Both the position numbers and the translations under genes were made by a program. This document shows, one piece after another, positions 1 through 64,000 of a stretch of DNA of 64,000 nucleotides. How positions within the stretch are numbered: the stretch's first letter is position 1; each line of letters begins with the position of its first letter. Under the pieces are notes generated by a model. The model saw nothing but the letters and a program-made list of their open reading frames with translations, had not been told where the DNA came from and made no database searches. The stretch is from an uncultured Poribacteria bacterium (GTDB lineage: Bacteria > Poribacteria > WGA-4E > WGA-3G), in NCBI GenBank assembly GCA_958296135.2, contig CATQHZ020000001.1, forward strand, positions 4,256,001 through 4,320,000, in the 5' to 3' direction.

Positions 1-329
1 ATGCTTTGCCGCATCTGCTGCCGGTCGCCGGATGCCTGTAACTTCTTGAGCTCCGCGCCAAATTCATCACGGGCGTTCTGATAGACAGGGCGCGCCTTCA
101 GGAGCGTCTCATCGTCCACCTTCAGGATGAACGTCAAGTCTGTCCAAGAGTTATCAACGATGGAGGTGGGGTTCATCATTCCCCCCATCATGCCGCGTCC
201 GCCGCGTTCGCCGCGTTCACCGCGTTCGCTTCTCTCCGGCCGCTGTGCCGAAGTGGCGAAGTCAAAAACAAACATACCGACGATTGCGATGACAGCAATC
301 GCGCCAAGTGTCAACCATTTCTGCTTCAT
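1..329 (-). CDS. Secreted protein, possibly Spy/CpxP-like; 3' end runs off the window
   Basis: Manual translation MKQKWLTLGAIAVIAIVGMFVFDFATSAQRPERSERGERGERGGRGMMGG...; AGGAGAG RBS upstream; signal-peptide-like N-terminus. Confidence 0.7.
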   Translation of the reverse strand, partial: MKQKWLTLGAIAVIAIVGMFVFDFATSAQRPERSERGERGERGGRGMMGGMMNPTSIVDNSWTDLTFILKVDDETLLKARPVYQNARDEFGAELKKLQASGDRQQMRQS

Positions 330-597
330 TTTCTTCTCTCCTTACTTGTTATTATGAACGCCTGCCGAGTTGCAAAAGAACGGATGCCGAACAAACCCCG
401 TGGGCTCGCTTTTAACCGCGCCTACCGACCCGGCGTTTTCGGCATTTGCGTTCATCCTGTGCAAATGAACTTCCTCGCATAGGCGTTCCGATTTGGGTTT
501 CGTCTCTTTAGATAGATATGTTAGGAAAAGGTTCGTCTTTTTTTATTTAGACAGACTCGGCACGCCTACGGGAAATGGGGCGCGCAAACTAGAAAAA

Positions 598-626
598 TTG
601 ACATCCCATAATTTTTATAGTATAAT
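598..626 (+). promoter_or_regulatory. Sigma70-type promoter upstream of murB
   Basis: TTGACA-17 bp-TATAAT perfect consensus. Confidence 0.75.
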
Positions 627-795
627 TTTCCCCAAAATGCTAAAATTGTTTGTCACGCTTATGTCACGCCTACCACAGCTACAAGGAGATTGCTGTAAAA
701 ACCGCGCTTATATGACTTAGGAAAAGTGGATAGCACGTGAGACGTAATCTTGGAAATCCTGATTAACGTCTTAAAAGGAGGCAACAAACATCCAG

Positions 796-1716
796 ATGGA
801 AAACAGAACGGAAAATTGGAAAGACGCACTCGCACACATCCTCCAGAGTCCAAGTTCACGACTCCGATTGGCGGAACCGTTATCCAAACATACCCACTTC
901 GGCATCGGCGGCGAAGCAGATGCCTACTTTGAGGTGAGCACACTCGCAGAATTGGTAGCCCTAGCACGGTTTCATCGCCAGTGGCGTATCCCTGTCGCCG
1001 TCATCGGGCGCGGTTCCAATCTACTCGTGAGTGACGCAGGATTCAACGGCATCGGCATCCGCCTCATCGGCGCACTCGCGCAATTAACAGTTGATGGAAA
1101 CACCGTGTCAGTCGGCGCGGGCGTGTCGCTGCCGCGGCTCTCAAAAGCGATGTCACGCCGCGGGTTGAGCGGCGTTGAATTCGCCCTCGGCATCCCCGGC
1201 TCCGTCGGCGGCGCGCTCATTATGAACGCCGGCGCATGGGGCAGCAGCTTCGGCGACATCGTCACGAACGTCACCGTCATGCACGACACCGGCGAACTCA
1301 CCGAACTCTCTCACGCCCAAGCACGATTTGAATACCGGCACAGCGGATTAACCGAATATTTCTGTGTGACAGGCGCGACGCTCGCCCTTGAACCGGGGGA
1401 TGCTGAAACGATAACCGAACGGATGCAAGCCTTCTACAAACAAAAGGTCGCGACGCAACCCTTCGCCGAAGAGAATGCAGGGTGTATGTTCAAAAACCCA
1501 CCCGGCGATTCGGCGGGAAGACTGATCGACGCATGCGGATTGAAAGGCCACCGCATCGGCGGAGCGGAGGTATCAACGGTTCACGGGAATTTCATCCTCA
1601 ACAGTGACAACGCAACGGCGGCGGATGTGCTCAATCTCGTCGCGCACATCCAACAACAGGTAAAGGAAAAGACCGGTGTCTCCCTCCAAACCGAGGTGAA
1701 ACGGTTAGGTTTTTAG
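796..1716 (+). CDS. murB: UDP-N-acetylenolpyruvoylglucosamine reductase
   Basis: GxGSNLLVSD, GIPGSVGGALIMNAGA, AGCMFKNP, HGNFILN and EV motifs. Confidence 0.97.
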   Translation: MENRTENWKDALAHILQSPSSRLRLAEPLSKHTHFGIGGEADAYFEVSTLAELVALARFHRQWRIPVAVIGRGSNLLVSDAGFNGIGIRLIGALAQLTVDGNTVSVGAGVSLPRLSKAMSRRGLSGVEFALGIPGSVGGALIMNAGAWGSSFGDIVTNVTVMHDTGELTELSHAQARFEYRHSGLTEYFCVTGATLALEPGDAETITERMQAFYKQKVATQPFAEENAGCMFKNPPGDSAGRLIDACGLKGHRIGGAEVSTVHGNFILNSDNATAADVLNLVAHIQQQVKEKTGVSLQTEVKRLGF

Positions 1717-2127
1717 TATTGGCGCAAGGCGTTCGTTTAGCATCCCTATTTGAACGACGTTTGTCTTACGTCATCCGCATGCGCCGTTGTTGCATGCTGC
1801 GTTTCATGTTTTTCGTCCGTAGGCAGTGCTTTAGCAAAGCCAGTTGTCATCCCAGCCCCCCGTAGGAGAGACCTCCTGGTCTCGATGCCTTCTCCCTGTC
1901 TCGATGCTTTTCCCCGTAGGTTTTTAGTATTGGCGCAAGGCGTTCGTTTAGCATCCCTATTTGGACGACGTTTGGCTTACGTCATCCGCATGCGCCGTTG
2001 TTGCATGCTGCGTTTCATGTTTTTCGTCCGTAGGCAGTGCTTTAGCAAAGCCAGTTGTCATCCCAGCCCCCCGTAGGAGAGACCTCCTGGTCTCGATGCC
2101 TTCTCCCTGTCTCGATGCTTTTCCCCG
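1706..2127. repeat. 211-bp tandem duplication (2 copies) of the murB 3' end and downstream REP region
   Basis: Units begin TAGGTTTTTAGTATTGGCG at 1706 and 1917; about 2 substitutions seen between copies. Confidence 0.9.
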
Positions 2128-2202
2128 TAGGAGAAACCTCTGGTCTCGATGCTCCCTGTCTCGCCTGTCCCCGCTTGCATATCTGGGAAACATTAAAAAA
2201 AC

Positions 2203-2232
2203 TTGACATTAACCCAGCATTGCGTGTATAAT
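2203..2232 (+). promoter_or_regulatory. Sigma70-type promoter
   Basis: TTGACA-18 bp-TATAAT upstream of the 2325 ORF. Confidence 0.65.
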
Positions 2233-2324
2233 TATTTATTGTTCCTAAGTAGTGATTTGACTCAAGAACAGTTAACTTAACAGGCCTTTATGGTTCTGTT
2301 ACTAACTAACACGAGGTGTGAATT

Positions 2325-2996
2325 ATGAATAAAGAAGACCTTATTCTCCAAAAACTTGAGGAGATGGCGGCGCAGCAACAGGAGATGGCGGCGCAGCAAC
2401 AGGAGATGGTGGCGCAGCAACAGGCTCGGGATGCTGCGGAGGCTGCACGGATAGCAAACTTAGAGTCTGAGGTGAAGGAAACCCGCGCGGAGGTAACGGA
2501 AACCCGCGGCGAGGTAAAGGAAACCCAGGCGGAGGTAAAGGAAACTCGCGGCGAGGTAAAGGAAACTCGCGAGGAACTCCACGAAACCCGCAACGTAGTC
2601 ACGGAGACGCAGGCGGAGGTAAAGGAAACCCGCGACGTAGTCACGGAGACGCAGTACGAGGTGAAGACTGTCCAAAAAGACCTGGGAACTACCCACGATG
2701 CGTTGAACCAAACCCGCGGCGAGGTGAAGCGAAACCAGTCTAGCCTCCAGGCAGTCTTGGAAGACACCGGAAACATGAAGGTTAACGACGCGGAACTCAA
2801 GGGCGAGCTGCATGCACTAGATACCAAACTGACAGGCATGGTAGAGGCCTTGGAGCAACGAGTCAGTACCTTTATCGCTAACCTGCGCGAGCGGAAACTT
2901 GACACCGACGAACGCTGGAAAATCGGTGGACTTGTCGCCACCGCCTGCATCGCTGCCGCCTCTATGGTTCTCTCTCTTATCACCTTTTTCAAGTGA
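2325..2996 (+). CDS. Heptad-repeat coiled-coil protein with C-terminal membrane anchor
   Basis: Tandem EMAAQQQ and EVKET(R/Q)x heptads; hydrophobic C-terminus; GAGGTG RBS. Confidence 0.8.
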   Translation: MNKEDLILQKLEEMAAQQQEMAAQQQEMVAQQQARDAAEAARIANLESEVKETRAEVTETRGEVKETQAEVKETRGEVKETREELHETRNVVTETQAEVKETRDVVTETQYEVKTVQKDLGTTHDALNQTRGEVKRNQSSLQAVLEDTGNMKVNDAELKGELHALDTKLTGMVEALEQRVSTFIANLRERKLDTDERWKIGGLVATACIAAASMVLSLITFFK

Positions 2997-3020
2997 CCGG
3001 CACCGGCACGCGGTGCCATT

Positions 3021-3103
3021 AGGACGGACACCGAACCAACCCCGTAGGCGCGCTTAAAAAGCGCGCCTACCGAACGGGCGTTTTCGGAATTTGCGTCCGT
3101 CCT
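3021..3103. repeat. REP palindrome (GTAGGCGCGCTTAAAAAGCGCGCCTAC) inside AGGACGGAC...GTCCGTCCT inverted repeats; relatives near 378-460, 33288-33365 and 57335-57413
   Basis: Nested inverted repeats seen directly; intergenic between convergent genes. Confidence 0.75.
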
Positions 3104-3147
3104 GTTCATTAGCCGCTCTATCGGAATCGGTGCTTTTCCTTCGCTCG

Positions 3148-4335
3148 CTAGGGCCGGATAACCGTTCCATCTCTCCGGCGCACAGGAGCCCAGCCACCGT
3201 TGAGCGGATGTTCCGGGAACGGGAATCGCGCTGCGAGTGCCTCATCAAGATCCATGCCAAGCCCAGGGGCCTCTGTCGCCCAATAACAGCCATCGCGAAT
3301 TTCGGGGCAGCCGGGAAAGACTGCTTTCGTCTTTTCCCCGAAAACGTGCTGCTCCTGAATGCCAAAATTATAGCACGCTAAATCCAAAGCGACGTTCGCA
3401 GCATGTCCCACAGGCGACACATCCCCCGGGCCGTGCCACGCCGTGCGCACACCGAAAAACTCGCAGAACGCCGCCAACTTCCGTGCCGGACTGATGCCGC
3501 CTATTTGCGAAATATGCACGCGGATGAAATCGATGAGCCGGTCTTTGATAAGGTGGACGTATTCGTTCGGATTGTTGAACAACTCACCCATCGCAATCGG
3601 TGTGCTAGTCTGCTGACGCATCAGTTGAAAGTAGTCGACATCCTCTGGCGCAAACGGATCTTCAAGGAAAAAGAGGTGATACGGCTCCAATGCTTTCGCC
3701 AGATTAATCGCCTGAATCGGCGGAATTCGTTCGTGGACATCGTGGAGGAGCTCCACTTCGTCGCCTAACCGCTCACGCAAATGTGCGAACAACTTGATAA
3801 CGGTATTGACATAAGGTGTCGGTTCAAAGGCAGGCGTGCCGCCGCCAGCTGCACCGTAAGTGGCATAGCCGGGGATTGCCACCTGCGAGCGAACGTAGCG
3901 ATACCCCTGCGCCATATAACGCCGAATGTTCTCCTCAACTTCCTGGAAATCGCTACCCCCGGCGTGCGCATAGAGGGGAACTGCCTCCCGGCACTTCCCA
4001 CCGAGCAGTTGATAGACAGGCATCCCCGCGCGTTTGCCCATGATGTCCCACAACGCGATATCTACACCGCTGAGCGCGTTGTTTAACACAGGGCCATTGC
4101 GCCAATAGGAACTGACAAAGCTGGTCTGGAAGATATCCTCGATGTTACTCGGGTCTTTCCCGATTAGGAACGGTTTGAGGTATTCATCAACAGCGGTTGC
4201 GACAGCGAGCGGACGTTGCGTAAACGTCGCGCACCCGAGCCCGTATAACCCCGGTTCACTTGTCTCAACTTTGACAACCACGAGGCGGATGCCATCGGGT
4301 GCCGTCAAAATGGTTTTCACGTTCGTGATTTTCAA
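3148..4335 (-). CDS. Enolase-superfamily sugar-acid dehydratase (ManD/RspA subgroup)
   Basis: YWRNGP, LLHDVHER, FLEDP, MGELF and AWHGPGD motifs. Confidence 0.9.
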   Translation of the reverse strand: MKITNVKTILTAPDGIRLVVVKVETSEPGLYGLGCATFTQRPLAVATAVDEYLKPFLIGKDPSNIEDIFQTSFVSSYWRNGPVLNNALSGVDIALWDIMGKRAGMPVYQLLGGKCREAVPLYAHAGGSDFQEVEENIRRYMAQGYRYVRSQVAIPGYATYGAAGGGTPAFEPTPYVNTVIKLFAHLRERLGDEVELLHDVHERIPPIQAINLAKALEPYHLFFLEDPFAPEDVDYFQLMRQQTSTPIAMGELFNNPNEYVHLIKDRLIDFIRVHISQIGGISPARKLAAFCEFFGVRTAWHGPGDVSPVGHAANVALDLACYNFGIQEQHVFGEKTKAVFPGCPEIRDGCYWATEAPGLGMDLDEALAARFPFPEHPLNGGWAPVRRRDGTVIRP

Positions 4336-4375
4336 AATAGCTATTCTCCTGAAGTGTAGCGAACCTAATTTGCGG

Positions 4376-5323
4376 CTATGAGGTAAGCAGCTCCGCCGCT
4401 TCTCTCAGCCTCTCGGGGAAACCAAACGGAAACGCTTGGGGTGCTAAGATGAGTGCCGCTTTTCCCAAGGGGGTTATCTCACAAAAGCCATCGTCGGTTG
4501 ACGTTACCAGTTTGCACCTTTCTAACCGAGTCATTTGCCGGCCGCAGTTTTTGCGCCACGGTATCGCGCCGCTGGGATAGACATCCGTTCTGAGGCGGGT
4601 CACAAGCGTATCTATCACAACCTGCTTGGGCACACTCGCCCTGTCAGCGATATGCTGCAGTAGCACACGCTCCATTTCACCCCGGGGCAATTGAAACGTA
4701 TCCAAGAAAGCAGCGTCAATCGCCGCGGGTGGATCGTGCAGAACTTCCCGTCCAAGGGCTGTGATTTGGTAAACCCCGGCTTCGGTGTTATCAATGAAAT
4801 CCACACCGATGAGAGCCTTGCGGGCATCTCCCCAACGTCGGTTCCACCTGAGCCCACAACTCGGCAAGGTAGCGCGTTGTTGCGCCGGCGTAATTGCAAA
4901 GCGCGCCGTTACCGCTGCGCGCAACGCAAGGTAGTGATAGCTCTCCCCATCTGCAACATGCAGAAGGAGCACAGGAAGAATTGCATCAACACTAGGCAGC
5001 TTAAACTGCCGCCAAAAAGCGGAATTGATTGCCGCCGGCGGTCGGCTTAAAACATAAAGCCCGCGTTCGGTGATGTGATAAGTCCCATACCTCTTTGACG
5101 GGGTGAACGCCACTAACCCTTCCTCATGGAGCGTGTGCAAAATTGTCAATAGGCGCGCGCCAAACTTATTCACACCGTTCGGCTTTAATGCATTCTTATC
5201 GGCATCTGTTAGCGAAAAGTGCTGCGTTAATCCACTTTTCACTTCAGACTGGAGATATTCTCGCCCATCAGCAATGTGTTGAAGGAGCGGAAGTCTCATT
5301 TCTCGACAACTAGGTATGGCCAT
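4376..5323 (-). CDS. Protein with three tandem Mrr N-terminal winged-helix-like repeats and no nuclease domain
   Basis: Starts MAIPS..MRLPLLQHIADG, like Mrr; LL.H.AD...Y.IT..G repeated three times; GAGGAG RBS. Confidence 0.75.
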   Translation of the reverse strand: MAIPSCREMRLPLLQHIADGREYLQSEVKSGLTQHFSLTDADKNALKPNGVNKFGARLLTILHTLHEEGLVAFTPSKRYGTYHITERGLYVLSRPPAAINSAFWRQFKLPSVDAILPVLLLHVADGESYHYLALRAAVTARFAITPAQQRATLPSCGLRWNRRWGDARKALIGVDFIDNTEAGVYQITALGREVLHDPPAAIDAAFLDTFQLPRGEMERVLLQHIADRASVPKQVVIDTLVTRLRTDVYPSGAIPWRKNCGRQMTRLERCKLVTSTDDGFCEITPLGKAALILAPQAFPFGFPERLREAAELLTS

Positions 5324-5502
5324 TTTGCATAGTCTCCTCGTCCATAAGGACATTTTTTACAGTCTACCAACTCGGACGTGACATGTCAAACGAAACCGAA
5401 AGTGAAAAATAATTTGATTTTCCGCGAGATATGCTGTATAATTGCTTAAACGCATCGATACAAACGTTCTTAACAAAAAACATAAACTCGGAGGTATGCC
5501 TC

Positions 5503-6198
5503 ATGTTTTTCGGTTTTTTCGACCCGCTCTATTTCGTCTTCCTCGCGCCAGGGCTCGCCTTATCCCTATATGCGACATTCAAAACGAAGCGGACGTTCTC
5601 AAAATACTCGCAAGTTGGCTCGCGAAGCGGCATGACCGGGGCGCAAGCCGCCGCACTCATGCTACAACGAAACGGCATCCACGGAGTCAGCATTGAACGC
5701 ACAAGCGGATGGCTGAGCGACCACTACGACCCGGGCCCCAAAGCCCTCCGTTTGTCGGAAGATGTCTATTCAAGTCAGTCGTTATCCGCAATAGGTGTCG
5801 CCTGCCACGAAGCGGGACACGCAATTCAGGACAAGAGCAACTACGGTATGCTGAGCCTCCGCACCGCCCTCGTCCCCGCGACAAACTTCAGCTCAATGGC
5901 ATCTTATATCCTCATCATGATAGGCTTTTTCATCCAACCTTTTTTGTTGCTAGGCGTAGGGTTGTTTGCAGTCGGTGTGGTGTTTTCGCTGATAACGCTC
6001 CCCGTCGAATGGGATGCCAGCAAACGCGCCAAAATCGCCATGGATGAGGCAGGACTGCTCTCACCCACAGAAAGTCGAGATGCCGGCAAAGTGCTGAACG
6101 CTGCCTTCTTAACCTATCTGGCGGCCGCCGTGACGAGTCTGCTCACCTTGGTCTATTATCTGTTCCGGCTCGGCATCTTGGGCGGTGGCGATGAATAA
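5503..6198 (+). CDS. Membrane zinc metallopeptidase (YugP/Zn_peptidase_2 family)
   Basis: LSDHYDP, HEAGH, TLPVEWDAS and AAFLTY motifs. Confidence 0.92.
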   Translation: MFFGFFDPLYFVFLAPGLALSLYATFKTKRTFSKYSQVGSRSGMTGAQAAALMLQRNGIHGVSIERTSGWLSDHYDPGPKALRLSEDVYSSQSLSAIGVACHEAGHAIQDKSNYGMLSLRTALVPATNFSSMASYILIMIGFFIQPFLLLGVGLFAVGVVFSLITLPVEWDASKRAKIAMDEAGLLSPTESRDAGKVLNAAFLTYLAAAVTSLLTLVYYLFRLGILGGGDE

Positions 6199-6275
6199 CG
6201 TTCGCTTTTCTTAAACGCCCAGTGGCCCATAGGGCGGGGGCCTGTCCCCCGCCCTACGTTCTTGACATGCAACGA

Positions 6276-6704
6276 TTACGCGCGACTCTGAAGAGCCACC
6301 CCGGGCCACTGATTATCCTGCTCGGTAATGTCGACGACGATGCCATCCGGGTCTTCAACTTTGAAGGCTTGGGAGGGAAGTTCGCCGGGGTTTGCATCGT
6401 AAGGCTTGCTGCCATCTAAGCCTTCCCACGTAATCTGGAAGCCGAGTTCCTCGCACCGTTGCGCCGCTTCCTTCAAATCCGGAACACGGACACCAATGTG
6501 CAGATAGTCCAACATCCCGCCGACGTGCCCGGGACGCGCCGGGCCACGGTGTTGGAAAACGCGGAAATTGTGATAACCATCGGTGAGGTCATAGCACCCG
6601 TTCATCGTTGAGAAAACGCGTAAACCGAGTGCATCGCGCCAGAAACGGATGCTTTTTTCCAGATCCGTCGTGCGCACGCCAATGTGGACAAGTGTTGTAG
6701 ACAT
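6276..6704 (-). CDS. VOC/glyoxalase family protein
   Basis: HIGVRTTDLEKSIRFW, HIGVRV and EDPDG motifs. Confidence 0.88.
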   Translation of the reverse strand: MSTTLVHIGVRTTDLEKSIRFWRDALGLRVFSTMNGCYDLTDGYHNFRVFQHRGPARPGHVGGMLDYLHIGVRVPDLKEAAQRCEELGFQITWEGLDGSKPYDANPGELPSQAFKVEDPDGIVVDITEQDNQWPGVALQSRA

Positions 6705-6764
6705 GAAAATGCCTCCTATAAACATAGCTGTCCTAACGGACAGTGATTCGGAATGACCGGTTCG

Positions 6765-7541
6765 TTAAACCCAGACGGTAGGTTCGCGACCAGCGGCGCG
6801 GTGTTCATAAAGCAGCTTGACATCATCGGGCAGCTTATCAAACACTTCGCCGGGAATAGTTGCAGTATTGACACCGAAGAGCTCCAAATTCAGCCACCAC
6901 GGCGCGTATCGAACAACGACCGCGGTGCGTTTGCCAGCACTCGGATTCTCGGCGTTGGAATGCCAAATCCGGCTATCCATGATAAGCACACTACCGGCAC
7001 TCCCGGTAGCTTGCAATTCGCCGGACAGCGGGTTTCTGTCGCCGATACCGTCTTCTTTGCCGCGCGGGTTACGAAGATCGACATGCGTCTTCGGGACTAC
7101 CCACGTGCCGCCGTTCTCTGCCGTAAACTCGGAGAGCATCCACAGCGTGGTAATACCGATGACAGCATTCGGGAACGGCTGCCCGATGTGCCATTTCTGG
7201 TTCAAGTCATACGGGAAATCGGAGTGATACGCGCGCACCAATTCATAGTGCGGCGGCCGAATCTTATACTCCGTTTGTGAGATGCGGACTTGCGGCCCCA
7301 ATAATTCGCGGATAACCGCGAGGAGCCGTTCATTTGCCAAATGCGCCGCAAAGCGCGGCATAAAACTGACAACGTTGCGCTCCCAGCGGCCGTGCTCTTT
7401 CGAGAAGTCGTTGTAGTCCGCCTCCGAGGTCTCAACCTCTTCGCGAACCGCATCCACCACATCGGCAGGGATGACGTTCTCCACGACGCACCAACCTTCT
7501 TCACGTAGTTGCGTCACATAAGGTTTAATTGTTTCTGCCAT
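6765..7541 (-). CDS. Phytanoyl-CoA dioxygenase (PhyH) family protein
   Basis: HSD motif, ENGGTWVVPKTH, GSVLIMDSRIWH. Confidence 0.9.
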   Translation of the reverse strand: MAETIKPYVTQLREEGWCVVENVIPADVVDAVREEVETSEADYNDFSKEHGRWERNVVSFMPRFAAHLANERLLAVIRELLGPQVRISQTEYKIRPPHYELVRAYHSDFPYDLNQKWHIGQPFPNAVIGITTLWMLSEFTAENGGTWVVPKTHVDLRNPRGKEDGIGDRNPLSGELQATGSAGSVLIMDSRIWHSNAENPSAGKRTAVVVRYAPWWLNLELFGVNTATIPGEVFDKLPDDVKLLYEHRAAGREPTVWV

Positions 7542-7630
7542 AGTAGCCTCCTTTGGGAAGAGAAGTTGCACGATGGCTTGATGATACTATTTCGCGTTAA
7601 AAATTGCAAGCGAAAAACCGCCCCTTGGAG

Positions 7631-7852
7631 CGTAGCGCGAGGGCCGTTACGGTCACGTCTACAGTAAACGTGCGTGTGTCGCCCCGCGTAAACACGGTCA
7701 CGTCTACAGTAAACGTGCGTGTGTCGCCTCGCGAAAGCACGGTCACGTCTACAGAAAATGTGCGTGTGTCGCCCCGCGTAAACACGCTACCTTACTTACT
7801 TTAACTTTGTCATCTCTGCAGCCTCGCTGCAGAGATGTCCACTGTCCCTCGC
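7631..7852. mobile_element. REP interrupted by a hairpin insert carrying 3 x 45-bp tandem units
   Basis: CGTAGCGCGAGGGC|insert|CTGTCCCTCGC; insert contains the CATCTCTGCAGC-CTC-GCTGCAGAGATG hairpin. Confidence 0.75.
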
Positions 7853-7869
7853 AATCCTGGGGTGACAGG

Positions 7870-8250
7870 TTACGCGCCCTCGCGGTTATAGCGAATCGCC
7901 TGTTTAATCAGCGGCGTAAGCCGCATGATTTTGCCAAGCGAACCGCTAACGCCGATTTCACGCTGGGTAATCGCTGCCATCACATTAAGTTCGCCCATCC
8001 AGAATCGGTGCGCGACATTGCCTGTCATCGTCAGTTCGACATCGGGAATCGCATCGCAGGGCCCGCAGACGATGGCGTATGCCCCATCCGCGGCGGTTAA
8101 CGTCATCGTAGCGTCCGGCTCGGTGTAGTGAAACCGCACGCACAGCCGCAAGGATTTCAGTGCCTCTTGGACTTCCGGTTCTGTGGCGATGCGTTCAAAC
8201 AGCCCGCCGATTTCGGTATAGAGTTGTTGGGGGTTTTCAAATCGCGTCAT
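7870..8250 (-). CDS. SCP2 sterol-binding domain protein
   Basis: PDVELTM..., FWMGELNVMAAI..REIGVSG pattern typical of the SCP2 fold. Confidence 0.75.
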   Translation of the reverse strand: MTRFENPQQLYTEIGGLFERIATEPEVQEALKSLRLCVRFHYTEPDATMTLTAADGAYAIVCGPCDAIPDVELTMTGNVAHRFWMGELNVMAAITQREIGVSGSLGKIMRLTPLIKQAIRYNREGA

Positions 8251-8289
8251 GGTGTGCAGTATAACATACGATGCACCCAAGGTCAAGAA

Positions 8290-8862
8290 ATGAGTTTAAA
8301 ACAACCAGACGAATTTGTAGAGAATGCGCAGCTAGCTGGCAAATTTCCAGCACCGGCGGTTTTGCGCAATGCGCGTGGCATTCCGAGTTTCTGCTTTAAT
8401 TCTCCTATCGGGTGGCTCCAGGTCATCGGTGAAGGAGCCAGCGTTTCGCGGCTTGACTTTGACGGCATCCCGCCGCGCAGTATCCCCGAAATTCCGAATG
8501 TCCCGATTTTAAGGGTTGTGTTTGATATCCTCACGCGCTATTTTGCCGGAGAAAAAGTCGATTTTTATCACGTGCCGCTCACGCTCATCGGCGGAACCGA
8601 GTTTCAGATAGCCGTCTGGCACACTATCCGGGAGATTCCCTACGGTGAAACGCGCTCCTACAAATGGCTCGCCGAACAGATTGGCAGGCCGAAAGCGGTG
8701 CGTGCCGTAGGCGGCGCAGTCGGCGCGAATCCCATTTCCATCATCATCCCGTGTCACCGAGTCATCGGCAGCAACGGCAGATTGGGCGGGTATGGCGGCG
8801 GCATCAAACGGAAACGCCAATTGTTGGAACTCGAAGGGTATCCGGTTGAAACGTTGAAGTAG
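8290..8862 (+). CDS. ogt: Methylated-DNA--protein-cysteine methyltransferase
   Basis: IPYGETRSY, RAVG and IPCHRV active-site motif. Confidence 0.95.
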   Translation: MSLKQPDEFVENAQLAGKFPAPAVLRNARGIPSFCFNSPIGWLQVIGEGASVSRLDFDGIPPRSIPEIPNVPILRVVFDILTRYFAGEKVDFYHVPLTLIGGTEFQIAVWHTIREIPYGETRSYKWLAEQIGRPKAVRAVGGAVGANPISIIIPCHRVIGSNGRLGGYGGGIKRKRQLLELEGYPVETLK

Positions 8863-9025
8863 GAGAGCCCTCCCGGTCTCGATGCCTGGTTGTAGGAGAG
8901 ACCTCCTGGTCTCGATGCCTGCCTCCCGGTCTCGATGCCTGCCTCCCGCGTCTCGATGCCTTGTCAATTTCGGGACCAGGGGAACCCTCCTACTGGTGAG
9001 AATAGGCGCGCCCTCCCGGTCTTGA
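8858..9025. repeat. REP cluster (GTAGGAGAGACCTCCTGGTCTCGATGCC family)
   Basis: Several tandem copies; same family at 1861-2150, 62811-62838 and 63531-63608. Confidence 0.8.
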
Positions 9026-9106
9026 TATTCTTGACTTTACTGGAAGGCACCACCGATAGCTCTATCAACCACGATGTCTATGAATAGGATACCCTCAAGG
9101 AGAAAA

Positions 9107-10294
9107 ATGAAAACACTCGGTAAAGCCACCCAAGCGATACACGCGGGCGAAGACCCGCTTGCGCGCCCAAACGAAAAAAGCGGCACACCTTTGATGCCGC
9201 CCATCTATCAAAACAGCACCTTCCGCTTTACAACCGCGGCGGAATGCGCTGAAGCATGTACCAATGAAGAAAGCGGCTACGTCTACACCCGATGGGGTAA
9301 CCCGACACAGCAGCTTCTGGAACAGAAACTCGCCGTTTTAGAAAGCGGCGAAGCAGCACTTGCAACCGCCTCCGGCATGGGCGCGGTGAGCACCGCACTC
9401 CTCACCGCGCTCGCCGAGGGCGGCCATGTCATCGCGATGGAGACGCTCTACTCCGCCACGCACCACCTACTCAACGAAGACTTGGTGTCGCTAGGCATTG
9501 AGACAACCTTTGTCGATGCCACTGATGTGAATCAGATTGAACGCGCACTTCGCCCGGACACAAAGGTTATCTACCTTGAAAGCCCAACAAACCCGCTTCT
9601 CAAATTGGTAGACCTCGGGGCATGCGCGGAGATAGCCAAAGCGCACGGCGCAATCACAATCATTGACAACACGTTCGCCACACCTTGCGGACAGCAACCC
9701 ATTGCACTCGGCATCGACGTGGTGCTCCACAGCATGACGAAATACCTGAGCGGCAACGGGGCAGTCATCGCCGGGGCGATTGTCGGCAATAAGCAGTTCA
9801 TTGCGCGCGCGAAAACCGGGGCACTCCGCAACTTCGGCGCGGTAATCAGCCCGTTCAATGCGTGGTTAACGCTCCATGGGATAGCCACTTTGCCGCTCCG
9901 ATGGACGCAACACTGCAAGAACGCGTTGCGCATCGCGGCGTTTCTGGAAACACATCCCGCTGTCGCATGGGCGCGCTACCCTGGGTTGCGCAGCCACCCA
10001 CAGCACGAACTTGCTAAACGCCAGATGAACGGGTTCGGCGGGATGATAACTTTGGAACTCAAAGGCGGCCTAAGCGCGGGCGAACGGCTCGTCAATCGGC
10101 TGAAACTCTGCGCATTAGCCGTGAGTCTCGGCGATGTCCGCACCCTCATCTGCCACCCGGCTTCTACAACGCACTCGCTCGTGCCAACCGAAATTCGGCG
10201 GCAGACCGGCATTACAGACGGCATCGTCCGAATTTCGGTTGGCTTAGAGGATGCCGAGGATATCATCGATGACCTGGGACAAGCATTTTCGTAA
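9107..10294 (+). CDS. PLP-dependent transsulfuration enzyme (methionine gamma-lyase / cystathionine lyase family)
   Basis: YTRWGNPT, SGMGA, ESPTNP, DNTF, HSMTKY and SLGD motifs. Confidence 0.93.
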   Translation: MKTLGKATQAIHAGEDPLARPNEKSGTPLMPPIYQNSTFRFTTAAECAEACTNEESGYVYTRWGNPTQQLLEQKLAVLESGEAALATASGMGAVSTALLTALAEGGHVIAMETLYSATHHLLNEDLVSLGIETTFVDATDVNQIERALRPDTKVIYLESPTNPLLKLVDLGACAEIAKAHGAITIIDNTFATPCGQQPIALGIDVVLHSMTKYLSGNGAVIAGAIVGNKQFIARAKTGALRNFGAVISPFNAWLTLHGIATLPLRWTQHCKNALRIAAFLETHPAVAWARYPGLRSHPQHELAKRQMNGFGGMITLELKGGLSAGERLVNRLKLCALAVSLGDVRTLICHPASTTHSLVPTEIRRQTGITDGIVRISVGLEDAEDIIDDLGQAFS

Positions 10295-10368
10295 GTCCCC
10301 ATGCGTTGTTTCAGTAGGCGCGCTTTCAGAGCGCCTACCGGCTAAATTCCGCGTCTCGCCTACTAACA

Positions 10369-11634
10369 TTACCTATCAATCACACCGGGCAGCTCGTTCA
10401 AGCGATTGGATTGTAAATTCTGGATATAATTCTCGTTGACATTGTTCGAGGGATGCGTCGCCTCTTTGTGCGGTTCCGGAAAATCCTTAATCAGTTTCCG
10501 ATAGACATCGTCCGCCAGTTCAAAATCGCCGATGTCCTCATAAATTTTCCCTACCCAGTATTGGGCTTGGCGGCGGTTATCGTAATCGTAGGTAGCGTTA
10601 TCCGCGACTTTTTGATACGCCTCAATGGCATGCGCGGTATCTTTATTCGCGTAAGCAATTTGCCCGATGTAAATCTGCGAGTTTGCGGCGTTCTCGTTGC
10701 GCGGATACCGGTCGATCGCCGCCTCCAGCTGCGCGATAGCCTCGTCATACTTTCCGAGTTTTTCATACGCCCAGCCGATGTAGAAGTGTGCATCTTGTCC
10801 AACCGAGGCATCTGGATAGAGGTCGATCACTTTTTGGTAACCAGCGATTGCCTCCTCGTATTCCCCTTCTGCGAGGTAGGTTTGCGCGACCCCGAAACTG
10901 GCAAGCGGGGCTAATCCCGGGTCGCCGGCATCAACGACGTTTGTAAACTCAACCCGTGCTTTCTCGTATAGTTGTCGCTTGAAGTAAATTTCGCCGGAGA
11001 CGTATAAAATCTGATAAAGCAGCGGGTTATCGCGGAATACCTCTCCGAGGTTATCAAACTGCGCCAACGCCAGGTCAAAATCCCCCTTGCCGTAGTGGCA
11101 CATTGCGATATTAAACTGCGCTTGCGCGACTAAGCCGCTGCCGGGGTATGTCCCGATTAACTCGGTGAAAAGCGCGATGGCTCTGTTGTAGTAGGCATCA
11201 GTTGATTCAAGCGTGCCGGTCTTTTTCAACTGCTCGCCGATCTGGTAAGAAGCGAAGGCGATGGCATACATGGAGTCATCGGCCCACTCGCTGTCAGGAT
11301 AATTGTTAATTAATCGGCGAAACAGCGCGAACGCCTCCTCATCCGTGCGAGTGATGCGGGAAGCGAGCTGATAGATGGCATCGTCCGCCCACAAACTATC
11401 GGGATAGTTATCGAAGACTGCCCGGTAACCGGCCCGCACTTTGCGTAAGCGGTTTTTATCCGGTTCGTCAAGATCAACGGGGGGATTGTCCAATTTTTGG
11501 ACGTCGGCCCATGCCTTGTCTGCGTTGTTGTAATAGTGCGCGTAACTGGTATCGGTGCTTGTGACGCGCCCGAGCCAGAACCCACCAGCGAGCGCGACAA
11601 TGACGCAAATTTCTGCGATGATGAACTTTTTCAT
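10369..11634 (-). CDS. Secreted tetratricopeptide-repeat protein (BamD/CpoB-like TPRs)
   Basis: Signal/anchor N-terminus; repeated YPDS.WADDA and AQF.I TPR units. Confidence 0.85.
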   Translation of the reverse strand: MKKFIIAEICVIVALAGGFWLGRVTSTDTSYAHYYNNADKAWADVQKLDNPPVDLDEPDKNRLRKVRAGYRAVFDNYPDSLWADDAIYQLASRITRTDEEAFALFRRLINNYPDSEWADDSMYAIAFASYQIGEQLKKTGTLESTDAYYNRAIALFTELIGTYPGSGLVAQAQFNIAMCHYGKGDFDLALAQFDNLGEVFRDNPLLYQILYVSGEIYFKRQLYEKARVEFTNVVDAGDPGLAPLASFGVAQTYLAEGEYEEAIAGYQKVIDLYPDASVGQDAHFYIGWAYEKLGKYDEAIAQLEAAIDRYPRNENAANSQIYIGQIAYANKDTAHAIEAYQKVADNATYDYDNRRQAQYWVGKIYEDIGDFELADDVYRKLIKDFPEPHKEATHPSNNVNENYIQNLQSNRLNELPGVIDR

Positions 11635-11914
11635 CGGTATTTCCTCCAAAACGTGTGTTAGTGACTATGATAGCACAATTTTCAAAAGATGTCAAATCTT
11701 GTTTTTAACAGGCGGAGAACCGGTCCCTACGCCTGTTAGGGCCGTAAGAGCTAAAGAGTCGTCTCTCGCGAGCGGGCCCTCATCCTAAAATTCTGATTCA
11801 GACATTGCAAATTACCGCTAAACGTGGTATCATATCCCAATTGGAAAGGAATGAATCAAAAGTCGACATACCTTTGAAACCCCGTTTAGGGGTGCAATGT
11901 TTATAGGAAGATTT

Positions 11915-12649
11915 ATGCAAACCCAACGTATCTGCCTCTGGTCTGGGCCGCGAAACGTTTCTACAGCATTGATGTATGCCTTTGCACAGCGGCGTGATAC
12001 ACGCGTCATTGACGAACCACTCTACGGATACTACCTCTATGCTACTGGCGCGTCGCACCCTGGCAGTGCGGAAGTCATCTCGGCGATGCGGACAGATAGC
12101 GAACAGGTAATCCGTGAGGTTATCCTCGGCCCGTGCGAGAAGCCGGTGCTTTTCATGAAACAGATGGCGCACCACCTCGTGGACATCGACCTCGGTTTTC
12201 TGCGCGAGACGGTGAACGTGCTGCTCATCCGCGACCCGAGAGAAATGCTCCCATCGCTGGAGAAAGTTATCGGGAAACCGACATTAGCAGATACCGGATT
12301 GAAGAGACAGGCGGAGTTGCTGCAGTTTTTGAAAGAGTTAGGGCAGTCGCCACCAGTATTAGATTCGCGTGAGTTGTTGCGCCATCCGGCGAGTGTGCTG
12401 CGTCAGTTATGCGAACGGCTTGGGCTCCCTTTTGAGCATGCGATGTTATCGTGGCCGCGCGGGCCACATCCTGATGACGGGGTCTGGGCGAAACATTGGT
12501 ATCGTAACGTCCATCAGTCGACGGGTTTCGCGCCCTATCGGCCCAAGACAGGTCTGTTTCCGTCAGCGTTGTGCGATATCTTAGAGGTGTGCGCGCCCTA
12601 TTACGAGGTGCTGCGCGCCGATGCGCTCGTTGCCCCCGCTGGGACGTAG
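11915..12649 (+). CDS. Sulfotransferase-like P-loop protein
   Basis: WSGPRNVSTALMY, FMKQM, LIRDP and W..HWY motifs. Confidence 0.85.
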   Translation: MQTQRICLWSGPRNVSTALMYAFAQRRDTRVIDEPLYGYYLYATGASHPGSAEVISAMRTDSEQVIREVILGPCEKPVLFMKQMAHHLVDIDLGFLRETVNVLLIRDPREMLPSLEKVIGKPTLADTGLKRQAELLQFLKELGQSPPVLDSRELLRHPASVLRQLCERLGLPFEHAMLSWPRGPHPDDGVWAKHWYRNVHQSTGFAPYRPKTGLFPSALCDILEVCAPYYEVLRADALVAPAGT

Positions 12650-12769
12650 GGCGAGGGCCGTCACAGTCACGCCTACAGAAAACGTGCGTGTGTCGCCCCG
12701 CGAAAGGATGCTACCTTTAACCTTGTCTTCCCTGCAGCCTCGCTGCAGAGATGGCCACTGTCCCTCGCC
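12645..12769. mobile_element. REP with nested hairpin insert (1 unit)
   Basis: Same insert and same insertion point as at 7631. Confidence 0.75.
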
Positions 12770-12907
12770 GTGTGCTGTTGCGCTTGAGGGTTTGCGAGGG
12801 ACAGGCCCTCGCACTACGGTTAAAAATGCTGTTTTCGCGGCTTGCGAGCCCCGGGTCTTCGCGCGATAGTTGAAGGCGTGAGCGGTTTGATGAAGAGAGG
12901 AAAAACT

Positions 12908-13816
12908 ATGTCCCCACAATTACCTGATGCCAGAAACGAAAACATTTTGATTGCTATCAACGGCGAATTGTTCCACCGCGAAGATGCGAAGCTCTCCGTG
13001 TTTGACAGCCTCGTTCAAGGCGGCGATGGCGTGTGGGAGGGATTGCGTGTCTATAACGGCAAGATTTTCGCATTGGATGCGCACTTGGACCGGCTGTTAG
13101 ATTCGGCGCACGCAATGGCCTTCGCTGGCATTCCGACGCGCGGCGCAATCAAAGCGGCGATTTTTGAGACGCTCCGCGCCAACGGGATGCGCGATGGCAT
13201 CCATATCCGCTTGACGCTCAGCCGTGGCAAAAAGGTTACGTCTAGCATGGACGCGCGCGTCAATCAATACGGGACAACGTTGATTGTCCTCGCGGAGTGG
13301 AAGCCGCCTATCTATGCGAGTAGCGGCATCCGCTTGATTACCTCGGCGATTCGGCGGAATCCACCGCAGTGCATTGACTCCAAGATCCACCATAACAACC
13401 TGATTAACAACATCCTTGCCAAACTTGAGGCGAACGTCGCAGGCGTGGACGATGCGATTATGCTTGACATCCACGGCTACGTTTCTGAAACGAACGCGAC
13501 GAATATCTTTATCATCAAACGGGGTGAGGTACTGACACCGCATGCGGATAGTTGTCTACCGGGGATTACGCGCGGGGTTGTCATCCGCATCGCCCGCGAG
13601 GCTGGCGTGCCGCTGACAGAGCGGAACGTCTCCTTAACCGAGGTCTGGACAGCGGATGAGGTGTTTACGACGGGGACTGTCGGGGAATTGAGCCCGGTGC
13701 TAGAAGTCGATGGCAGGCAGATTGGCGCGGAGGCTCCTGGGCCGGTAACAGCGCGGTTGCAAGAATTGTATGCGGCGTTAACGGCGCGGGAAGGGGAGCC
13801 GTTGCCGCCGCGATAG
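12908..13816 (+). CDS. Aminotransferase class IV (BCAT-like)
   Basis: GDGVWEG, HLDRL, LPGITRG and DEVFTTGT motifs. Confidence 0.93.
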   Translation: MSPQLPDARNENILIAINGELFHREDAKLSVFDSLVQGGDGVWEGLRVYNGKIFALDAHLDRLLDSAHAMAFAGIPTRGAIKAAIFETLRANGMRDGIHIRLTLSRGKKVTSSMDARVNQYGTTLIVLAEWKPPIYASSGIRLITSAIRRNPPQCIDSKIHHNNLINNILAKLEANVAGVDDAIMLDIHGYVSETNATNIFIIKRGEVLTPHADSCLPGITRGVVIRIAREAGVPLTERNVSLTEVWTADEVFTTGTVGELSPVLEVDGRQIGAEAPGPVTARLQELYAALTAREGEPLPPR

Positions 13817-13867
13817 TGGTAAGTTCCGTAGGCGCGGTTTGTAACCGCGCCTACGGCGAGTGCCGGT

Positions 13868-14359
13868 TTACTGCGGTGGCGGCGGTGGCGGCTCGTGAAA
13901 GGGTTGTCCGTTCGCTGCCGCGTCTAAGCGGCGCGTATTCCAAGCGTTCCACTGCCGATACGTTTCAGCGGTGCCTTCGGCTCTACCTTCAACTCTACCT
14001 TCGGCTTTACCTTCGGCTCTACCTTCGGCTTTACCTTTGGTTCTGGCTTCCGCTCTGGCTTGCTCGACGCGCTTCTCTCGTTGCGCGCGAAAATAGTCTC
14101 TCAGAATCATCATGATATCGATACCTCCAAAAATGAAGACGACAGACCCGAGGGCAACGCCCATGAAATCCCCCATGTAGGAAATTATCGATTGCGTTGT
14201 CTCCATCGGTGGTTTGCCTTTTGAAACCTCGTGTCGAATGAGAAAACAGGCGTATACGCCAACTTCCAGCGCGTAAACAATGAACGCCGCCACCACCCAT
14301 CTCAGGCGAACCGTCAGCAGCGACACGCGCGCCTCTGTTCTCTCCGAATCTTTTTTCAT
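13868..14359 (-). CDS. Hypothetical membrane protein with (K/R)AEG repeats and Pro-rich tail
   Basis: Two hydrophobic segments; KAEGRAEG repeats; GGAGG RBS. Confidence 0.7.
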   Translation of the reverse strand: MKKDSERTEARVSLLTVRLRWVVAAFIVYALEVGVYACFLIRHEVSKGKPPMETTQSIISYMGDFMGVALGSVVFIFGGIDIMMILRDYFRAQREKRVEQARAEARTKGKAEGRAEGKAEGRVEGRAEGTAETYRQWNAWNTRRLDAAANGQPFHEPPPPPPQ

Positions 14360-14496
14360 TAGGAATGCCTCCGTATTAAAATACCCTATCTCGCGCTGCA
14401 GATGCAACAAAAAACGCGCGGTTAGGAACATTTGTATAGTATACACTACCTAATAACCTATTGTCAACCTTTTTTCAAAAGACTTTGGAAGGCTAC

Positions 14497-15690
14497 CTAA
14501 ATCTTATAGAGAGATAGACTCGCGAGAATGTCGCTGTCCGTAACGACGAGTGCCACAGCCAAAACTGTTATCGGCAACTCCCCGGCAAACCGCGCCAATT
14601 TTTGCTCATCTTTCTGCGTCGTCACGACGCATTCCGCACCCGTCTGTTTCAACTTGCGTCGGATGCGCTGACAGTCCGCTTCTGTGTAAGCGTGATGGTC
14701 TGGGAATGCGAGTAAATCAACGGTTGCCGGCGTATATTGGGTGAGCGTTGTAACGAAAGCGTTCGGGTTACCGATGCCACACACGGCGAGCAGTCGCTTT
14801 CCGCTGAGCCAACTGAGGGATAATTGTTCCGAATCCCTAGCAGCACGCAGGCGATAGAGCTGCATGGGACGGTGAACACTCTCCATAATTGGCGTATTCG
14901 GTGCTAATCTGCCGAGTTTTTCCTTAATGTCAGAAAGGACAGCTTGCCGCTCTTCTTCCGGTAGAAGAGCCCTCCCGGTCTTGACGTTGACGGGTTTCGC
15001 GCCCCTACCGGGGAGAGCGAAATCGGTCCGAGTCAATAAGATGATGTCGGCGCGGTGGAGGGCTGTGAGGGGTTCACGCAGCGTGCCAGCAGGTAAGAGC
15101 TGCCCTGTGCCGAAAGGGCGTGTCGCATCGACGGTGACGATGTCAACATCTCGGTGGAGTTGACGATGTTGGAAGCCATCGTCAAGGAGGAGCACCTCGC
15201 TTTTAAAGCGAGCCATGGCGAGTTGTCCCGCTGCGTAACGATGCCTGCCGACAAGGATAGGAATGCCGGGGAGGAGGCGCGCCATCATCGCTGCCTCATC
15301 GCCGCTCTCCGCGAGGGAGCAGCGGCATCTCTCGCCATCTGAGACAATCGTAACGTTTTTTGCGCGCTTGAAAAGCGCGCCTCCCGGTCGGGAGGAGTGG
15401 CGTTTGTAACCGCGCAGAAGGACAGCGACGCGCACGCCATCTGTTTGGAGCTGCTTTGCAATGGCGATGACTGCCGGTGTTTTGCCTGTGCCGCCAACGA
15501 CGATGTTGCCGACGCTGATAACGGGGCATGGTAAACGGCGCGTCTGAAAAATGCCGCGCGTATAGAGTATGTCTCGCAGCGATACGACTGCGGCGTAGGC
15601 GCGCTTTAAAAGCGCGCCTACTGGCCAGAGAAGTATGCGGAGAAGTCCTGGCCGGTCGCTTGTAATGAGGGGATAGAGCGCGGATTTCAT
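14497..15690 (-). CDS. lpxK: Tetraacyldisaccharide 4'-kinase containing three REP-derived segments
   Basis: VISVGNIVVGGTGKTP, GDE, LDDGFQH, LLPAG.LRE, FPDHH and TQKD motifs. Confidence 0.95.
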   Translation of the reverse strand: MKSALYPLITSDRPGLLRILLWPVGALLKRAYAAVVSLRDILYTRGIFQTRRLPCPVISVGNIVVGGTGKTPAVIAIAKQLQTDGVRVAVLLRGYKRHSSRPGGALFKRAKNVTIVSDGERCRCSLAESGDEAAMMARLLPGIPILVGRHRYAAGQLAMARFKSEVLLLDDGFQHRQLHRDVDIVTVDATRPFGTGQLLPAGTLREPLTALHRADIILLTRTDFALPGRGAKPVNVKTGRALLPEEERQAVLSDIKEKLGRLAPNTPIMESVHRPMQLYRLRAARDSEQLSLSWLSGKRLLAVCGIGNPNAFVTTLTQYTPATVDLLAFPDHHAYTEADCQRIRRKLKQTGAECVVTTQKDEQKLARFAGELPITVLAVALVVTDSDILASLSLYKI

Positions 15691-16823
15691 TTGAGATGTT
15701 CTGTCACCAGTTGCGCGGTGCGTTCGGCCGCGCCGGTTGAACCGAGCTGCGCGTAAACGGCACGCAACTCCTCACGCTGCGCCTCTCGTCTGTGCGGGTG
15801 TTGGAGGAGCTCAAGAGTGTGTTCCGTGATTGCCCCTGGCGTGAGTTCTGTCTGCAGCAATTCGGGCACAATATCTCTCCCGGCGATGAGATTCGGCAAG
15901 CCGCTCCGCTCCAAGGGGCTCAGCGTCTTGATGATGCGCCAATTAAGCGATGAAGTGCAGAAGAGGATTATCATCGGTGTGCCGATGCACGCCGCCTCCA
16001 GCGTCGCTGTGCCGGAGGTGATGAGCATCAAGGTTGCCGCGCGCATCGCCGAATATGTCGCGTCTTCAATAATGTGAATTGGAGGGATGTCTGAAATCCC
16101 ACGGCGACATTCAGCGAGGAAATCTCGCGAAATCCCCGGTGCTAACGGGAGGAACCACTGCGCGTTCGGATAGATACGCGCGATGTTCGCAACCCCTTTT
16201 AGCACCGGCGGCAGGATGTGTCGGATTTCGGAACGACGGCTCCCCGGCATCAACCCGATGACAAGACTGTCCCTGCTTATCCCAAGTTTTTCACGCGCTG
16301 CTTCAGGAGTGAGAGCTGTCCGTGCAAAATCGACGAGTGGGTGCCCCACAAACTCGGCGTTTGCACCGGCGTTTCGGTAAAACTCTGCCTCAAAGGGGAA
16401 GATGGCGGCGATGACGTTCGCCCACTTTGCCAGTCTCTTCGCACGGCCGGCACGCCACGCCCACGCCTTCGGGGGGATGTAGTAGACAACAGGCACTTGG
16501 TGCTGCCACGCAACTTTCGCCAACGGCATGTTAAACTCGGCGAAATCGACGAGCAGCAGCGCATCGGGACGTTGCTGGCGGATGCGCCGTTTTAGATGCC
16601 GCTGCTTCCGCAGGAACATGGGCAGCGCGCCGATGACATTCGCGAAGCCCATAATAGCGGAATCGCCGATGTGAAGGTCCAACGTTACACCTGCCTTTTC
16701 CATCAAATCGCCGCCCATACCGAAGAGCGTCATGTTGGGGCAGAGTGTTTTGAGGTGTTTTGCGACGTACGAAGCGTGCAGGTCTGCCGAGGGTTCCCCC
16801 GCGACAATCATCACGTTTGGCAT
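15687..16823 (-). CDS. lpxB: Lipid-A-disaccharide synthase
   Basis: VAGEPSAD, WAWR, FVGHPL, PGSR.SE and SGTATLE motifs. Confidence 0.96.
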   Translation of the reverse strand: MPNVMIVAGEPSADLHASYVAKHLKTLCPNMTLFGMGGDLMEKAGVTLDLHIGDSAIMGFANVIGALPMFLRKQRHLKRRIRQQRPDALLLVDFAEFNMPLAKVAWQHQVPVVYYIPPKAWAWRAGRAKRLAKWANVIAAIFPFEAEFYRNAGANAEFVGHPLVDFARTALTPEAAREKLGISRDSLVIGLMPGSRRSEIRHILPPVLKGVANIARIYPNAQWFLPLAPGISRDFLAECRRGISDIPPIHIIEDATYSAMRAATLMLITSGTATLEAACIGTPMIILFCTSSLNWRIIKTLSPLERSGLPNLIAGRDIVPELLQTELTPGAITEHTLELLQHPHRREAQREELRAVYAQLGSTGAAERTAQLVTEHLK

Positions 16824-16991
16824 TTTTTGTCTTTCGCAAGGCGTTTGATGGATACCCAACTAGCGGACACCGTTGTCTTACCAGGGCCGTCATCGATGTT
16901 GTCAATAACTACGTTCCTGGCTCCCATCCTTAACACTGTTAACGATGGAAAAACTTGTGATAGAAAGCGATACAAAAAACGGACGATGCGG

Positions 16992-18035
16992 TTAAGGCAT
17001 CAACCCCGGCACTTGAAGCCCTTCCGTTTCAGGTAAACCGAACATGAGATTCAGGTTCTGAACGACGGCACCTGCTGCGCCCTTGCCCAAATTGTCAATT
17101 GCGGCCATGACAACCACGCGGTTAGTTCGCGCGTCCATCTCAAGTCCAATATCGCAATAGTTACTACCGAGGACTGCCTTCGTTTGTGGGTATTCGCCAG
17201 CAGGTAGCACGCGCACGAACGGTTCGTTCGCGTAGAACGCCGCATAGCGTTCAAGCACAGCCTCCGTGGACATCTCCTGCTTCAGGCGCAGATAGACGGT
17301 GCTGAGAATGCCGCGCGTCATCGGGACAAGATGCGGGGTAAAGGTGACGCAGACCGGTTCAGCCGCAACGGCACTCAATTCCTGCTCAATTTCCGGCGTG
17401 TGCCGATGGACACCGATATTGTAGGCTACGACGTTGGACTCACGATTCGGATAGTGCGTATTGTCGCGAGGCTTCGGGCCCGCACCAGAAATACCGGACT
17501 TGGAATCAACGATGATAGAATCGCGAGCCACCGCGCAGCTGTCAAGCAACGGCATCGCTGCAAGGATGGCACTCGTGGGATAGCACCCCGGATTTGCCAC
17601 TAACCTTGCAGTGCGGATGTCCTCACGATAGCGTTCGGGCAATCCGTATACCGCTTGCGAGATAAGTGCCGGGCTGGTATGCAGCACGTGATACCACGCT
17701 TCGTAGGTATCGACATCCCTCAGCCGATAATCCGCACTGAAATCGACAACACGTAACCCCTGCGCCAGAAGCGGTGGCACGAACTCCATGGCGACTTTAT
17801 GCGGGACCGCCAACACCACGACATCGACCTTCGCCTTGAGGGAGTTGATGTCCAACGCTTCAAAATCAAGGGATAGGAACCCCCGGAGATGTGGCAGGAC
17901 GCTGTCAACGCGCTGCCCGGCGTAAGTTTCAGAGGTGCACAAGGCTACCTGGAGTTCCCCCGGATGGTTGGCGAGGAACCGCAACAACTCGCTTCCGCTG
18001 TATCCCGATGCTCCAACAATGCCAATTTTTGTCAT
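16992..18035 (-). CDS. argC: N-acetyl-gamma-glutamyl-phosphate reductase
   Basis: GASGYSG, ANPGCYPT, SGISGAG, HRHTPEI and DNLGKGAAG motifs. Confidence 0.97.
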   Translation of the reverse strand: MTKIGIVGASGYSGSELLRFLANHPGELQVALCTSETYAGQRVDSVLPHLRGFLSLDFEALDINSLKAKVDVVVLAVPHKVAMEFVPPLLAQGLRVVDFSADYRLRDVDTYEAWYHVLHTSPALISQAVYGLPERYREDIRTARLVANPGCYPTSAILAAMPLLDSCAVARDSIIVDSKSGISGAGPKPRDNTHYPNRESNVVAYNIGVHRHTPEIEQELSAVAAEPVCVTFTPHLVPMTRGILSTVYLRLKQEMSTEAVLERYAAFYANEPFVRVLPAGEYPQTKAVLGSNYCDIGLEMDARTNRVVVMAAIDNLGKGAAGAVVQNLNLMFGLPETEGLQVPGLMP

Positions 18036-18071
18036 ATTTTCACCCTACAGACGATGTGAGGTCCTGTGGTA

Positions 18072-18905
18072 TTATTGCGAAGTCCAACATCCCTCCGTGT
18101 ATGCCTCGCGGTTGAACAATTTTTGACGTTCCGGCGTGGCGCGTGCCATCCATTCCGCGGGAATCTCCTGCGTGTAACGATGCGGCGGCCCCGCTTCCTT
18201 GAAGATGTCGATGGCGAAGATACGGTAAGGTTGCGGGGAATCTACCGGCTTCGCTTCGACAGCGTGGAAGATGCGCGCGTCTATGTAAACCATGCTTCCC
18301 GGCGGCAAGGCGAGGCGTTTCTCTTCTAATTTGCGGCCAGCCTCCGAATCAAAATCGCCTGCCAACATCCGGTCCGGGGTCGCGTCGGCTGTCGGCGCGA
18401 CGCGATGGCTGCCGGGGATAACCTTCAGGTTCCGGTCGCCGTGCGTAAACCCGTTCGGATAGTAGAGAATCTGCACGTAATACTTGTCGCGCTCGGCGAG
18501 GTTGACCGGGTTCTCATGCTTCCAGTGATGATGGTCCTGATGATACGGGATGGCACCGATGCCGCGGGGCGCGATGTTGAGCGCGGAGTGACAGAAGTGG
18601 TAATCCGCGCCGATAGTCGCAGTGACGAGTGCCGAAATGAACAGGTCATCGATGAGCCGGTCGCTGTAGTGTTTACGTTCGTTCCACGGACGCACGAAAT
18701 AGGTTCTCAATTCGCCGCTGTCCTTTTCTAACGACTCAATGTATCGGTTCACGGGTTCAAGGTGCGTGATTTCGTCAGTGAGTCCTTCGCGCGCCTTGTC
18801 CGTAAGCACGTCCGGATAGGCGATATATCCGTCGTGATGAAAGGCATCGATATCGGCCGGTGAGGGGCCAGCTAAGCGGAAAAGTGAATCCAATTGGGTT
18901 GTCAT
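18072..18905 (-). CDS. Phytanoyl-CoA dioxygenase (PhyH) family protein
   Basis: YHQD, LKVIPGSH and PGSMVY...IFH motifs. Confidence 0.85.
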   Translation of the reverse strand: MTTQLDSLFRLAGPSPADIDAFHHDGYIAYPDVLTDKAREGLTDEITHLEPVNRYIESLEKDSGELRTYFVRPWNERKHYSDRLIDDLFISALVTATIGADYHFCHSALNIAPRGIGAIPYHQDHHHWKHENPVNLAERDKYYVQILYYPNGFTHGDRNLKVIPGSHRVAPTADATPDRMLAGDFDSEAGRKLEEKRLALPPGSMVYIDARIFHAVEAKPVDSPQPYRIFAIDIFKEAGPPHRYTQEIPAEWMARATPERQKLFNREAYTEGCWTSQ

Positions 18906-18930
18906 AATCGTTGCTCCTTGCGCGTTCAGC

Positions 18931-19593
18931 CTACAACTGCTTCGCGACGATAGCTTTCAAAATCTGCACGACGGCTTCGGCTTCAAAAATGCCGTTGTAG
19001 ACGCGCGAAAACGCCGCGGTGAACGTCGGTTTTTCAGTGTCAATGTCGCCGACGATACCGCGCACAAAAGTCCAACTGCCAGAGACAGCGTAGCAACCAA
19101 AAATTTCTTGCTCCGCATTCGGCGGCTCCGACTCGCCTTCCCAATTCAGTCGTGCGGCGGCGAGCATCTGGCCGTAGAGTTGCACCTGCGGGTCTGGTGC
19201 ATTCACGCCGCGCTTTGCCTCATGCACGATGAAATAAGGCTGGCGAGGCTTCCCGGCGGCAGCGGGGGCGAGGGCCCCATCTGCCGCTCCCTCTAATTGA
19301 AAGGTAGCATAGGCGGCTTTCAAGGGAACGCTTGTCCAGGCCCGAATGTAGGCTTGTTCTGCGAGGACTAACAGCGGATAGATGGCGCGCGCCCAAAGTG
19401 TGCCTTCATTCAAGACGACGAGGTTGAGATGACGTAAGATGGATTTGAGATAGTCAATTTGGGCGACTTCCGCGGAGGTTAGGCCTTCTTGCTGCACGTT
19501 ATCCCAGTTATCAGACGTATCTATCTGGATATGGAGTGCCACAAGTTCCCTGAGCGTCTCTTCAGACAACTCTGAAAAATTGTAGGTTTTCAT
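18931..19593 (-). CDS. PD-(D/E)XK-like hypothetical protein, paralog 1
   Basis: G.ADG...EAKR...QLYGQM...GSW.F pattern resembling HSDR_N-like nuclease folds. Confidence 0.75.
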   Translation of the reverse strand: MKTYNFSELSEETLRELVALHIQIDTSDNWDNVQQEGLTSAEVAQIDYLKSILRHLNLVVLNEGTLWARAIYPLLVLAEQAYIRAWTSVPLKAAYATFQLEGAADGALAPAAAGKPRQPYFIVHEAKRGVNAPDPQVQLYGQMLAAARLNWEGESEPPNAEQEIFGCYAVSGSWTFVRGIVGDIDTEKPTFTAAFSRVYNGIFEAEAVVQILKAIVAKQL

Positions 19594-19725
19594 CGTTCAT
19601 ATTCTCCCCTTTTCAGTGCAGCGTGAGCCCGCGAGGGATCAGGTTTCCCCTCGCGCTACGGACGGGACGGCCTCAAGCACATGCGCCGACTCCATTGAAC
19701 CCGAAGTGCCAGGCCCTCGCACTGT

Positions 19726-20388
19726 CTACAATTGCTTCGCGACGATAGCTTTCAAAATCTGCACGACGGCTTCGGCTTCAAAAATGCCGTTGTAGACGCG
19801 CGAAAACGCCGCGGTGAACGTCGGTTTTTCGGTGTCAATGTCGCCGACGATACCGCGCACAAAAGTCCAACTGCCAGAGACAGCGTAGCAACCAAAAATC
19901 TCTTGCTCCGCATTCGGCGGCTCCGACTCGCCTTCCCAATTCAGTCGTGCGGCGGCGAGCATCTGGCCGTAGAGTTGCACCTGCGGGTCTGGTGCATTCA
20001 CGCCGCGCTTTGCCTCATGCACGATGAAATAAGGCTGGCGAGGCTTCCCGGCGGCAGCGGGGGCGAGGGCCCCATCTGCCGCTCCCTCTAATTGAAAGGT
20101 AGCATAGGCGGCTTTCAAGGGAACACCTGCCCACGCTTGAACGTCGTCTTGTGCCGCAAACACCAGCATCGGATAAATGGCGAGGGCCCAGAGTGTCGCT
20201 TCGTTCATGACGACGAGATCGCGTTCACGCCAGATAGATATGAGGTAGTCAAGGTATCCGAGCTCTGGCGGTGTTAAACCTTCTCCCTGCATCTTCTCCC
20301 ATTCGCCAGAAACGCCTCTCTGTATATCAAGCATCACGAGTTCCCTGAGCGTTTCTTCAGACAACTCTGAAAAACTGTAGGTTTTCAT
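19726..20388 (-). CDS. PD-(D/E)XK-like hypothetical protein, paralog 2
   Basis: C-terminal ~130 aa identical to paralog 1. Confidence 0.75.
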   Translation of the reverse strand: MKTYSFSELSEETLRELVMLDIQRGVSGEWEKMQGEGLTPPELGYLDYLISIWRERDLVVMNEATLWALAIYPMLVFAAQDDVQAWAGVPLKAAYATFQLEGAADGALAPAAAGKPRQPYFIVHEAKRGVNAPDPQVQLYGQMLAAARLNWEGESEPPNAEQEIFGCYAVSGSWTFVRGIVGDIDTEKPTFTAAFSRVYNGIFEAEAVVQILKAIVAKQL

Positions 20389-20573
20389 CGTTCATATCCT
20401 CCCCTTTTCAGGGCAGCGTGAGCCCGCGAGGGACAGGCCCTCGCGCTACGGATGAGGGGGGCTCTAGTGTTCCATCGGGCGAGGGACAGGCCCTCGCACT
20501 ACGGATGAGAGGGGCTCTAGTTTGATGTCGGGCTAAGGACAGCCCCTCGCCGCGCAGCAGGTGCTCGCGCTGT

Positions 20574-21233
20574 CTACAATTGCTTCGCGACGATAGCTTT
20601 CAAAATCTGCACGATGGCTTCGGCTTCAAAAATGCTGTGATATTCGCGCGAACATGCCGCGGTGAACGTCGGTTTCTCGGTGTCAATGTCGCCGACGATA
20701 CCGCGAACGAAATTCCAACTGCCAGAGATAGCGTAGCAGCCAAAAATTTCTTGCTCCGCGGGCGGTTCTGTCTCGTCTTTCCAATTCAACCATGCGGCAG
20801 CGAGCATCTGGCCGTAGAGTTGGACACGCGGATCGGGTGCATTCACGCCGCGCTTTGCCTCATACACAACGAAATAAGGCGGTTGTGCATCCCCTGCGGC
20901 AGCGGGGGCGAGGGCCCCATCTGCGATTCCTTCCAACTGAAAGGTAGCATAGGTGGCTTTCAAGGGAACGCTTGCCCATGCCTGAACGTAGTCTTGTGCC
21001 GCAAGCACCAACATCGGATAAATGGCGAGGGCCCAGAGTGTTGCCTCGTTCATGACTACCAAGTTCCGTTCGCGCCAGATGCCTCTGAGGTAGTTAAGGT
21101 ATCCGAGCTCTGCTGGGGTTAAGTCTTCTCCCTGCAAGTCCTCCCAATTGCCAGACGTATCTATCTGGATATGGAGTGCCACAAGCTCCCTGAGCGTCTC
21201 TTCAGACAACTCTGAAAAACTGTAGGTTTTCAT
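20574..21233 (-). CDS. PD-(D/E)XK-like hypothetical protein, paralog 3
   Basis: Same family and same RBS/upstream sequence as paralogs 1 and 2. Confidence 0.75.
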   Translation of the reverse strand: MKTYSFSELSEETLRELVALHIQIDTSGNWEDLQGEDLTPAELGYLNYLRGIWRERNLVVMNEATLWALAIYPMLVLAAQDYVQAWASVPLKATYATFQLEGIADGALAPAAAGDAQPPYFVVYEAKRGVNAPDPRVQLYGQMLAAAWLNWKDETEPPAEQEIFGCYAISGSWNFVRGIVGDIDTEKPTFTAACSREYHSIFEAEAIVQILKAIVAKQL

Positions 21234-21269
21234 CGTTCATATCCTCCTCTTTTCAGGGCATCGTGAGCC

Positions 21270-21495
21270 CGCGAGGGACAGGCCCTCGCGCTACGGACGA
21301 GAGGGGCTCTAGTTTGACATCGGGCGAGGGACAGGCCCTCGCGCTACGGACGAGAGGGGCTCTAGTTTGACATCGGGCGAGAGACAGGTTTCCCCTCGCG
21401 CTACGGACGAGAGGGGCTCTAGTTTGACATCGGGCGAGAGACAGGTTTCCCCTCGCGCTACGGACGAGAGGGCTAGTGTTCCACTGTCCCTCGCC
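21270..21495. repeat. Tandem REP array (about 53-57 bp units, 4 copies)
   Basis: GCGAG(G/A)GACAGG...CCCTCGCGCTACGGACGAGAGGGGCTCTAGTTTGACATCGG repeated. Confidence 0.85.
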
Positions 21496-21518
21496 CCGCG
21501 CCCCGCGCACACCCCGGT

Positions 21519-23006
21519 TTACGTGGGACGAAATGCTCTACTGTGTCCCTGCTCCTTATATGTTTCTAACAACGCTGTCAACCGTTGGACAATCTCCGGC
21601 CGCGCCTCCCACAGATTGCGCGTTTCACCCGGGTCATCGTAGATATGATAGAGTTGTCCCGGTGTTCCCGATTTCGGCCCACCGTCACGCGGGGGAGGCC
21701 AGCCGCCTGAACCTTGTGTCCCCAGAATCAATTTCCACTCGCGGTGTCGGATGGAAAAAACACCGGTGCTGGAATGATGCACGATGGACTCGCGCAGTGG
21801 GTGTTCGGTTTTTTCGCCTAACAACGCGGGCAAGATATTGCAACTGTCCTGTCCGGCATCGTCAGGGACTTCCGTGCCGACGATAGCGGCGCAAGTCGCC
21901 ATCAAATCAGTGAGGCATGCGAGCGCATCGGTTGACGTGTTCGGTGCGATGACACCGGGCCAGCGCGCAATCAACGGTTCGCGGTGGCCGCCTTCCCAGA
22001 TATGCGCCTTGTAACCGCGCCAATCCCCGCATGACTTGTGGTTGTAGAGATGATAGGGCATTGGAGTGGTATCGCCTTGAATTCTGTCGCCGGGCAGCGC
22101 GCCGTTATCACTCGTGACGCAGATGAGCGTGTCGGCAGTTTTGCCCGTGCGTTCCAAGGCATCCATGACTTGTCCCACCATCCAATCGACGAGCCATACC
22201 AGATCGCCGCGGGGGCCGGCCCGGCTCTGTCCCCGCGCGAAGTCTGGCACGACTGCCTCCGTGCACGGCTCATGCGGCGCGGAAGGCGTAAGATAGAGGA
22301 AGAACGGTGCATCCGCATCGGCTTGTGCTTCAATATATGCCACCGCTTTTTGCGCGATAAGCACATCGGCGTTTTTATGTTCCCAGCTCGGTGCCATCCT
22401 GCCCGGCCGACTCGTAAACTCAGGGACTTCGTGATAGACGCTGGGGATTTCCACGAACGCGTCGTTCTCAATGAAGCCGTAGGGCGGCTGGCAGGTGGGG
22501 CACCCTGCGTTGCCGTAGAAATAGTCAAACCCTAAGTCAACAGGGCCACCTGTCAGCGGCGCGGTGAAGTCAATATGTTCCTCCAATTCGCGGCCCGCAT
22601 TCTGCCAGGGTAGCGGCGCGTTGAAATCGTAATCGTAACCCGGCACCGTTGAAAAGCCGAGCCCCAAATGCCATTTGCCGACACATGCGGTGTTGTAACC
22701 GGCACCTTGCAGCAGACTCGCTACCGTCATGCGTTCCGGCTCAATGAGGGGTGGTTCGTAGCCGTAAAGCACACCGTGTTTGAGGCGGCTCCGCCAGCAG
22801 TATCTGCCGGTGAGGACACCGTATCGAGTCGGCGTGCAGACAGCAGAAGGAGAGTGCGCATCGGTGAAGCGAATTCCCGCCCCCGCGAGTTTGTCCATAT
22901 TCGGCGTTGGGATTTGCGAGTCAGGGTTATAGCATCCGACATCGCCGTATCCCATATCGTCTGCCATGATAAAGACGATGTTTGGTGATGAAGCCTGTTT
23001 TTGCAT
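21519..23006 (-). CDS. Arylsulfatase (formylglycine-dependent sulfatase)
   Basis: PNIVFIMADDMG, CTPTR..LTGR, GKWHLG, SDNG and EGGHR motifs. Confidence 0.95.
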   Translation of the reverse strand: MQKQASSPNIVFIMADDMGYGDVGCYNPDSQIPTPNMDKLAGAGIRFTDAHSPSAVCTPTRYGVLTGRYCWRSRLKHGVLYGYEPPLIEPERMTVASLLQGAGYNTACVGKWHLGLGFSTVPGYDYDFNAPLPWQNAGRELEEHIDFTAPLTGGPVDLGFDYFYGNAGCPTCQPPYGFIENDAFVEIPSVYHEVPEFTSRPGRMAPSWEHKNADVLIAQKAVAYIEAQADADAPFFLYLTPSAPHEPCTEAVVPDFARGQSRAGPRGDLVWLVDWMVGQVMDALERTGKTADTLICVTSDNGALPGDRIQGDTTPMPYHLYNHKSCGDWRGYKAHIWEGGHREPLIARWPGVIAPNTSTDALACLTDLMATCAAIVGTEVPDDAGQDSCNILPALLGEKTEHPLRESIVHHSSTGVFSIRHREWKLILGTQGSGGWPPPRDGGPKSGTPGQLYHIYDDPGETRNLWEARPEIVQRLTALLETYKEQGHSRAFRPT

Positions 23007-23225
23007 AGTATACCTGCCTGAATGGAGCGGTTTCTTGCGTTTCTCATGCTTATTCAAAAGCGGCCCGCAGCTCGGCAACGGAGTCCCAGTGAAACCCGAC
23101 GATGTCGATGATTCCCGCAAGATGGCCGATAAAGCAGCCATCTTCAGTGTTTGCCTGACGTTTATTTACTGGCAGTTATGATAACGGCATCCGCTATTAA
23201 GCGCAAGTTGTTCCGTTTTCAGGTG

Positions 23226-24299
23226 TTACTTTTGGACTTTCGCCTTCAATTCAGCCAGGTCATTCTCAATTGCCGCTTCTTCGGCATAACTGGCAAATTC
23301 CCGTTCTCGCGTTGCATCCGTGAGCTCAACATCCGCTTCCGCCGCCGCCTTTGCCAAGGTGGAGGCCTCATTGGTATCGCGCTCCATTTGGCTCAGCATC
23401 TCCACGGCCTGGCTGCCCTGGAGCTCTTCCAGCATCTGCTGGAGATGTTCGTGCGCGTCAACGTTCCTATGCTGCGCGATGACGACATCGCGCTTTTGCC
23501 GCGTCTCCGCCGTTTTCTGTTGCAGTGTCTCCAAGAGCGCGGTGAGTTGCGCGACGATTTGTTGTTGCTCCTCCCACTGCGCTTTGTATCGGTTCGCGAG
23601 TTGCCGGTAGTCGTTGCGGTGCCCGAGGTCTTCGCGAGCCAAGTCCTCGCGCCCGGCTTGGATAGCGATAGCGGCGCGTTCTTCACACCGTTCGGCTTGT
23701 GCCAGCGCGCCTTCATAAGCGTCCCGCAGCTGTTTTTCTATGCCGACAGAGGCATCCACTTTCTGGCGCGCCTCGACGAGCCGGTTCGTCATCTCAAGGA
23801 TGGCATCGTCTAACACCTTTTCTGCATCCTCGGTTTCCGGCACTTCTACTGCCTCAGGTTCAGATTCTGGTTCCGCATCCACAACAACCGTGCGAGCCAA
23901 CTTATCCCCCAATCTTTGCCGCTTTTTCCCGAAACCCCAAACCAGATCGAGCGGTTGGAGGACCAGGCCGGTAAAACGGCGCACGAACGAATCTTTGAAG
24001 GTGCCCGGTTTGCCGTCTTTGAGTCGGACTACCCGCAGCGACATCACCCTTTTGCCGAGGCCCTGTCCGTTTCTGAGTCCATCAATGAAGAGTGCTCCGA
24101 ATGTCCACAACGCAAAAGATAGAGCCATAAAAACAGCAATTGCCGGGTCTGACGGCGAATGGTGCGACAGCAGCGTGAATATCACGGTCAAAATCACTTG
24201 GACAACAGATAAAAACGCCCCATCAATGAATAACGCAACCGTGCGTGCCATTCGGGAAGCCAATGTGAACTTTTTTCCGGCGATTTTAAGAGTCTGCAT
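23226..24299 (-). CDS. RDD-family membrane domain fused to a PspA/IM30 coiled-coil domain, copy 1
   Basis: R.VALFID, GQGLGK...V, QRLGD.LA.T.VV, then E.A..A...GREDLAR (PspA signature). Confidence 0.85.
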   Translation of the reverse strand: MQTLKIAGKKFTLASRMARTVALFIDGAFLSVVQVILTVIFTLLSHHSPSDPAIAVFMALSFALWTFGALFIDGLRNGQGLGKRVMSLRVVRLKDGKPGTFKDSFVRRFTGLVLQPLDLVWGFGKKRQRLGDKLARTVVVDAEPESEPEAVEVPETEDAEKVLDDAILEMTNRLVEARQKVDASVGIEKQLRDAYEGALAQAERCEERAAIAIQAGREDLAREDLGHRNDYRQLANRYKAQWEEQQQIVAQLTALLETLQQKTAETRQKRDVVIAQHRNVDAHEHLQQMLEELQGSQAVEMLSQMERDTNEASTLAKAAAEADVELTDATREREFASYAEEAAIENDLAELKAKVQK

Positions 24300-24353
24300 A
24301 AGCCATCTCCTCCGAAAGGGATGCGAGAGCCCGCTCCGCGTCGGGCAAAGGGG

Positions 24354-25574
24354 TTAGCGCGTTCGCTCGGGCTCAGCGTCCGCGCGGACCGGTTTATGCT
24401 GAAATTTCGTCTTTAACTCGGTGAGCTCTTCGTCAATCGATGCTTCTTCGGCATAACTGGCAAATTCCCGTTCTCGCGTTGCATCCGTGAGCTCAACATC
24501 CACGCCCGCCGCTGCCTTTGCCAAGGTGGAGGCCTCTGTCACGTCTTGCTCCATCTTCTCAAGCAGTTCAAAAGCTTGGCTATCCTGAACTTCTTCCAGC
24601 ATCTGCTGGAGATGTTCGTGCGCGTCAACGTTTCTGTGCTGCGCGATGACGACATCGCGCTTTCGCTGCGTCTCCGCCGTTTTCTGCTGCAGTGTCTCCA
24701 AGAGCGCGGTGAGTTGCGCGACGATTTGTTGTTGCTCCTCCCACTGCGCTTTGTATCGGTTCGCGAGTTGCCGGTAGCTGTTGCGGTGCCCGAGGTCTTC
24801 GCGAGCCAAGTCCTCGCGCCCGGCTTGGACAGCGATAGCGGCGCGTTCTTCACACCGTTCGGCTTGCACTAGCGCGCCTTCGTAAGCGTCCCGCAGCTGC
24901 TTTTCTATGCCGATGGATGCATCCACTTTTTGTCGCGCCTCGGCGAGCCGGTTCGTCATCTCAAGAATGGCATCGTCTAAGATTTTTTCGGGTGCCTCCG
25001 TTTCGGTGGGCTCGATTTCCTCAACTTCCGATGCTAAATTGACTACCACCGTTTCAGCAAACTTATCACCCATCCGTTGCCGCTTTTTGCCGAAGGACCA
25101 GAAAAAGTCCAACGGTTGGAAGATGCCCGCGAAACGGCGAACAAAGGAATCCTTGAAGGTGACCGGTTTTCCATCCTTTACACGGATAACCTGGAGCGAC
25201 AGCAGTTTTTTCCCAAGCCCTTGCCCGTTTTTGAAGCCATCCATGAAAACCATACCGAAGGCCCATAAGGTAGGCGCAAGCCAAGGAAACGGATGAAAAT
25301 GGCCTTGCCTCAAGGAGAACGGCAACAGCAGGAAAACCATAGCTAACTGCGTGATAACCAGCGTGTTAGAACGCAAATTGCTTTTGCGTCCAAATATCCA
25401 CAAGGCGGCACTGAGGAACGCGAAAAATAGCACAGGATGAACTGCTGATTGAAGAAGAAGGAGCAGCAGGATGGAAGCAGCTAAGAGCGTCCCCTCTACA
25501 AAGAACGCGAACAACCGGGATAACCGGGAAGCCAATTGGAACGTTTGCCCTGCGATTTTAATAGATTTCATCAT
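24354..25574 (-). CDS. RDD-PspA/IM30 fusion, copy 2
   Basis: Same architecture with an extended hydrophobic region; PspA part nearly identical to copy 1. Confidence 0.85.
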   Translation of the reverse strand: MMKSIKIAGQTFQLASRLSRLFAFFVEGTLLAASILLLLLLQSAVHPVLFFAFLSAALWIFGRKSNLRSNTLVITQLAMVFLLLPFSLRQGHFHPFPWLAPTLWAFGMVFMDGFKNGQGLGKKLLSLQVIRVKDGKPVTFKDSFVRRFAGIFQPLDFFWSFGKKRQRMGDKFAETVVVNLASEVEEIEPTETEAPEKILDDAILEMTNRLAEARQKVDASIGIEKQLRDAYEGALVQAERCEERAAIAVQAGREDLAREDLGHRNSYRQLANRYKAQWEEQQQIVAQLTALLETLQQKTAETQRKRDVVIAQHRNVDAHEHLQQMLEEVQDSQAFELLEKMEQDVTEASTLAKAAAGVDVELTDATREREFASYAEEASIDEELTELKTKFQHKPVRADAEPERTR

Positions 25575-25777
25575 GCACATCCTTCGTTTGCGTTTGAGAA
25601 ACGTCGCGCGTTGAGATGGTTCACTAAGTGTATAGAGACAACCACCGCTAAAAAGGATAGTGAAATTTTGCAACAAGATTAGCGGACATTTGCACTTCGT
25701 CCCTCTAATCCTGAAGAACTTGATTCAGCGGAAAAAAGCATCGCTGAGGTGCACAGTGCCGTCCAATTCAATCTCCA

Positions 25778-26836
25778 TTACAGCGTCGGCACCGTCACTG
25801 CCACCTCGCGGCCTCCGTTTTCAGACGAATCGATAACTCCCTGAATGATAACGTTGGTGAGCATCACGCCGTAAGCATCGATTGGTGACGGTTTGCCCTC
25901 GCGGACAGCATCAATAAACGCGGTATCTTCCGCGCGGAACACGTCAACCGCCTCAAATTCAGTGAACGCCTCGTCGTGGATTTCGCCCGCTTTGTCGCCG
26001 TAGACGCGCACGCCGTCCTGCGGCCCGCGCACCTCGCCGACACCGAGCCGGAGCCCCGCCTTTTTACCGAGGAAAATCGTGCCGCCGAGGGAGTCCATGT
26101 TCATGCACCAGCAAGTCTTGAATACCATCCGCGCACCATTCTCAAAAACCACCCAACCGATGCCGAAATCTTCCACCTCTGTCTCGCGCAGCGCAGGATT
26201 CCACGTGTTGTGCCGGCTGAGGTAGTTGGAGGTTATCCCCGAAACCGCGACCGGCTTGGGATGCCCCATCAGATAGAGTGCCGTATCCAACGCATAAACG
26301 CCGATGTCAGCCGATGCGCCCAGGCCGGCTGTCGCCTTGCGGATGAAACTGCCGCCCGGGTTGCCGCGTCGCCGGTCCGCCACGGTTTCGACGTAGTAGA
26401 TATCGCCGAGTGTGCCAGCGTCAACGATTTCCTTCGCCTTGATTACCTGCGCCGAATAGCGGAGTTTGAGTCCTACCATCAAGATTTTATCGTTTTCCTG
26501 AGCGGCACGCCACATCGCAGCGGCTGCGTCCAGCGTCGCCTCCATCGGCTTCTCACAGAAGACATGTTTGCCAGCGTTCAGCGCGGCGACGGTAGGTGGC
26601 GCATGCACGCCTGTCGGGGTGCAGACGTAGACTGCCTCGATCTCGTCCATTTTGAGCATTTCGTTGTAATCGCGAAAAGTTTGCTTAATGCCCCACCGTT
26701 CTTTCGCGCGCTCCAAGTTTGCAGGAACAAGATCTGCCGCGGCGATAATCTCCGCGCCATCAATGTTCGCGAGCGTTCCGCAGTGTGCCTGCGCGATGCC
26801 GCCCGCACCAATCAGCCCTAGTTTCACTGTTCTCAT
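25778..26836 (-). CDS. Gfo/Idh/MocA family oxidoreductase
   Basis: GLIGAGGI and GKHVFCEKP motifs. Confidence 0.93.
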   Translation of the reverse strand: MRTVKLGLIGAGGIAQAHCGTLANIDGAEIIAAADLVPANLERAKERWGIKQTFRDYNEMLKMDEIEAVYVCTPTGVHAPPTVAALNAGKHVFCEKPMEATLDAAAAMWRAAQENDKILMVGLKLRYSAQVIKAKEIVDAGTLGDIYYVETVADRRRGNPGGSFIRKATAGLGASADIGVYALDTALYLMGHPKPVAVSGITSNYLSRHNTWNPALRETEVEDFGIGWVVFENGARMVFKTCWCMNMDSLGGTIFLGKKAGLRLGVGEVRGPQDGVRVYGDKAGEIHDEAFTEFEAVDVFRAEDTAFIDAVREGKPSPIDAYGVMLTNVIIQGVIDSSENGGREVAVTVPTL

Positions 26837-27013
26837 TTCATCTCCTCATTTTGGGCCAGGGGCCCTTCTACAAGTTCTGTTTTATTATTTCCGTCCATCT
26901 TATTAGTGCATTTTAACGAATTCTGCTTTGGAAGTCAAGGAAAATTGTTTGAAATAATTCTCAGTGTGGGGTATAGTGCAACCATACGACTACATTCGCG
27001 GAGGAAAACTGTT

Positions 27014-28060
27014 GTGAAAGCGGCACAATTCTATGGCGGAAAAGACATCAGGGTAGAAACCGTCCCAGACCCGAGGCCACAAGCCGGACAAGTGCTCGTG
27101 CAAGTCGAAGCAACCGGCATCTGTGGCAGTGACCTGCACGGGTATCACCATTCACCGGAAAAGCCTTTGTCACCGCGCATTGGGGGGCATGAATTAACGG
27201 GACAGATTATTGATACAGGCAGGGAAACGAGCGACTCTCCCTCGCATATCAAGCGCGGCGGACGGGTTGCGATTGAACCGATTGTCCCGTGCAATACCTG
27301 CCCGGAATGCCTCAATGGTTATTATAACATCTGTGCCAAGTTGCGGCATGGCGGTGGCGGGTTCGCGGAGTTCATGGTTGCTCCCATTTCCAACGCGTAT
27401 GCATTGCCGGATAGCGTTTCTGCTGAGGGCGGTGCGTTGGCAGAGGTGTACGCTGTCGCCGTTCACGCTGTCAACCGGGCGATGGTTTCTCCCGGCGACC
27501 GGGTTGCGATTATCGGCAGCGGGCCTGTCGGGCTGACGATTGCGCAGGTAGCGGACATTGCAGGGGCCACCTCTATCGCTATGTTGGGGAAGCCGGATGG
27601 CCCCCTCCAAATCGCCCACGAAGCGGTAGCAGCTGTGCCAATCAACGTTGATAAAACGGATGCCGTTGCGGCGATTCAGGAGTGGAGCGATGGCAGGGGC
27701 GCGGATGTCGTCTTTGAAGCTGTCGGCGGCACGGCGAATACGCTGGAACAGGCAACGGAGATAGCGGCGAAACGGGGGAGAGTCTGCATGGTAGGCGGCC
27801 ATCGCACGCCGCTCACCTTTTCCGAGCGGTTCGCGCGGAGCCGAGAGCTTACCATCACCTGGTCCTTCTGTTACGGCAGGCGCGGCGGGAAAACAGAATT
27901 CCAAATCGCCATCGATTTGCTCGCCGCTGGCAAACTCGATCCGAATCCCTTGGTAACGCATCGGTTCGGTTTGGACGATATTACCGAAGCATTCGCTGTT
28001 GCCGCCGGACGAGATGAACACGGTTCAGTCAAAGTGCTCGTTTTCCCGCAATCGGCTTGA
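27014..28060 (+). CDS. Zinc-dependent alcohol/sugar dehydrogenase (MDR family)
   Basis: GICGSD, GHE, CxxCxxC...C and GSGPVG motifs; GTG start. Confidence 0.93.
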   Translation: MKAAQFYGGKDIRVETVPDPRPQAGQVLVQVEATGICGSDLHGYHHSPEKPLSPRIGGHELTGQIIDTGRETSDSPSHIKRGGRVAIEPIVPCNTCPECLNGYYNICAKLRHGGGGFAEFMVAPISNAYALPDSVSAEGGALAEVYAVAVHAVNRAMVSPGDRVAIIGSGPVGLTIAQVADIAGATSIAMLGKPDGPLQIAHEAVAAVPINVDKTDAVAAIQEWSDGRGADVVFEAVGGTANTLEQATEIAAKRGRVCMVGGHRTPLTFSERFARSRELTITWSFCYGRRGGKTEFQIAIDLLAAGKLDPNPLVTHRFGLDDITEAFAVAAGRDEHGSVKVLVFPQSA

Positions 28061-28102
28061 TAGCGTAGGGCGATGCCCTGGGCCACGCCATGGAGTCAAA
28101 AA

Positions 28103-28738
28103 ATGGAATCTCTTAATCTACTTGTTTTTGTTGGAACGGAAGGTATCTACCACGCTCATGCAGAGAACGGGCAGTTCCTCACGGCACTGCTCAACGAATC
28201 TGACGCTATTACCGCCACCTTTTCGCAAGACGACGATGTGCTTGCGGATGGGCTCGGCGCGTATCACGTCGCGCTTTTCTACACCGATGTCGGAGAACTG
28301 ACAGCGGCACAAGAGGCAGGGCTGCTGCGCTTTATCAAAGCAGGCGGCGGCTTTTTCGGCTTACACACCGCCGCTGCATCCTTCCGAGAATCTGAGGGAT
28401 ACCACGGCATGCTCAACGGATTTTTCAACGGGCACAGTCCCTACATGGACTTCACCGTCACCGTGAGCGATGCCGCGCATCCGATTACGGAACGGTTATC
28501 CGATTTTGATGTCACGGATGAGCTCTATTATCTGAGGCATGACGCTGGTGCCTCGCACCACCTCATGCACGCGTATGATAAGACGAAGGACGAGACGCAC
28601 GTCATGGCGTTTCACCATGCGTATGGCGCGGGGCGAGTCTTCTACTTCGCGCTGGGGCACGACATGGCAGTGCTTGAGAATCCGAGTTTTCAGGAAGTCA
28701 TCCGCCGGGGGGCGTTGTGGGCGGGCCGGCGGATTTAG
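28103..28738 (+). CDS. ThuA-like (class I glutamine amidotransferase-like) domain protein
   Basis: GGGFFGLH, HPIT, DELY and GRVFYFALGH motifs. Confidence 0.88.
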   Translation: MESLNLLVFVGTEGIYHAHAENGQFLTALLNESDAITATFSQDDDVLADGLGAYHVALFYTDVGELTAAQEAGLLRFIKAGGGFFGLHTAAASFRESEGYHGMLNGFFNGHSPYMDFTVTVSDAAHPITERLSDFDVTDELYYLRHDAGASHHLMHAYDKTKDETHVMAFHHAYGAGRVFYFALGHDMAVLENPSFQEVIRRGALWAGRRI

Positions 28739-28788
28739 GGGGTGTCACCGGCTGCAGCTCCATTGGTATAATGAGGCGCGGCACTGCC

Positions 28789-30147
28789 CTAGAAATCCTC
28801 ATGCCGGCTAGAAGGATATAACACCTCATCCGCCGGATAACGCCTATCCCCCGGTGACTCAGCCCACGGCAAGTTTAGCACAGCCGCTTCCGGTGTCTCC
28901 ATAAGCTGCCCCTCATGGGTAACCGGGTCTGCCGTTTCCGCGCGCCATGCATCTAGGCGAGAACGCATTTCTACCAAAACATCCCAATACGCCGGATTTC
29001 CTGCAAGGTTATTCGCCTCCGACGAATCGAATACCATATCGTAGAGCCGATGTGTTTCAGTCTGCAGCTCTCGCCACCCCTGCTCCATCATGAACGTCTT
29101 GCTGATGCTGTCGTCGCAGTTCGGCATTGCCCACCGCTTCATGCTGTCATATCGGCGGATGTATTTCCACCGATTAGTGCGGATGGCGCGTTGCGGTTCA
29201 TAACAACAGTGGTAATTCACTTCGGCGAAGATGGCATCGCGCACTTCGTCAGCTTCGCCGCGCACTAGCGGGAGAATGGAGGTGCCTTGCAACCACGGCG
29301 GTGCTTCAATCCCTGCCAAGTCGCAGAGCGTTGGGAACAGATCGATCTGGCTCACTAACCCATCCACGACTTGTCCGCCGCTGAACCCCCCCGGGCCGCG
29401 CACAATAAGCATCACGCCGATACCGTGGTCGGTGAGGTGACACTTCATTCGAGGGAAAGCGAGTCCGTGGTCGGTGGTGCATATCACCAGTGTGTTGTCC
29501 GCGAGCCCATTTTCCTCCAGCGCGTCAAAAACGACACCCATCTTCCTATCTAGCGTTCGCGCCGAATCGATGTATTCCGCCATGTCCTGCCGAGTGACAG
29601 GCGTATCCGGGAACGGCGCGGGCGGCTTGACATACCTCGGGTCGGTTTTCAGTTCGCCCTCTGGCTGCGGGTCGAACCCTTTCTGTCGGCGGTGCGTCTC
29701 ACCGAACCCGACATCTAAAAAGAAGGGGGCATCCGGTTTTTCTGCTATGAACGCGCGGGCCCGTTCTTCTGCACCGGCGCGGACGCTCCCATCGGATAAA
29801 ATCCGCTGGTAGCCGGTATCCTTGATATCTTGAACGACGTGCTGAAACCCTGCCAAGGCGGTGACGTATCCGGCTTGATTGAGGGTATGCGGGATGAGCT
29901 GCGCCGGCACCGGGAGGCTCCAGCCTCGGTTGGCTAAGCCGCCCATGCCGCAGCTATGCGCCCATTGCCCGGTGAGCAGTGCAGCTCGCGAAGGCGAACA
30001 CGTCGGATTGGCGCAAAAGGCGTTCCGAAACAGCACGCCTTCTTCGGCGAGTTTTTGAATATTCGGAGTCGGAATGGCGTGGCCATAGGGTTGCACATAC
30101 CGCCCCGTGTCATGAGAATGAATGTAAACGATATTTGGTTTGTTCAT
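28789..30147 (-). CDS. Sulfatase (N-sulfoglucosamine sulfohydrolase-like)
   Basis: CSPSRAALLTG, TDHG and FPRMK motifs. Confidence 0.92.
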   Translation of the reverse strand: MNKPNIVYIHSHDTGRYVQPYGHAIPTPNIQKLAEEGVLFRNAFCANPTCSPSRAALLTGQWAHSCGMGGLANRGWSLPVPAQLIPHTLNQAGYVTALAGFQHVVQDIKDTGYQRILSDGSVRAGAEERARAFIAEKPDAPFFLDVGFGETHRRQKGFDPQPEGELKTDPRYVKPPAPFPDTPVTRQDMAEYIDSARTLDRKMGVVFDALEENGLADNTLVICTTDHGLAFPRMKCHLTDHGIGVMLIVRGPGGFSGGQVVDGLVSQIDLFPTLCDLAGIEAPPWLQGTSILPLVRGEADEVRDAIFAEVNYHCCYEPQRAIRTNRWKYIRRYDSMKRWAMPNCDDSISKTFMMEQGWRELQTETHRLYDMVFDSSEANNLAGNPAYWDVLVEMRSRLDAWRAETADPVTHEGQLMETPEAAVLNLPWAESPGDRRYPADEVLYPSSRHEDF

Positions 30148-30168
30148 ATTTCTCGTGTGTTTGGGCAT

Positions 30169-30513
30169 TTAGAGAGTCAGACTTGCCCGGAGAATGTCAA
30201 TAACCACCTCAACAATCTCCGTGAACACCTCTGCTTCCAAAACGCCGAGTTGCCTCACTATGAGATTCTGGTGGGCAGTGAACAACTTAGCTGGAAGAGC
30301 ATAACTCACCAGACTTAACGAACCCGTAGCAAAACTAGCCGAGGTTAGCCGGATAGTTCGGTATCCCCTCACCGGATTACTCGTAATTTGGATGATAGCC
30401 CAATCCTGGTGTCCTGCTTCTGCGAGAACCACAGCAGGCCTGAACTTTGATGCCGACAGGTCTGAAAATGGAAAACGGACTAAGACGACGGATCCGGCTG
30501 CAAGTGGGCCCAT
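30169..30513 (-). CDS. PemK/MazF family toxin
   Basis: GSVVLVRFPFSD..SK.RPAVV and ITS motifs. Confidence 0.9.
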   Translation of the reverse strand: MGPLAAGSVVLVRFPFSDLSASKFRPAVVLAEAGHQDWAIIQITSNPVRGYRTIRLTSASFATGSLSLVSYALPAKLFTAHQNLIVRQLGVLEAEVFTEIVEVVIDILRASLTL

Positions 30514-30701
30514 GCAGCATCCTCCTCTGGGCGGAGCCAGTGCTCAGCAAGCGCAGCTTCGCTTAGCAAGGCGGTGTCAGAGACACAAGATTCCTCGCTG
30601 AATATTGTGACGAACGCGCGTGCCGGTTTTGGCAACTGCAGCGGTTCAAGCAATGTCACATTGCCTTGTTCGTCAACGGTTGCTTCAACAACTTTTAACA
30701 T
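30480..30701 (-). CDS. Putative antitoxin
   Basis: Small acidic ORF overlapping the toxin start; W.RPEED.AW.HL tail. Confidence 0.8.
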   Translation of the reverse strand: MLKVVEATVDEQGNVTLLEPLQLPKPARAFVTIFSEESCVSDTALLSEAALAEHWLRPEEDAAWAHLQPDPSS

Positions 30702-30742
30702 TGGTTTATCTCCATTCTTTTTGTTATGATTTGAAAATCCAT

Positions 30743-30858
30743 AGGACTTAGACAGAAGCGACAGCGGGCGGTAGGTGCGCTTTGGAAGCGCGCATTCAAC
30801 GCCAGCGCGGCTGCAAACCGCGCCTACCGGCAGGAAGAAATTGAATTGCGCAAGTCCT
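30743..30858. mobile_element. MITE-like element with AGGACTT/AAGTCCT termini, REP cargo and 7-bp direct repeat AATCCAT
   Basis: AATCCAT at 30736-30742 and 30859-30865 flanks the terminal inverted repeats. Confidence 0.65.
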
Positions 30859-30875
30859 AATCCATAACAATAGGT

Positions 30876-31103
30876 TCAACCAGCATCGCTTTCAGACGAT
30901 GGATCTGGCTGCAAGTATGCCCATGCGGCCACCTCTTCCGGGCGATTCCAGAGAGAGACTCCATTTAGCAAGGTGGTATCCGGAACATTAAGTTCCTCGC
31001 TGAAGATAACTACGAACGCGCGAGCAGGTTTCTGCAACTCAATTGGTTCAAGCAACTTCACAGTGCCTTTTTCATCAATTGTCGCTTCAACAACTTTTAA
31101 CAT
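30876..31103 (-). CDS. Second antitoxin paralog (orphan)
   Basis: MLKVVEAT.DE.G.V.LLEP shared with 30480..30701. Confidence 0.75.
   Translation of the reverse strand: MLKVVEATIDEKGTVKLLEPIELQKPARAFVVIFSEELNVPDTTLLNGVSLWNRPEEVAAWAYLQPDPSSESDAG
30892..30924 (-). pseudogene. Truncated toxin 5' remnant (MGILAARSIV*)
   Basis: Aligns with toxin start MGPLAAGSVVL; the TTA codon is replaced by TGA. Confidence 0.6.
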
Positions 31104-31147
31104 AAGAGTATACCTCACAAGCGTCAGAATGTCAAGGAAATATATTA

Positions 31148-32185
31148 TCAACGGGACAAAGCGTCCCTAAGTGCCTCACACAGATTATCGGGCGGGTCGA
31201 ACGGGATATCAATCGGTTGGTGCGAGAGGGCACTCGCATAAATGCCTAAAACGGCGTTCCACTGATGCAATGCGCGCTTGAGATGCGTGCCGACAGGTTT
31301 CGCGTCGTCTTCGAGCCAACCGAACATCGCATTGGTGAGCCCGGCTTGCGCCCGCTCATTATTCCTCACGCGGTCTGCCTCGGAAGTCAGCATGCTGTAT
31401 TCGCTCATTTTTCGAGTTTCAACACCGCAGTCACCAAATTCTTCAAAGAAAGCGATGCCTTCTTCGCCGTAAGCGGCGACGCGGCAATGCTTGTAAATCC
31501 CCGGGTCTTCGCTAACGCGCCGGGATGCAGAACCCGTAGTCCACTGCCCGTGGACACCATTTTCAAATAGCACCTGACACGTCGTTGTATCCGGCCCAGG
31601 GTAAGTGCTGTTGAAAGCCGCCGCACCGCTAGCATTGCCGAAGACTTGGACAATAGGTGCATCCGCGTTGAGGCACATTGCCCAATCGATGATATGCGTG
31701 CCTTGCGCGGCGATATTCATACCACACGAGAACGCTAAAAACAGGATTTCGCCCAAGTAGCCACCCGCCACTGCTCGTTGACAGTTTGTCAGATAAGAAT
31801 GCCAGCGGAACTGCTTGCCTACGCCGAATTTAGTCGAAGTCTGGCGCTCCAATTCGGACAGCAACCGCCAATCTGCCACGCCGCAAGCTATCGGCTTTTC
31901 AACGATACATGCAGGCACACCGAGTTCGGATACCATCGACATCAGTTCGCACACCTGGTCTGGCATAGTGACGAGATGCACCAAGTCTGGTTTCTCGGCG
32001 CGAAGCATCTGCTCGGCATCCGCGTAGCCGGGAATCCCGAAGGTCTTGGCGAATTTTTCGCGACGCAATGTGTCTGAACGGTTGGCACACGCGACGAGCT
32101 CGCCTTGATAGACGTGTTGATAGGCGTTCGCGTGCCCGTAAGCTCTACTGCCGCAGCCTATGATTGCAGAACGGTATTTTGGCAT
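31148..32185 (-). CDS. Gfo/Idh/MocA family oxidoreductase
   Basis: IIGCG, EKP and GTH..D motifs. Confidence 0.88.
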   Translation of the reverse strand: MPKYRSAIIGCGSRAYGHANAYQHVYQGELVACANRSDTLRREKFAKTFGIPGYADAEQMLRAEKPDLVHLVTMPDQVCELMSMVSELGVPACIVEKPIACGVADWRLLSELERQTSTKFGVGKQFRWHSYLTNCQRAVAGGYLGEILFLAFSCGMNIAAQGTHIIDWAMCLNADAPIVQVFGNASGAAAFNSTYPGPDTTTCQVLFENGVHGQWTTGSASRRVSEDPGIYKHCRVAAYGEEGIAFFEEFGDCGVETRKMSEYSMLTSEADRVRNNERAQAGLTNAMFGWLEDDAKPVGTHLKRALHQWNAVLGIYASALSHQPIDIPFDPPDNLCEALRDALSR

Positions 32186-32254
32186 AAGGATATCCTCTCG
32201 AGCACTTCATAGTGAGAATGAAATCAGGTTATTTCCGCAAACATCCCGCGTGTC

Positions 32255-32428
32255 CGTAGGGCGAGGGCCGTTACGGTCACGTCTACAGAAAATGTGCGTG
32301 TGTCGCCCCGCGTAAACACGGTCACGTCTACAGAAAAAGTGCGTGTGTCGCCCCGCGTAAACACGCTACCTTACTTTAACTTTGTCATCTCTGCAGCCTC
32401 GCTGCAGAGATGTCCACTGTCCCTCGCC
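32255..32428. mobile_element. REP with nested hairpin insert (2 x 45-bp units)
   Basis: Same element as at 7631. Confidence 0.75.
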
Positions 32429-32457
32429 TTGCGACAGCACACACGGAAGACAGCCCC

Positions 32458-33270
32458 CTAACGTTTCGTTTTGACGTGGGCCCACACCGTCGTCAACCGG
32501 CCGAGCGGCGACACCGGCGTAAACCCGAATATTCTGCCGAGCCCATCGTTCATAATCTCGTTGATATCTGCCTCACTTAAAGCGGTGTTGAAGATGGCGA
32601 CATCGTCCATGAGGCCCCGCGCGGGACGCTGGTCTGCCATGCCACCAATCTGGAGCGACTGCCCGGTAAGTCCGAAAACGCCGCCGGTTTTTGACTGCGC
32701 GTCAACCTTCCCATCGACGTAGGCTATCATCTCCTTGCCATCGTAGGTAAAGGCGATGTGGTGCCACTTGTCGTCATTGACGAGCGTCGGGCCAGAAACC
32801 CACGAAGGTGCAAGCTGCCCACTGCCTATCTCCACCTTCCCGTGCCCGCCGCCTCTGCCGGGGCCGAAGATATTCAACAGGCAGGTATACTTGAAATTGA
32901 TGATGGCGTGGTCATCGTTGCAGCAGCCGCCCAGAACCACCTTCTCTTTCTTCTGGAGTTTCACCCACGTGGTGGTGGTGTATTCTTCAGCGCAGCTGTC
33001 GAGACTTTTGGAAGTCGGCACCATCGCAATCTGAAATTCCTTATCGCCAGATAAGCTGAGGGCCTTCTCAAATTTCCCATCGTCCACCAATGCCGCGCCC
33101 TTGAGCAGTTCGGCATCGTTGCCGTTTTCAGAAGAATCGGGGGACATATCCTGTTTATCCACCTCATCGAAGAGCCACACGCCGACGATGTTTTTGGCAT
33201 CAATCGCCGCATCGCTCACGGACATCGTGGCGATGAGACAGATTCCCATGAAAATCGCTAATTTCCGCAT
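32458..33270 (-). CDS. Secreted LamG/concanavalin-like domain protein
   Basis: Signal peptide; VGVWLFDE, WHHIAFTYDG, YVDG and DDVAIFN motifs; C-terminal VSPLGRLTTVWAHVK. Confidence 0.88.
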   Translation of the reverse strand: MRKLAIFMGICLIATMSVSDAAIDAKNIVGVWLFDEVDKQDMSPDSSENGNDAELLKGAALVDDGKFEKALSLSGDKEFQIAMVPTSKSLDSCAEEYTTTTWVKLQKKEKVVLGGCCNDDHAIINFKYTCLLNIFGPGRGGGHGKVEIGSGQLAPSWVSGPTLVNDDKWHHIAFTYDGKEMIAYVDGKVDAQSKTGGVFGLTGQSLQIGGMADQRPARGLMDDVAIFNTALSEADINEIMNDGLGRIFGFTPVSPLGRLTTVWAHVKTKR

Positions 33271-33490
33271 GTTCGGTTCCTCCGTATCGGACAGACGCAA
33301 CCCCAACGCCGTAGGTGCGGGTTGCAACCGCACAACCTCCCCGCCTACCGGATTTGCGCCGGTCTTGTAGAAAAATATAGTGAGATTTTACCTTAATGTG
33401 AGGTTTTTGTCTAGAAAAAAGTGACATCGTTCAGAGTGGTTCAGTTCGTGGATAACCTGTAAGGACAGCGTCTAACGTGACAGAGAGACT

Positions 33491-34591
33491 TCAAGGCACA
33501 TAAACGCCTAACGCGACACCAGCATCCGTAGCAAACCAAAGTTTCCCATCCTTTCCCTCAAACACCGAGCGGACGTGAGGATGCGGTAACCCCGCGCCGG
33601 TGCTAAAGTTTTCAAACGTCTCGCCGTTATAGATGCTGACACCGGTGCCCGTCACACGTAACTCCGCGCTTACGTCCGTTTCGGTTTCATGCATGATAAG
33701 TTCCTGATGCACCCCCGTAAACCAAAGGGTGCCTCGGCTATCTTGCAGGATGCGGACAACCCGATTCATCGGAAGCACCTCACTGCGCGGAAATCTCACG
33801 AGTGCTTTGCCATCATATCGGCACAGCCCTTGTTCTTGGCTAATCCAGAGGTTTCCATTCGCATCAAACTGCAAATCTGTCAGATGTCCGGTCTCTTGGT
33901 GCCCCATCACTTCAAACGGGGCGAACGCCGTATCCACGGCGAAATAGCGGTGCTGAGCGGTTTGGACATTGTAATGGCTGAGGCCGGCATCGCTGCCGAA
34001 CCAGAAGTTCCCGGCGGCATCCTGCGCGATGGCTCTGACATCATCCCACCACTCGGGTAAGACGTTCATGCCGGTAGGGCCATCCATCATAAGCGTGTTG
34101 AACGTTGCGCCATCGTAACGACTCACGCCATTAGTTGCGAACCAGAAGGTGCCGGTGTTGTCCTCAAAGATATCGCTAACGGTTTTACCGCCGAGCCCAT
34201 CCGCGGGGGTAAAAACGTGGAATGTCTGGCCATCGTAGCGGCTCACGCCTTGTCCCGTAATCATGTTCGCTTTCAGAAACGTCACTCCGGTGCCAAACCA
34301 GAGCAGCCCTTGCCGTTCTTCAAAAATAAGCCCGACGATGTCTGCTGCTAATCCATCTGCAGTCGTGAAGGTGTGGAAGTGCGTTCCATCGTATCGGGTG
34401 ACTCCCTCGGTGGTGCCGAACCACATCGTGCCGTGGCTGTCTTCAAAAATAGCGAGCACGGTGTCGCTTGCGACTCCATCCGCTTGGGTGAAGGTTTTCT
34501 CGATGCGGAGTTCCCCCGCGTGACTGATAGATACCGCCCAAGAGAGCAGGAGAAACACTGCGAGCAGTCTCGCGCGCAATTGGCTTTGCAT
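33491..34591 (-). CDS. Secreted two-component-regulator-type beta-propeller repeat protein
   Basis: Repeated I.ED..G..WF.T..GV.RYDG...TF..ADGL units; no kinase domain. Confidence 0.85.
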   Translation of the reverse strand: MQSQLRARLLAVFLLLSWAVSISHAGELRIEKTFTQADGVASDTVLAIFEDSHGTMWFGTTEGVTRYDGTHFHTFTTADGLAADIVGLIFEERQGLLWFGTGVTFLKANMITGQGVSRYDGQTFHVFTPADGLGGKTVSDIFEDNTGTFWFATNGVSRYDGATFNTLMMDGPTGMNVLPEWWDDVRAIAQDAAGNFWFGSDAGLSHYNVQTAQHRYFAVDTAFAPFEVMGHQETGHLTDLQFDANGNLWISQEQGLCRYDGKALVRFPRSEVLPMNRVVRILQDSRGTLWFTGVHQELIMHETETDVSAELRVTGTGVSIYNGETFENFSTGAGLPHPHVRSVFEGKDGKLWFATDAGVALGVYVP

Positions 34592-34633
34592 TGAAATAAC
34601 TCCTTTCGTTGTCGTCTTAACTTTTGTCAAGGC

Positions 34634-36766
34634 TTAGTTTTTTAGCATCTCCACAATTGCTCGATGCCCCTTGGATTCCGCCAGCATTGCCGCCGTATCG
34701 CCTTGCTGATTTTTCAAGTCGGCATCGGCCTGATGCGCAAGCAGAAGTCGCACGATGTCCGCATATCCGCGCCAAGCGGCATACATTAACGCTGTCTCAC
34801 CCCTGCGGTTGTGCGCATTGACAGCCGCGCCTTTTTCAAGCAGCCGCTTCGTTAATGCAACATCGCCTGTCTTATGGATGATGAAAATGAGCGGAGTATT
34901 GCCGTTGGCATCCGCTACGTTTACCACCGCGCCGTTGTCAATGAGGAACATCGCCACATCGGCATATCCCTTTTCGGCGGCAATGAGTAACGGAGTGCGC
35001 CCCAACGCGTCTTTGTGATTCACCTTCGGACGCGCCGCGCGGGTTGCGTTAACATCGCCACGCCAGACAGCACTGAGAAAATCATCCGGTAATTCGGTGA
35101 GAATGTGTTCCTGATTGGCAGGGAGGTTTTCGTAAACTTCTACAACGCCGCTCGGCCAGCGGATTTCCAACCGAGATGCGCCGGTGTTCTCGCCCAAACC
35201 GAAGTGCAAACGCGCGTCGTGGCTGCTCAGATAACTCGCGCATGGAGTGACATCACGGATGTGCCGCCTCAGCCCGTAGGGCGAGGGCCTGTCCCTCGCC
35301 GTGTCATCCGTTAAAATGACGCGCGCCCCAATCCCATCACGATTGCTGACTGTGCCGACGGTTTTTATCCGCAGCCAATTTTGCTTATTCCCGCTTTCGT
35401 TTCGCAATAAAGTTGCCGGGCCGTTTGACTGCGTGACAAGCATGTCAACATCGCCATCGTTATCGTAATCGCCGAAGCTGCTCCCTCGGCTGACTTGGGC
35501 ACGCTGAAAATAGGGGCCGGCAGTATCAGAAATCTCGCTGAACGTGCCATCGCCGTTATTGCGGAAGAGCTGGTTTGGTTGCGCATACGTGAGGACATCG
35601 TGCGTCTCAGCAATATTGTCAATGATATGCCCATTCGCAATGAAGAGCTCGAACCAGCCATCGTTATCGGCATCAAAAAAACCGGTGCCGAATCCGACAT
35701 AGAGATAACTCTCTTTTCCGAGGCGCGCCTCATAAATCACATCGGTGAAGGTGCCATCGCCGTTGTTACGGTAAAGCGCGTTCGTCTCGTAAGAGAGGTT
35801 CGTAACGAAGATATCCAGCGTGCCATCGCCGTTGTAATCGCCCGCGGCAACGCCCATGCCGGCTTGCGCCACGCCGTTGAAACTATAGGCGCACCCGGCG
35901 AGGAGCGAAAGCTCGCTGAACGTGCCATCGCCGTTGTTAAAGAAAAAGTCGTTGCGGGTGTCGTCGTTGGCGACATAAAGGTCTGGCGTGCCATCGTTAT
36001 TGAAGTCTGCCGAGACGACACCTAACCCCTTCCCGTGAAACATCCCGCCGATGCCGCCCACGCCTGCTTCTTGACTGACATCAGTGAACGTTCCATCGCC
36101 GTTGTTGCGGTAGAGTCTATCCGGCGCGCCTTCAAACAGAGAGGGATGGCAATAAGTGCGCGTCTCGCCTTCACCACACGGACGATAGGGCACATCCAGC
36201 GAATAGTTAAGATAGTTGACGACAAACAGATCGAGGTGCCCATCTCTATCATAATCGAGGAAGCACGCGCTGCTGCTCCAGGCCGCATCGCCGACACCCG
36301 CGTGCGCGGTGACATCGGTAAAAGTGCCATCGCCGTTGTTGCGATAAAGCACATTCGCCCCGAAATTGGTAACGTAGAGCTCGGTATCTCCATCGTTGTC
36401 GTAGTCGGCGCATGCAACGCCTTGGCCATAGTTGCCTCGGTTGCCAACGCCTGCAACGGCGGTGATGTCTGTAAAGGTGCCATCGCCGTTATTCTGATAG
36501 AGCGCAGCGGAAGTGTTGGGACGCATTGCTATATCTGTCCGCCCTGGCCAATAGCCGCTGTTGACGAGGTAAATGTCAAGCGCGCCATCGTTATCAGCGT
36601 CAAAGAAGGCACCGCCGGCACCGAGGGTTTCAGGTAGATGGTAGTCTCCCTCTGCACCGTTGACATGTCGGAAGTGGATGCCAGCCTCTGCCGTAGCGTC
36701 AACGAATTGGACATTCGCAGTTGATAAGCAGGGTATCCCACAACAAAAAAGGAGGATGAGCAGCAT
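34634..36766 (-). CDS. CRTAC1/ASPIC-UnbV (FG-GAP repeat) protein with C-terminal ankyrin repeats
   Basis: DYDNDG repeats, NRDGIGA, LHFGLG and IRWPSG motifs, then G.TPL..AA ankyrin units; start could be 36865. Confidence 0.88.
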   Translation of the reverse strand: MLLILLFCCGIPCLSTANVQFVDATAEAGIHFRHVNGAEGDYHLPETLGAGGAFFDADNDGALDIYLVNSGYWPGRTDIAMRPNTSAALYQNNGDGTFTDITAVAGVGNRGNYGQGVACADYDNDGDTELYVTNFGANVLYRNNGDGTFTDVTAHAGVGDAAWSSSACFLDYDRDGHLDLFVVNYLNYSLDVPYRPCGEGETRTYCHPSLFEGAPDRLYRNNGDGTFTDVSQEAGVGGIGGMFHGKGLGVVSADFNNDGTPDLYVANDDTRNDFFFNNGDGTFSELSLLAGCAYSFNGVAQAGMGVAAGDYNGDGTLDIFVTNLSYETNALYRNNGDGTFTDVIYEARLGKESYLYVGFGTGFFDADNDGWFELFIANGHIIDNIAETHDVLTYAQPNQLFRNNGDGTFSEISDTAGPYFQRAQVSRGSSFGDYDNDGDVDMLVTQSNGPATLLRNESGNKQNWLRIKTVGTVSNRDGIGARVILTDDTARDRPSPYGLRRHIRDVTPCASYLSSHDARLHFGLGENTGASRLEIRWPSGVVEVYENLPANQEHILTELPDDFLSAVWRGDVNATRAARPKVNHKDALGRTPLLIAAEKGYADVAMFLIDNGAVVNVADANGNTPLIFIIHKTGDVALTKRLLEKGAAVNAHNRRGETALMYAAWRGYADIVRLLLAHQADADLKNQQGDTAAMLAESKGHRAIVEMLKN

Positions 36767-36924
36767 TACCGGTAGGCGCGCTTTCGCAGCGCGCTTTGGC
36801 AGCGCGCCCACGCGGTTGGTATGGTTGGTGGCGTGGATAGCGTTTTTCTGCGATGCAAGGTTCATAATCTTCTCTGTGAAATCGCATCGGGTGAATATAG
36901 AAATCCACCCTTACGTTCCTTACG

Positions 36925-37797
36925 TTAAGGTGCATCTGCCGCGAGGCGGAAGCCGATAAAACTGGTGCCACTTTTTGGATATTGCCCAATGCGCGTTGCA
37001 CATCGTGACAAAGGCACCGGGTTCAGCCACGAACCGCCTTTCACCACGCGCCGACTGCCAACCGTGGGGCCGGTAGGGTTCCGTTCTTCACTTCGGTGGT
37101 AATAAGTATCGGCGTACCAATCCGCTGTCCATTCCCAGACGTTGCCAGCCATATCCAGCGCGCCGTAAGGACTTGCGCCTGTTGGATATTGTCCTACCGG
37201 TGCAAGGTGCTTGAATCCGTCTTTTGCATGCCACACGTTCGCGTGAATAGTTTTATTTTTTAGGGGTTGTGAAAACGGGCTTCCCCACGGCCATCGGCGT
37301 GCATCCGTGCCGCGGGCCGCTTTCTCCCATTCCGCTTCGGTGGGGAGCCGCTTTCCAACCCACGCCGCGTACGCTACCGCATCGTGCCATGACACGCCGA
37401 CGACAGGATAATTCGGCTTGCTTTTCGCGACATCGGGCCACTCGCCGAATGCCTCGCCGTAACTGATAGGGGTATGTTCGCTCTCATCGCCGCCGGCCGC
37501 CAGCCAAAATGGGTAATACGCTGCATTGGTAACCTCGGTTTTGCCGATGTAGTAGGCATCCAGATAGATGTTGTGCGCCGGTGCTTCATTCGGAAACCGC
37601 CCATCTTCGCTTCCCATCGTAAAGATGCCGGCAGAGATGAGGAGCATTTCAGGTTCTGCCATCGCGCAGGGTAGGCATGCAAAGCGGAGAAAAAAGACAA
37701 TAAATATCCCCGCTCGGTAGGCGCGCGTTGTAAGTGCACCGAAGGGGTTCGTCCTGCGTGCGTCTTGCTTATTGAGAGTGTGACATGAGACGTTCAT
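36925..37797 (-). CDS. SUMF1/FGE-sulfatase fold protein
   Basis: RLPTEAEWEKAARG, DMAGNVWEW and GFR motifs; start uncertain. Confidence 0.9.
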   Translation of the reverse strand: MNVSCHTLNKQDARRTNPFGALTTRAYRAGIFIVFFLRFACLPCAMAEPEMLLISAGIFTMGSEDGRFPNEAPAHNIYLDAYYIGKTEVTNAAYYPFWLAAGGDESEHTPISYGEAFGEWPDVAKSKPNYPVVGVSWHDAVAYAAWVGKRLPTEAEWEKAARGTDARRWPWGSPFSQPLKNKTIHANVWHAKDGFKHLAPVGQYPTGASPYGALDMAGNVWEWTADWYADTYYHRSEERNPTGPTVGSRRVVKGGSWLNPVPLSRCATRIGQYPKSGTSFIGFRLAADAP

Positions 37798-38929
37798 ATT
37801 CTTGACGCGCTTTCTCCGCCTCGGCATCGGCACCGGCGAGGCGATACGCTTTAGAAAGATTCAAATAGAACCGCGGCTCGGAAGGCTTTAAACCAATCGC
37901 GGTCTGGTATTGTTCAATCGCTTCGGGGTACTGCGCCAGCATCACATAAACCCCGGCAAGGCTGTTGCGATAGGTGGCGACGTTCGGTTTGCGCTGGATT
38001 ACCGCCTGATACATCGCCATCGCCTGCCAATAGTTTTGCCGCTGAAAGTGAAGAAAACCGAGTGCCTCGTAGCCGCGCGTCTCTTCCGGCGCGAGGGTGA
38101 CATAACGTTCTAACGCCTGCAGTGCCTCACCCCAATTCTGCCGTTTGAGATGGTGCCGGCCGAGTTGATACCACACCTGCGCGTTGGCAGGTTCTTGGCG
38201 CGCATACCGCTTCAGATGCGTCAGTTGTTCTTCCTCAATGGCCAACGTCTCAAAGCGTTTTAATGCGTCCTGCGCCGCCGCTATCTTGCCGATGCGTCGA
38301 TAGGTTGTGCCTAAACTGAAGTGCGCCTTGGCGTGAAACGGGTTCATTTCAAGCAGGTTTTTGAACGCTGCGATGGCCGATGTCCATTCCTCCTTTTGAA
38401 GATGCACGAGCCCGAGCGTGTAATGCGCCGTGTGTGAAGTTGGGTTCAATGTCACTGCGTGTTGAAGTTCAATAAGCGCGGCATCTGTCCGGTTGTCACG
38501 AAAATAGGCGATGCCTAATAACGTCCGCGCGCGCGCGTGGTTGGCATCCAGCTCGACGGCTTTCTGTAATACGTGAATGGCTTCATCGGTTTGCCCTAAC
38601 CGGATAAGCAGCACGTCGCCGAGTTCGCAGTATGCCTCAATATAGTCGGCATCGGCGGCGGTAGCGCGCCGAAACGCATCGGCGGCGGTGTCGAATTCCG
38701 CCATGCCGCTATAAATCAGGCCCAGCACGCAGTGCGCGTCCGCTAACGAAGCATCGAGCGACACTGCCTTTTCCAAGGAGGTTCGTGCTTTTTCCTGTTC
38801 GCCGTGGGACAGCGCGCGCAGCCCGGCATCATACAACCGCGCCGCAGGCGAAGCAAACGCGATGCCCGCGTGGAGGAATAGGAACAACGTGAGAGGAATT
38901 CTGAAGCATGAGATATTTTGATGCCTCAT
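37769..38929 (-). CDS. Secreted TPR protein
   Basis: Multiple canonical TPR units; signal peptide. Confidence 0.88.
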   Translation of the reverse strand: MRHQNISCFRIPLTLFLFLHAGIAFASPAARLYDAGLRALSHGEQEKARTSLEKAVSLDASLADAHCVLGLIYSGMAEFDTAADAFRRATAADADYIEAYCELGDVLLIRLGQTDEAIHVLQKAVELDANHARARTLLGIAYFRDNRTDAALIELQHAVTLNPTSHTAHYTLGLVHLQKEEWTSAIAAFKNLLEMNPFHAKAHFSLGTTYRRIGKIAAAQDALKRFETLAIEEEQLTHLKRYARQEPANAQVWYQLGRHHLKRQNWGEALQALERYVTLAPEETRGYEALGFLHFQRQNYWQAMAMYQAVIQRKPNVATYRNSLAGVYVMLAQYPEAIEQYQTAIGLKPSEPRFYLNLSKAYRLAGADAEAEKARQEYERLMSHSQ

Positions 38930-39033
38930 CGTATTGTGCCATGAGTGAACGTATGCGACGGGATGTCAAATGATTTTTTTTGCGGAACCCGGCGGCGCGG
39001 TTCAAAACCGCGCCTACCGGCAAGGTTACCGAA

Positions 39034-39852
39034 CTACCGCGACTTCTTTATCGCCGCCCACGCTGTTGTCAACCGGCCCTGTGGGGAGACAGGCGTTAAT
39101 CCAAGCACTGAACCGAGTCCATCGTTCATCAGCGTCTGGATATCCGCTTGCTCAAGCGGGACATTAAACACGCCGATTTCGTCTATCAACCCGAGCGCCG
39201 GTCTCGCGTTGTTGGCAGTGCCGCCCAGATTGACTTCCAGCCCTAGCGCGTCAAAGGTACCCGTGGTATCCTGCTCCTTATCGACTTCGCCATCGATGTA
39301 GACAATTGTCTTCGCGCCATCGTAAGTGAAGGCGAGATGGTGCCAGGTATCATCGTTGACTGTCTCATCGCCGAATAGCCAACTCGGCGCGAGGCCGCCG
39401 CTCCCTACCTCAACTTTCCCTTGGTTACCACCTCTGCCCGGCCCGAAAACATTCAGAATGTTCTTCCACCCCTCGGCAAAGGCGATAATCATGTGGTCAT
39501 CGGCGCAGCACGAACCGTGCGGATCCCCTTTACGTTGAATCTTCACCCAAGCAACGCCGGTGTATTCCTCGTTCGTGCTGTCAAGGCTCGATGAAGTGGC
39601 AATCTTGGCGTAGTCATCGTCGCCATCGAGGCTGAGAGCCTGCCCCCACTTGCCGCCACCGGCAACCTCGGCACCGTTCATCAGTTCACCGTCGTTTCCA
39701 TTGCCGCTGGCATCGCTGACATCGCCATCGTCAAAGAGCCAGACACCGACAGCGGTTGCACTGTCAATCGCCGCGAAACTTTGGAGCGGCAGTAGGCTGA
39801 AACCTAGTGTCATCAGTGCTAAAATCGGCAGAAGTGCCCAATGCTTTTTCAT
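39034..39852 (-). CDS. Secreted LamG domain protein, paralog of 32458..33270
   Basis: Shares CC.DDH and FGPGRGG..GKVE; C-terminal VSPQGRLTTAWAAIK. Confidence 0.88.
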   Translation of the reverse strand: MKKHWALLPILALMTLGFSLLPLQSFAAIDSATAVGVWLFDDGDVSDASGNGNDGELMNGAEVAGGGKWGQALSLDGDDDYAKIATSSSLDSTNEEYTGVAWVKIQRKGDPHGSCCADDHMIIAFAEGWKNILNVFGPGRGGNQGKVEVGSGGLAPSWLFGDETVNDDTWHHLAFTYDGAKTIVYIDGEVDKEQDTTGTFDALGLEVNLGGTANNARPALGLIDEIGVFNVPLEQADIQTLMNDGLGSVLGLTPVSPQGRLTTAWAAIKKSR

Positions 39853-40216
39853 GTTTACAGTTCTCCTTTTGTTATGCATAGTGAATGGTTTCCGAGACAC
39901 CGTGTCGCGGAAAATCCTAGTCACTTTTATTTTGTCATAAAGTGCGTCTGAAGTCAAGCGATTTTTTAGATGAAGACTTGCGCAGAACAACGTGGCCCCC
40001 TGCAGCAGTTGTGTGCTTGTTGTGGCGGATTGTAAGGGCGGATGTCTCTATCCGCCCGTAGCCGGCGAAAAAAAGAGCCCTTTCTTTTTTTAATCTTCAT
40101 CTGAGCCTGTCCTGTTTGCGATAGGGAGAGCGCAAACGAAGCCCGCGAAACAATTTTCTTGCAATTTATCCCAAATCACGTTATAATTTTCCCTAAATCA
40201 CCCAGGCTGGAGGCCA

Positions 40217-43200
40217 ATGATGCTCAGCATCAAACCCACGCACAAACCGATAACAACCTATTACGCCGAACTCGGACAGTATACGAGCCTCGGCGCACAA
40301 CACGAAGGAGCCGTCCGCGTCGCCTTCCAGAACTTGCTGCAACACTATTGCGGACAACGCCATCTCGCGCTGATATGCGAGCAGACGCGCACCACCCCTA
40401 ACGGAAACCAGATTCGCATTGATGGCGAAATCGTCACCGACTTTGGCTTAGTCTTCGGACACTGGGAAGCGAAGGACTTGTTCGATGAGCTCCCCGCCGA
40501 AGCGCAACAGAAGTTGACAACCGGCTATCCTGCCAAAAATATCATCTTCCAAACCCCGCACCGTGCGAGACTCTACCAAAACGGTTCGCTCGTGCTGGAC
40601 TTGGACATCACCGAACCGCGTAATCTCGTCCAGCTGCTCGAGAGCTTCTTCGCCTACACCGAAGAAAACCTCGCCGACTGGGATGCAGCCGTGGACACTT
40701 TCCAAGATACCATCCCCGAGCTCGGCGCGAGACTCGAAGCACTCATCCAAACCGAACGCCAAAATACGCCCGACTTCCGCGAGGCGTTCGCGAACTTCCA
40801 TCAGCAGTGCAGAAACGCAATCAACCCCAACCTCGCTGAAACCGAAGTCGAACGGATGCTCGCGCAACACCTCTTGACAGAACGCATCTTCCGCACCGTT
40901 TTTGATAACCCGGATTTCACGAATCGGAATATCATCGCGCAAGAAATAGAAAAGGTGATTCGCGTGCTGACGCGGCACGCCTTGAATCGGAATCAGTTCC
41001 TCAACAGTCTTGATGGATTCTACGCCGCTGTGGAAAACACGGCACGGACGCTGACAGACTATTCGCAGAAGCAGGCATTTCTCAATACCGTCTATCAACG
41101 CTTTTTTCAAGGCTTCTCTGTCAAAACCGCCGATACACACGGCATCGTCTACACGCCGCAACCCATCGTCGATTTCATGGTGAACAGCGTGCAGCATCTC
41201 TTGAAAACCCACTTCGGCAAATCGCTGGCAGATACAGGTGTCCATATCATCGATCCGTTTGTCGGCACCGGCAACTTCATCGTCCGCCTGATGCAAGAAA
41301 TCCCCGGCATCGCGCTAGACAAAAAGTATCGCGGCGAACTCCACTGCAACGAGGTGATGCTGCTGCCCTATTACATCGCCACGATGAACATCGAACACGC
41401 CTATTTCGAGAAAATGGGACGGTATGAGCCGTTCAAGCATATCTGCTTCGTAGATACGTTCGATACCTTCGGGTTGATGGACACGCCGCATCAGACAGGG
41501 CAGTTTGCCTTTCTCACGCAGGAAAACACGCTGCGCGTCAAAGAGCAGAAAGATACCCCGATGTTCGTCGTCATCGGCAATCCGCCTTACAATGCGAGCC
41601 AAACCAACGAGAACGATAACAACAAGAACCGGCCCCACGAAGCAGTCGATGCGCGCGTCCGCGCTACCTATGCCGCTGCCTCCACGGCGCAACTGAAAAA
41701 CAAACTCTACGATCCTTACGTCAAATCCCTCCGCTGGGCATCGGATAAAATCGGGGAAGAAGGCATCATCGCGTTTATCACGAATAACAGTTTTCTGGAT
41801 GCGGCGATGTTCGATGGGATGCGGCAGTGTCTCGCCGAGGAATTTGACCGGCTTCATATCGTCGATCTGGGTGGGAACATTCGCAAGGGACAAAAGGGAG
41901 ATTCCAACGTGTTCGGCATTCAAGTCGGCGTGAGCATCAATTTCTTTGTGAAAACGAAGCAGCAACGCGCGGGCATCGCGCGCATCCGCTATACCGATGA
42001 AGCCGCCGCTTTGTCGAAGGCACGCACCTTCCAGTTTCTCGCAGCCCACGAACATATCGGGAATGTGACGTGGCGCGAATTGCAGCCAAATGCGCGCCAA
42101 CTGTGGCTCACGGAGGGGCTCGAACCCGACTTTGACACGTTCCTCCCGATGGGCACCAAGAAAGCAAAGGCGGCAAAAGGTGCTGTTGAAGGCACGCTCT
42201 TTAAAACCTATAGCCTCGGCGTGGTGACGGCTCGCGACGCATGGGCTTACAACTTCAAGCCGGCCGCGCTGCAAGAAAATATGACGCGGATGATGGCCTT
42301 CTTCAACGCCGAATGCGGCCGGTGGGAAGGGCGCGCCGACCGGGATGTCCACGTGAAGGATTTTGTGGATACCGATAAAACGAAGATAAAGTGGACCCGG
42401 AGTCTGCTGTCAAAGTTGCGTCAGGGCAAATTGGCAACGTTTTCGCCGGAAAAGATACGCCATTCTCTTTTCCGGCCGTTTACCAAAACGCACCTCTACT
42501 TGGATCGGATGATGAACGAGTGCGTCTATGTGATGCCCGCCATTTTCCCGACACCGGAAACCGAACAGGAAAATCGGGTTATCTGTGTCAATCTGACGAA
42601 AGAAAAACCTTTCACCTGTTTGATGGTAGACTGCATTCCCCAACTTACGATGACAGGGGGGTTTGGTTCACCAACACAATCTTTCCCTTTCTATATTTAC
42701 GATGAGGACGGCACCAACCGCCGAGAAAACATCACCGACTGGGCTCTCGCACAGTTCCGCGCACACTACGCCGACGAGACTATCACCAAGTGGGACATTT
42801 TCCACTACAATTACGCCGTTTTGCATCATCCTGACTATCGCGAACGGTATCAGGTGAACTTGAAGCACGATTTGCCGCATCTCCCGTTCGCCCCAGAGTT
42901 CTGGGGGTTCGTGAACATCGGGCGCGCTTTGGCAGACTTGCATGTCAATTATGAAGCACTTGACGTGCTGCCAAACGTCGTTGAGACACCGGGCGTGCCG
43001 CTGAATTGGCGCGTGGCACAGATGAAGTTGTCAAAAGACAAGACTGAGGTGCGATACAACGAATCGTTGACGCTAGTGGATATTCCGCCGGCCGTGTTTG
43101 ATTATCAGTTGGGGCGGCGTTCGGCATTGGAGTGGGTCCTCGATCAGTATCGGGTGAAGTCGGATCCGAATGGTAGTGGTATTGTTGCGGATCCGAATCG

Positions 43201-43306
43201 TGTTGAGGATGCGCAATATATCGTTCGGTTGCTTGGGCAGGTGATGCGTGTGAGTGTGGATACGGTGCGGTTGGTTGGGGAATTGCCTTCCCTCCTTGTC
43301 CCGTAG
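40217..43306 (+). CDS. Single-chain restriction-modification enzyme: N6-adenine MTase plus Type ISP-like C-terminal specificity region
   Basis: GIVYTP, DPFVGTG, GNPPY, RPF and W..DQY motifs; N-terminal DG...EAK. Confidence 0.88.
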   Translation: MMLSIKPTHKPITTYYAELGQYTSLGAQHEGAVRVAFQNLLQHYCGQRHLALICEQTRTTPNGNQIRIDGEIVTDFGLVFGHWEAKDLFDELPAEAQQKLTTGYPAKNIIFQTPHRARLYQNGSLVLDLDITEPRNLVQLLESFFAYTEENLADWDAAVDTFQDTIPELGARLEALIQTERQNTPDFREAFANFHQQCRNAINPNLAETEVERMLAQHLLTERIFRTVFDNPDFTNRNIIAQEIEKVIRVLTRHALNRNQFLNSLDGFYAAVENTARTLTDYSQKQAFLNTVYQRFFQGFSVKTADTHGIVYTPQPIVDFMVNSVQHLLKTHFGKSLADTGVHIIDPFVGTGNFIVRLMQEIPGIALDKKYRGELHCNEVMLLPYYIATMNIEHAYFEKMGRYEPFKHICFVDTFDTFGLMDTPHQTGQFAFLTQENTLRVKEQKDTPMFVVIGNPPYNASQTNENDNNKNRPHEAVDARVRATYAAASTAQLKNKLYDPYVKSLRWASDKIGEEGIIAFITNNSFLDAAMFDGMRQCLAEEFDRLHIVDLGGNIRKGQKGDSNVFGIQVGVSINFFVKTKQQRAGIARIRYTDEAAALSKARTFQFLAAHEHIGNVTWRELQPNARQLWLTEGLEPDFDTFLPMGTKKAKAAKGAVEGTLFKTYSLGVVTARDAWAYNFKPAALQENMTRMMAFFNAECGRWEGRADRDVHVKDFVDTDKTKIKWTRSLLSKLRQGKLATFSPEKIRHSLFRPFTKTHLYLDRMMNECVYVMPAIFPTPETEQENRVICVNLTKEKPFTCLMVDCIPQLTMTGGFGSPTQSFPFYIYDEDGTNRRENITDWALAQFRAHYADETITKWDIFHYNYAVLHHPDYRERYQVNLKHDLPHLPFAPEFWGFVNIGRALADLHVNYEALDVLPNVVETPGVPLNWRVAQMKLSKDKTEVRYNESLTLVDIPPAVFDYQLGRRSALEWVLDQYRVKSDPNGSGIVADPNRVEDAQYIVRLLGQVMRVSVDTVRLVGELPSLLVP

Positions 43307-44163
43307 GGCGAGGTCCTGTGCCTCGCCATGCATCGGTCTATTGAACGTCACTTCTTCACCGTAGGGCGAGGGCCCGGCGATCGCGAATCGCCGAGGGTTC
43401 CCCTCGCCATGTATCGGTCTATTGAACGTCACTTCTTCACCGTAGGGCGCGGGCCCGGCGATCGCGAATCGCCGAGGGTTCCCCTCGCCAGGCATCGGGC
43501 CATCAAGAAGCGTTCGCGGGGGACAAGAACACCCCACTTCACCGTAGGGCGAGGTCCTGTGCCTCGCCATGCATCGATCTATCGAACGTCACTTCTTCAC
43601 CGTAGGGCGAGGTCCTGTGCCTCGCCATGTATCGATCTATCGAACGTCCTTCTTCACCGTAGGGCGAGGGCCCGGCGAGTGAACGATCGCGGGGGACAGG
43701 CCCCCGCGCTACGGGACGAGAACGTTCTATGTCTCTCCAACGATCGCGGGGGACAGTGGACATCTCTGCAGCGAGGCGGCAGAGATGACAACGTTTCGGC
43801 GTGACGGCCCCCGCGCTACGGGCACCGGGGGGTTGTCTGATACCGTAGGGCGAGGTCCTGTCCCTCGCCAGGCATCGGGCCATCGAGAAGCGTTCGCGGG
43901 GGACAGGCCCCCGCGCTACGGGACGAGAACGTTCTATGTCTCTCCAACGATCGCGGGGGACAGTGGACATCTCTGCAGCGAGGCGGCAAAGATGACAACG
44001 TTTCGGCGTGACGGCCCCCGCGCTACGGGCACCGGGGGGTTGTCTGATACCGTAGGGCGAGGTCCTGTCCCTCGCCAGGCATCGGGCCATCGAGAAGCGT
44101 TCGCGGCGGACAGGCCACTACGGGACGAAGGACGATCGCGGGGGACAGGCCCCCGCGCTACGG
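43302..44163. repeat. Large mosaic REP cluster (BIME-like) including a 207-bp tandem duplication with two nested-insert REPs
   Basis: More than 10 CGTAG(G/C)GCG...CCTCGCC / CCCCGCGCTACG units. Confidence 0.9.
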
Positions 44164-44227
44164 GTTAAGAACGTTACCGTATCACCGGAAGAAAGATTAA
44201 CCCGGTTCCGCCGCCTACGAAAAAAAT

Positions 44228-44256
44228 TTGACAAATCCTCATTTTTGTGGTATACT
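44228..44256 (+). promoter_or_regulatory. Sigma70-type promoter
   Basis: TTGACA-17 bp-TATACT. Confidence 0.7.
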
Positions 44257-44363
44257 AATTAAGCAACTTCAATTTTGTTGAACGAACTCCGTAGGTGCGT
44301 TTGCAAACCGCGCCTATGTGTAGCGAATTGTGGAATTTGTGTTTGTCCTATTGGAGGCCTGTT

Positions 44364-45074
44364 TTGCTATCCGTAGTTGAAAACATTGGCATCGCCCCCT
44401 CGGTAATGTGCGCCGATTTGTGCAATTTGGAAACCGATATCCGGCGATTGGAAACCGCCGGCATCGACTTGCTTCACTTTGACTTGATGGACGCGCACTT
44501 CGTGCCGAACATGCCGATAGGACTTGCACTCCTCGCGCAGTTACGTCCGAAGACAGCTTGCGCGTTTGACATCCATCTCATGGTGGAAGACAACGATTTT
44601 TTTGTGGCGGCAGTCGCGGACATCGGCGTTCAGCAAATCGCTGTTCATGTGGAATCCGCGCGGCATCTGGATAGGACGCTGTCCCTCATTCAGGCGCGCG
44701 GCGTTAAGGCAGGTGCCGCGCTCAACCCGGCGACACCCCTCTCCGCGTTAGACTACGTCGTGGACAGACTCGATTTTGTGTTGGTGATGACGGTGAATCC
44801 CGGATTTGCGGGACAGACATTGGTGCCCGCGACGCTTAAAAAGATTGCGGATTGCCGCGCATTTTTAGCGAAACGCGGACGCGACATCCCGATTGAGGTA
44901 GATGGCAACGTCAGTTTTGAAAATATCCCGAAGATGGTGGCTGCTGGCGCGGATATCCTCGTCGGTGGAACGAGCAGTGTCTTTCATACCGATGGCACGC
45001 GCGCCGAAAATATCCGGCGGCTGCGGGATGCCGTTGGAGACGGCCTCGCGCAACGGAAGCATCTAGGAACGTAG
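44364..45074 (+). CDS. rpe: Ribulose-phosphate 3-epimerase family protein
   Basis: H.D.MD.HFVPN, DIHLMV, MTVNPGFAGQ and EVDG motifs; TTG start after GGAGG. Confidence 0.9.
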   Translation: MLSVVENIGIAPSVMCADLCNLETDIRRLETAGIDLLHFDLMDAHFVPNMPIGLALLAQLRPKTACAFDIHLMVEDNDFFVAAVADIGVQQIAVHVESARHLDRTLSLIQARGVKAGAALNPATPLSALDYVVDRLDFVLVMTVNPGFAGQTLVPATLKKIADCRAFLAKRGRDIPIEVDGNVSFENIPKMVAAGADILVGGTSSVFHTDGTRAENIRRLRDAVGDGLAQRKHLGT

Positions 45075-45159
45075 CAGTCGCCAACGGCGGCTTCAGCCCT
45101 GGGTAAGTGCAATGGAGATGCCTGAGAACCCTTTATCGAACGCTGAAAGCGCTGAATTG

Positions 45160-46275
45160 ATGGAAGCACTCGTGCTGCACGGCATCGGCGATGTGCGGCA
45201 CCAGCGGATACCGAAGCCGTCCCTCACGGAAGGCACAGTGCGCGTCCGCATCGGGTTTTGCGGTGTGTGCGGCTCCGATATGCCGCGCATCTTCACCAAA
45301 GGCACTTACACCTTTCCGACGGTGTGCGGGCACGAATTCGCGGGCATCGTGGAGGCGTGCGGCGCAGGCGTTGACACTTTCTCGCCCGGCGATGCTGTCG
45401 TCGTCTTTCCGCTGCTCTGGTGTGGGATGTGCCCGGCGTGTGAGCAGGGAAACTATGTGCAGTGCCACGACTACGACTACCTGGGTTCGCGGCGGGATGG
45501 CGCGTTTGCCGAATTTGTCGTCGCGCCGAAAGAAAACCTTATCCGCGTACCGGAAAAGGTCGCGTTGGAAGAAGCAGCGATGACGGAACCCGCGGCTGTC
45601 GCCTTACACGCGCTCCGCCGAGTCGGAACATCGCTCGTCGGTAAAACGGTTGCGATTTTCGGCGCGGGCCCGATCGGACTCATGGCAGCACACTGGGCAC
45701 GGATAATGGGTGCAGCAGACGTGCTTCTCTTTGACATTGTCGCGGCGAAACTAGCACTCGCGAAACGTCTCGGATTTCAGCATGTCTTTCGTAGCGCAGC
45801 CGTAGAAGCGAACGCTAACGAAAACCGGCACGGCTCCGTAGCACGAGGGCCTGTCCCTCGCGGCTGTGCAAAAGACGCGGTAGAAATCGTCAGTGAGCAC
45901 ACGGATGGGCAAGGCGCGCATGTCGCGATTGAAGCCGCCGGCGTGCCGCAAACCTATCGCGATGCCCTCGGCAGTGTGCGTCACGGTGGCAGCGTCGTCT
46001 TGCTCGGCAACCCGATTGCAGACGTAACCTTGCCAGCACCGCTCATCTCGCAATTGATGCGGCGCGAGGTGACGCTCCTCGGCACCTGGAATTCCGATTA
46101 CAGCACCGCCGGTAACGATGATGATTGGCGCGCTGTGCTACAAGCGATGGCATCGGGACAGCTGTCCCTCGCGCCATTGATTACGCACAAAGTGCCGTTG
46201 GCAGATGGCCCAGACATGTTGCACAAAATGAAGGATAAACAGGAATTTTACGCGAAGGTGCTTATGCACCCGTAA
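45160..46275 (+). CDS. Zn-dependent polyol(-phosphate) dehydrogenase (GatD-like) with in-frame REP
   Basis: GVCGSD, GHEF, YLGSRRDG and GAGPIG motifs. Confidence 0.9.
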   Translation: MEALVLHGIGDVRHQRIPKPSLTEGTVRVRIGFCGVCGSDMPRIFTKGTYTFPTVCGHEFAGIVEACGAGVDTFSPGDAVVVFPLLWCGMCPACEQGNYVQCHDYDYLGSRRDGAFAEFVVAPKENLIRVPEKVALEEAAMTEPAAVALHALRRVGTSLVGKTVAIFGAGPIGLMAAHWARIMGAADVLLFDIVAAKLALAKRLGFQHVFRSAAVEANANENRHGSVARGPVPRGCAKDAVEIVSEHTDGQGAHVAIEAAGVPQTYRDALGSVRHGGSVVLLGNPIADVTLPAPLISQLMRREVTLLGTWNSDYSTAGNDDDWRAVLQAMASGQLSLAPLITHKVPLADGPDMLHKMKDKQEFYAKVLMHP

Positions 46276-46338
46276 TACCCGATGAACCTTAGATTGCGAG
46301 GGACAGGCTCTCGCGTTACATGCCAAAGGACGTTTGCA

Positions 46339-47409
46339 ATGATAGCAGCGATACTCGAAAGCCTTGAAAATTTAACCGTCCGAGAGGTGCCGGAACCCGA
46401 GATTGACGATGATTCCGCCTTAATGCGCGTTGAATCTGTCAGCATCTGCGGCTCCGATGTGCGCATCCTCCACCACGGCAACCCGCGCGTCAAACCGCCG
46501 ACGATCATCGGCCACGAAAATGCAGGCGTGATTGTCAAAACCGGCAAAAACGTCACCCGCGTCCGAGAGGGAGCCCGGGTCTCCATCGGTGCCGATGTGC
46601 CGTGTGGGCAGTGCCACTGGTGCCGAAACGGGCTCGGTAACAATTGCGAGATTAACTACGCCATCGGTTACCAAATCCCTGGGGCGTTCGCACAATACAT
46701 GAAACTCCCGCGCCTCGTGTTGGAAGAAGGACCGGTTACGTCATTCAGCAGTGCCCTCAGTTTTGACGAAGCCGCCCTCGCCGAACCGCTCGCCTGTGCC
46801 ATCAACGGTTTGGAGCTCGTGAACATGTCACTCGGCAAAACCGTTGTTATCATCGGGCTCGGCCCCATCGGATGCATGATGATAGATTTGGCGCGAGTGA
46901 TGGGCGCGACGAAGGTTATCGGGGTGCAACGCAGCAAACTGCGCATGGAAATCGCCAAGTTTTACGAAGCGGATACCTACATCGCCTCTGAAGAAGAGGA
47001 CGTAGTGGCACGGTGCCGCGAGGAAACTGATGGCGAAGGCCCGGATGTCGTCGTCACGACATGTGCATCGGTGGCGGCGCATGAGCAAGCCGTTGAGATG
47101 GTAGCGCACCGCGGCTACGTCAACTTGTTTGGCGGCCTGCCGAAAACGATGCGTCCAATGAGCATTTTGTCGAACACTATCCACTACAAGGAGTGTTTTC
47201 TGACCGGTTCACACGGGTGCGTGCCGCGTCACCATGAATTGGCGGTGCGGCTCCTTGAAAAGGGGCTCGTGCGGGTGCAACCGCTCATCACGCACCATTT
47301 CCCGCTCGTGGAAATTGACAAGGCGTTTGAGGCGATGGAATCCCGAAAAGGGATGAAGATTATGATGCATCCGAATGGGGAAACCTCATCCCCGTCGGGC
47401 CGCGCTTAG
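46339..47409 (+). CDS. Zn-dependent dehydrogenase (MDR family)
   Basis: ICGSD, GHE, CxxCxxC and GLGPIG motifs. Confidence 0.92.
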   Translation: MIAAILESLENLTVREVPEPEIDDDSALMRVESVSICGSDVRILHHGNPRVKPPTIIGHENAGVIVKTGKNVTRVREGARVSIGADVPCGQCHWCRNGLGNNCEINYAIGYQIPGAFAQYMKLPRLVLEEGPVTSFSSALSFDEAALAEPLACAINGLELVNMSLGKTVVIIGLGPIGCMMIDLARVMGATKVIGVQRSKLRMEIAKFYEADTYIASEEEDVVARCREETDGEGPDVVVTTCASVAAHEQAVEMVAHRGYVNLFGGLPKTMRPMSILSNTIHYKECFLTGSHGCVPRHHELAVRLLEKGLVRVQPLITHHFPLVEIDKAFEAMESRKGMKIMMHPNGETSSPSGRA

Positions 47410-47453
47410 ACAAACGTGCCGCGCGTAGACAAACGTAACGAGGAACCACACGT

Positions 47454-47969
47454 ATGCGTGACTTTTCAGAATATATTCGGGACTTACCCGATTTTCCGGA
47501 TGCGGGTATCCTTTTCAAGGATATTACCCCGCTTTTAGGCAATAAAACCGCTTTCCATGAGGCTGTTGAGGCATTGGCATCGCGGTTTGAATCCAAGGCT
47601 ATTGACGTGGTTGTCGGCATTGATGCACGCGGCTTTATCCTCGCCGCGGCCCTGGCATATCGCTTGCGGACAGCGTTCGTCCCTATCCGGAAGCGTGGGA
47701 AGCTGCCCTACGCAACGTATGAGGCCACCTATGAATTGGAATACGGCATGGACATCCTCACGATTCATCAAGACGCGTTCTCGAAGCAGAGCCGGGTGCT
47801 TATCTGTGACGATGTCCTCGCGACGGGGGGCACACTCGCCGCTTCCGTTGAGCTCGTTGAAAGGCTGGAAGGCGAGCTTGTCGGCATCGCGTTGCTTGCG
47901 GAGTTAACCGAATTGGAAGGCCGAGAAAAAATCGGCGACTACGAGATTTTCTCGCTCATTGAATCTTAG
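47454..47969 (+). CDS. apt: Adenine phosphoribosyltransferase
   Basis: PDFP..GILFKDITP, RK.GKLP and DDVLATGGT motifs. Confidence 0.96.
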   Translation: MRDFSEYIRDLPDFPDAGILFKDITPLLGNKTAFHEAVEALASRFESKAIDVVVGIDARGFILAAALAYRLRTAFVPIRKRGKLPYATYEATYELEYGMDILTIHQDAFSKQSRVLICDDVLATGGTLAASVELVERLEGELVGIALLAELTELEGREKIGDYEIFSLIES

Positions 47970-47998
47970 TTGCTGTTCTCGCCGGAGAAATATCAGAC

Positions 47999-48071
47999 GC
48001 GCCTGTAGCTCAGCGGACAGAGCAGAGGCTTCCTAAGCCTCGTGTCGGGGGTTCGATTCCTCCCAGGCGCG
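47999..48071 (+). tRNA. tRNA-Arg (anticodon CCT); CCA end not encoded
   Basis: GCGCCTG/CAGGCGC acceptor stem, GAGGC-TTCCTAA-GCCTC anticodon arm, GGTTCGATTCC T-loop. Confidence 0.95.
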
Positions 48072-48110
48072 CCTCTCACTGGGTATGATGACGAAACATA
48101 GGAAGAATTG

Positions 48111-50078
48111 ATGTACCGATTCAGTATCTGGAAAATTGTTTTAATCCTCGGGGTCTTGCTGTTTTCAGCCCTATACCTTATTCCTACCCCGGACCGCTTC
48201 TACAACCCGTTATACGGCAATCTTCCGCTTTGGATGCAGGAGAAGCTGCCCCGTTTTGAGGTGAGCGAAGAAGACGAAAGACGCGCGCTGAAGGTGAGCC
48301 TCGCGGACGTTGACTACCCCGAAGGCATCAACTTCCAAGACGCAACACAAGAACTGCAGGATGTCTTCCGCGTCCACCTCCGAAAACTCGGACTTGAAGA
48401 GACAGCCGATTATCAGTTTGATACCACCGAGGCACGCGACTTCTACGTCCTGCTGACTTCGGAGAAGGCACGCCAAAATCCGAGCGCAACCCTGGAAAAT
48501 CTGCAGCTCTACGGAAGCCTCCCGGTAACTCTTCGCCGGCTCATCCCGAATAACCGACTCAAACTCGGACTCGACTTGCGCGGCGGTGTCCATCTCGTGC
48601 TTGAAGTCGACCTGGAAGCCTCAAAAACGGAACTCCTCCGGGAAAACCGTCTATCCATTCCCGATAGACTCAGAACCGAGGACGTTTTATGTCGAGAGGT
48701 GAAACAGGTAGACGCACAGGAGGCACTCAACGTGTTTATCGGTATTCCCTCACGGCTCCGGGCGGATGCAGCGGAAAAGCAGACGTATCTGGAGAAGGCG
48801 CGCGACCTCCTGAACGAACTCGAGTTTTTTGAAGACGTGCAGACTATCGCCGAAACCGAGACGCAGACTACCTATCAGCTGCGCCTCAGCCAGAGCGGCA
48901 TTCAGAAATACAGCGACCAGGCGATTCAGCAGGTGTTGATTGTGCTGCGCAATCGTGTCGATGCATTCGGGGTATCAGAACCTTCCATCCGGCAGGAGGC
49001 GAATAAACCGCGAATCATCGTCGAACTGCCCGGCGCGAAGGACTCCTCAAAGCCGCTTGAAATCGTCAAGGACATGGGACGGTTGGAGTTTAAATTAGTT
49101 GAGAAATCGCCAGCCGGCGGGAATTTGTGGCGCGGCTCTGGCGATACGCCGCCACCCGATACTATCCCCGACAGCACCGAAATCCGCTATCACTATGAAA
49201 CGGGTGACTGGTATGTGCTGCAAAGCCCCGTCCTCCTGAGCGGGGACCGCATCGTCAACGCCGGTCCCTCCACCGGCAGAACGAGTTTTGACATTGTCGT
49301 CTCCATGAGTTTCGATGGCAGCGGCAGAACTACGTTTGCCAAAGTCACAGGCGATAATATCGGCAGACATCTGGCGATTCTGCTTGATGGCAAGGTGCAA
49401 TCCGCACCCGTTATCAATGACCAGATCCTCGGCAACGCGATTATTGAGGGAAACTTCTCTTTTGAGGAAGCAAACTATCTGTCCAACATTCTCAAGGCGG
49501 GGGCGTTCCCGGTAGGTGTCCAGATCGCCGAAGAACGAACGGTAGGACCGACTTTGGGACAGGAGTCCATTGACAATGGCGTTACGGCGGCACTCATCGG
49601 TATGGTAGGTGTTGTCGTCTTTATGCTCGTCTATTATCGGCTTTCCGGGACGATTGCTATCATCGCGCTTGTGTTTAATATGTTGATTATCCTCGGGGCG
49701 TTGGCGGGCTTCGGCGCGGCCTTGACGCTACCCGGCATCGCGGGATTGGTGCTGACTATCGGTATGTCTGTTGACGCGAATGTGCTTATCTTTGAGCGGA
49801 TTCGCGAGGAATTGCGCGCGAGAACTTCCGGCACCGGCGGTGTCTGGCCGGCGATTGAGGGCGGTTATCAACGCGCCTTTATTACTATTTTGGATGCGAA
49901 TCTGACGACGCTTTTCACCGCGCTTGTCCTCTATCAATTCGGGACCGGGCCGATTAAAGGGTTCGCGGTGACGCTCGGTATCGGCATCCTCGCTAGTATG
50001 TTCACGGCGATTATCGTCACGCGGGAAATATACGGCCTGGTCATCGGCAACCGGGACATGAAGAAGCTGAGCATTTAA
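48111..50078 (+). CDS. secD: Protein translocase subunit SecD
   Basis: LGLDLRGG, GVSEP, VGPTLG, VDANVLIFERIREE and GPIKGFA motifs. Confidence 0.96.
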   Translation: MYRFSIWKIVLILGVLLFSALYLIPTPDRFYNPLYGNLPLWMQEKLPRFEVSEEDERRALKVSLADVDYPEGINFQDATQELQDVFRVHLRKLGLEETADYQFDTTEARDFYVLLTSEKARQNPSATLENLQLYGSLPVTLRRLIPNNRLKLGLDLRGGVHLVLEVDLEASKTELLRENRLSIPDRLRTEDVLCREVKQVDAQEALNVFIGIPSRLRADAAEKQTYLEKARDLLNELEFFEDVQTIAETETQTTYQLRLSQSGIQKYSDQAIQQVLIVLRNRVDAFGVSEPSIRQEANKPRIIVELPGAKDSSKPLEIVKDMGRLEFKLVEKSPAGGNLWRGSGDTPPPDTIPDSTEIRYHYETGDWYVLQSPVLLSGDRIVNAGPSTGRTSFDIVVSMSFDGSGRTTFAKVTGDNIGRHLAILLDGKVQSAPVINDQILGNAIIEGNFSFEEANYLSNILKAGAFPVGVQIAEERTVGPTLGQESIDNGVTAALIGMVGVVVFMLVYYRLSGTIAIIALVFNMLIILGALAGFGAALTLPGIAGLVLTIGMSVDANVLIFERIREELRARTSGTGGVWPAIEGGYQRAFITILDANLTTLFTALVLYQFGTGPIKGFAVTLGIGILASMFTAIIVTREIYGLVIGNRDMKKLSI

Positions 50079-50084
50079 AGGCTG

Positions 50085-50184
50085 GCGCGGGACAGTGGAC
50101 ATCTCTGCAGCAAGGCTGCAGAGATGATAGCGTTAAAGTAAGGTAGTTTGCTGTAGGCGTGTCCGTGACGGCCCGCGCGCTACG
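50085..50184. mobile_element. REP with nested hairpin insert between secD and secF
   Basis: GGGACAG|TGGACATCTCTGCAGC...CGTGACG|GCCC. Confidence 0.75.
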
Positions 50185-50217
50185 AGCCAAAGGCCGCACG
50201 CGGAAAGGATAAACATT

Positions 50218-51132
50218 TTGGAATTATTAAGAAATACGAAATTCGATTTTATCAACAAACACCGCACTGGATTTATCATCTCCGCGGTGATAATCGTCAT
50301 CGGTTTGGTATTCCTCACCATCAACGGAGGCCCGCATTTCGGCATCGACTTCCGGGGCGGCGTGAAAATCCAAGCCAAATTTAACCGGATGGTCACCGAA
50401 GCAGAGTTGCAAGCGAAGTTGTCCGAATTGGGCTACACGCGCGCCTCGATTCAGTTGGACCCGGCCCAAAACGAAGCCTCTATCTCCATGGGGTATCGGC
50501 CTGAAGCAGGGGGCAGCGTCGGCAGGAGCCTCAACGACGCGCTCTTAGCCGGCGGAGACGGATGGCACGCGATGCCTGAAGGTGTCAGCGTTTCCGAGGT
50601 AGGCCCCAGCGTCGGCCAAGACCTGAAGTGGGCGGCACTCTGGTCTGTCCTCTGGTCCATCGTGATTTTACTCGTCTATATTTCGTGGCGATTTGAGTTC
50701 CGTTTCGCCATCGGCGCGATTGCTGCACTCGTCCACGATGTGCTGATTACGCTCGGCATCTTCGCCGTGCTGGCAAAGGAGATTAACCTCCCCACCGTGG
50801 CGGCGTTCCTAACGATTATCGGGTATTCGCTCAACGATACCATCGTCGTGTTCGACCGGATTCGAGAAAATACGCAGACACTGCGCGGCACGGACTACCT
50901 TGAGGTGCTGAACCGCAGCATCAACCAATCGCTGAGCCGCACCGTGATTACCTCGTTGACGACGCTGTTCGTCGTGTTAGTCATCTTCTTCCTCTCTAGC
51001 GCGGGCGCGGAAATTAATACGTTTGCGTTGGCACTCATCGTCGGCGTGGTGGTGGGGACGTATTCGTCTGTCTTCATCGCGAGCCCGATTCTGTATATCT
51101 GGCATCAGCGTCAGCGAGAAGCGGAGGTTTAG
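50218..51132 (+). CDS. secF: Protein translocase subunit SecF
   Basis: GIDFRGG, GYSLNDTIVVFDRIRE and GTYSS motifs. Confidence 0.96.
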   Translation: MELLRNTKFDFINKHRTGFIISAVIIVIGLVFLTINGGPHFGIDFRGGVKIQAKFNRMVTEAELQAKLSELGYTRASIQLDPAQNEASISMGYRPEAGGSVGRSLNDALLAGGDGWHAMPEGVSVSEVGPSVGQDLKWAALWSVLWSIVILLVYISWRFEFRFAIGAIAALVHDVLITLGIFAVLAKEINLPTVAAFLTIIGYSLNDTIVVFDRIRENTQTLRGTDYLEVLNRSINQSLSRTVITSLTTLFVVLVIFFLSSAGAEINTFALALIVGVVVGTYSSVFIASPILYIWHQRQREAEV

Positions 51133-51135
51133 GTT

Positions 51136-51738
51136 ATGAAGATTTTGGTGATTAGCCCTTGCTCAGGGGCGCAAAAAATTGCCGCCGCGCCAGCGGCTGA
51201 ATTGTATATTGGGACCGAACACCGGTCGGTGATGCAAGGCGTAAAAGCGGTCCGGCAGAATTATGGAGAGGAAGCCATTGATTTACGGCTTCTTTCAACA
51301 AAACATGGGCTGCTTGAAGAAACCGATGTTATTGACCCATACGATGTTCCTGTCATAGATAGTTCTATTTCTTGCGGACTTCGCGAAGAGATAGTGAGTT
51401 TAACGGCAGATTACGACCTTGTTTTCTTCCTATTAGGATGGAAACACTATAGGAAACTACGACTTGATTGGCACATCAGAGGAGGTTCTGAGGAAAGCGT
51501 CACTCGGATTTTCTTAGTCGCTGGAGCTGCCCGACGTTACACTCCTGATGTCCTCGGTCGTGTGGTCATGGATCGTCCTGAAATTAAGGAATTCAGTGGG
51601 TCACGCTTCTTCAAGGGACGAGTGTTCCAAAATTTGTGCAAGACGGTCTGTCGAAAAGGGTTCAGCGTCTTTGAGGATGTCAAACGAAACCCAAAGCAGA
51701 TAATTGCGCTTGCTCGCGAGTCATTAACGGAAGCATAG
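51136..51738 (+). CDS. DUF6884-like protein, paralog 1
   Basis: C...K...PA..LY.G and LS.KHGL....ID.YD pattern. Confidence 0.65.
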   Translation: MKILVISPCSGAQKIAAAPAAELYIGTEHRSVMQGVKAVRQNYGEEAIDLRLLSTKHGLLEETDVIDPYDVPVIDSSISCGLREEIVSLTADYDLVFFLLGWKHYRKLRLDWHIRGGSEESVTRIFLVAGAARRYTPDVLGRVVMDRPEIKEFSGSRFFKGRVFQNLCKTVCRKGFSVFEDVKRNPKQIIALARESLTEA

Positions 51739-51742
51739 TCCC

Positions 51743-52396
51743 GTGAAAACCTTGGTAATCAGTTCCTGCACGAGCAAGAAACTGAATCACAACGCTCCCG
51801 CCGCCGAGATGTATACCGGCCAACAACATACGCTGTTGATGGAAGGGGTAAACCAAGTCCGAACGCGCTACGGGCAATCAGCCCTCGATCTGGCTATCAT
51901 TTCGGCGGAGTATGGCCTGCTCAACGAACGCGACGTAATCTCGCCTTACAACGTCACCTTTCAAGGGATGAAGAAGGCGGAAATTTTGGAGAAGAGTCGT
52001 CGTCTGCAACTTCATGAACGGGTGACGGAGTTAATCGCGCGGTATGATACGGTTTTCTTTCTGTTAGGGAAAGAATATGTTCAGGCACTTCAACTCCCCT
52101 TGGGGGAATCGGGACCGGGAGAACCCGCCTACCGCCGGGGAGGAGTCCCGGAGTCTGTTACCCAGATTTTCCTGCTCGGCGCGAGTTATCGCAGGCTCAT
52201 TCCTGATGCGCCGAATGTCCATTTCGTTCCTGCAGGGAGTGCGTTGTCGCAGACACTTGGAGTCATGGGAGTTGCGTTGAAAGGGTTCGTGTTCAAAAAG
52301 ATGTGCGAGGCTGTCTGTCGTGAAGGGCTCAATCTCTTTGAAGACATCAGACGAAATCCACAGATGGTCCGCGACATTGCCATGGAGAGCCAATAA
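51743..52396 (+). CDS. DUF6884-like protein, paralog 2 (in-frame REP)
   Basis: SCTSKK...PAAEMYTG, ISAEYGL, PYNVTF and LG.EY motifs. Confidence 0.7.
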   Translation: MKTLVISSCTSKKLNHNAPAAEMYTGQQHTLLMEGVNQVRTRYGQSALDLAIISAEYGLLNERDVISPYNVTFQGMKKAEILEKSRRLQLHERVTELIARYDTVFFLLGKEYVQALQLPLGESGPGEPAYRRGGVPESVTQIFLLGASYRRLIPDAPNVHFVPAGSALSQTLGVMGVALKGFVFKKMCEAVCREGLNLFEDIRRNPQMVRDIAMESQ

Positions 52397-52533
52397 TACT
52401 AAATGAATCAAAGTAGTTTGGGCTCGCCTGAGCTGAAACAGGACAAGAGCCAGCGAACTCATCTCCACCTAACGGGATGCTGTTACGTCTCGGCCCGGCG
52501 AGCCCTACGGTAAATTAACGGTGTAATTCAAAG

Positions 52534-53913
52534 ATGCATCTTCCAACACCTATTCCCAACGATACGCCACGGCGCATTATCGGGCGCTCGGCACCGATGC
52601 AGGAGGTCCTTCGCCTTGTGCGGCAGGTTGCGCCGACAAACGCCACGGTGCTCATCACCGGTGAGACAGGGGTGGGCAAAGATGTCATCGCGCAAGCTAT
52701 CCATGAGCGCAGCCCGCGGAAAACCGGACCGTTCAAGGCTGTCAACTGCGGTGTGTTTCACGGCGAGCTGTTGCAAAGCGAGCTTTTCGGACATGAGAAA
52801 GGCGCGTTTACCGATGCCGCCACCCTCCGCCGCGGCGTGTTTGAACAAGCACACACCGGCACGCTGTTCCTCGATGAAGTCGGCGAGATGTCGCCTAAAA
52901 CGCAAGTGGAGTTCCTCCGCGTGCTAGAGACGCGCGAATTTACGCGCCTCGGCGGCGAAAAAAACATTCACGTGGATGTCCGAATTATCGCTGCTACCAA
53001 CGTTGAACTCGGCACATCCGTGCAGCGGAAAACCTTCCGGCAAGACCTTTACTACCGTCTCAACCTCTTTCGCATCCATATCCCACCGTTGCGTGAGCGT
53101 CGCGAGGATATCCCGCTCTTCGTCCACGCGTTCATCGCTGAATTGAGTGCCGAACACGGGAAACCGGTTACCGGTATTACGCCGGCGACACTCGCCTATC
53201 TTGAACAGGCGGACTGGCCAGGCAACGTGCGGGAGCTCCGAAATGCCGTTGAAAGTGCTATCATTGTCGCCGCATCGGACGAATTGGAACGCCGCGATTT
53301 TCCGCTTGATTCGGTGCCTGCGCCGGTCGCTGTGCTGCCCACATTACACACCAATGCCCTGGCACCTGTTGCTGCCGAGCCGCTCGAAAACGTGGCGATT
53401 TACAAGACAATTCTCGGACTGATTTTCGCTGCGCTGCGCTTGCTTGGAGACGATGCTTCCAGCCTCATGCCGGGGAGGAATGAACTGCAGATAGCGATTC
53501 CTGATGAGGATACCAGTTGGCTGCAAATCGCTGATGATGTGGATGCATCGGTTATCCTGCAGAAGGCGTTAGCGGTGCTTTCAACCGTCGCCAAACAAAT
53601 GGAGGAAACGCCTTTGCCGCTGCCTGTACCGGTTGCGGAAGTTCAAGACCGGGAGGGCGCGCCTATTGGCATTCGGGACCGGGAGAACCCGCCGACAGGG
53701 GTTCTTGATGTGGCAATCGTTCCAACGGCGTTTGACGAAGATACCATCGGCAAAGTCGGTATGACGATGGCAGAGATTGAGAAGGCTGCTATCCAAAAGA
53801 CGCTTGTGGAGGCAGACGGAAATAAGACGGAGGCGGCGAAGATTCTGGACATCGGCGTGCGAACGTTGCATCGGAAATTGGAGGCGTATCGGCAGGATGA
53901 GCAGGATGGCTAG
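52534..53913 (+). CDS. Sigma54-interacting-type AAA+ transcriptional regulator with Fis-type HTH and no N-terminal sensor domain
   Basis: GETGVGK, GAFTDA, LFLDE, DLYYRL and WPGNVREL motifs; C-terminal HTH. Confidence 0.92.
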   Translation: MHLPTPIPNDTPRRIIGRSAPMQEVLRLVRQVAPTNATVLITGETGVGKDVIAQAIHERSPRKTGPFKAVNCGVFHGELLQSELFGHEKGAFTDAATLRRGVFEQAHTGTLFLDEVGEMSPKTQVEFLRVLETREFTRLGGEKNIHVDVRIIAATNVELGTSVQRKTFRQDLYYRLNLFRIHIPPLRERREDIPLFVHAFIAELSAEHGKPVTGITPATLAYLEQADWPGNVRELRNAVESAIIVAASDELERRDFPLDSVPAPVAVLPTLHTNALAPVAAEPLENVAIYKTILGLIFAALRLLGDDASSLMPGRNELQIAIPDEDTSWLQIADDVDASVILQKALAVLSTVAKQMEETPLPLPVPVAEVQDREGAPIGIRDRENPPTGVLDVAIVPTAFDEDTIGKVGMTMAEIEKAAIQKTLVEADGNKTEAAKILDIGVRTLHRKLEAYRQDEQDG

Positions 53914-53951
53914 CGCGCGAGGGACAGGCAACACCTCCTATCCCCGGCGGG

Positions 53952-56666
53952 TTATTCCTCTACCGTGCTGTAGTAAATCGCATTGAAGAGCAGCTTAAAT
54001 GTGCCGTGCGATTGCCCCCGATGCTGCGGTTTGAATCCAAAGAGAACCACACGTCCTGCGCCGAGGGAAGTTTCTAATAACGCGCCTTTCTGGCGGATGC
54101 GCTTTTCTCCCTCAAGCCACCCGCTCATCAACGGATTAAACGCCGGATACGTCGCGATAACTGCACCGCCGCGCGTGGCATCAAAAACAGGCCCCGATTT
54201 GAAAAAGAGTGCCATCTCCGGTGCTAACCCATACCCAATCGGGTGCTTCGTCTCTATCCGTGCGCGCAACAACGAACCGGGACAGAAAAATACCGCGTCA
54301 GTCGCTTGATTTGTTTTTTTTACCACATTGACGATGCCTCGCTCACTGAGCCCAAAGTATGCCAACGGCAGTTCTGTCGCGCGGTTGAGGCAGATGAGAC
54401 TGCCTCCCTCTTCCACGAACGTGTGCAAATTCGCCAGTCCCTCCGTGCCAATCCCCCCGACATATTCCGGCGGCAACGCGCCTATCGGATGCCCGTTGAG
54501 AATAGCAGCAGCTCCCATGTCCGGCAAAATAATTGCATCGTATCGCGATGCCAACTCGCCCGCGCGGATTTCCGCATTCGTGAGGCTATAATAGACGCAT
54601 TCGTGCGTATCCAACACCCACCGCGTCCATCCTTCGTCCATGTTTGCTGTCCACGGTTTGTAGAGCCCAACGCGGGGAGGTGTCAGTTGTGAGAACGTCC
54701 GGGTGAAAGTTTCGTCGTCAAGCGCGGCATTTGCGTAAATCTGGATGCCAAATTCCTCCGCCAACGCCTGTATCTCTTCAATTTCTAGCGATGCCTGTCC
54801 TTGCTCCGTAGTGCGAGGGCCTGTCCCTCGCAAACGTGCCGCATCAGAAACCGTTCGAGGCGTTGCTATCCTTACCAAAATCGAGCCACGCGCAAACTCT
54901 TTCCCTTGCACCTCAAGTTCACGTCTTGCCCAATACATTTGATATCGCGGGGCACCGTCCGCCAATTTCGCGTTAAACAGGCGATTGAGGACAATAGCCT
55001 CCACGTTCGATCGGTTTTCAAACAGATACCCGGTTGGCTCCGGCACGCGGTGCAACTTTCCCTGCACCGTTGGAAGTGTCTCAACCCGCGTCACATCCGC
55101 CTCAAACGGATGCACCACCGTCACCGTGCGGACACCCATTTGTAACGGCAGCGTCCATCCGGCGATGTCGTAAGGACGCTCGGGCGGCGATTGCGGCGAA
55201 GGCCGGCGTTCCGGATACTGCTGCACCTCCAATAAATCCTTCGCGTGCGCGCGAAAGGGTTGCGACATCAAAACGACGTAAGTTCCTAGCGGATATTCCA
55301 CGCCATCCGCCGTAAACGGCGCGTTCGCCTGATGGATTTCAACACCGCCGCGCTGGAGGATGTCCAACATCTTGCGCGCGGTGTGCCAGTCGCGTTGCTG
55401 CATGGGGATGAGGAAGGCGCGCGGCGGTTCATTTTTGCCCTTCTCTATCGCTTGCAGCCCCATCTGGTAAAAGTTCCTCTTCAGCGTTACCCGATGCTGC
55501 GCGGCAAATGTGAGAATAGAACGCGCCGCTGCCAATTCATAGTCAACGATGTCTCGCAGCCGCCACCATCCCCCCGGCCACGGTTCAGGGAAATTGGTTC
55601 GGAGGGCGTATTTATCCAAGCCGCGCCGATACCCTTTGAGCGTTCCGTGCGGTTGGAAAATCGGGGTGGCAATTTTGACGCGCGCCGCCTCCGTCAAAAT
55701 CCCCACCATGTTATGCCGATACGGCACGGTGCGAAAGCCGCCGTGCCACCACGTATCGTAGACTGCACTTGAAAGCACGCCGGTGAAACCTTGCGAAGTG
55801 AAATCAAAGGCGAGTTGCGCGCCGATGAGCGATAACGTCCGTTGTAACAGCGGCGGGATATTCGGATTCACCGGCTCAAAATAGGGCGGAATCACGAACC
55901 GCGGTCCGCGATAACTCATCTCATGCACATCGTAGACGACTTCCGGAAACCATTCCTCATAAAGCACGCGCGTGAGCAGCTGCGTCTCAACCTGCGTCAA
56001 CATGAACCAATCGCGGTTGTTATCGTGTCCCGTGTATTTCTGATACAGCCACGGCAGTTCTGCGCCTTCATACGGCGTGCCAACTGTGCGCTGATACCAC
56101 TCCACGACAATGTTCAACCCATCAGGGTTTGCCGAAGGAATGAGCAGCACGATGACGTTCTCGAGAATCGCCTGCATTTCGGGAGTCTCCGCCATGGCGA
56201 ATTGATAGGCGAGCTCCATCGACATCTGCGATGAGGCAATCTCGGTGGAATGCAAATTGCAGTTGACCAGGGCGACAGTCTTGCCTTCCTCACAGAAGGT
56301 ATCTAACGTATCACGTCTGTCTGCATCGGGATAAGCGAGTTGCCGCTGGATGGCCTTGTAGCGCGCCAGATTCGCCAAATTCTCCGGCGCAGAGATAAGC
56401 AGCATCACAAAATCGTCGCCTTCTGTCGTCTTACCGAGGACTTCCAGTTGCACCCGGTCTGACGTGTCCGCGACGTGCCGTAGGTAGTTAGAAACGGCTG
56501 TCCATCCGGCGACTTTGTAATCCGCGCCGACTTGAAATCCGAGTGCTTCTTCGGGGGGCATCGGCTGCGCAGCGAGGGGCGAGATGGGTATCCAAAAAGC
56601 GAGCAGTAGCAAGGATATCCAATTGTAGTGAACGCTATCAAACCTTTTCATCAGCGATTTCTCCAT
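53952..56666 (-). CDS. Secreted M14 family zinc carboxypeptidase-like protein
   Basis: HSTE, NPDG, DNNRD, DVHEM and PYD.AGWTLP motifs; start approximate. Confidence 0.88.
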   Translation of the reverse strand: MEKSLMKRFDSVHYNWISLLLLAFWIPISPLAAQPMPPEEALGFQVGADYKVAGWTAVSNYLRHVADTSDRVQLEVLGKTTEGDDFVMLLISAPENLANLARYKAIQRQLAYPDADRRDTLDTFCEEGKTVALVNCNLHSTEIASSQMSMELAYQFAMAETPEMQAILENVIVLLIPSANPDGLNIVVEWYQRTVGTPYEGAELPWLYQKYTGHDNNRDWFMLTQVETQLLTRVLYEEWFPEVVYDVHEMSYRGPRFVIPPYFEPVNPNIPPLLQRTLSLIGAQLAFDFTSQGFTGVLSSAVYDTWWHGGFRTVPYRHNMVGILTEAARVKIATPIFQPHGTLKGYRRGLDKYALRTNFPEPWPGGWWRLRDIVDYELAAARSILTFAAQHRVTLKRNFYQMGLQAIEKGKNEPPRAFLIPMQQRDWHTARKMLDILQRGGVEIHQANAPFTADGVEYPLGTYVVLMSQPFRAHAKDLLEVQQYPERRPSPQSPPERPYDIAGWTLPLQMGVRTVTVVHPFEADVTRVETLPTVQGKLHRVPEPTGYLFENRSNVEAIVLNRLFNAKLADGAPRYQMYWARRELEVQGKEFARGSILVRIATPRTVSDAARLRGTGPRTTEQGQASLEIEEIQALAEEFGIQIYANAALDDETFTRTFSQLTPPRVGLYKPWTANMDEGWTRWVLDTHECVYYSLTNAEIRAGELASRYDAIILPDMGAAAILNGHPIGALPPEYVGGIGTEGLANLHTFVEEGGSLICLNRATELPLAYFGLSERGIVNVVKKTNQATDAVFFCPGSLLRARIETKHPIGYGLAPEMALFFKSGPVFDATRGGAVIATYPAFNPLMSGWLEGEKRIRQKGALLETSLGAGRVVLFGFKPQHRGQSHGTFKLLFNAIYYSTVEE

Positions 56667-56830
56667 TTGCATCATTTTTGCCCGGTGGGCGCGGTTTGAT
56701 GTCCCGCAGTTCCGTAGGGCGAGGGCTGTCCCTCGTCGAGCCATGGCGTACGCGGGGGACAGGCCCCCGCGCTACGTTCCAAGGGGGTTTTGATCTTCAT
56801 CCGAGGGCGATTTCATTGAAAGATAGTCAG

Positions 56831-56859
56831 AGTCTAACATAAATCACGCGAGATGTCAA
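56831..56859 (-). promoter_or_regulatory. Sigma70-type promoter for the M14 peptidase
   Basis: TTGACA-17 bp-TAGACT on the minus strand. Confidence 0.6.
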
Positions 56860-56939
56860 CATCACAATTGGCATGCATCGGACGATTTAGTTCTTGAATG
56901 AACGGTAAGGGCGGATGTCCCTATCCGCCCGTTCGATTT

Positions 56940-57058
56940 CGGTGAGAAAAGGCTGGACTTCAGACGCATCTTCAACTCAAAGAGGTAGCGTGCCCATCGC
57001 TGGTGCTAACCGAGCCACTCGGCAGCCTCGCCCATCTTAACTCTTATGTTTTGCATAT
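56940..57058 (-). ncRNA. Candidate structured small RNA
   Basis: Own minus-strand promoter (TTGCAG-17 bp-TATAAT, ~57065-57093); closing stem plus internal hairpins; no convincing ORF. Confidence 0.3.
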
Positions 57059-57431
57059 ATCTACATTATACCCCATTTTTAGAGAGACTGCAAATAAAAA
57101 GTGCAGTTCATACAGATTATTACGGAGTTAATCATAAGTGTCTAGGTTCTTGCGCCCTGCACCGAGCCCCTTGTTGCCGAACCAAGCGTTCCTTCAGACC
57201 TGGAATTCCCCATTCAAACAACATCGATAAAAAATCTTTCCTTGACAATTTCTCCACGTTATGATATTTTATACAGAAGGTTTTTGGGACATGCATCCCC
57301 AGAACATCTAAACACGCGCTCAAGGAGGAAAATAGGACGGACGCAAGGGCTATCAGCTGCCACCGGTAGGCTCGGTTTGAAACCCCGTCTACGGCGTTGA
57401 GTCTGCGTTCGTGCTAGAAAAGAGAAACTGA

Positions 57432-58670
57432 ATGAAAAAAGTTGACATCATCCCATCTATAAACATGGAACGCCTCAACTGTCTCTTTGGCATTTTGATT
57501 GCACTGCTGACGGTTTGCCTCGGCTGTGATACAAAGCCGAAGGGCCCGAGCAATCTCTCGGTAGGGAAAAGTAAGCTGGTCGACAGCGGGCTCGCGCTAG
57601 AGGCGGTGAAACATCTCGAGAAGGCGGTGCAGGAGGAAGAAAAGAAGGTGGAGCCGCGCGCGCTCCTGCTGCTCGCTTATTCGCACGGGCTCGCCGATAA
57701 CAGTGCGCGCAGCCACGGTGTTGAAGCCGAATACAAAAATCAACGCGCGCAACGGATAGCGGCACTCACCGAGGCGGAAATGAAGGCTATTCTGCAGACG
57801 CTCAACAACCCTTCGCGCATCCGCAAATCAGGCTTGCAAGTGCTCGTTGACAAAGGCACCCCGGCAGCCGCGCTGCTGCTAGAAAGTCTCGTGAAAGGGA
57901 GATATCCTGGGCTCCATGAGAGCTTCACCGAAATGCTGTTCCAGATTGGCAGCGCGGGGCTCCCGCTGATTTTAGAGGCACTCTCGGCGGCGGCGACACC
58001 GTCGCCTGTCAAGGCGAAGCTGGTCCGCGTCATTGCGGACATCGGCGATGAACAGGCGATTGATGCGCTCAAATCCCTGCAACAAACTACGATGGATGCC
58101 GGGCTGACGATGGAGATAAACACGACGCTCTATCAACTCGGCGAGGCTGCCTATAAGGATGCCATCCTCGCGGGGTTAGGCGATAGCGATGTCGCGGTCC
58201 GGCGCGCCGCCGCGAAGGCAATGGTGACTATCCGCGACGTTCCGCCGGAAACCCTCATCGCCGGCCTGAAAGACAGCGATGCCGCCGCGGTCACGGATTT
58301 GGTAAAAGCCCTCGCGATGCACCGCGATACCGCTGCGGTTGAACCGCTGCTAGCTGTCCTCACCGGGGAGCTAAGCAAAACGCCGAAGCAGGCTGCTATT
58401 GATACGCTTGAGATTTATGCGGCGAACAAATTGGCGAAAACGTTGGCCAGGGACGTTACCACGCTCCTCACCGATGGGAAGGTGAGCGATGCAAACAGTA
58501 GGCTCCATCTCGTGTTGCTCCTCAAGCGGGAACCGCTACGCAAGCAGATTCTTGCGACAAACTCTGTCTACCAGTTGGAGTCCAAGCTCTATGAATACTA
58601 TCAAAAGACTGAGCAGAGTGAACAGGTGAAAACCACGCTTTCGCAGTTGTTGGAGCTGCTTTCCCGGTAG
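57432..58670 (+). CDS. HEAT-repeat lipoprotein, paralog 1
   Basis: LGC lipobox-like site; D..VRRAAAKA HEAT units; start may be 57465. Confidence 0.82.
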   Translation: MKKVDIIPSINMERLNCLFGILIALLTVCLGCDTKPKGPSNLSVGKSKLVDSGLALEAVKHLEKAVQEEEKKVEPRALLLLAYSHGLADNSARSHGVEAEYKNQRAQRIAALTEAEMKAILQTLNNPSRIRKSGLQVLVDKGTPAAALLLESLVKGRYPGLHESFTEMLFQIGSAGLPLILEALSAAATPSPVKAKLVRVIADIGDEQAIDALKSLQQTTMDAGLTMEINTTLYQLGEAAYKDAILAGLGDSDVAVRRAAAKAMVTIRDVPPETLIAGLKDSDAAAVTDLVKALAMHRDTAAVEPLLAVLTGELSKTPKQAAIDTLEIYAANKLAKTLARDVTTLLTDGKVSDANSRLHLVLLLKREPLRKQILATNSVYQLESKLYEYYQKTEQSEQVKTTLSQLLELLSR

Positions 58671-58979
58671 GGCTTGGGTTGAAACGGCGCGCTGCATGAA
58701 GTTTCAGGAAAGTGCGCCGAGTAGCACACGGTAAGCACGCCCGCTTTAACCCGTAGGGCAGGGGAAGCCTGTTTCTTGTGGTGCCGCGGCGTCCCGGGGG
58801 CCATACGGCGAGAGCAGGTCCCTCGCCACGCTGCGATTGCCAACATTAATTTTCTTGACACAAAAACGGAATTATTGTAACATATTTGTTAACATTGTGC
58901 TCGCTTTATCCAGAAGGCGCGCTTGCGAAACATGCAGCGCACGCGGAGGCGAGCCTATAGGAGGAAACATAAACGGAAC

Positions 58980-60170
58980 ATGAAAAGAGTTTTGACGATA
59001 TTGCTGCTTATCGCTGTCGTGAGCATCGGCTGCCAACAGGAACAGGTGATTACCCAACTTGAAGTCGGTCGCGCGAAGTTGCTAGACGCGGGCCTTGCCG
59101 TCGAGGCGGTAGAGCACCTCAAGCGTGCCGAGGTGGAAGAAGCAAACAAAGTGGAGCCTCGTGCACTGCTAGTGATTGCTTACGGCTACGCGCTTGATGA
59201 AAACATGGCGAAAGTGCTCCATCTGGAGAACGAATACCAGGCCGAACGCGACCGGCGGATTCCGGAACTGGGCGAATATGAGATGAAGAAAATTCTGCAA
59301 ATTCTTGACGAACGCCACCGCGTCCAGAAATCCGCCATGAAAATCCTTGTTGATAAAGGCGCGCCCGCTGTCCCGTTCGTTTTGGAGGACCTCGTGAAAG
59401 GCCGCTATAAGCATGTCCACAACGACTTAATAGAAATCTTGACGCAGATCGGCTCCAAAGCGGTCGACCAGCTCCTCGCCGCCGCAGGCGACGCGAAAAC
59501 GCCTGCCGCTTTGAAGATGCGGCTCGTCCGAATCATCGGTGACATCGGCGATGTGTCCGCCACTGCCGGCTTGGAATCGCTCGGAAACGCAACACCGCAC
59601 GCCGGGGTAAAGATGGAGGTGAACACCGCACTCTATCTGTTCGGAAACAAAGCGTATCAAGATAAAATCATCGCGGGACTCGACGACAGTGACGTTACCG
59701 TCCGGCGAGCCGCTTCCAAGGCGATGGTTTCTCTCACCGCGCCACCGACAGCCGAGATAGTCAAGGAACTCAAAGATGAAGACGACACCGTGCGGCTGTA
59801 CGCCGCGGAGGCACTACAGAAACATCCTGATGCAAGCGCGGTGGATAACCTCATTGACGCACTCACGAGCAATTCCACCACGCACACCAAGCAGGTGTTT
59901 CTGGATACGCTGAACCTTTACGCCGAAACCGGCCTCGCAAACGGGTTAGCAGGACGGCTCATCACCCTGCTCACAACTACTGAAGTCACTGAGCATGAAG
60001 ACAGGCTCCGCATCGTGCAACTCCTGAAGAAGCCTGCCCTGAGGAAGCAAATTCAAGAGGCAGACCAGTACGACAATCTGCCACACAAACTTGACGATTA
60101 TTTCCGGACGAAAGAAGGCAACGACATGGTGAAAGTCGCGCTCAATGAGCTCCTCCTCGTGCTAGAGTGA
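58980..60170 (+). CDS. HEAT-repeat lipoprotein, paralog 2
   Basis: SIGC lipobox; shares L.D.GLA.EAV.HL..A and KVEPRALL with paralog 1. Confidence 0.85.
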   Translation: MKRVLTILLLIAVVSIGCQQEQVITQLEVGRAKLLDAGLAVEAVEHLKRAEVEEANKVEPRALLVIAYGYALDENMAKVLHLENEYQAERDRRIPELGEYEMKKILQILDERHRVQKSAMKILVDKGAPAVPFVLEDLVKGRYKHVHNDLIEILTQIGSKAVDQLLAAAGDAKTPAALKMRLVRIIGDIGDVSATAGLESLGNATPHAGVKMEVNTALYLFGNKAYQDKIIAGLDDSDVTVRRAASKAMVSLTAPPTAEIVKELKDEDDTVRLYAAEALQKHPDASAVDNLIDALTSNSTTHTKQVFLDTLNLYAETGLANGLAGRLITLLTTTEVTEHEDRLRIVQLLKKPALRKQIQEADQYDNLPHKLDDYFRTKEGNDMVKVALNELLLVLE

Positions 60171-60323
60171 TACACGGCTCCCCAGGCCGTAGCGCGAGGG
60201 ACAGGCCCGCGCCGTGCCGTGAAGTTCCGGAGTCCGTAAGGCGCGGGCCGTTCAAGAAGGTTCGCGGGGGACAGGTTTTCCCTCGCGCTACGGACCACGG
60301 ACGTTTAATATGGAGGCACTTCC

Positions 60324-61490
60324 ATGCAGAACTATCCGAACGACATCAAAATTATCAACATCGAGCAGGTTACCGTGCAAGTAGATCAGCCTGCCATCGG
60401 CTGTAACTCCGGTGCAAAGGAGATAGTCCAGCCGGACCCGAACAGGAAGTGGAATGAACGCATCATCCGCATCCAGACGAACGATGGAACACTCGGATGG
60501 GGGGCTGGCAGTTGGGGCACAACTACCGCCGAAGCCGCGCGAGGCGCGCTTAACCGAAACCCGTTTGAGCTCCTGAATCCGGAAATCGGAGTCGTCGAAG
60601 AGTTCCGTGGGCTTGAAAACGCGCTGTGGGATATTATCGGACGCATTCTCGGCAAGCCGGCGTATCAACTGATGGGGGCCGAGGCACATAGCAACGGACT
60701 CCCCGCTTACGACAGCACTATCTACTTCAATGATCTTCTGTATGACACGAAGGCTGAGGGGCTCAGACGCATCGAAGACGATGTCAAAAGCAGCCTTGCC
60801 AACGGGTTTGTCGCCTGCAAAATGAAAATGGGACGCGGTAACCATCTCATGGAACGTAAGGCGGGGCTCCATCGCGACATTGAACTCGTCCGGCTTGCGC
60901 GCAGCACCGCCGGCGAAGGGTTCACTATCCTCGTGGACGCAAACAATGCGTATACTTACGATGAAGTCATCACTTTTCTCACCGAAACTAGCGATTGCGA
61001 TGTGTTTTGGATCGAGGAGATGTTTGACGAGGATGTTGAATTGTATCGCAACCTCAAAGCGTGGATTCAAGAAAAAGGATTAAAAACGCTCATCGCCGAT
61101 GGCGAAACCCGCACGCGGGAACCGCTTGAATTCTATGAGCCGTTCTTTGAGGCGGGGGTTATTGATGTCATCCAACACGATATGAAAGGGCTTGGGGTGA
61201 CCGGCTGGCGGCGGCTTGCCGATATGGCCGGGGCGGCAAATGTCCAATGCGCGCCGCATAACTGGGGCTCGCTGCTCGGCTTCTTCCTCAGCCTCCAATT
61301 CGGGAAGACGATTCCGCATTTCCTCTACGGCGAGGTTGCAACGCTCACCAGCGATGTCGTGGATACCTCCGGTTTCAAGTTTACGGACGGCTTTTTCACG
61401 GTGCCGGAAACCCCCGGCCTCGGCCTGGAATTGAACGAAGAGGTCTACGCGGAACGTTACGCAGGTCAGGAAGAATGGCAGGTTGCCTAA
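60324..61490 (+). CDS. Mandelate racemase/muconate lactonizing enzyme family protein
   Basis: ALWDI.G, KMKMG, VDAN, WIEE, ADGE, PHNW and PGLG motifs. Confidence 0.9.
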   Translation: MQNYPNDIKIINIEQVTVQVDQPAIGCNSGAKEIVQPDPNRKWNERIIRIQTNDGTLGWGAGSWGTTTAEAARGALNRNPFELLNPEIGVVEEFRGLENALWDIIGRILGKPAYQLMGAEAHSNGLPAYDSTIYFNDLLYDTKAEGLRRIEDDVKSSLANGFVACKMKMGRGNHLMERKAGLHRDIELVRLARSTAGEGFTILVDANNAYTYDEVITFLTETSDCDVFWIEEMFDEDVELYRNLKAWIQEKGLKTLIADGETRTREPLEFYEPFFEAGVIDVIQHDMKGLGVTGWRRLADMAGAANVQCAPHNWGSLLGFFLSLQFGKTIPHFLYGEVATLTSDVVDTSGFKFTDGFFTVPETPGLGLELNEEVYAERYAGQEEWQVA

Positions 61491-61505
61491 AAACCGCCTT
61501 TGGCT

Positions 61506-61698
61506 CGTAGCGCGCGGGAAAACCTGTCCCTCGCGAACCTCCAACCTGGGAGCATCTGAAGGCGACGAACGTTTTCTGATTCGTTCGCGGCCTGGCGAAG
61601 GTCTGGCCCTCGCGAACCTCCACCCTGGGCGAATCCGAAGGCGACGAACGTTTTCTGATTCGTTCGCGGCCTGGCGAGGGACAGGCCCTCGCCCTACG
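61506..61698. repeat. REP cluster with internal ~78-bp duplication
   Basis: GAAGGCGACGAACGTTTTCTGATTCGTTCGCGGCCTGGCGA present twice between REP halves. Confidence 0.8.
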
Positions 61699-61721
61699 GT
61701 ATCAATGCTAGAGACAAACCC

Positions 61722-62798
61722 ATGTCAAAGATTCTCGTCGCGATGAGCGGTGGCGTGGATAGCTCCGTCACTGCCGCCATGATGGTAGACGCGGGGCACG
61801 ATGTCATCGGCATCACTATGCGCCTCGGCGCACCCGATACAATCGAGGTTGAGCCCGAACGTCCCAACTGCTGTTCACTGGAAGGCATTGAGGACGCGCG
61901 CCGCGTCGCCACGCAACTCGGCATCCCTTTCTACGGTGTCAACTACGAGGATATCTTCCGCGAACAGATTATTGATTACTTCGTGGAAGAATATCTCGTC
62001 GGCAGAACGCCGAGCCCGTGCATGGTGTGCAACCGCGAACTGAAGTTCGGTAAACTCCTCGCGCTTGCCGATACGCTGGAGTGCGACTTCATCGCGACAG
62101 GACATTACGCCCGAATTGAACGGCACCCAGAGACAGGACGCGCGCTATTACGCAAGGCACTGAATCCTGAGAAGGACCAGGCCTATTTCCTCGCTGCGCT
62201 CACGCAGGAGCAACTTCGGCGCGCGATGATGCCCCTCGGCGAATATACCAAAGCCGAGGTGCGCGAACTGGCCCGAAAATATCACCTACGCACCGCCGAA
62301 AAGGACGAAAGCCAAGAACTCTGCTTCGTAGCCGATACCAACTACCGACGCTTCCTGCAAGACAGGGTGCCGGAGAGAATTGTGGGCGGCGATATTGTGG
62401 ACAAAGATGGCAACATCCTCGGCAAGCATCAGGGAGTGCCGTTTTATACCGTTGGACAACGGCGCGGGCTCGGTATCGCCGCCGGAAAGCCGCTCTACGT
62501 GACGCAACTCAACGCTTCGGTGAATACCGTCGTCGTTGGGGAATCGGAAGCACTCTTGGCAGACACGATGCACGTCGAGCGGATAAACCTCATTGCCATT
62601 GACAGATTAACGGGGCCGATGCGTGCCACCGTCAAAATCCGTTCCCGCGATGAGGGAGGCATCGCGACGATTTCGCCGCTGAGCGAAACGGAGGCAGTCG
62701 TCAAGTTTGACGCACCGCGCCGAGCAATTACGCCGGGACAAGCCACCGTCTTTTACGATGGCGACTACGTCATCGGCGGGGGTTGGATTAAAGCGTAG
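61722..62798 (+). CDS. mnmA: tRNA-specific 2-thiouridylase
   Basis: AMSGGVDS, TP.PC..CN, ATGHY, KDQ.YFL, SQELCF and TPGQ motifs. Confidence 0.97.
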   Translation: MSKILVAMSGGVDSSVTAAMMVDAGHDVIGITMRLGAPDTIEVEPERPNCCSLEGIEDARRVATQLGIPFYGVNYEDIFREQIIDYFVEEYLVGRTPSPCMVCNRELKFGKLLALADTLECDFIATGHYARIERHPETGRALLRKALNPEKDQAYFLAALTQEQLRRAMMPLGEYTKAEVRELARKYHLRTAEKDESQELCFVADTNYRRFLQDRVPERIVGGDIVDKDGNILGKHQGVPFYTVGQRRGLGIAAGKPLYVTQLNASVNTVVVGESEALLADTMHVERINLIAIDRLTGPMRATVKIRSRDEGGIATISPLSETEAVVKFDAPRRAITPGQATVFYDGDYVIGGGWIKA

Positions 62799-62858
62799 AA
62801 CCCACCTCCCCGTAGGCGCGACCTCCCGGTCGCGATGCCTATGGTTAGGAGAACAAGC

Positions 62859-63536
62859 ATGCAGCAAACCTTCACACCTGAAAACTTCAAAGCCGAATTC
62901 AGAACCCATTTTCAGAAACTCATCATCGCTTGGGGGATTTTGATGGGCGCGCTATTGCTGCTTCACCTTTACCTATGGCAATTCGCACCGTTTTTTGCGA
63001 CCCGAGATTGGATCGAGCCCGATTTAAGGTTTATCGCTGTCGGTGGGAGCATGTTCGGGCTCATCGCTATCGGGCTTTTTAACGGCATTGGGATTGTTGC
63101 CATCAGCACATGTAATGCTGTTGGGATTGTTGCCATCAGTGGTGGTAATGCCGTTGGGATTTTCGCCATCGGTACGAACGCTGTCGGCGTTATCGCCATA
63201 GGCTATAGCACGCTAGGGGTTATCACTATCGGCGGACAAGGCATAGGTATCTATTCCCTGTTCTACCACAAAAGAACGGAGAGAAATGCCCGCTGGTATC
63301 GAGCCAGATACATGCTCGCACCGCACCGTCAGGATGCCGAGGCGGTAGCCTTCTTTGGACGTTTTCATCCGAAGCGTGTTGCTGCAGTCATTCTTCTCGT
63401 TGGGTTCCTCGCTGTTTCTAGCGGCGCGGCTGCGGTAGCACTACCCTGTTCACACTGCGGGGAGATTGTCTTAACGTTGAACAAACAGAACCTTTTTGGT
63501 AAACACCTGATTTATTGCCCGCGTGCCGATCGGTAG
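62859..63536 (+). CDS. Hypothetical membrane protein with 10-aa AVGIVAI repeats
   Basis: AGGAG RBS; repeated NAVGI.AI.G units. Confidence 0.7.
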   Translation: MQQTFTPENFKAEFRTHFQKLIIAWGILMGALLLLHLYLWQFAPFFATRDWIEPDLRFIAVGGSMFGLIAIGLFNGIGIVAISTCNAVGIVAISGGNAVGIFAIGTNAVGVIAIGYSTLGVITIGGQGIGIYSLFYHKRTERNARWYRARYMLAPHRQDAEAVAFFGRFHPKRVAAVILLVGFLAVSSGAAAVALPCSHCGEIVLTLNKQNLFGKHLIYCPRADR

Positions 63537-63620
63537 GTACCCGATGCCCCGGTAGGTTTTCCTCCCGGTCTTGACTCTCCGGTAGGTTTTCCTCCCGCGT
63601 CTCGATGCTAAACTAAAAAC

Positions 63621-64000
63621 ATGCAATACCTATTTGAAAATACCCAACTACCGAACCGCACCCTCATCCGCGGCGATAACTTGGCTGAGATGCGCAAACT
63701 TCCAGACAATATAGTGGCTCTTATCGCGACAGACCCGCCCTTCAACTCCAAACGCGACTATTTCGTGCCTTACCGCGACGAACACGGTAAGGCCCCCGAT
63801 ACGCTCGTTAAGGCGTTCACCGATACGTGGAAATGGGGAGCCGCTGCGGAAGCCGCGTGCGACGAACTCTTATGCGAGGTAGGCGGCGCGATAGGCGAGA
63901 CGATTGAAGGACTCCAAAAGTTCTTAAAGCAGACACCGATGATGGCATACTTGGCGATGATGGCCATCCGTCTGGTGGAGATGCACCGTATTCTCAAACC
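63621..64000 (+). CDS. Site-specific DNA methyltransferase (N4/N6, beta class); partial
   Basis: Manual translation MQYLFENTQLPNRTLIRGDNL...ATDPPFNS...MAYL.MMA.RL.E.HR.L. Confidence 0.88.
   Translation, partial: MQYLFENTQLPNRTLIRGDNLAEMRKLPDNIVALIATDPPFNSKRDYFVPYRDEHGKAPDTLVKAFTDTWKWGAAAEAACDELLCEVGGAIGETIEGLQKFLKQTPMMAYLAMMAIRLVEMHRILK

Follow-up and report, generated by a model that had tools for sequence, protein, structure and literature searches.

Short GTAG REP sequences within the protein-coding genes of an uncultured Poribacteria bacterium

REPs in six genes of the window

A position-weight scan of the window, the whole 64-kb stretch of DNA analysed here, detected eight intragenic REP copies at seven sites in six genes, with the two copies in the sigma54-type regulator counted as a single tandem site (Table 1). 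The copies represent three GTAG families (A, B and C), and Pfam agrees with the names of all six host genes. The initial annotation had claimed at least eight insertions in six genes from three REP families, and all eight copies lie where it placed them, in frame and with matching peptides. It had also anticipated that insertions would measure multiples of three nucleotides against orthologs; codon alignments with other genera bear this out as in-frame gains, with inserts longer than the 24-27-nt REP core, and the sigma54 REPs take the place of an already variable linker (net +15 nt vs G009).

Table 1. REPs of the window and the genes that carry them (window positions).
Feature	Position	Strand	Remarks
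Intergenic family B REP	9002..9026	+	Position-weight scan; reverse complement of 53643-53667 matches 9001-9025 exactly
lpxK (tetraacyldisaccharide 4'-kinase), host of two REP-derived inserts	14497..15690	-	PF02606, E 1.5e-86; 29 orthologs aligned
lpxK insert 2, inverted family B dimer in second LpxK loop	14961..15008	.	Intact copy 14961-14985 plus degenerate partner, GTAG at 15008-15005 on minus strand
lpxK insert 1, 10 codons in frame, PGGALFKRAK	15358..15387	-	Family C hairpin (scan match 15358-15384) fused to tail (half) of a family B unit
CRTAC1-like FG-GAP / ASPIC-UnbV / ankyrin gene, host	34634..36865	-	Pfam
Family A REP in CRTAC1-like gene	35276..35299	+	Antisense reading ARDRPSPY(G), within UnbV_ASPIC domain; 10-codon insert
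Zn-dependent polyol dehydrogenase, host	45160..46275	+	Pfam; homologs named galactitol-1-phosphate 5-dehydrogenase, Ca. Poribacteria
Family A REP (VARGPVPR) in polyol dehydrogenase	45838..45861	+	Inside insert of net 23 codons (21-23 in codon alignments)
DUF6884 paralog 2, host	51743..52396	+	PF21818, E 2.9e-16
Family B REP (SGPGEPAY) in DUF6884 paralog 2	52108..52132	-	13-codon insert
Sigma54-type AAA+/HTH regulator, host	52534..53913	+	Pfam
Tandem family B REP pair (QDREGAP / RDRENPP)	53642..53696	-	Copies 53642-53666 and 53672-53696; linker between AAA+ lid and HTH
M14 carboxypeptidase-like gene, host	53952..56651	-	PF00246
Family A REP in M14 gene	54808..54831	+	Antisense reading RGTGPRTT; 21-codon insert

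The first lpxK insert is missing from all 29 orthologs, including that of the same-genus genome G002, and corresponds to a gap in the alignment with PDB 4ehw. The second amounts to ~19-25 codons gained relative to other-genus orthologs (codon alignment), and its site in G002 holds a longer family B array. Both sit in low-confidence coil of the predicted LpxK structure, where residues 105-109 (insert 1) are coil with pLDDT <50 and residues 221-240 (insert 2) have pLDDT ~51. One ortholog (L018) carries an unrelated 14-aa insert at the insert-1 position.

The CRTAC1-like insert, whose family A REP has 0 mismatches to a family subtype, is absent from the G002, G009 and G012 orthologs; G002 lacks four host codons at this empty site, which could be the scar of an imprecise excision. 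The insert segment of the polyol dehydrogenase spans 49 aa vs 26 aa in 106 of 120 homologs; the insert is shared with G001, VARGPVPR is present also in the closest homolog cluster (P0002), and the predicted structure is weak overall (mean pLDDT 58). The idea that the 5' part of this insert represents a fourth REP family was rejected, as it had three matches only. In G002 the DUF6884 insert has become an array of 45 codons, still in frame. The sigma54 site is REP-filled in G001 and, with five copies, in G002, and is occupied by an unrelated linker in G004, G009 and G012; the M14 site retains a degenerate in-register copy in G002 and is empty in G001, G004, G009 and G012. Contigs from two runs of one sample, which is probably the source sample and hence not independent, span four of the seven sites (dehydrogenase, DUF6884, sigma54 and M14) with 0 differences; two other runs of that sample gave indels of 1-2 bases here and there, and one such indel, in a single contig, falls within the second sigma54 REP.

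Genome-wide REP load and cognate RAYT genes

The initial annotation had proposed that such insertions occur across the proteome, and we found 381 REPs within 242 of the 3,943 called genes, out of ~2,830 (2,832) genome-wide, 2,166 of them intergenic. The consensus sequences of the three families are 24, 25 and 27 nt long, and each begins with GTAG and folds as a hairpin, family C being of the 'double-foot' GTAG...CTAC type; families A and B are nearly confined to the host genus. At 18 bits, raw matches to A/B/C numbered 1505/692/1348 in the chromosome, whereas the genome gave 5/0/12 when reversed and 1/0/4 when shuffled; chance matches are ruled out because these two controls give almost none.

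Intragenic REPs form 292 clusters, 234 of which are single REPs, and 376 of 1,203 intergenic clusters hold at least two copies. REP cores supply ~3,650 residues in the 242 genes, and ~6-8% of genes bear in-frame REPs (242/3,943 called genes; 71/935 ortholog loci, or 7.6%); the gene calls, made with a dicodon model in this analysis, agree with 111 of 119 ortholog-confirmed clusters. The carriers include single-copy pheT (three REPs), aspS, fmt, folC, dapF, murC, tsaB and uppP. Coding DNA holds 70 clusters per Mb vs 1,460 per Mb outside it, a ~21-fold depletion. The avoidance of the TAG-stop frame described in the initial annotation was seen, but does not hold as a property of targeting: 85 of 3,435 well-scored genes take their stop codon from a REP's TAG, and the avoidance appears because only intact ORFs were examined (survivorship).

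The mobilizing enzyme had been predicted to be a RAYT encoded outside the window, and two Y1 HUH genes are present there. One (L001, C1:3734400-3734870) lies between family B arrays and passes NF047646 with 127.6 bits (cut-off 80), its protein sequence containing DHVH and a Tyr ahead of an NP motif. The other (L002, C1:4791068-4791604) is flanked by family A arrays and has a DHFH motif; NF047646 is its best model at 57.4 bits (cut-off 80), and PF01797 scores 30 bits (cut-off 23). This family A enzyme presumably resembles subclass 2.4/group 4. The idea that each family flanks a Y1 transposase gene held for A and B, but family C has only a truncated 55-aa RAYT remnant with one upstream C copy, and neither a PF01797 profile search nor tblastn with both RAYTs found an intact third RAYT for it. 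In G001 (86% complete) there was no PF01797 match despite 720 family A copies, and relatives of the family A enzyme in genome contigs were just 28-51% local matches, which are uninformative. The pairing of RAYTs with families here, together with the in vitro chemistry of other RAYTs, points to a RAYT role in copying: the available text of PMC8266576 describes cleavage of cognate single-stranded REPs at CT dinucleotides by other RAYTs in vitro, and terms the mechanism of REP dissemination unresolved.

Frame keeping, decay and turnover

Among clusters bracketed by homologs from a REP-free outgroup sample, a comparison in which disrupting insertions that were later deleted are invisible, 119 of 128 were in frame and stop-free. 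Eight of the other nine 'frameshift' calls were false joins of separate genes over >1 kb and one was likely real (C1:2822677-2822827), giving 119 of 120 genuine cases in which the frame was kept and agreeing with the earlier view that frameshifts are not as frequent as in-frame insertions. Orthologs alone showed 84 of 85 clusters in frame and open, with a 1,144-nt false join as the lone exception, and clusters with an apparent internal stop proved to come from alignments that ran past the end of a gene or bridged separate genes. Such frame keeping would be needless if the inserts were removed after transcription or by DNA excision. That explanation, like one in which the genes are pseudogenes or assembly artefacts, is very improbable: GC-rich hairpins are candidate processing sites and the missing CRTAC1 codons of G002 a possible excision scar, but carriers include single-copy essential genes, inserts are common to independently assembled species, and contigs span four sites.

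The net gain has a median of 30 nt, and 12 of 84 sites have no net gain vs G009, which indicates that some REPs are replacements and not additions. REP-associated inserts make up 78 of the 256 (~30%) inserts of at least 5 aa on this genome's (G000) side of the outgroup comparison. The comparisons covered 0.8 of 5.66 Mb for G002 and 1.6 of 4.83 Mb for G009. Anchor spans (median 13 aa vs 5 aa) were discarded as a test of whether sites had been variable beforehand, because they are biased by the REP's own width.

Open frames are used unevenly (family A, frame +0 57 vs +1 6; family B, frame -2 7; p 4e-14 and 2e-6), with a bias that favours Val-start and Pro-Thr readings. Flank stop codons were rejected as its cause, as was the host GT/AC or GTAG/CTAC phase, which fits the plus orientation (p 0.10) but not the minus (p 2e-16). 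A strong bias of this kind might be expected if the peptides or mRNA hairpins had been domesticated as linkers, translational pause sites or determinants of mRNA stability, and the long persistence of the REPs would fit as well, as would intragenic pN/pS values against the consensus of 0.78 (A) and 0.81 (B), below the 0.94 and 1.0 of intergenic controls. We nonetheless consider domestication improbable: the excess of synonymous changes falls short of significance (combined p 0.10), hairpins fold more weakly inside genes (p<0.001 in all three families), five different frames are in use, sister species have lost or replaced sites, and the REP-free outgroup is equally rich in its own inserts of at least 5 aa (269 vs 256). 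The 'seeding' of peptides put forward in the initial annotation, which implies function, fits less well than tolerated survivors, given the depletion in coding DNA, near-neutral decay and weakened hairpins.

Between G000 and G002, at a 4-fold distance of 0.46, 22 of 49 intragenic sites are common and 8 of the remaining 27 retain a degenerate in-register copy. Same-family in-register copies differ by a mean of 3.6 mismatches vs ~4.8 expected under neutrality, and intragenic copies score lower than intergenic ones (B p 3.5e-6, C p 2.8e-10, A p 0.07). Some sites suggest instead that RAYT and recombination actively re-template or swap REPs at fixed slots, in which case the loops would provide contingency-like peptide variation and would not decay. 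Twice, the family has been swapped in register at one and the same GTAG, with C in one species and a fresh B in the other; four shared sites hold different families; at one site both species carry the same consensus copy despite their distance; and LpxK insert 1 joins B and C in a chimera. Restriction-modification family paralogs carry differing REP arrays within one loop, and the difference between two near-identical paralogs is an in-frame REP dimer of 66 bp, flanked by an 8-bp repeat. G002 has ~5x more exact A and B copies, yet fewer genes with intragenic sites (25 vs 35 of 429 sampled orthologs), as if slots were limiting. These cases are few, however, most of the shared copies have degenerated in both species, those inside genes look older than intergenic ones, and the contigs of one sample, which drop rare variants, contain no variant allele at four sites. 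We regard active renewal of slots as rather unlikely.

Insertion footprints were sparse. Target duplications of 8, ~17 and ~33 bp occur at a few young B insertions (three empty/filled pairs), single intragenic REPs (A 43, B 26, C 14) have no excess of target-site duplication, and direct or inverted repeats flanking 129 single intragenic REPs are no commoner than in shuffled pairs. Intergenic copies have a small duplication excess (B 6/51 at >=11 nt; 4% vs 0.4% at >=9 nt) that comes partly from degenerate neighbours. General target-site duplication was rejected and remains a lead only, inverted flank duplication was rejected as an insertion mark for want of an excess, and a MITE was rejected because there is no fixed target-site duplication with terminal inverted repeats.

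Interpretation and relation to known REP systems

We interpret these elements as ordinary RAYT-associated GTAG REPs that have expanded to thousands in the genus, the copies in coding DNA being survivors tolerated as in-frame loops, and we give this reading a probability of about 0.8. A REP, often with flank or as a dimer, would be copied to new sites, most likely starting when a Y1/HUH RAYT cleaves single-stranded DNA and transfers the strand, as the chemistry of other RAYTs in vitro suggests, and probably completed by host repair or recombination. The majority of coding landings would be purged. Ortholog alignments show that survivors preserve the frame, are not read in the TAG frame and fall in surface loops or linkers, and such loops were modelled for two proteins. 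Once fixed, REPs outlast species splits, decaying near-neutrally under weak restraint; tandem growth and shrinkage go in multiples of three, and a slot may sometimes be refilled by another family via recombination at the shared GTAG start, to which the two in-register swaps point. Their presence in intact single-copy essential genes suggests that translation most likely turns them into loops of 8-60 residues without selected function.

A more speculative proposal, which we hold to be doubtful, is that RAYT-driven REP traffic continues to add protein sequence in the genus to a measurable extent. A finite number of permissive loop slots would be refilled time and again, would change family at the GTAG foot and would grow in frame, and the route of insertion could copy a variable stretch of the target that ends at the GT of GTAG. 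If true, the genus would be a natural experiment on REP movement in vivo and on the fixation of new loops.

This kind of phenomenon is already described in other bacteria, and the present genome, from a bacterium of the sponge-symbiont type, is an unusually dense case; the load, the persistence across species and the refilling of slots by other REP families are new here. The load of repeat-derived peptide is among the heavier ones found in a bacterial proteome, with 242 genes vs 62 ORFs in the top genome of a 2013 survey, going by its available text. Many related genomes, some REP-free and some with thousands, make gain, decay, swap and tandem expansion datable, and near-identical empty/filled pairs offer junction sequences for testing models of REP dissemination. 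The inserts are also an annotation hazard, yielding false common motifs among unrelated proteins and wrong gene starts.

The initial annotation considered this an undescribed system, but in-frame intragenic GTAG REPs were catalogued in 2013 by Di Nocera, De Gregorio and Rocco (PMC3733652), whose accessible sections give 70 in-frame entries in 62 ORFs for Opitutus terrae (tallied from the table), in families GTAG-17/18/19 and in hosts including LpxK, ASPIC/UnbV, excinuclease subunits and a sigma54 regulator. As described there, our REPs are GTAG hairpins of the 20-27-nt class that lie in frame in many unrelated genes, with three families per genome, as singles and dimers, in several frames and with REP feet giving TAG stops; like intragenic REPs as defined in 2013, they lie wholly inside ORFs >120 aa, keep the frame and are missing from shorter homologs. 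Unlike in O. terrae, the clusters number 292 (methods differ), the phylum is Poribacteria, the REP sequence families are different, and insertion, persistence and decay were tested against orthologs. A literature search, with most subscription journals outside its reach, found no paper on REPs inside Poribacteria genes.

The arrangement also resembles the REP/BIME/REPIN-RAYT 'REPtrons' of PMC8266576 and PMC6006769, as far as their available text describes them, in having a Y1 HUH gene between cognate GTAG REP arrays, hundreds to thousands of copies, genus-restricted families and a double-foot type (family C). Frame-keeping REP insertions are reported in subclass 2.4 tnpA-REP genes (PMC6006769, in part), whereas neither RAYT here has an internal REP, intragenic units are mostly single REPs and not REPIN dimers, and the family C enzyme is a remnant only. 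The palindromes of Rickettsia are likewise joined in frame to unrelated, functional-looking genes (PMC10969869, in the portion available); RPE-1, however, is ~150 bp long, with 44 copies and one conserved peptide, whereas the Poribacteria elements have short GTAG cores read in five frames and a cognate Y1 transposase in the genome.

REP copies inside six genes of the window

At least eight REPs from three families had been placed inside six genes by the initial annotation, and position-weight models of families A, B, and C (24, 25, and 27 nt long; C carries GTAG and CTAC at its opposite ends) recovered eight copies at seven sites. Each annotated peptide and coordinate was located in the sequence, and Pfam backed the gene names (lpxK, CRTAC1-like, polyol dehydrogenase, DUF6884 paralog 2, sigma54 regulator, and M14 peptidase). 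At the same score threshold, reversed or shuffled genomes gave at most 12 matches per family versus 692–1,505 in the real genome. Codon alignments against orthologs bore out the reading of the segments as insertions, with gains of 10 codons in CRTAC1, 13 in DUF6884, and 21 in M14; at the sigma54 site, REPs instead replaced a variable linker. The first LpxK insert, of 10 residues, was missing from 29 of 29 orthologs in the codon alignment, and the second lies in a loop that other genera keep short. The dehydrogenase segment has 49 residues here and 26 in 106 of 120 homologs, the closest named ones being from Ca. Poribacteria (68–73% identity). Structure models placed both LpxK inserts in low-confidence coil, the second extending into a lengthened helix, and the dehydrogenase insert in a disordered stretch of a poor model. 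Contigs of one sample spanned four of the sites, with no differences in two of its four runs and scattered 1–2-base indels in the others.

Other repeats were also observed in the window. REPs at 28065, 36772, 44291, 46296, 56752, and 62812 reach into the longest ORFs at their 5' ends; most of these REPs probably precede the real start codons, and annotation would wrongly read them as N-terminal peptides. We also observed a BIME-like array at 43.3–44.2 kb, three tandem paralogs of ~220 aa (18931–21233; 67–99% alike) separated by family A arrays, a gene with a 21-bp (heptad), coiled-coil-like tandem repeat (2325–2996), and a 211-bp tandem duplication (1706–2127; 99%) with a family B REP inside.

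Load, frame, and decay across the genome

The 5.01-Mb contig carrying the window, C1, holds 2,832 REPs at ≥18 bits (1,468 A, 692 B, and 672 C); the total is a minimum, as A copies that contain loop cassettes escape detection. Using our own calls of 3,943 genes, and at least 40 well-scoring codons on either side as the definition of an internal copy, 381 were internal (242 genes), 2,166 intergenic, and 285 at gene ends or edges. REP clusters were 21-fold depleted in coding DNA (70 versus 1,460 per Mb outside). Contigs C2–C4 of the assembly differ in GC content (37%, 67%, and 60% versus 54% in C1) and are probably bin contamination or unrelated replicons.

Reading frame was assessed independently of gene calls by aligning to C1 1,193 proteins encoded in 1.6 Mb of the 4.83-Mb G009 genome, which belongs to another genus and has zero exact A, B, or C matches and zero PF01797 matches. 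Among 128 clusters bracketed by G009 homology, 119 were in frame and stop-free, eight were false joins spanning >1 kb, and one, in a restriction-modification gene paralog, looks like a real frameshift. A name search over 48 outgroup orthologs identified among the carriers pheT (three REPs), aspS, fmt, folC, dapF, murC, tsaB, uppP, uvrC, and queG, none a pseudogene and each with a single strong match in the genome. Carriers made up 71 of 935 ortholog loci (7.6%) in this comparison, with a median net gain of 30 nt (72 of 84 sites longer, 12 not). Of the 256 inserts of ≥5 aa on the side of the study genome, 78 are REP-derived or REP-associated; G009 shows 269 inserts of its own, so the total indel load is not unusual.

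Avoidance of the TAG frame, as proposed initially, held inside genes for A and B, where that frame was empty, but 85 genes stop at a REP TAG. Choice among the open frames was strongly uneven, and neither stop codons nor host dinucleotide phase fully accounted for it. Intragenic copies were more degenerate and folded more weakly than intergenic ones. Comparison with the congener G002 (429 ortholog pairs at 87% identity and a 4-fold distance of 0.46, taken from 0.8 of its 5.66 Mb) found 22 of 49 sites in common, with 20 scored only in the study genome and seven only in G002; at eight of these 27, a degenerate in-register copy remains in the other species. Same-family in-register copies averaged 3.6 mismatches versus ~4.8 expected under neutrality, a comparison in which ascertainment favours low counts, and the synonymous excess was slight and not significant (p 0.10). 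Arrays have expanded in frame at the DUF6884 and sigma54 sites of G002.

Probable mobilising enzymes and the proposed fate of insertions

Two Y1 genes located outside the window are candidates for the predicted mobilising enzyme, and a remnant beside a C REP may derive from a third. Across 61 genomes, pattern A was restricted to this genus, with 633, 720, and 3,712 copies in its three genomes, pattern B had 329, 103, and 1,645 copies there and at most five elsewhere, and pattern C was present in 47.

Features located on contig C1, in the window, or at lpxK ortholog loci
Feature	Location	Remark
Y1 gene, family B	C1:3734400-3734870	passes NF047646 (REP-associated tyrosine transposase); within B arrays
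Y1 gene, family A	C1:4791068-4791604	best model NF047646, below cut-off; within A arrays
Truncated RAYT remnant	C1:3058988-3059152	56% to family B enzyme over 55 aa; C REP just upstream
REP-foot TAG as stop codon	window 8859-8862	gene ending at 8862
REP-foot TAG as stop codon	window 43303-43306	type ISP gene
Restriction-modification relatives	C1:1118156, 1486982, 2822677, 3177602, 4412232	one copy apparently frameshifted
lpxK loci with third-loop inserts	L016, L018, L019, L020, L022, L024; L012	first six from genus g5
A REPs split at loop by longer hairpin cassettes	window 7631-7861, 12645-12769, 32255-32428, 43321-44175, 50079-50198	
~33-bp duplication	C1:2576979 and 853737 vs 268585, 3888545, 4477911	unit number 0, 1 or 2, depending on the paralogous site

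A 98%-identical paralog pair (C1:1047714-1047771 versus ~701859) is a clean empty/filled pair, differing by an in-frame 66-bp B dimer flanked by a repeated 8-bp host segment that ends at the GT of GTAG. At an intergenic site, a B REP lies inside another hairpin repeat with ~33 bp of target duplicated; flanking target duplication was not general at REP sites. Most likely a RAYT initiates insertion, presumably through the CT cleavage and strand transfer that other RAYTs perform in vitro (PMC8266576). Purifying selection then probably leaves survivors that keep frame and lie in loops, and these would be translated and drift almost neutrally.

Several sites do not fit simply into this account: at each of two slots (REP-occupied intragenic loop sites), a decayed C and, in the other species, a fresh B begin at one shared GTAG; four common sites carry different families in the two species; and at the first LpxK site the insert is a chimera of B and C. 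Fixed loop slots that are recurrently refilled could produce such swaps, though we consider this unlikely. The type ISP restriction-modification gene (window 40217-43306) has an empty loop; in its relatives at other loci of this genome that loop is filled by one to five B REPs, in two frames, and in its G002 ortholog by an A REP. The third LpxK loop holds different in-frame inserts of ~25–45 aa in other Poribacteria genera, made up of short heptamer-like repeats in genus g5 and including a B-like REP in G004, and loops of repeat origin may be a family-wide feature.

Relation to known REP systems

Our literature search found no paper on REPs inside Poribacteria genes. The initial proposal of an undescribed system is nevertheless contradicted by a 2013 catalogue of REPs wholly inside ORFs of several species, where GTAG REPs of O. 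terrae are the most numerous (Di Nocera et al. 2013, PMC3733652); by our count, part 1 of 3 of its table lists 70 O. terrae entries in 62 ORFs from three families. Their hosts include, as here, tetraacyldisaccharide 4'-kinase and several ASPIC/UnbV proteins (PMC3733652). For tnpA-REP genes of subclass 2.4, insertions of REPs are reported to keep frame, with loops and linkers suggested as tolerant sites (Quentin et al. 2018, PMC6006769). Rickettsia RPEs are longer than the REPs here (PMC10969869). Drawing on the Di Nocera, Quentin, and RPE comparisons, the window inserts belong to the intragenic GTAG-REP class, and are neither RPE-1 nor a MITE. REP insertion into coding genes is real and well supported in this bacterium, known in kind from these systems and unusual in its load.
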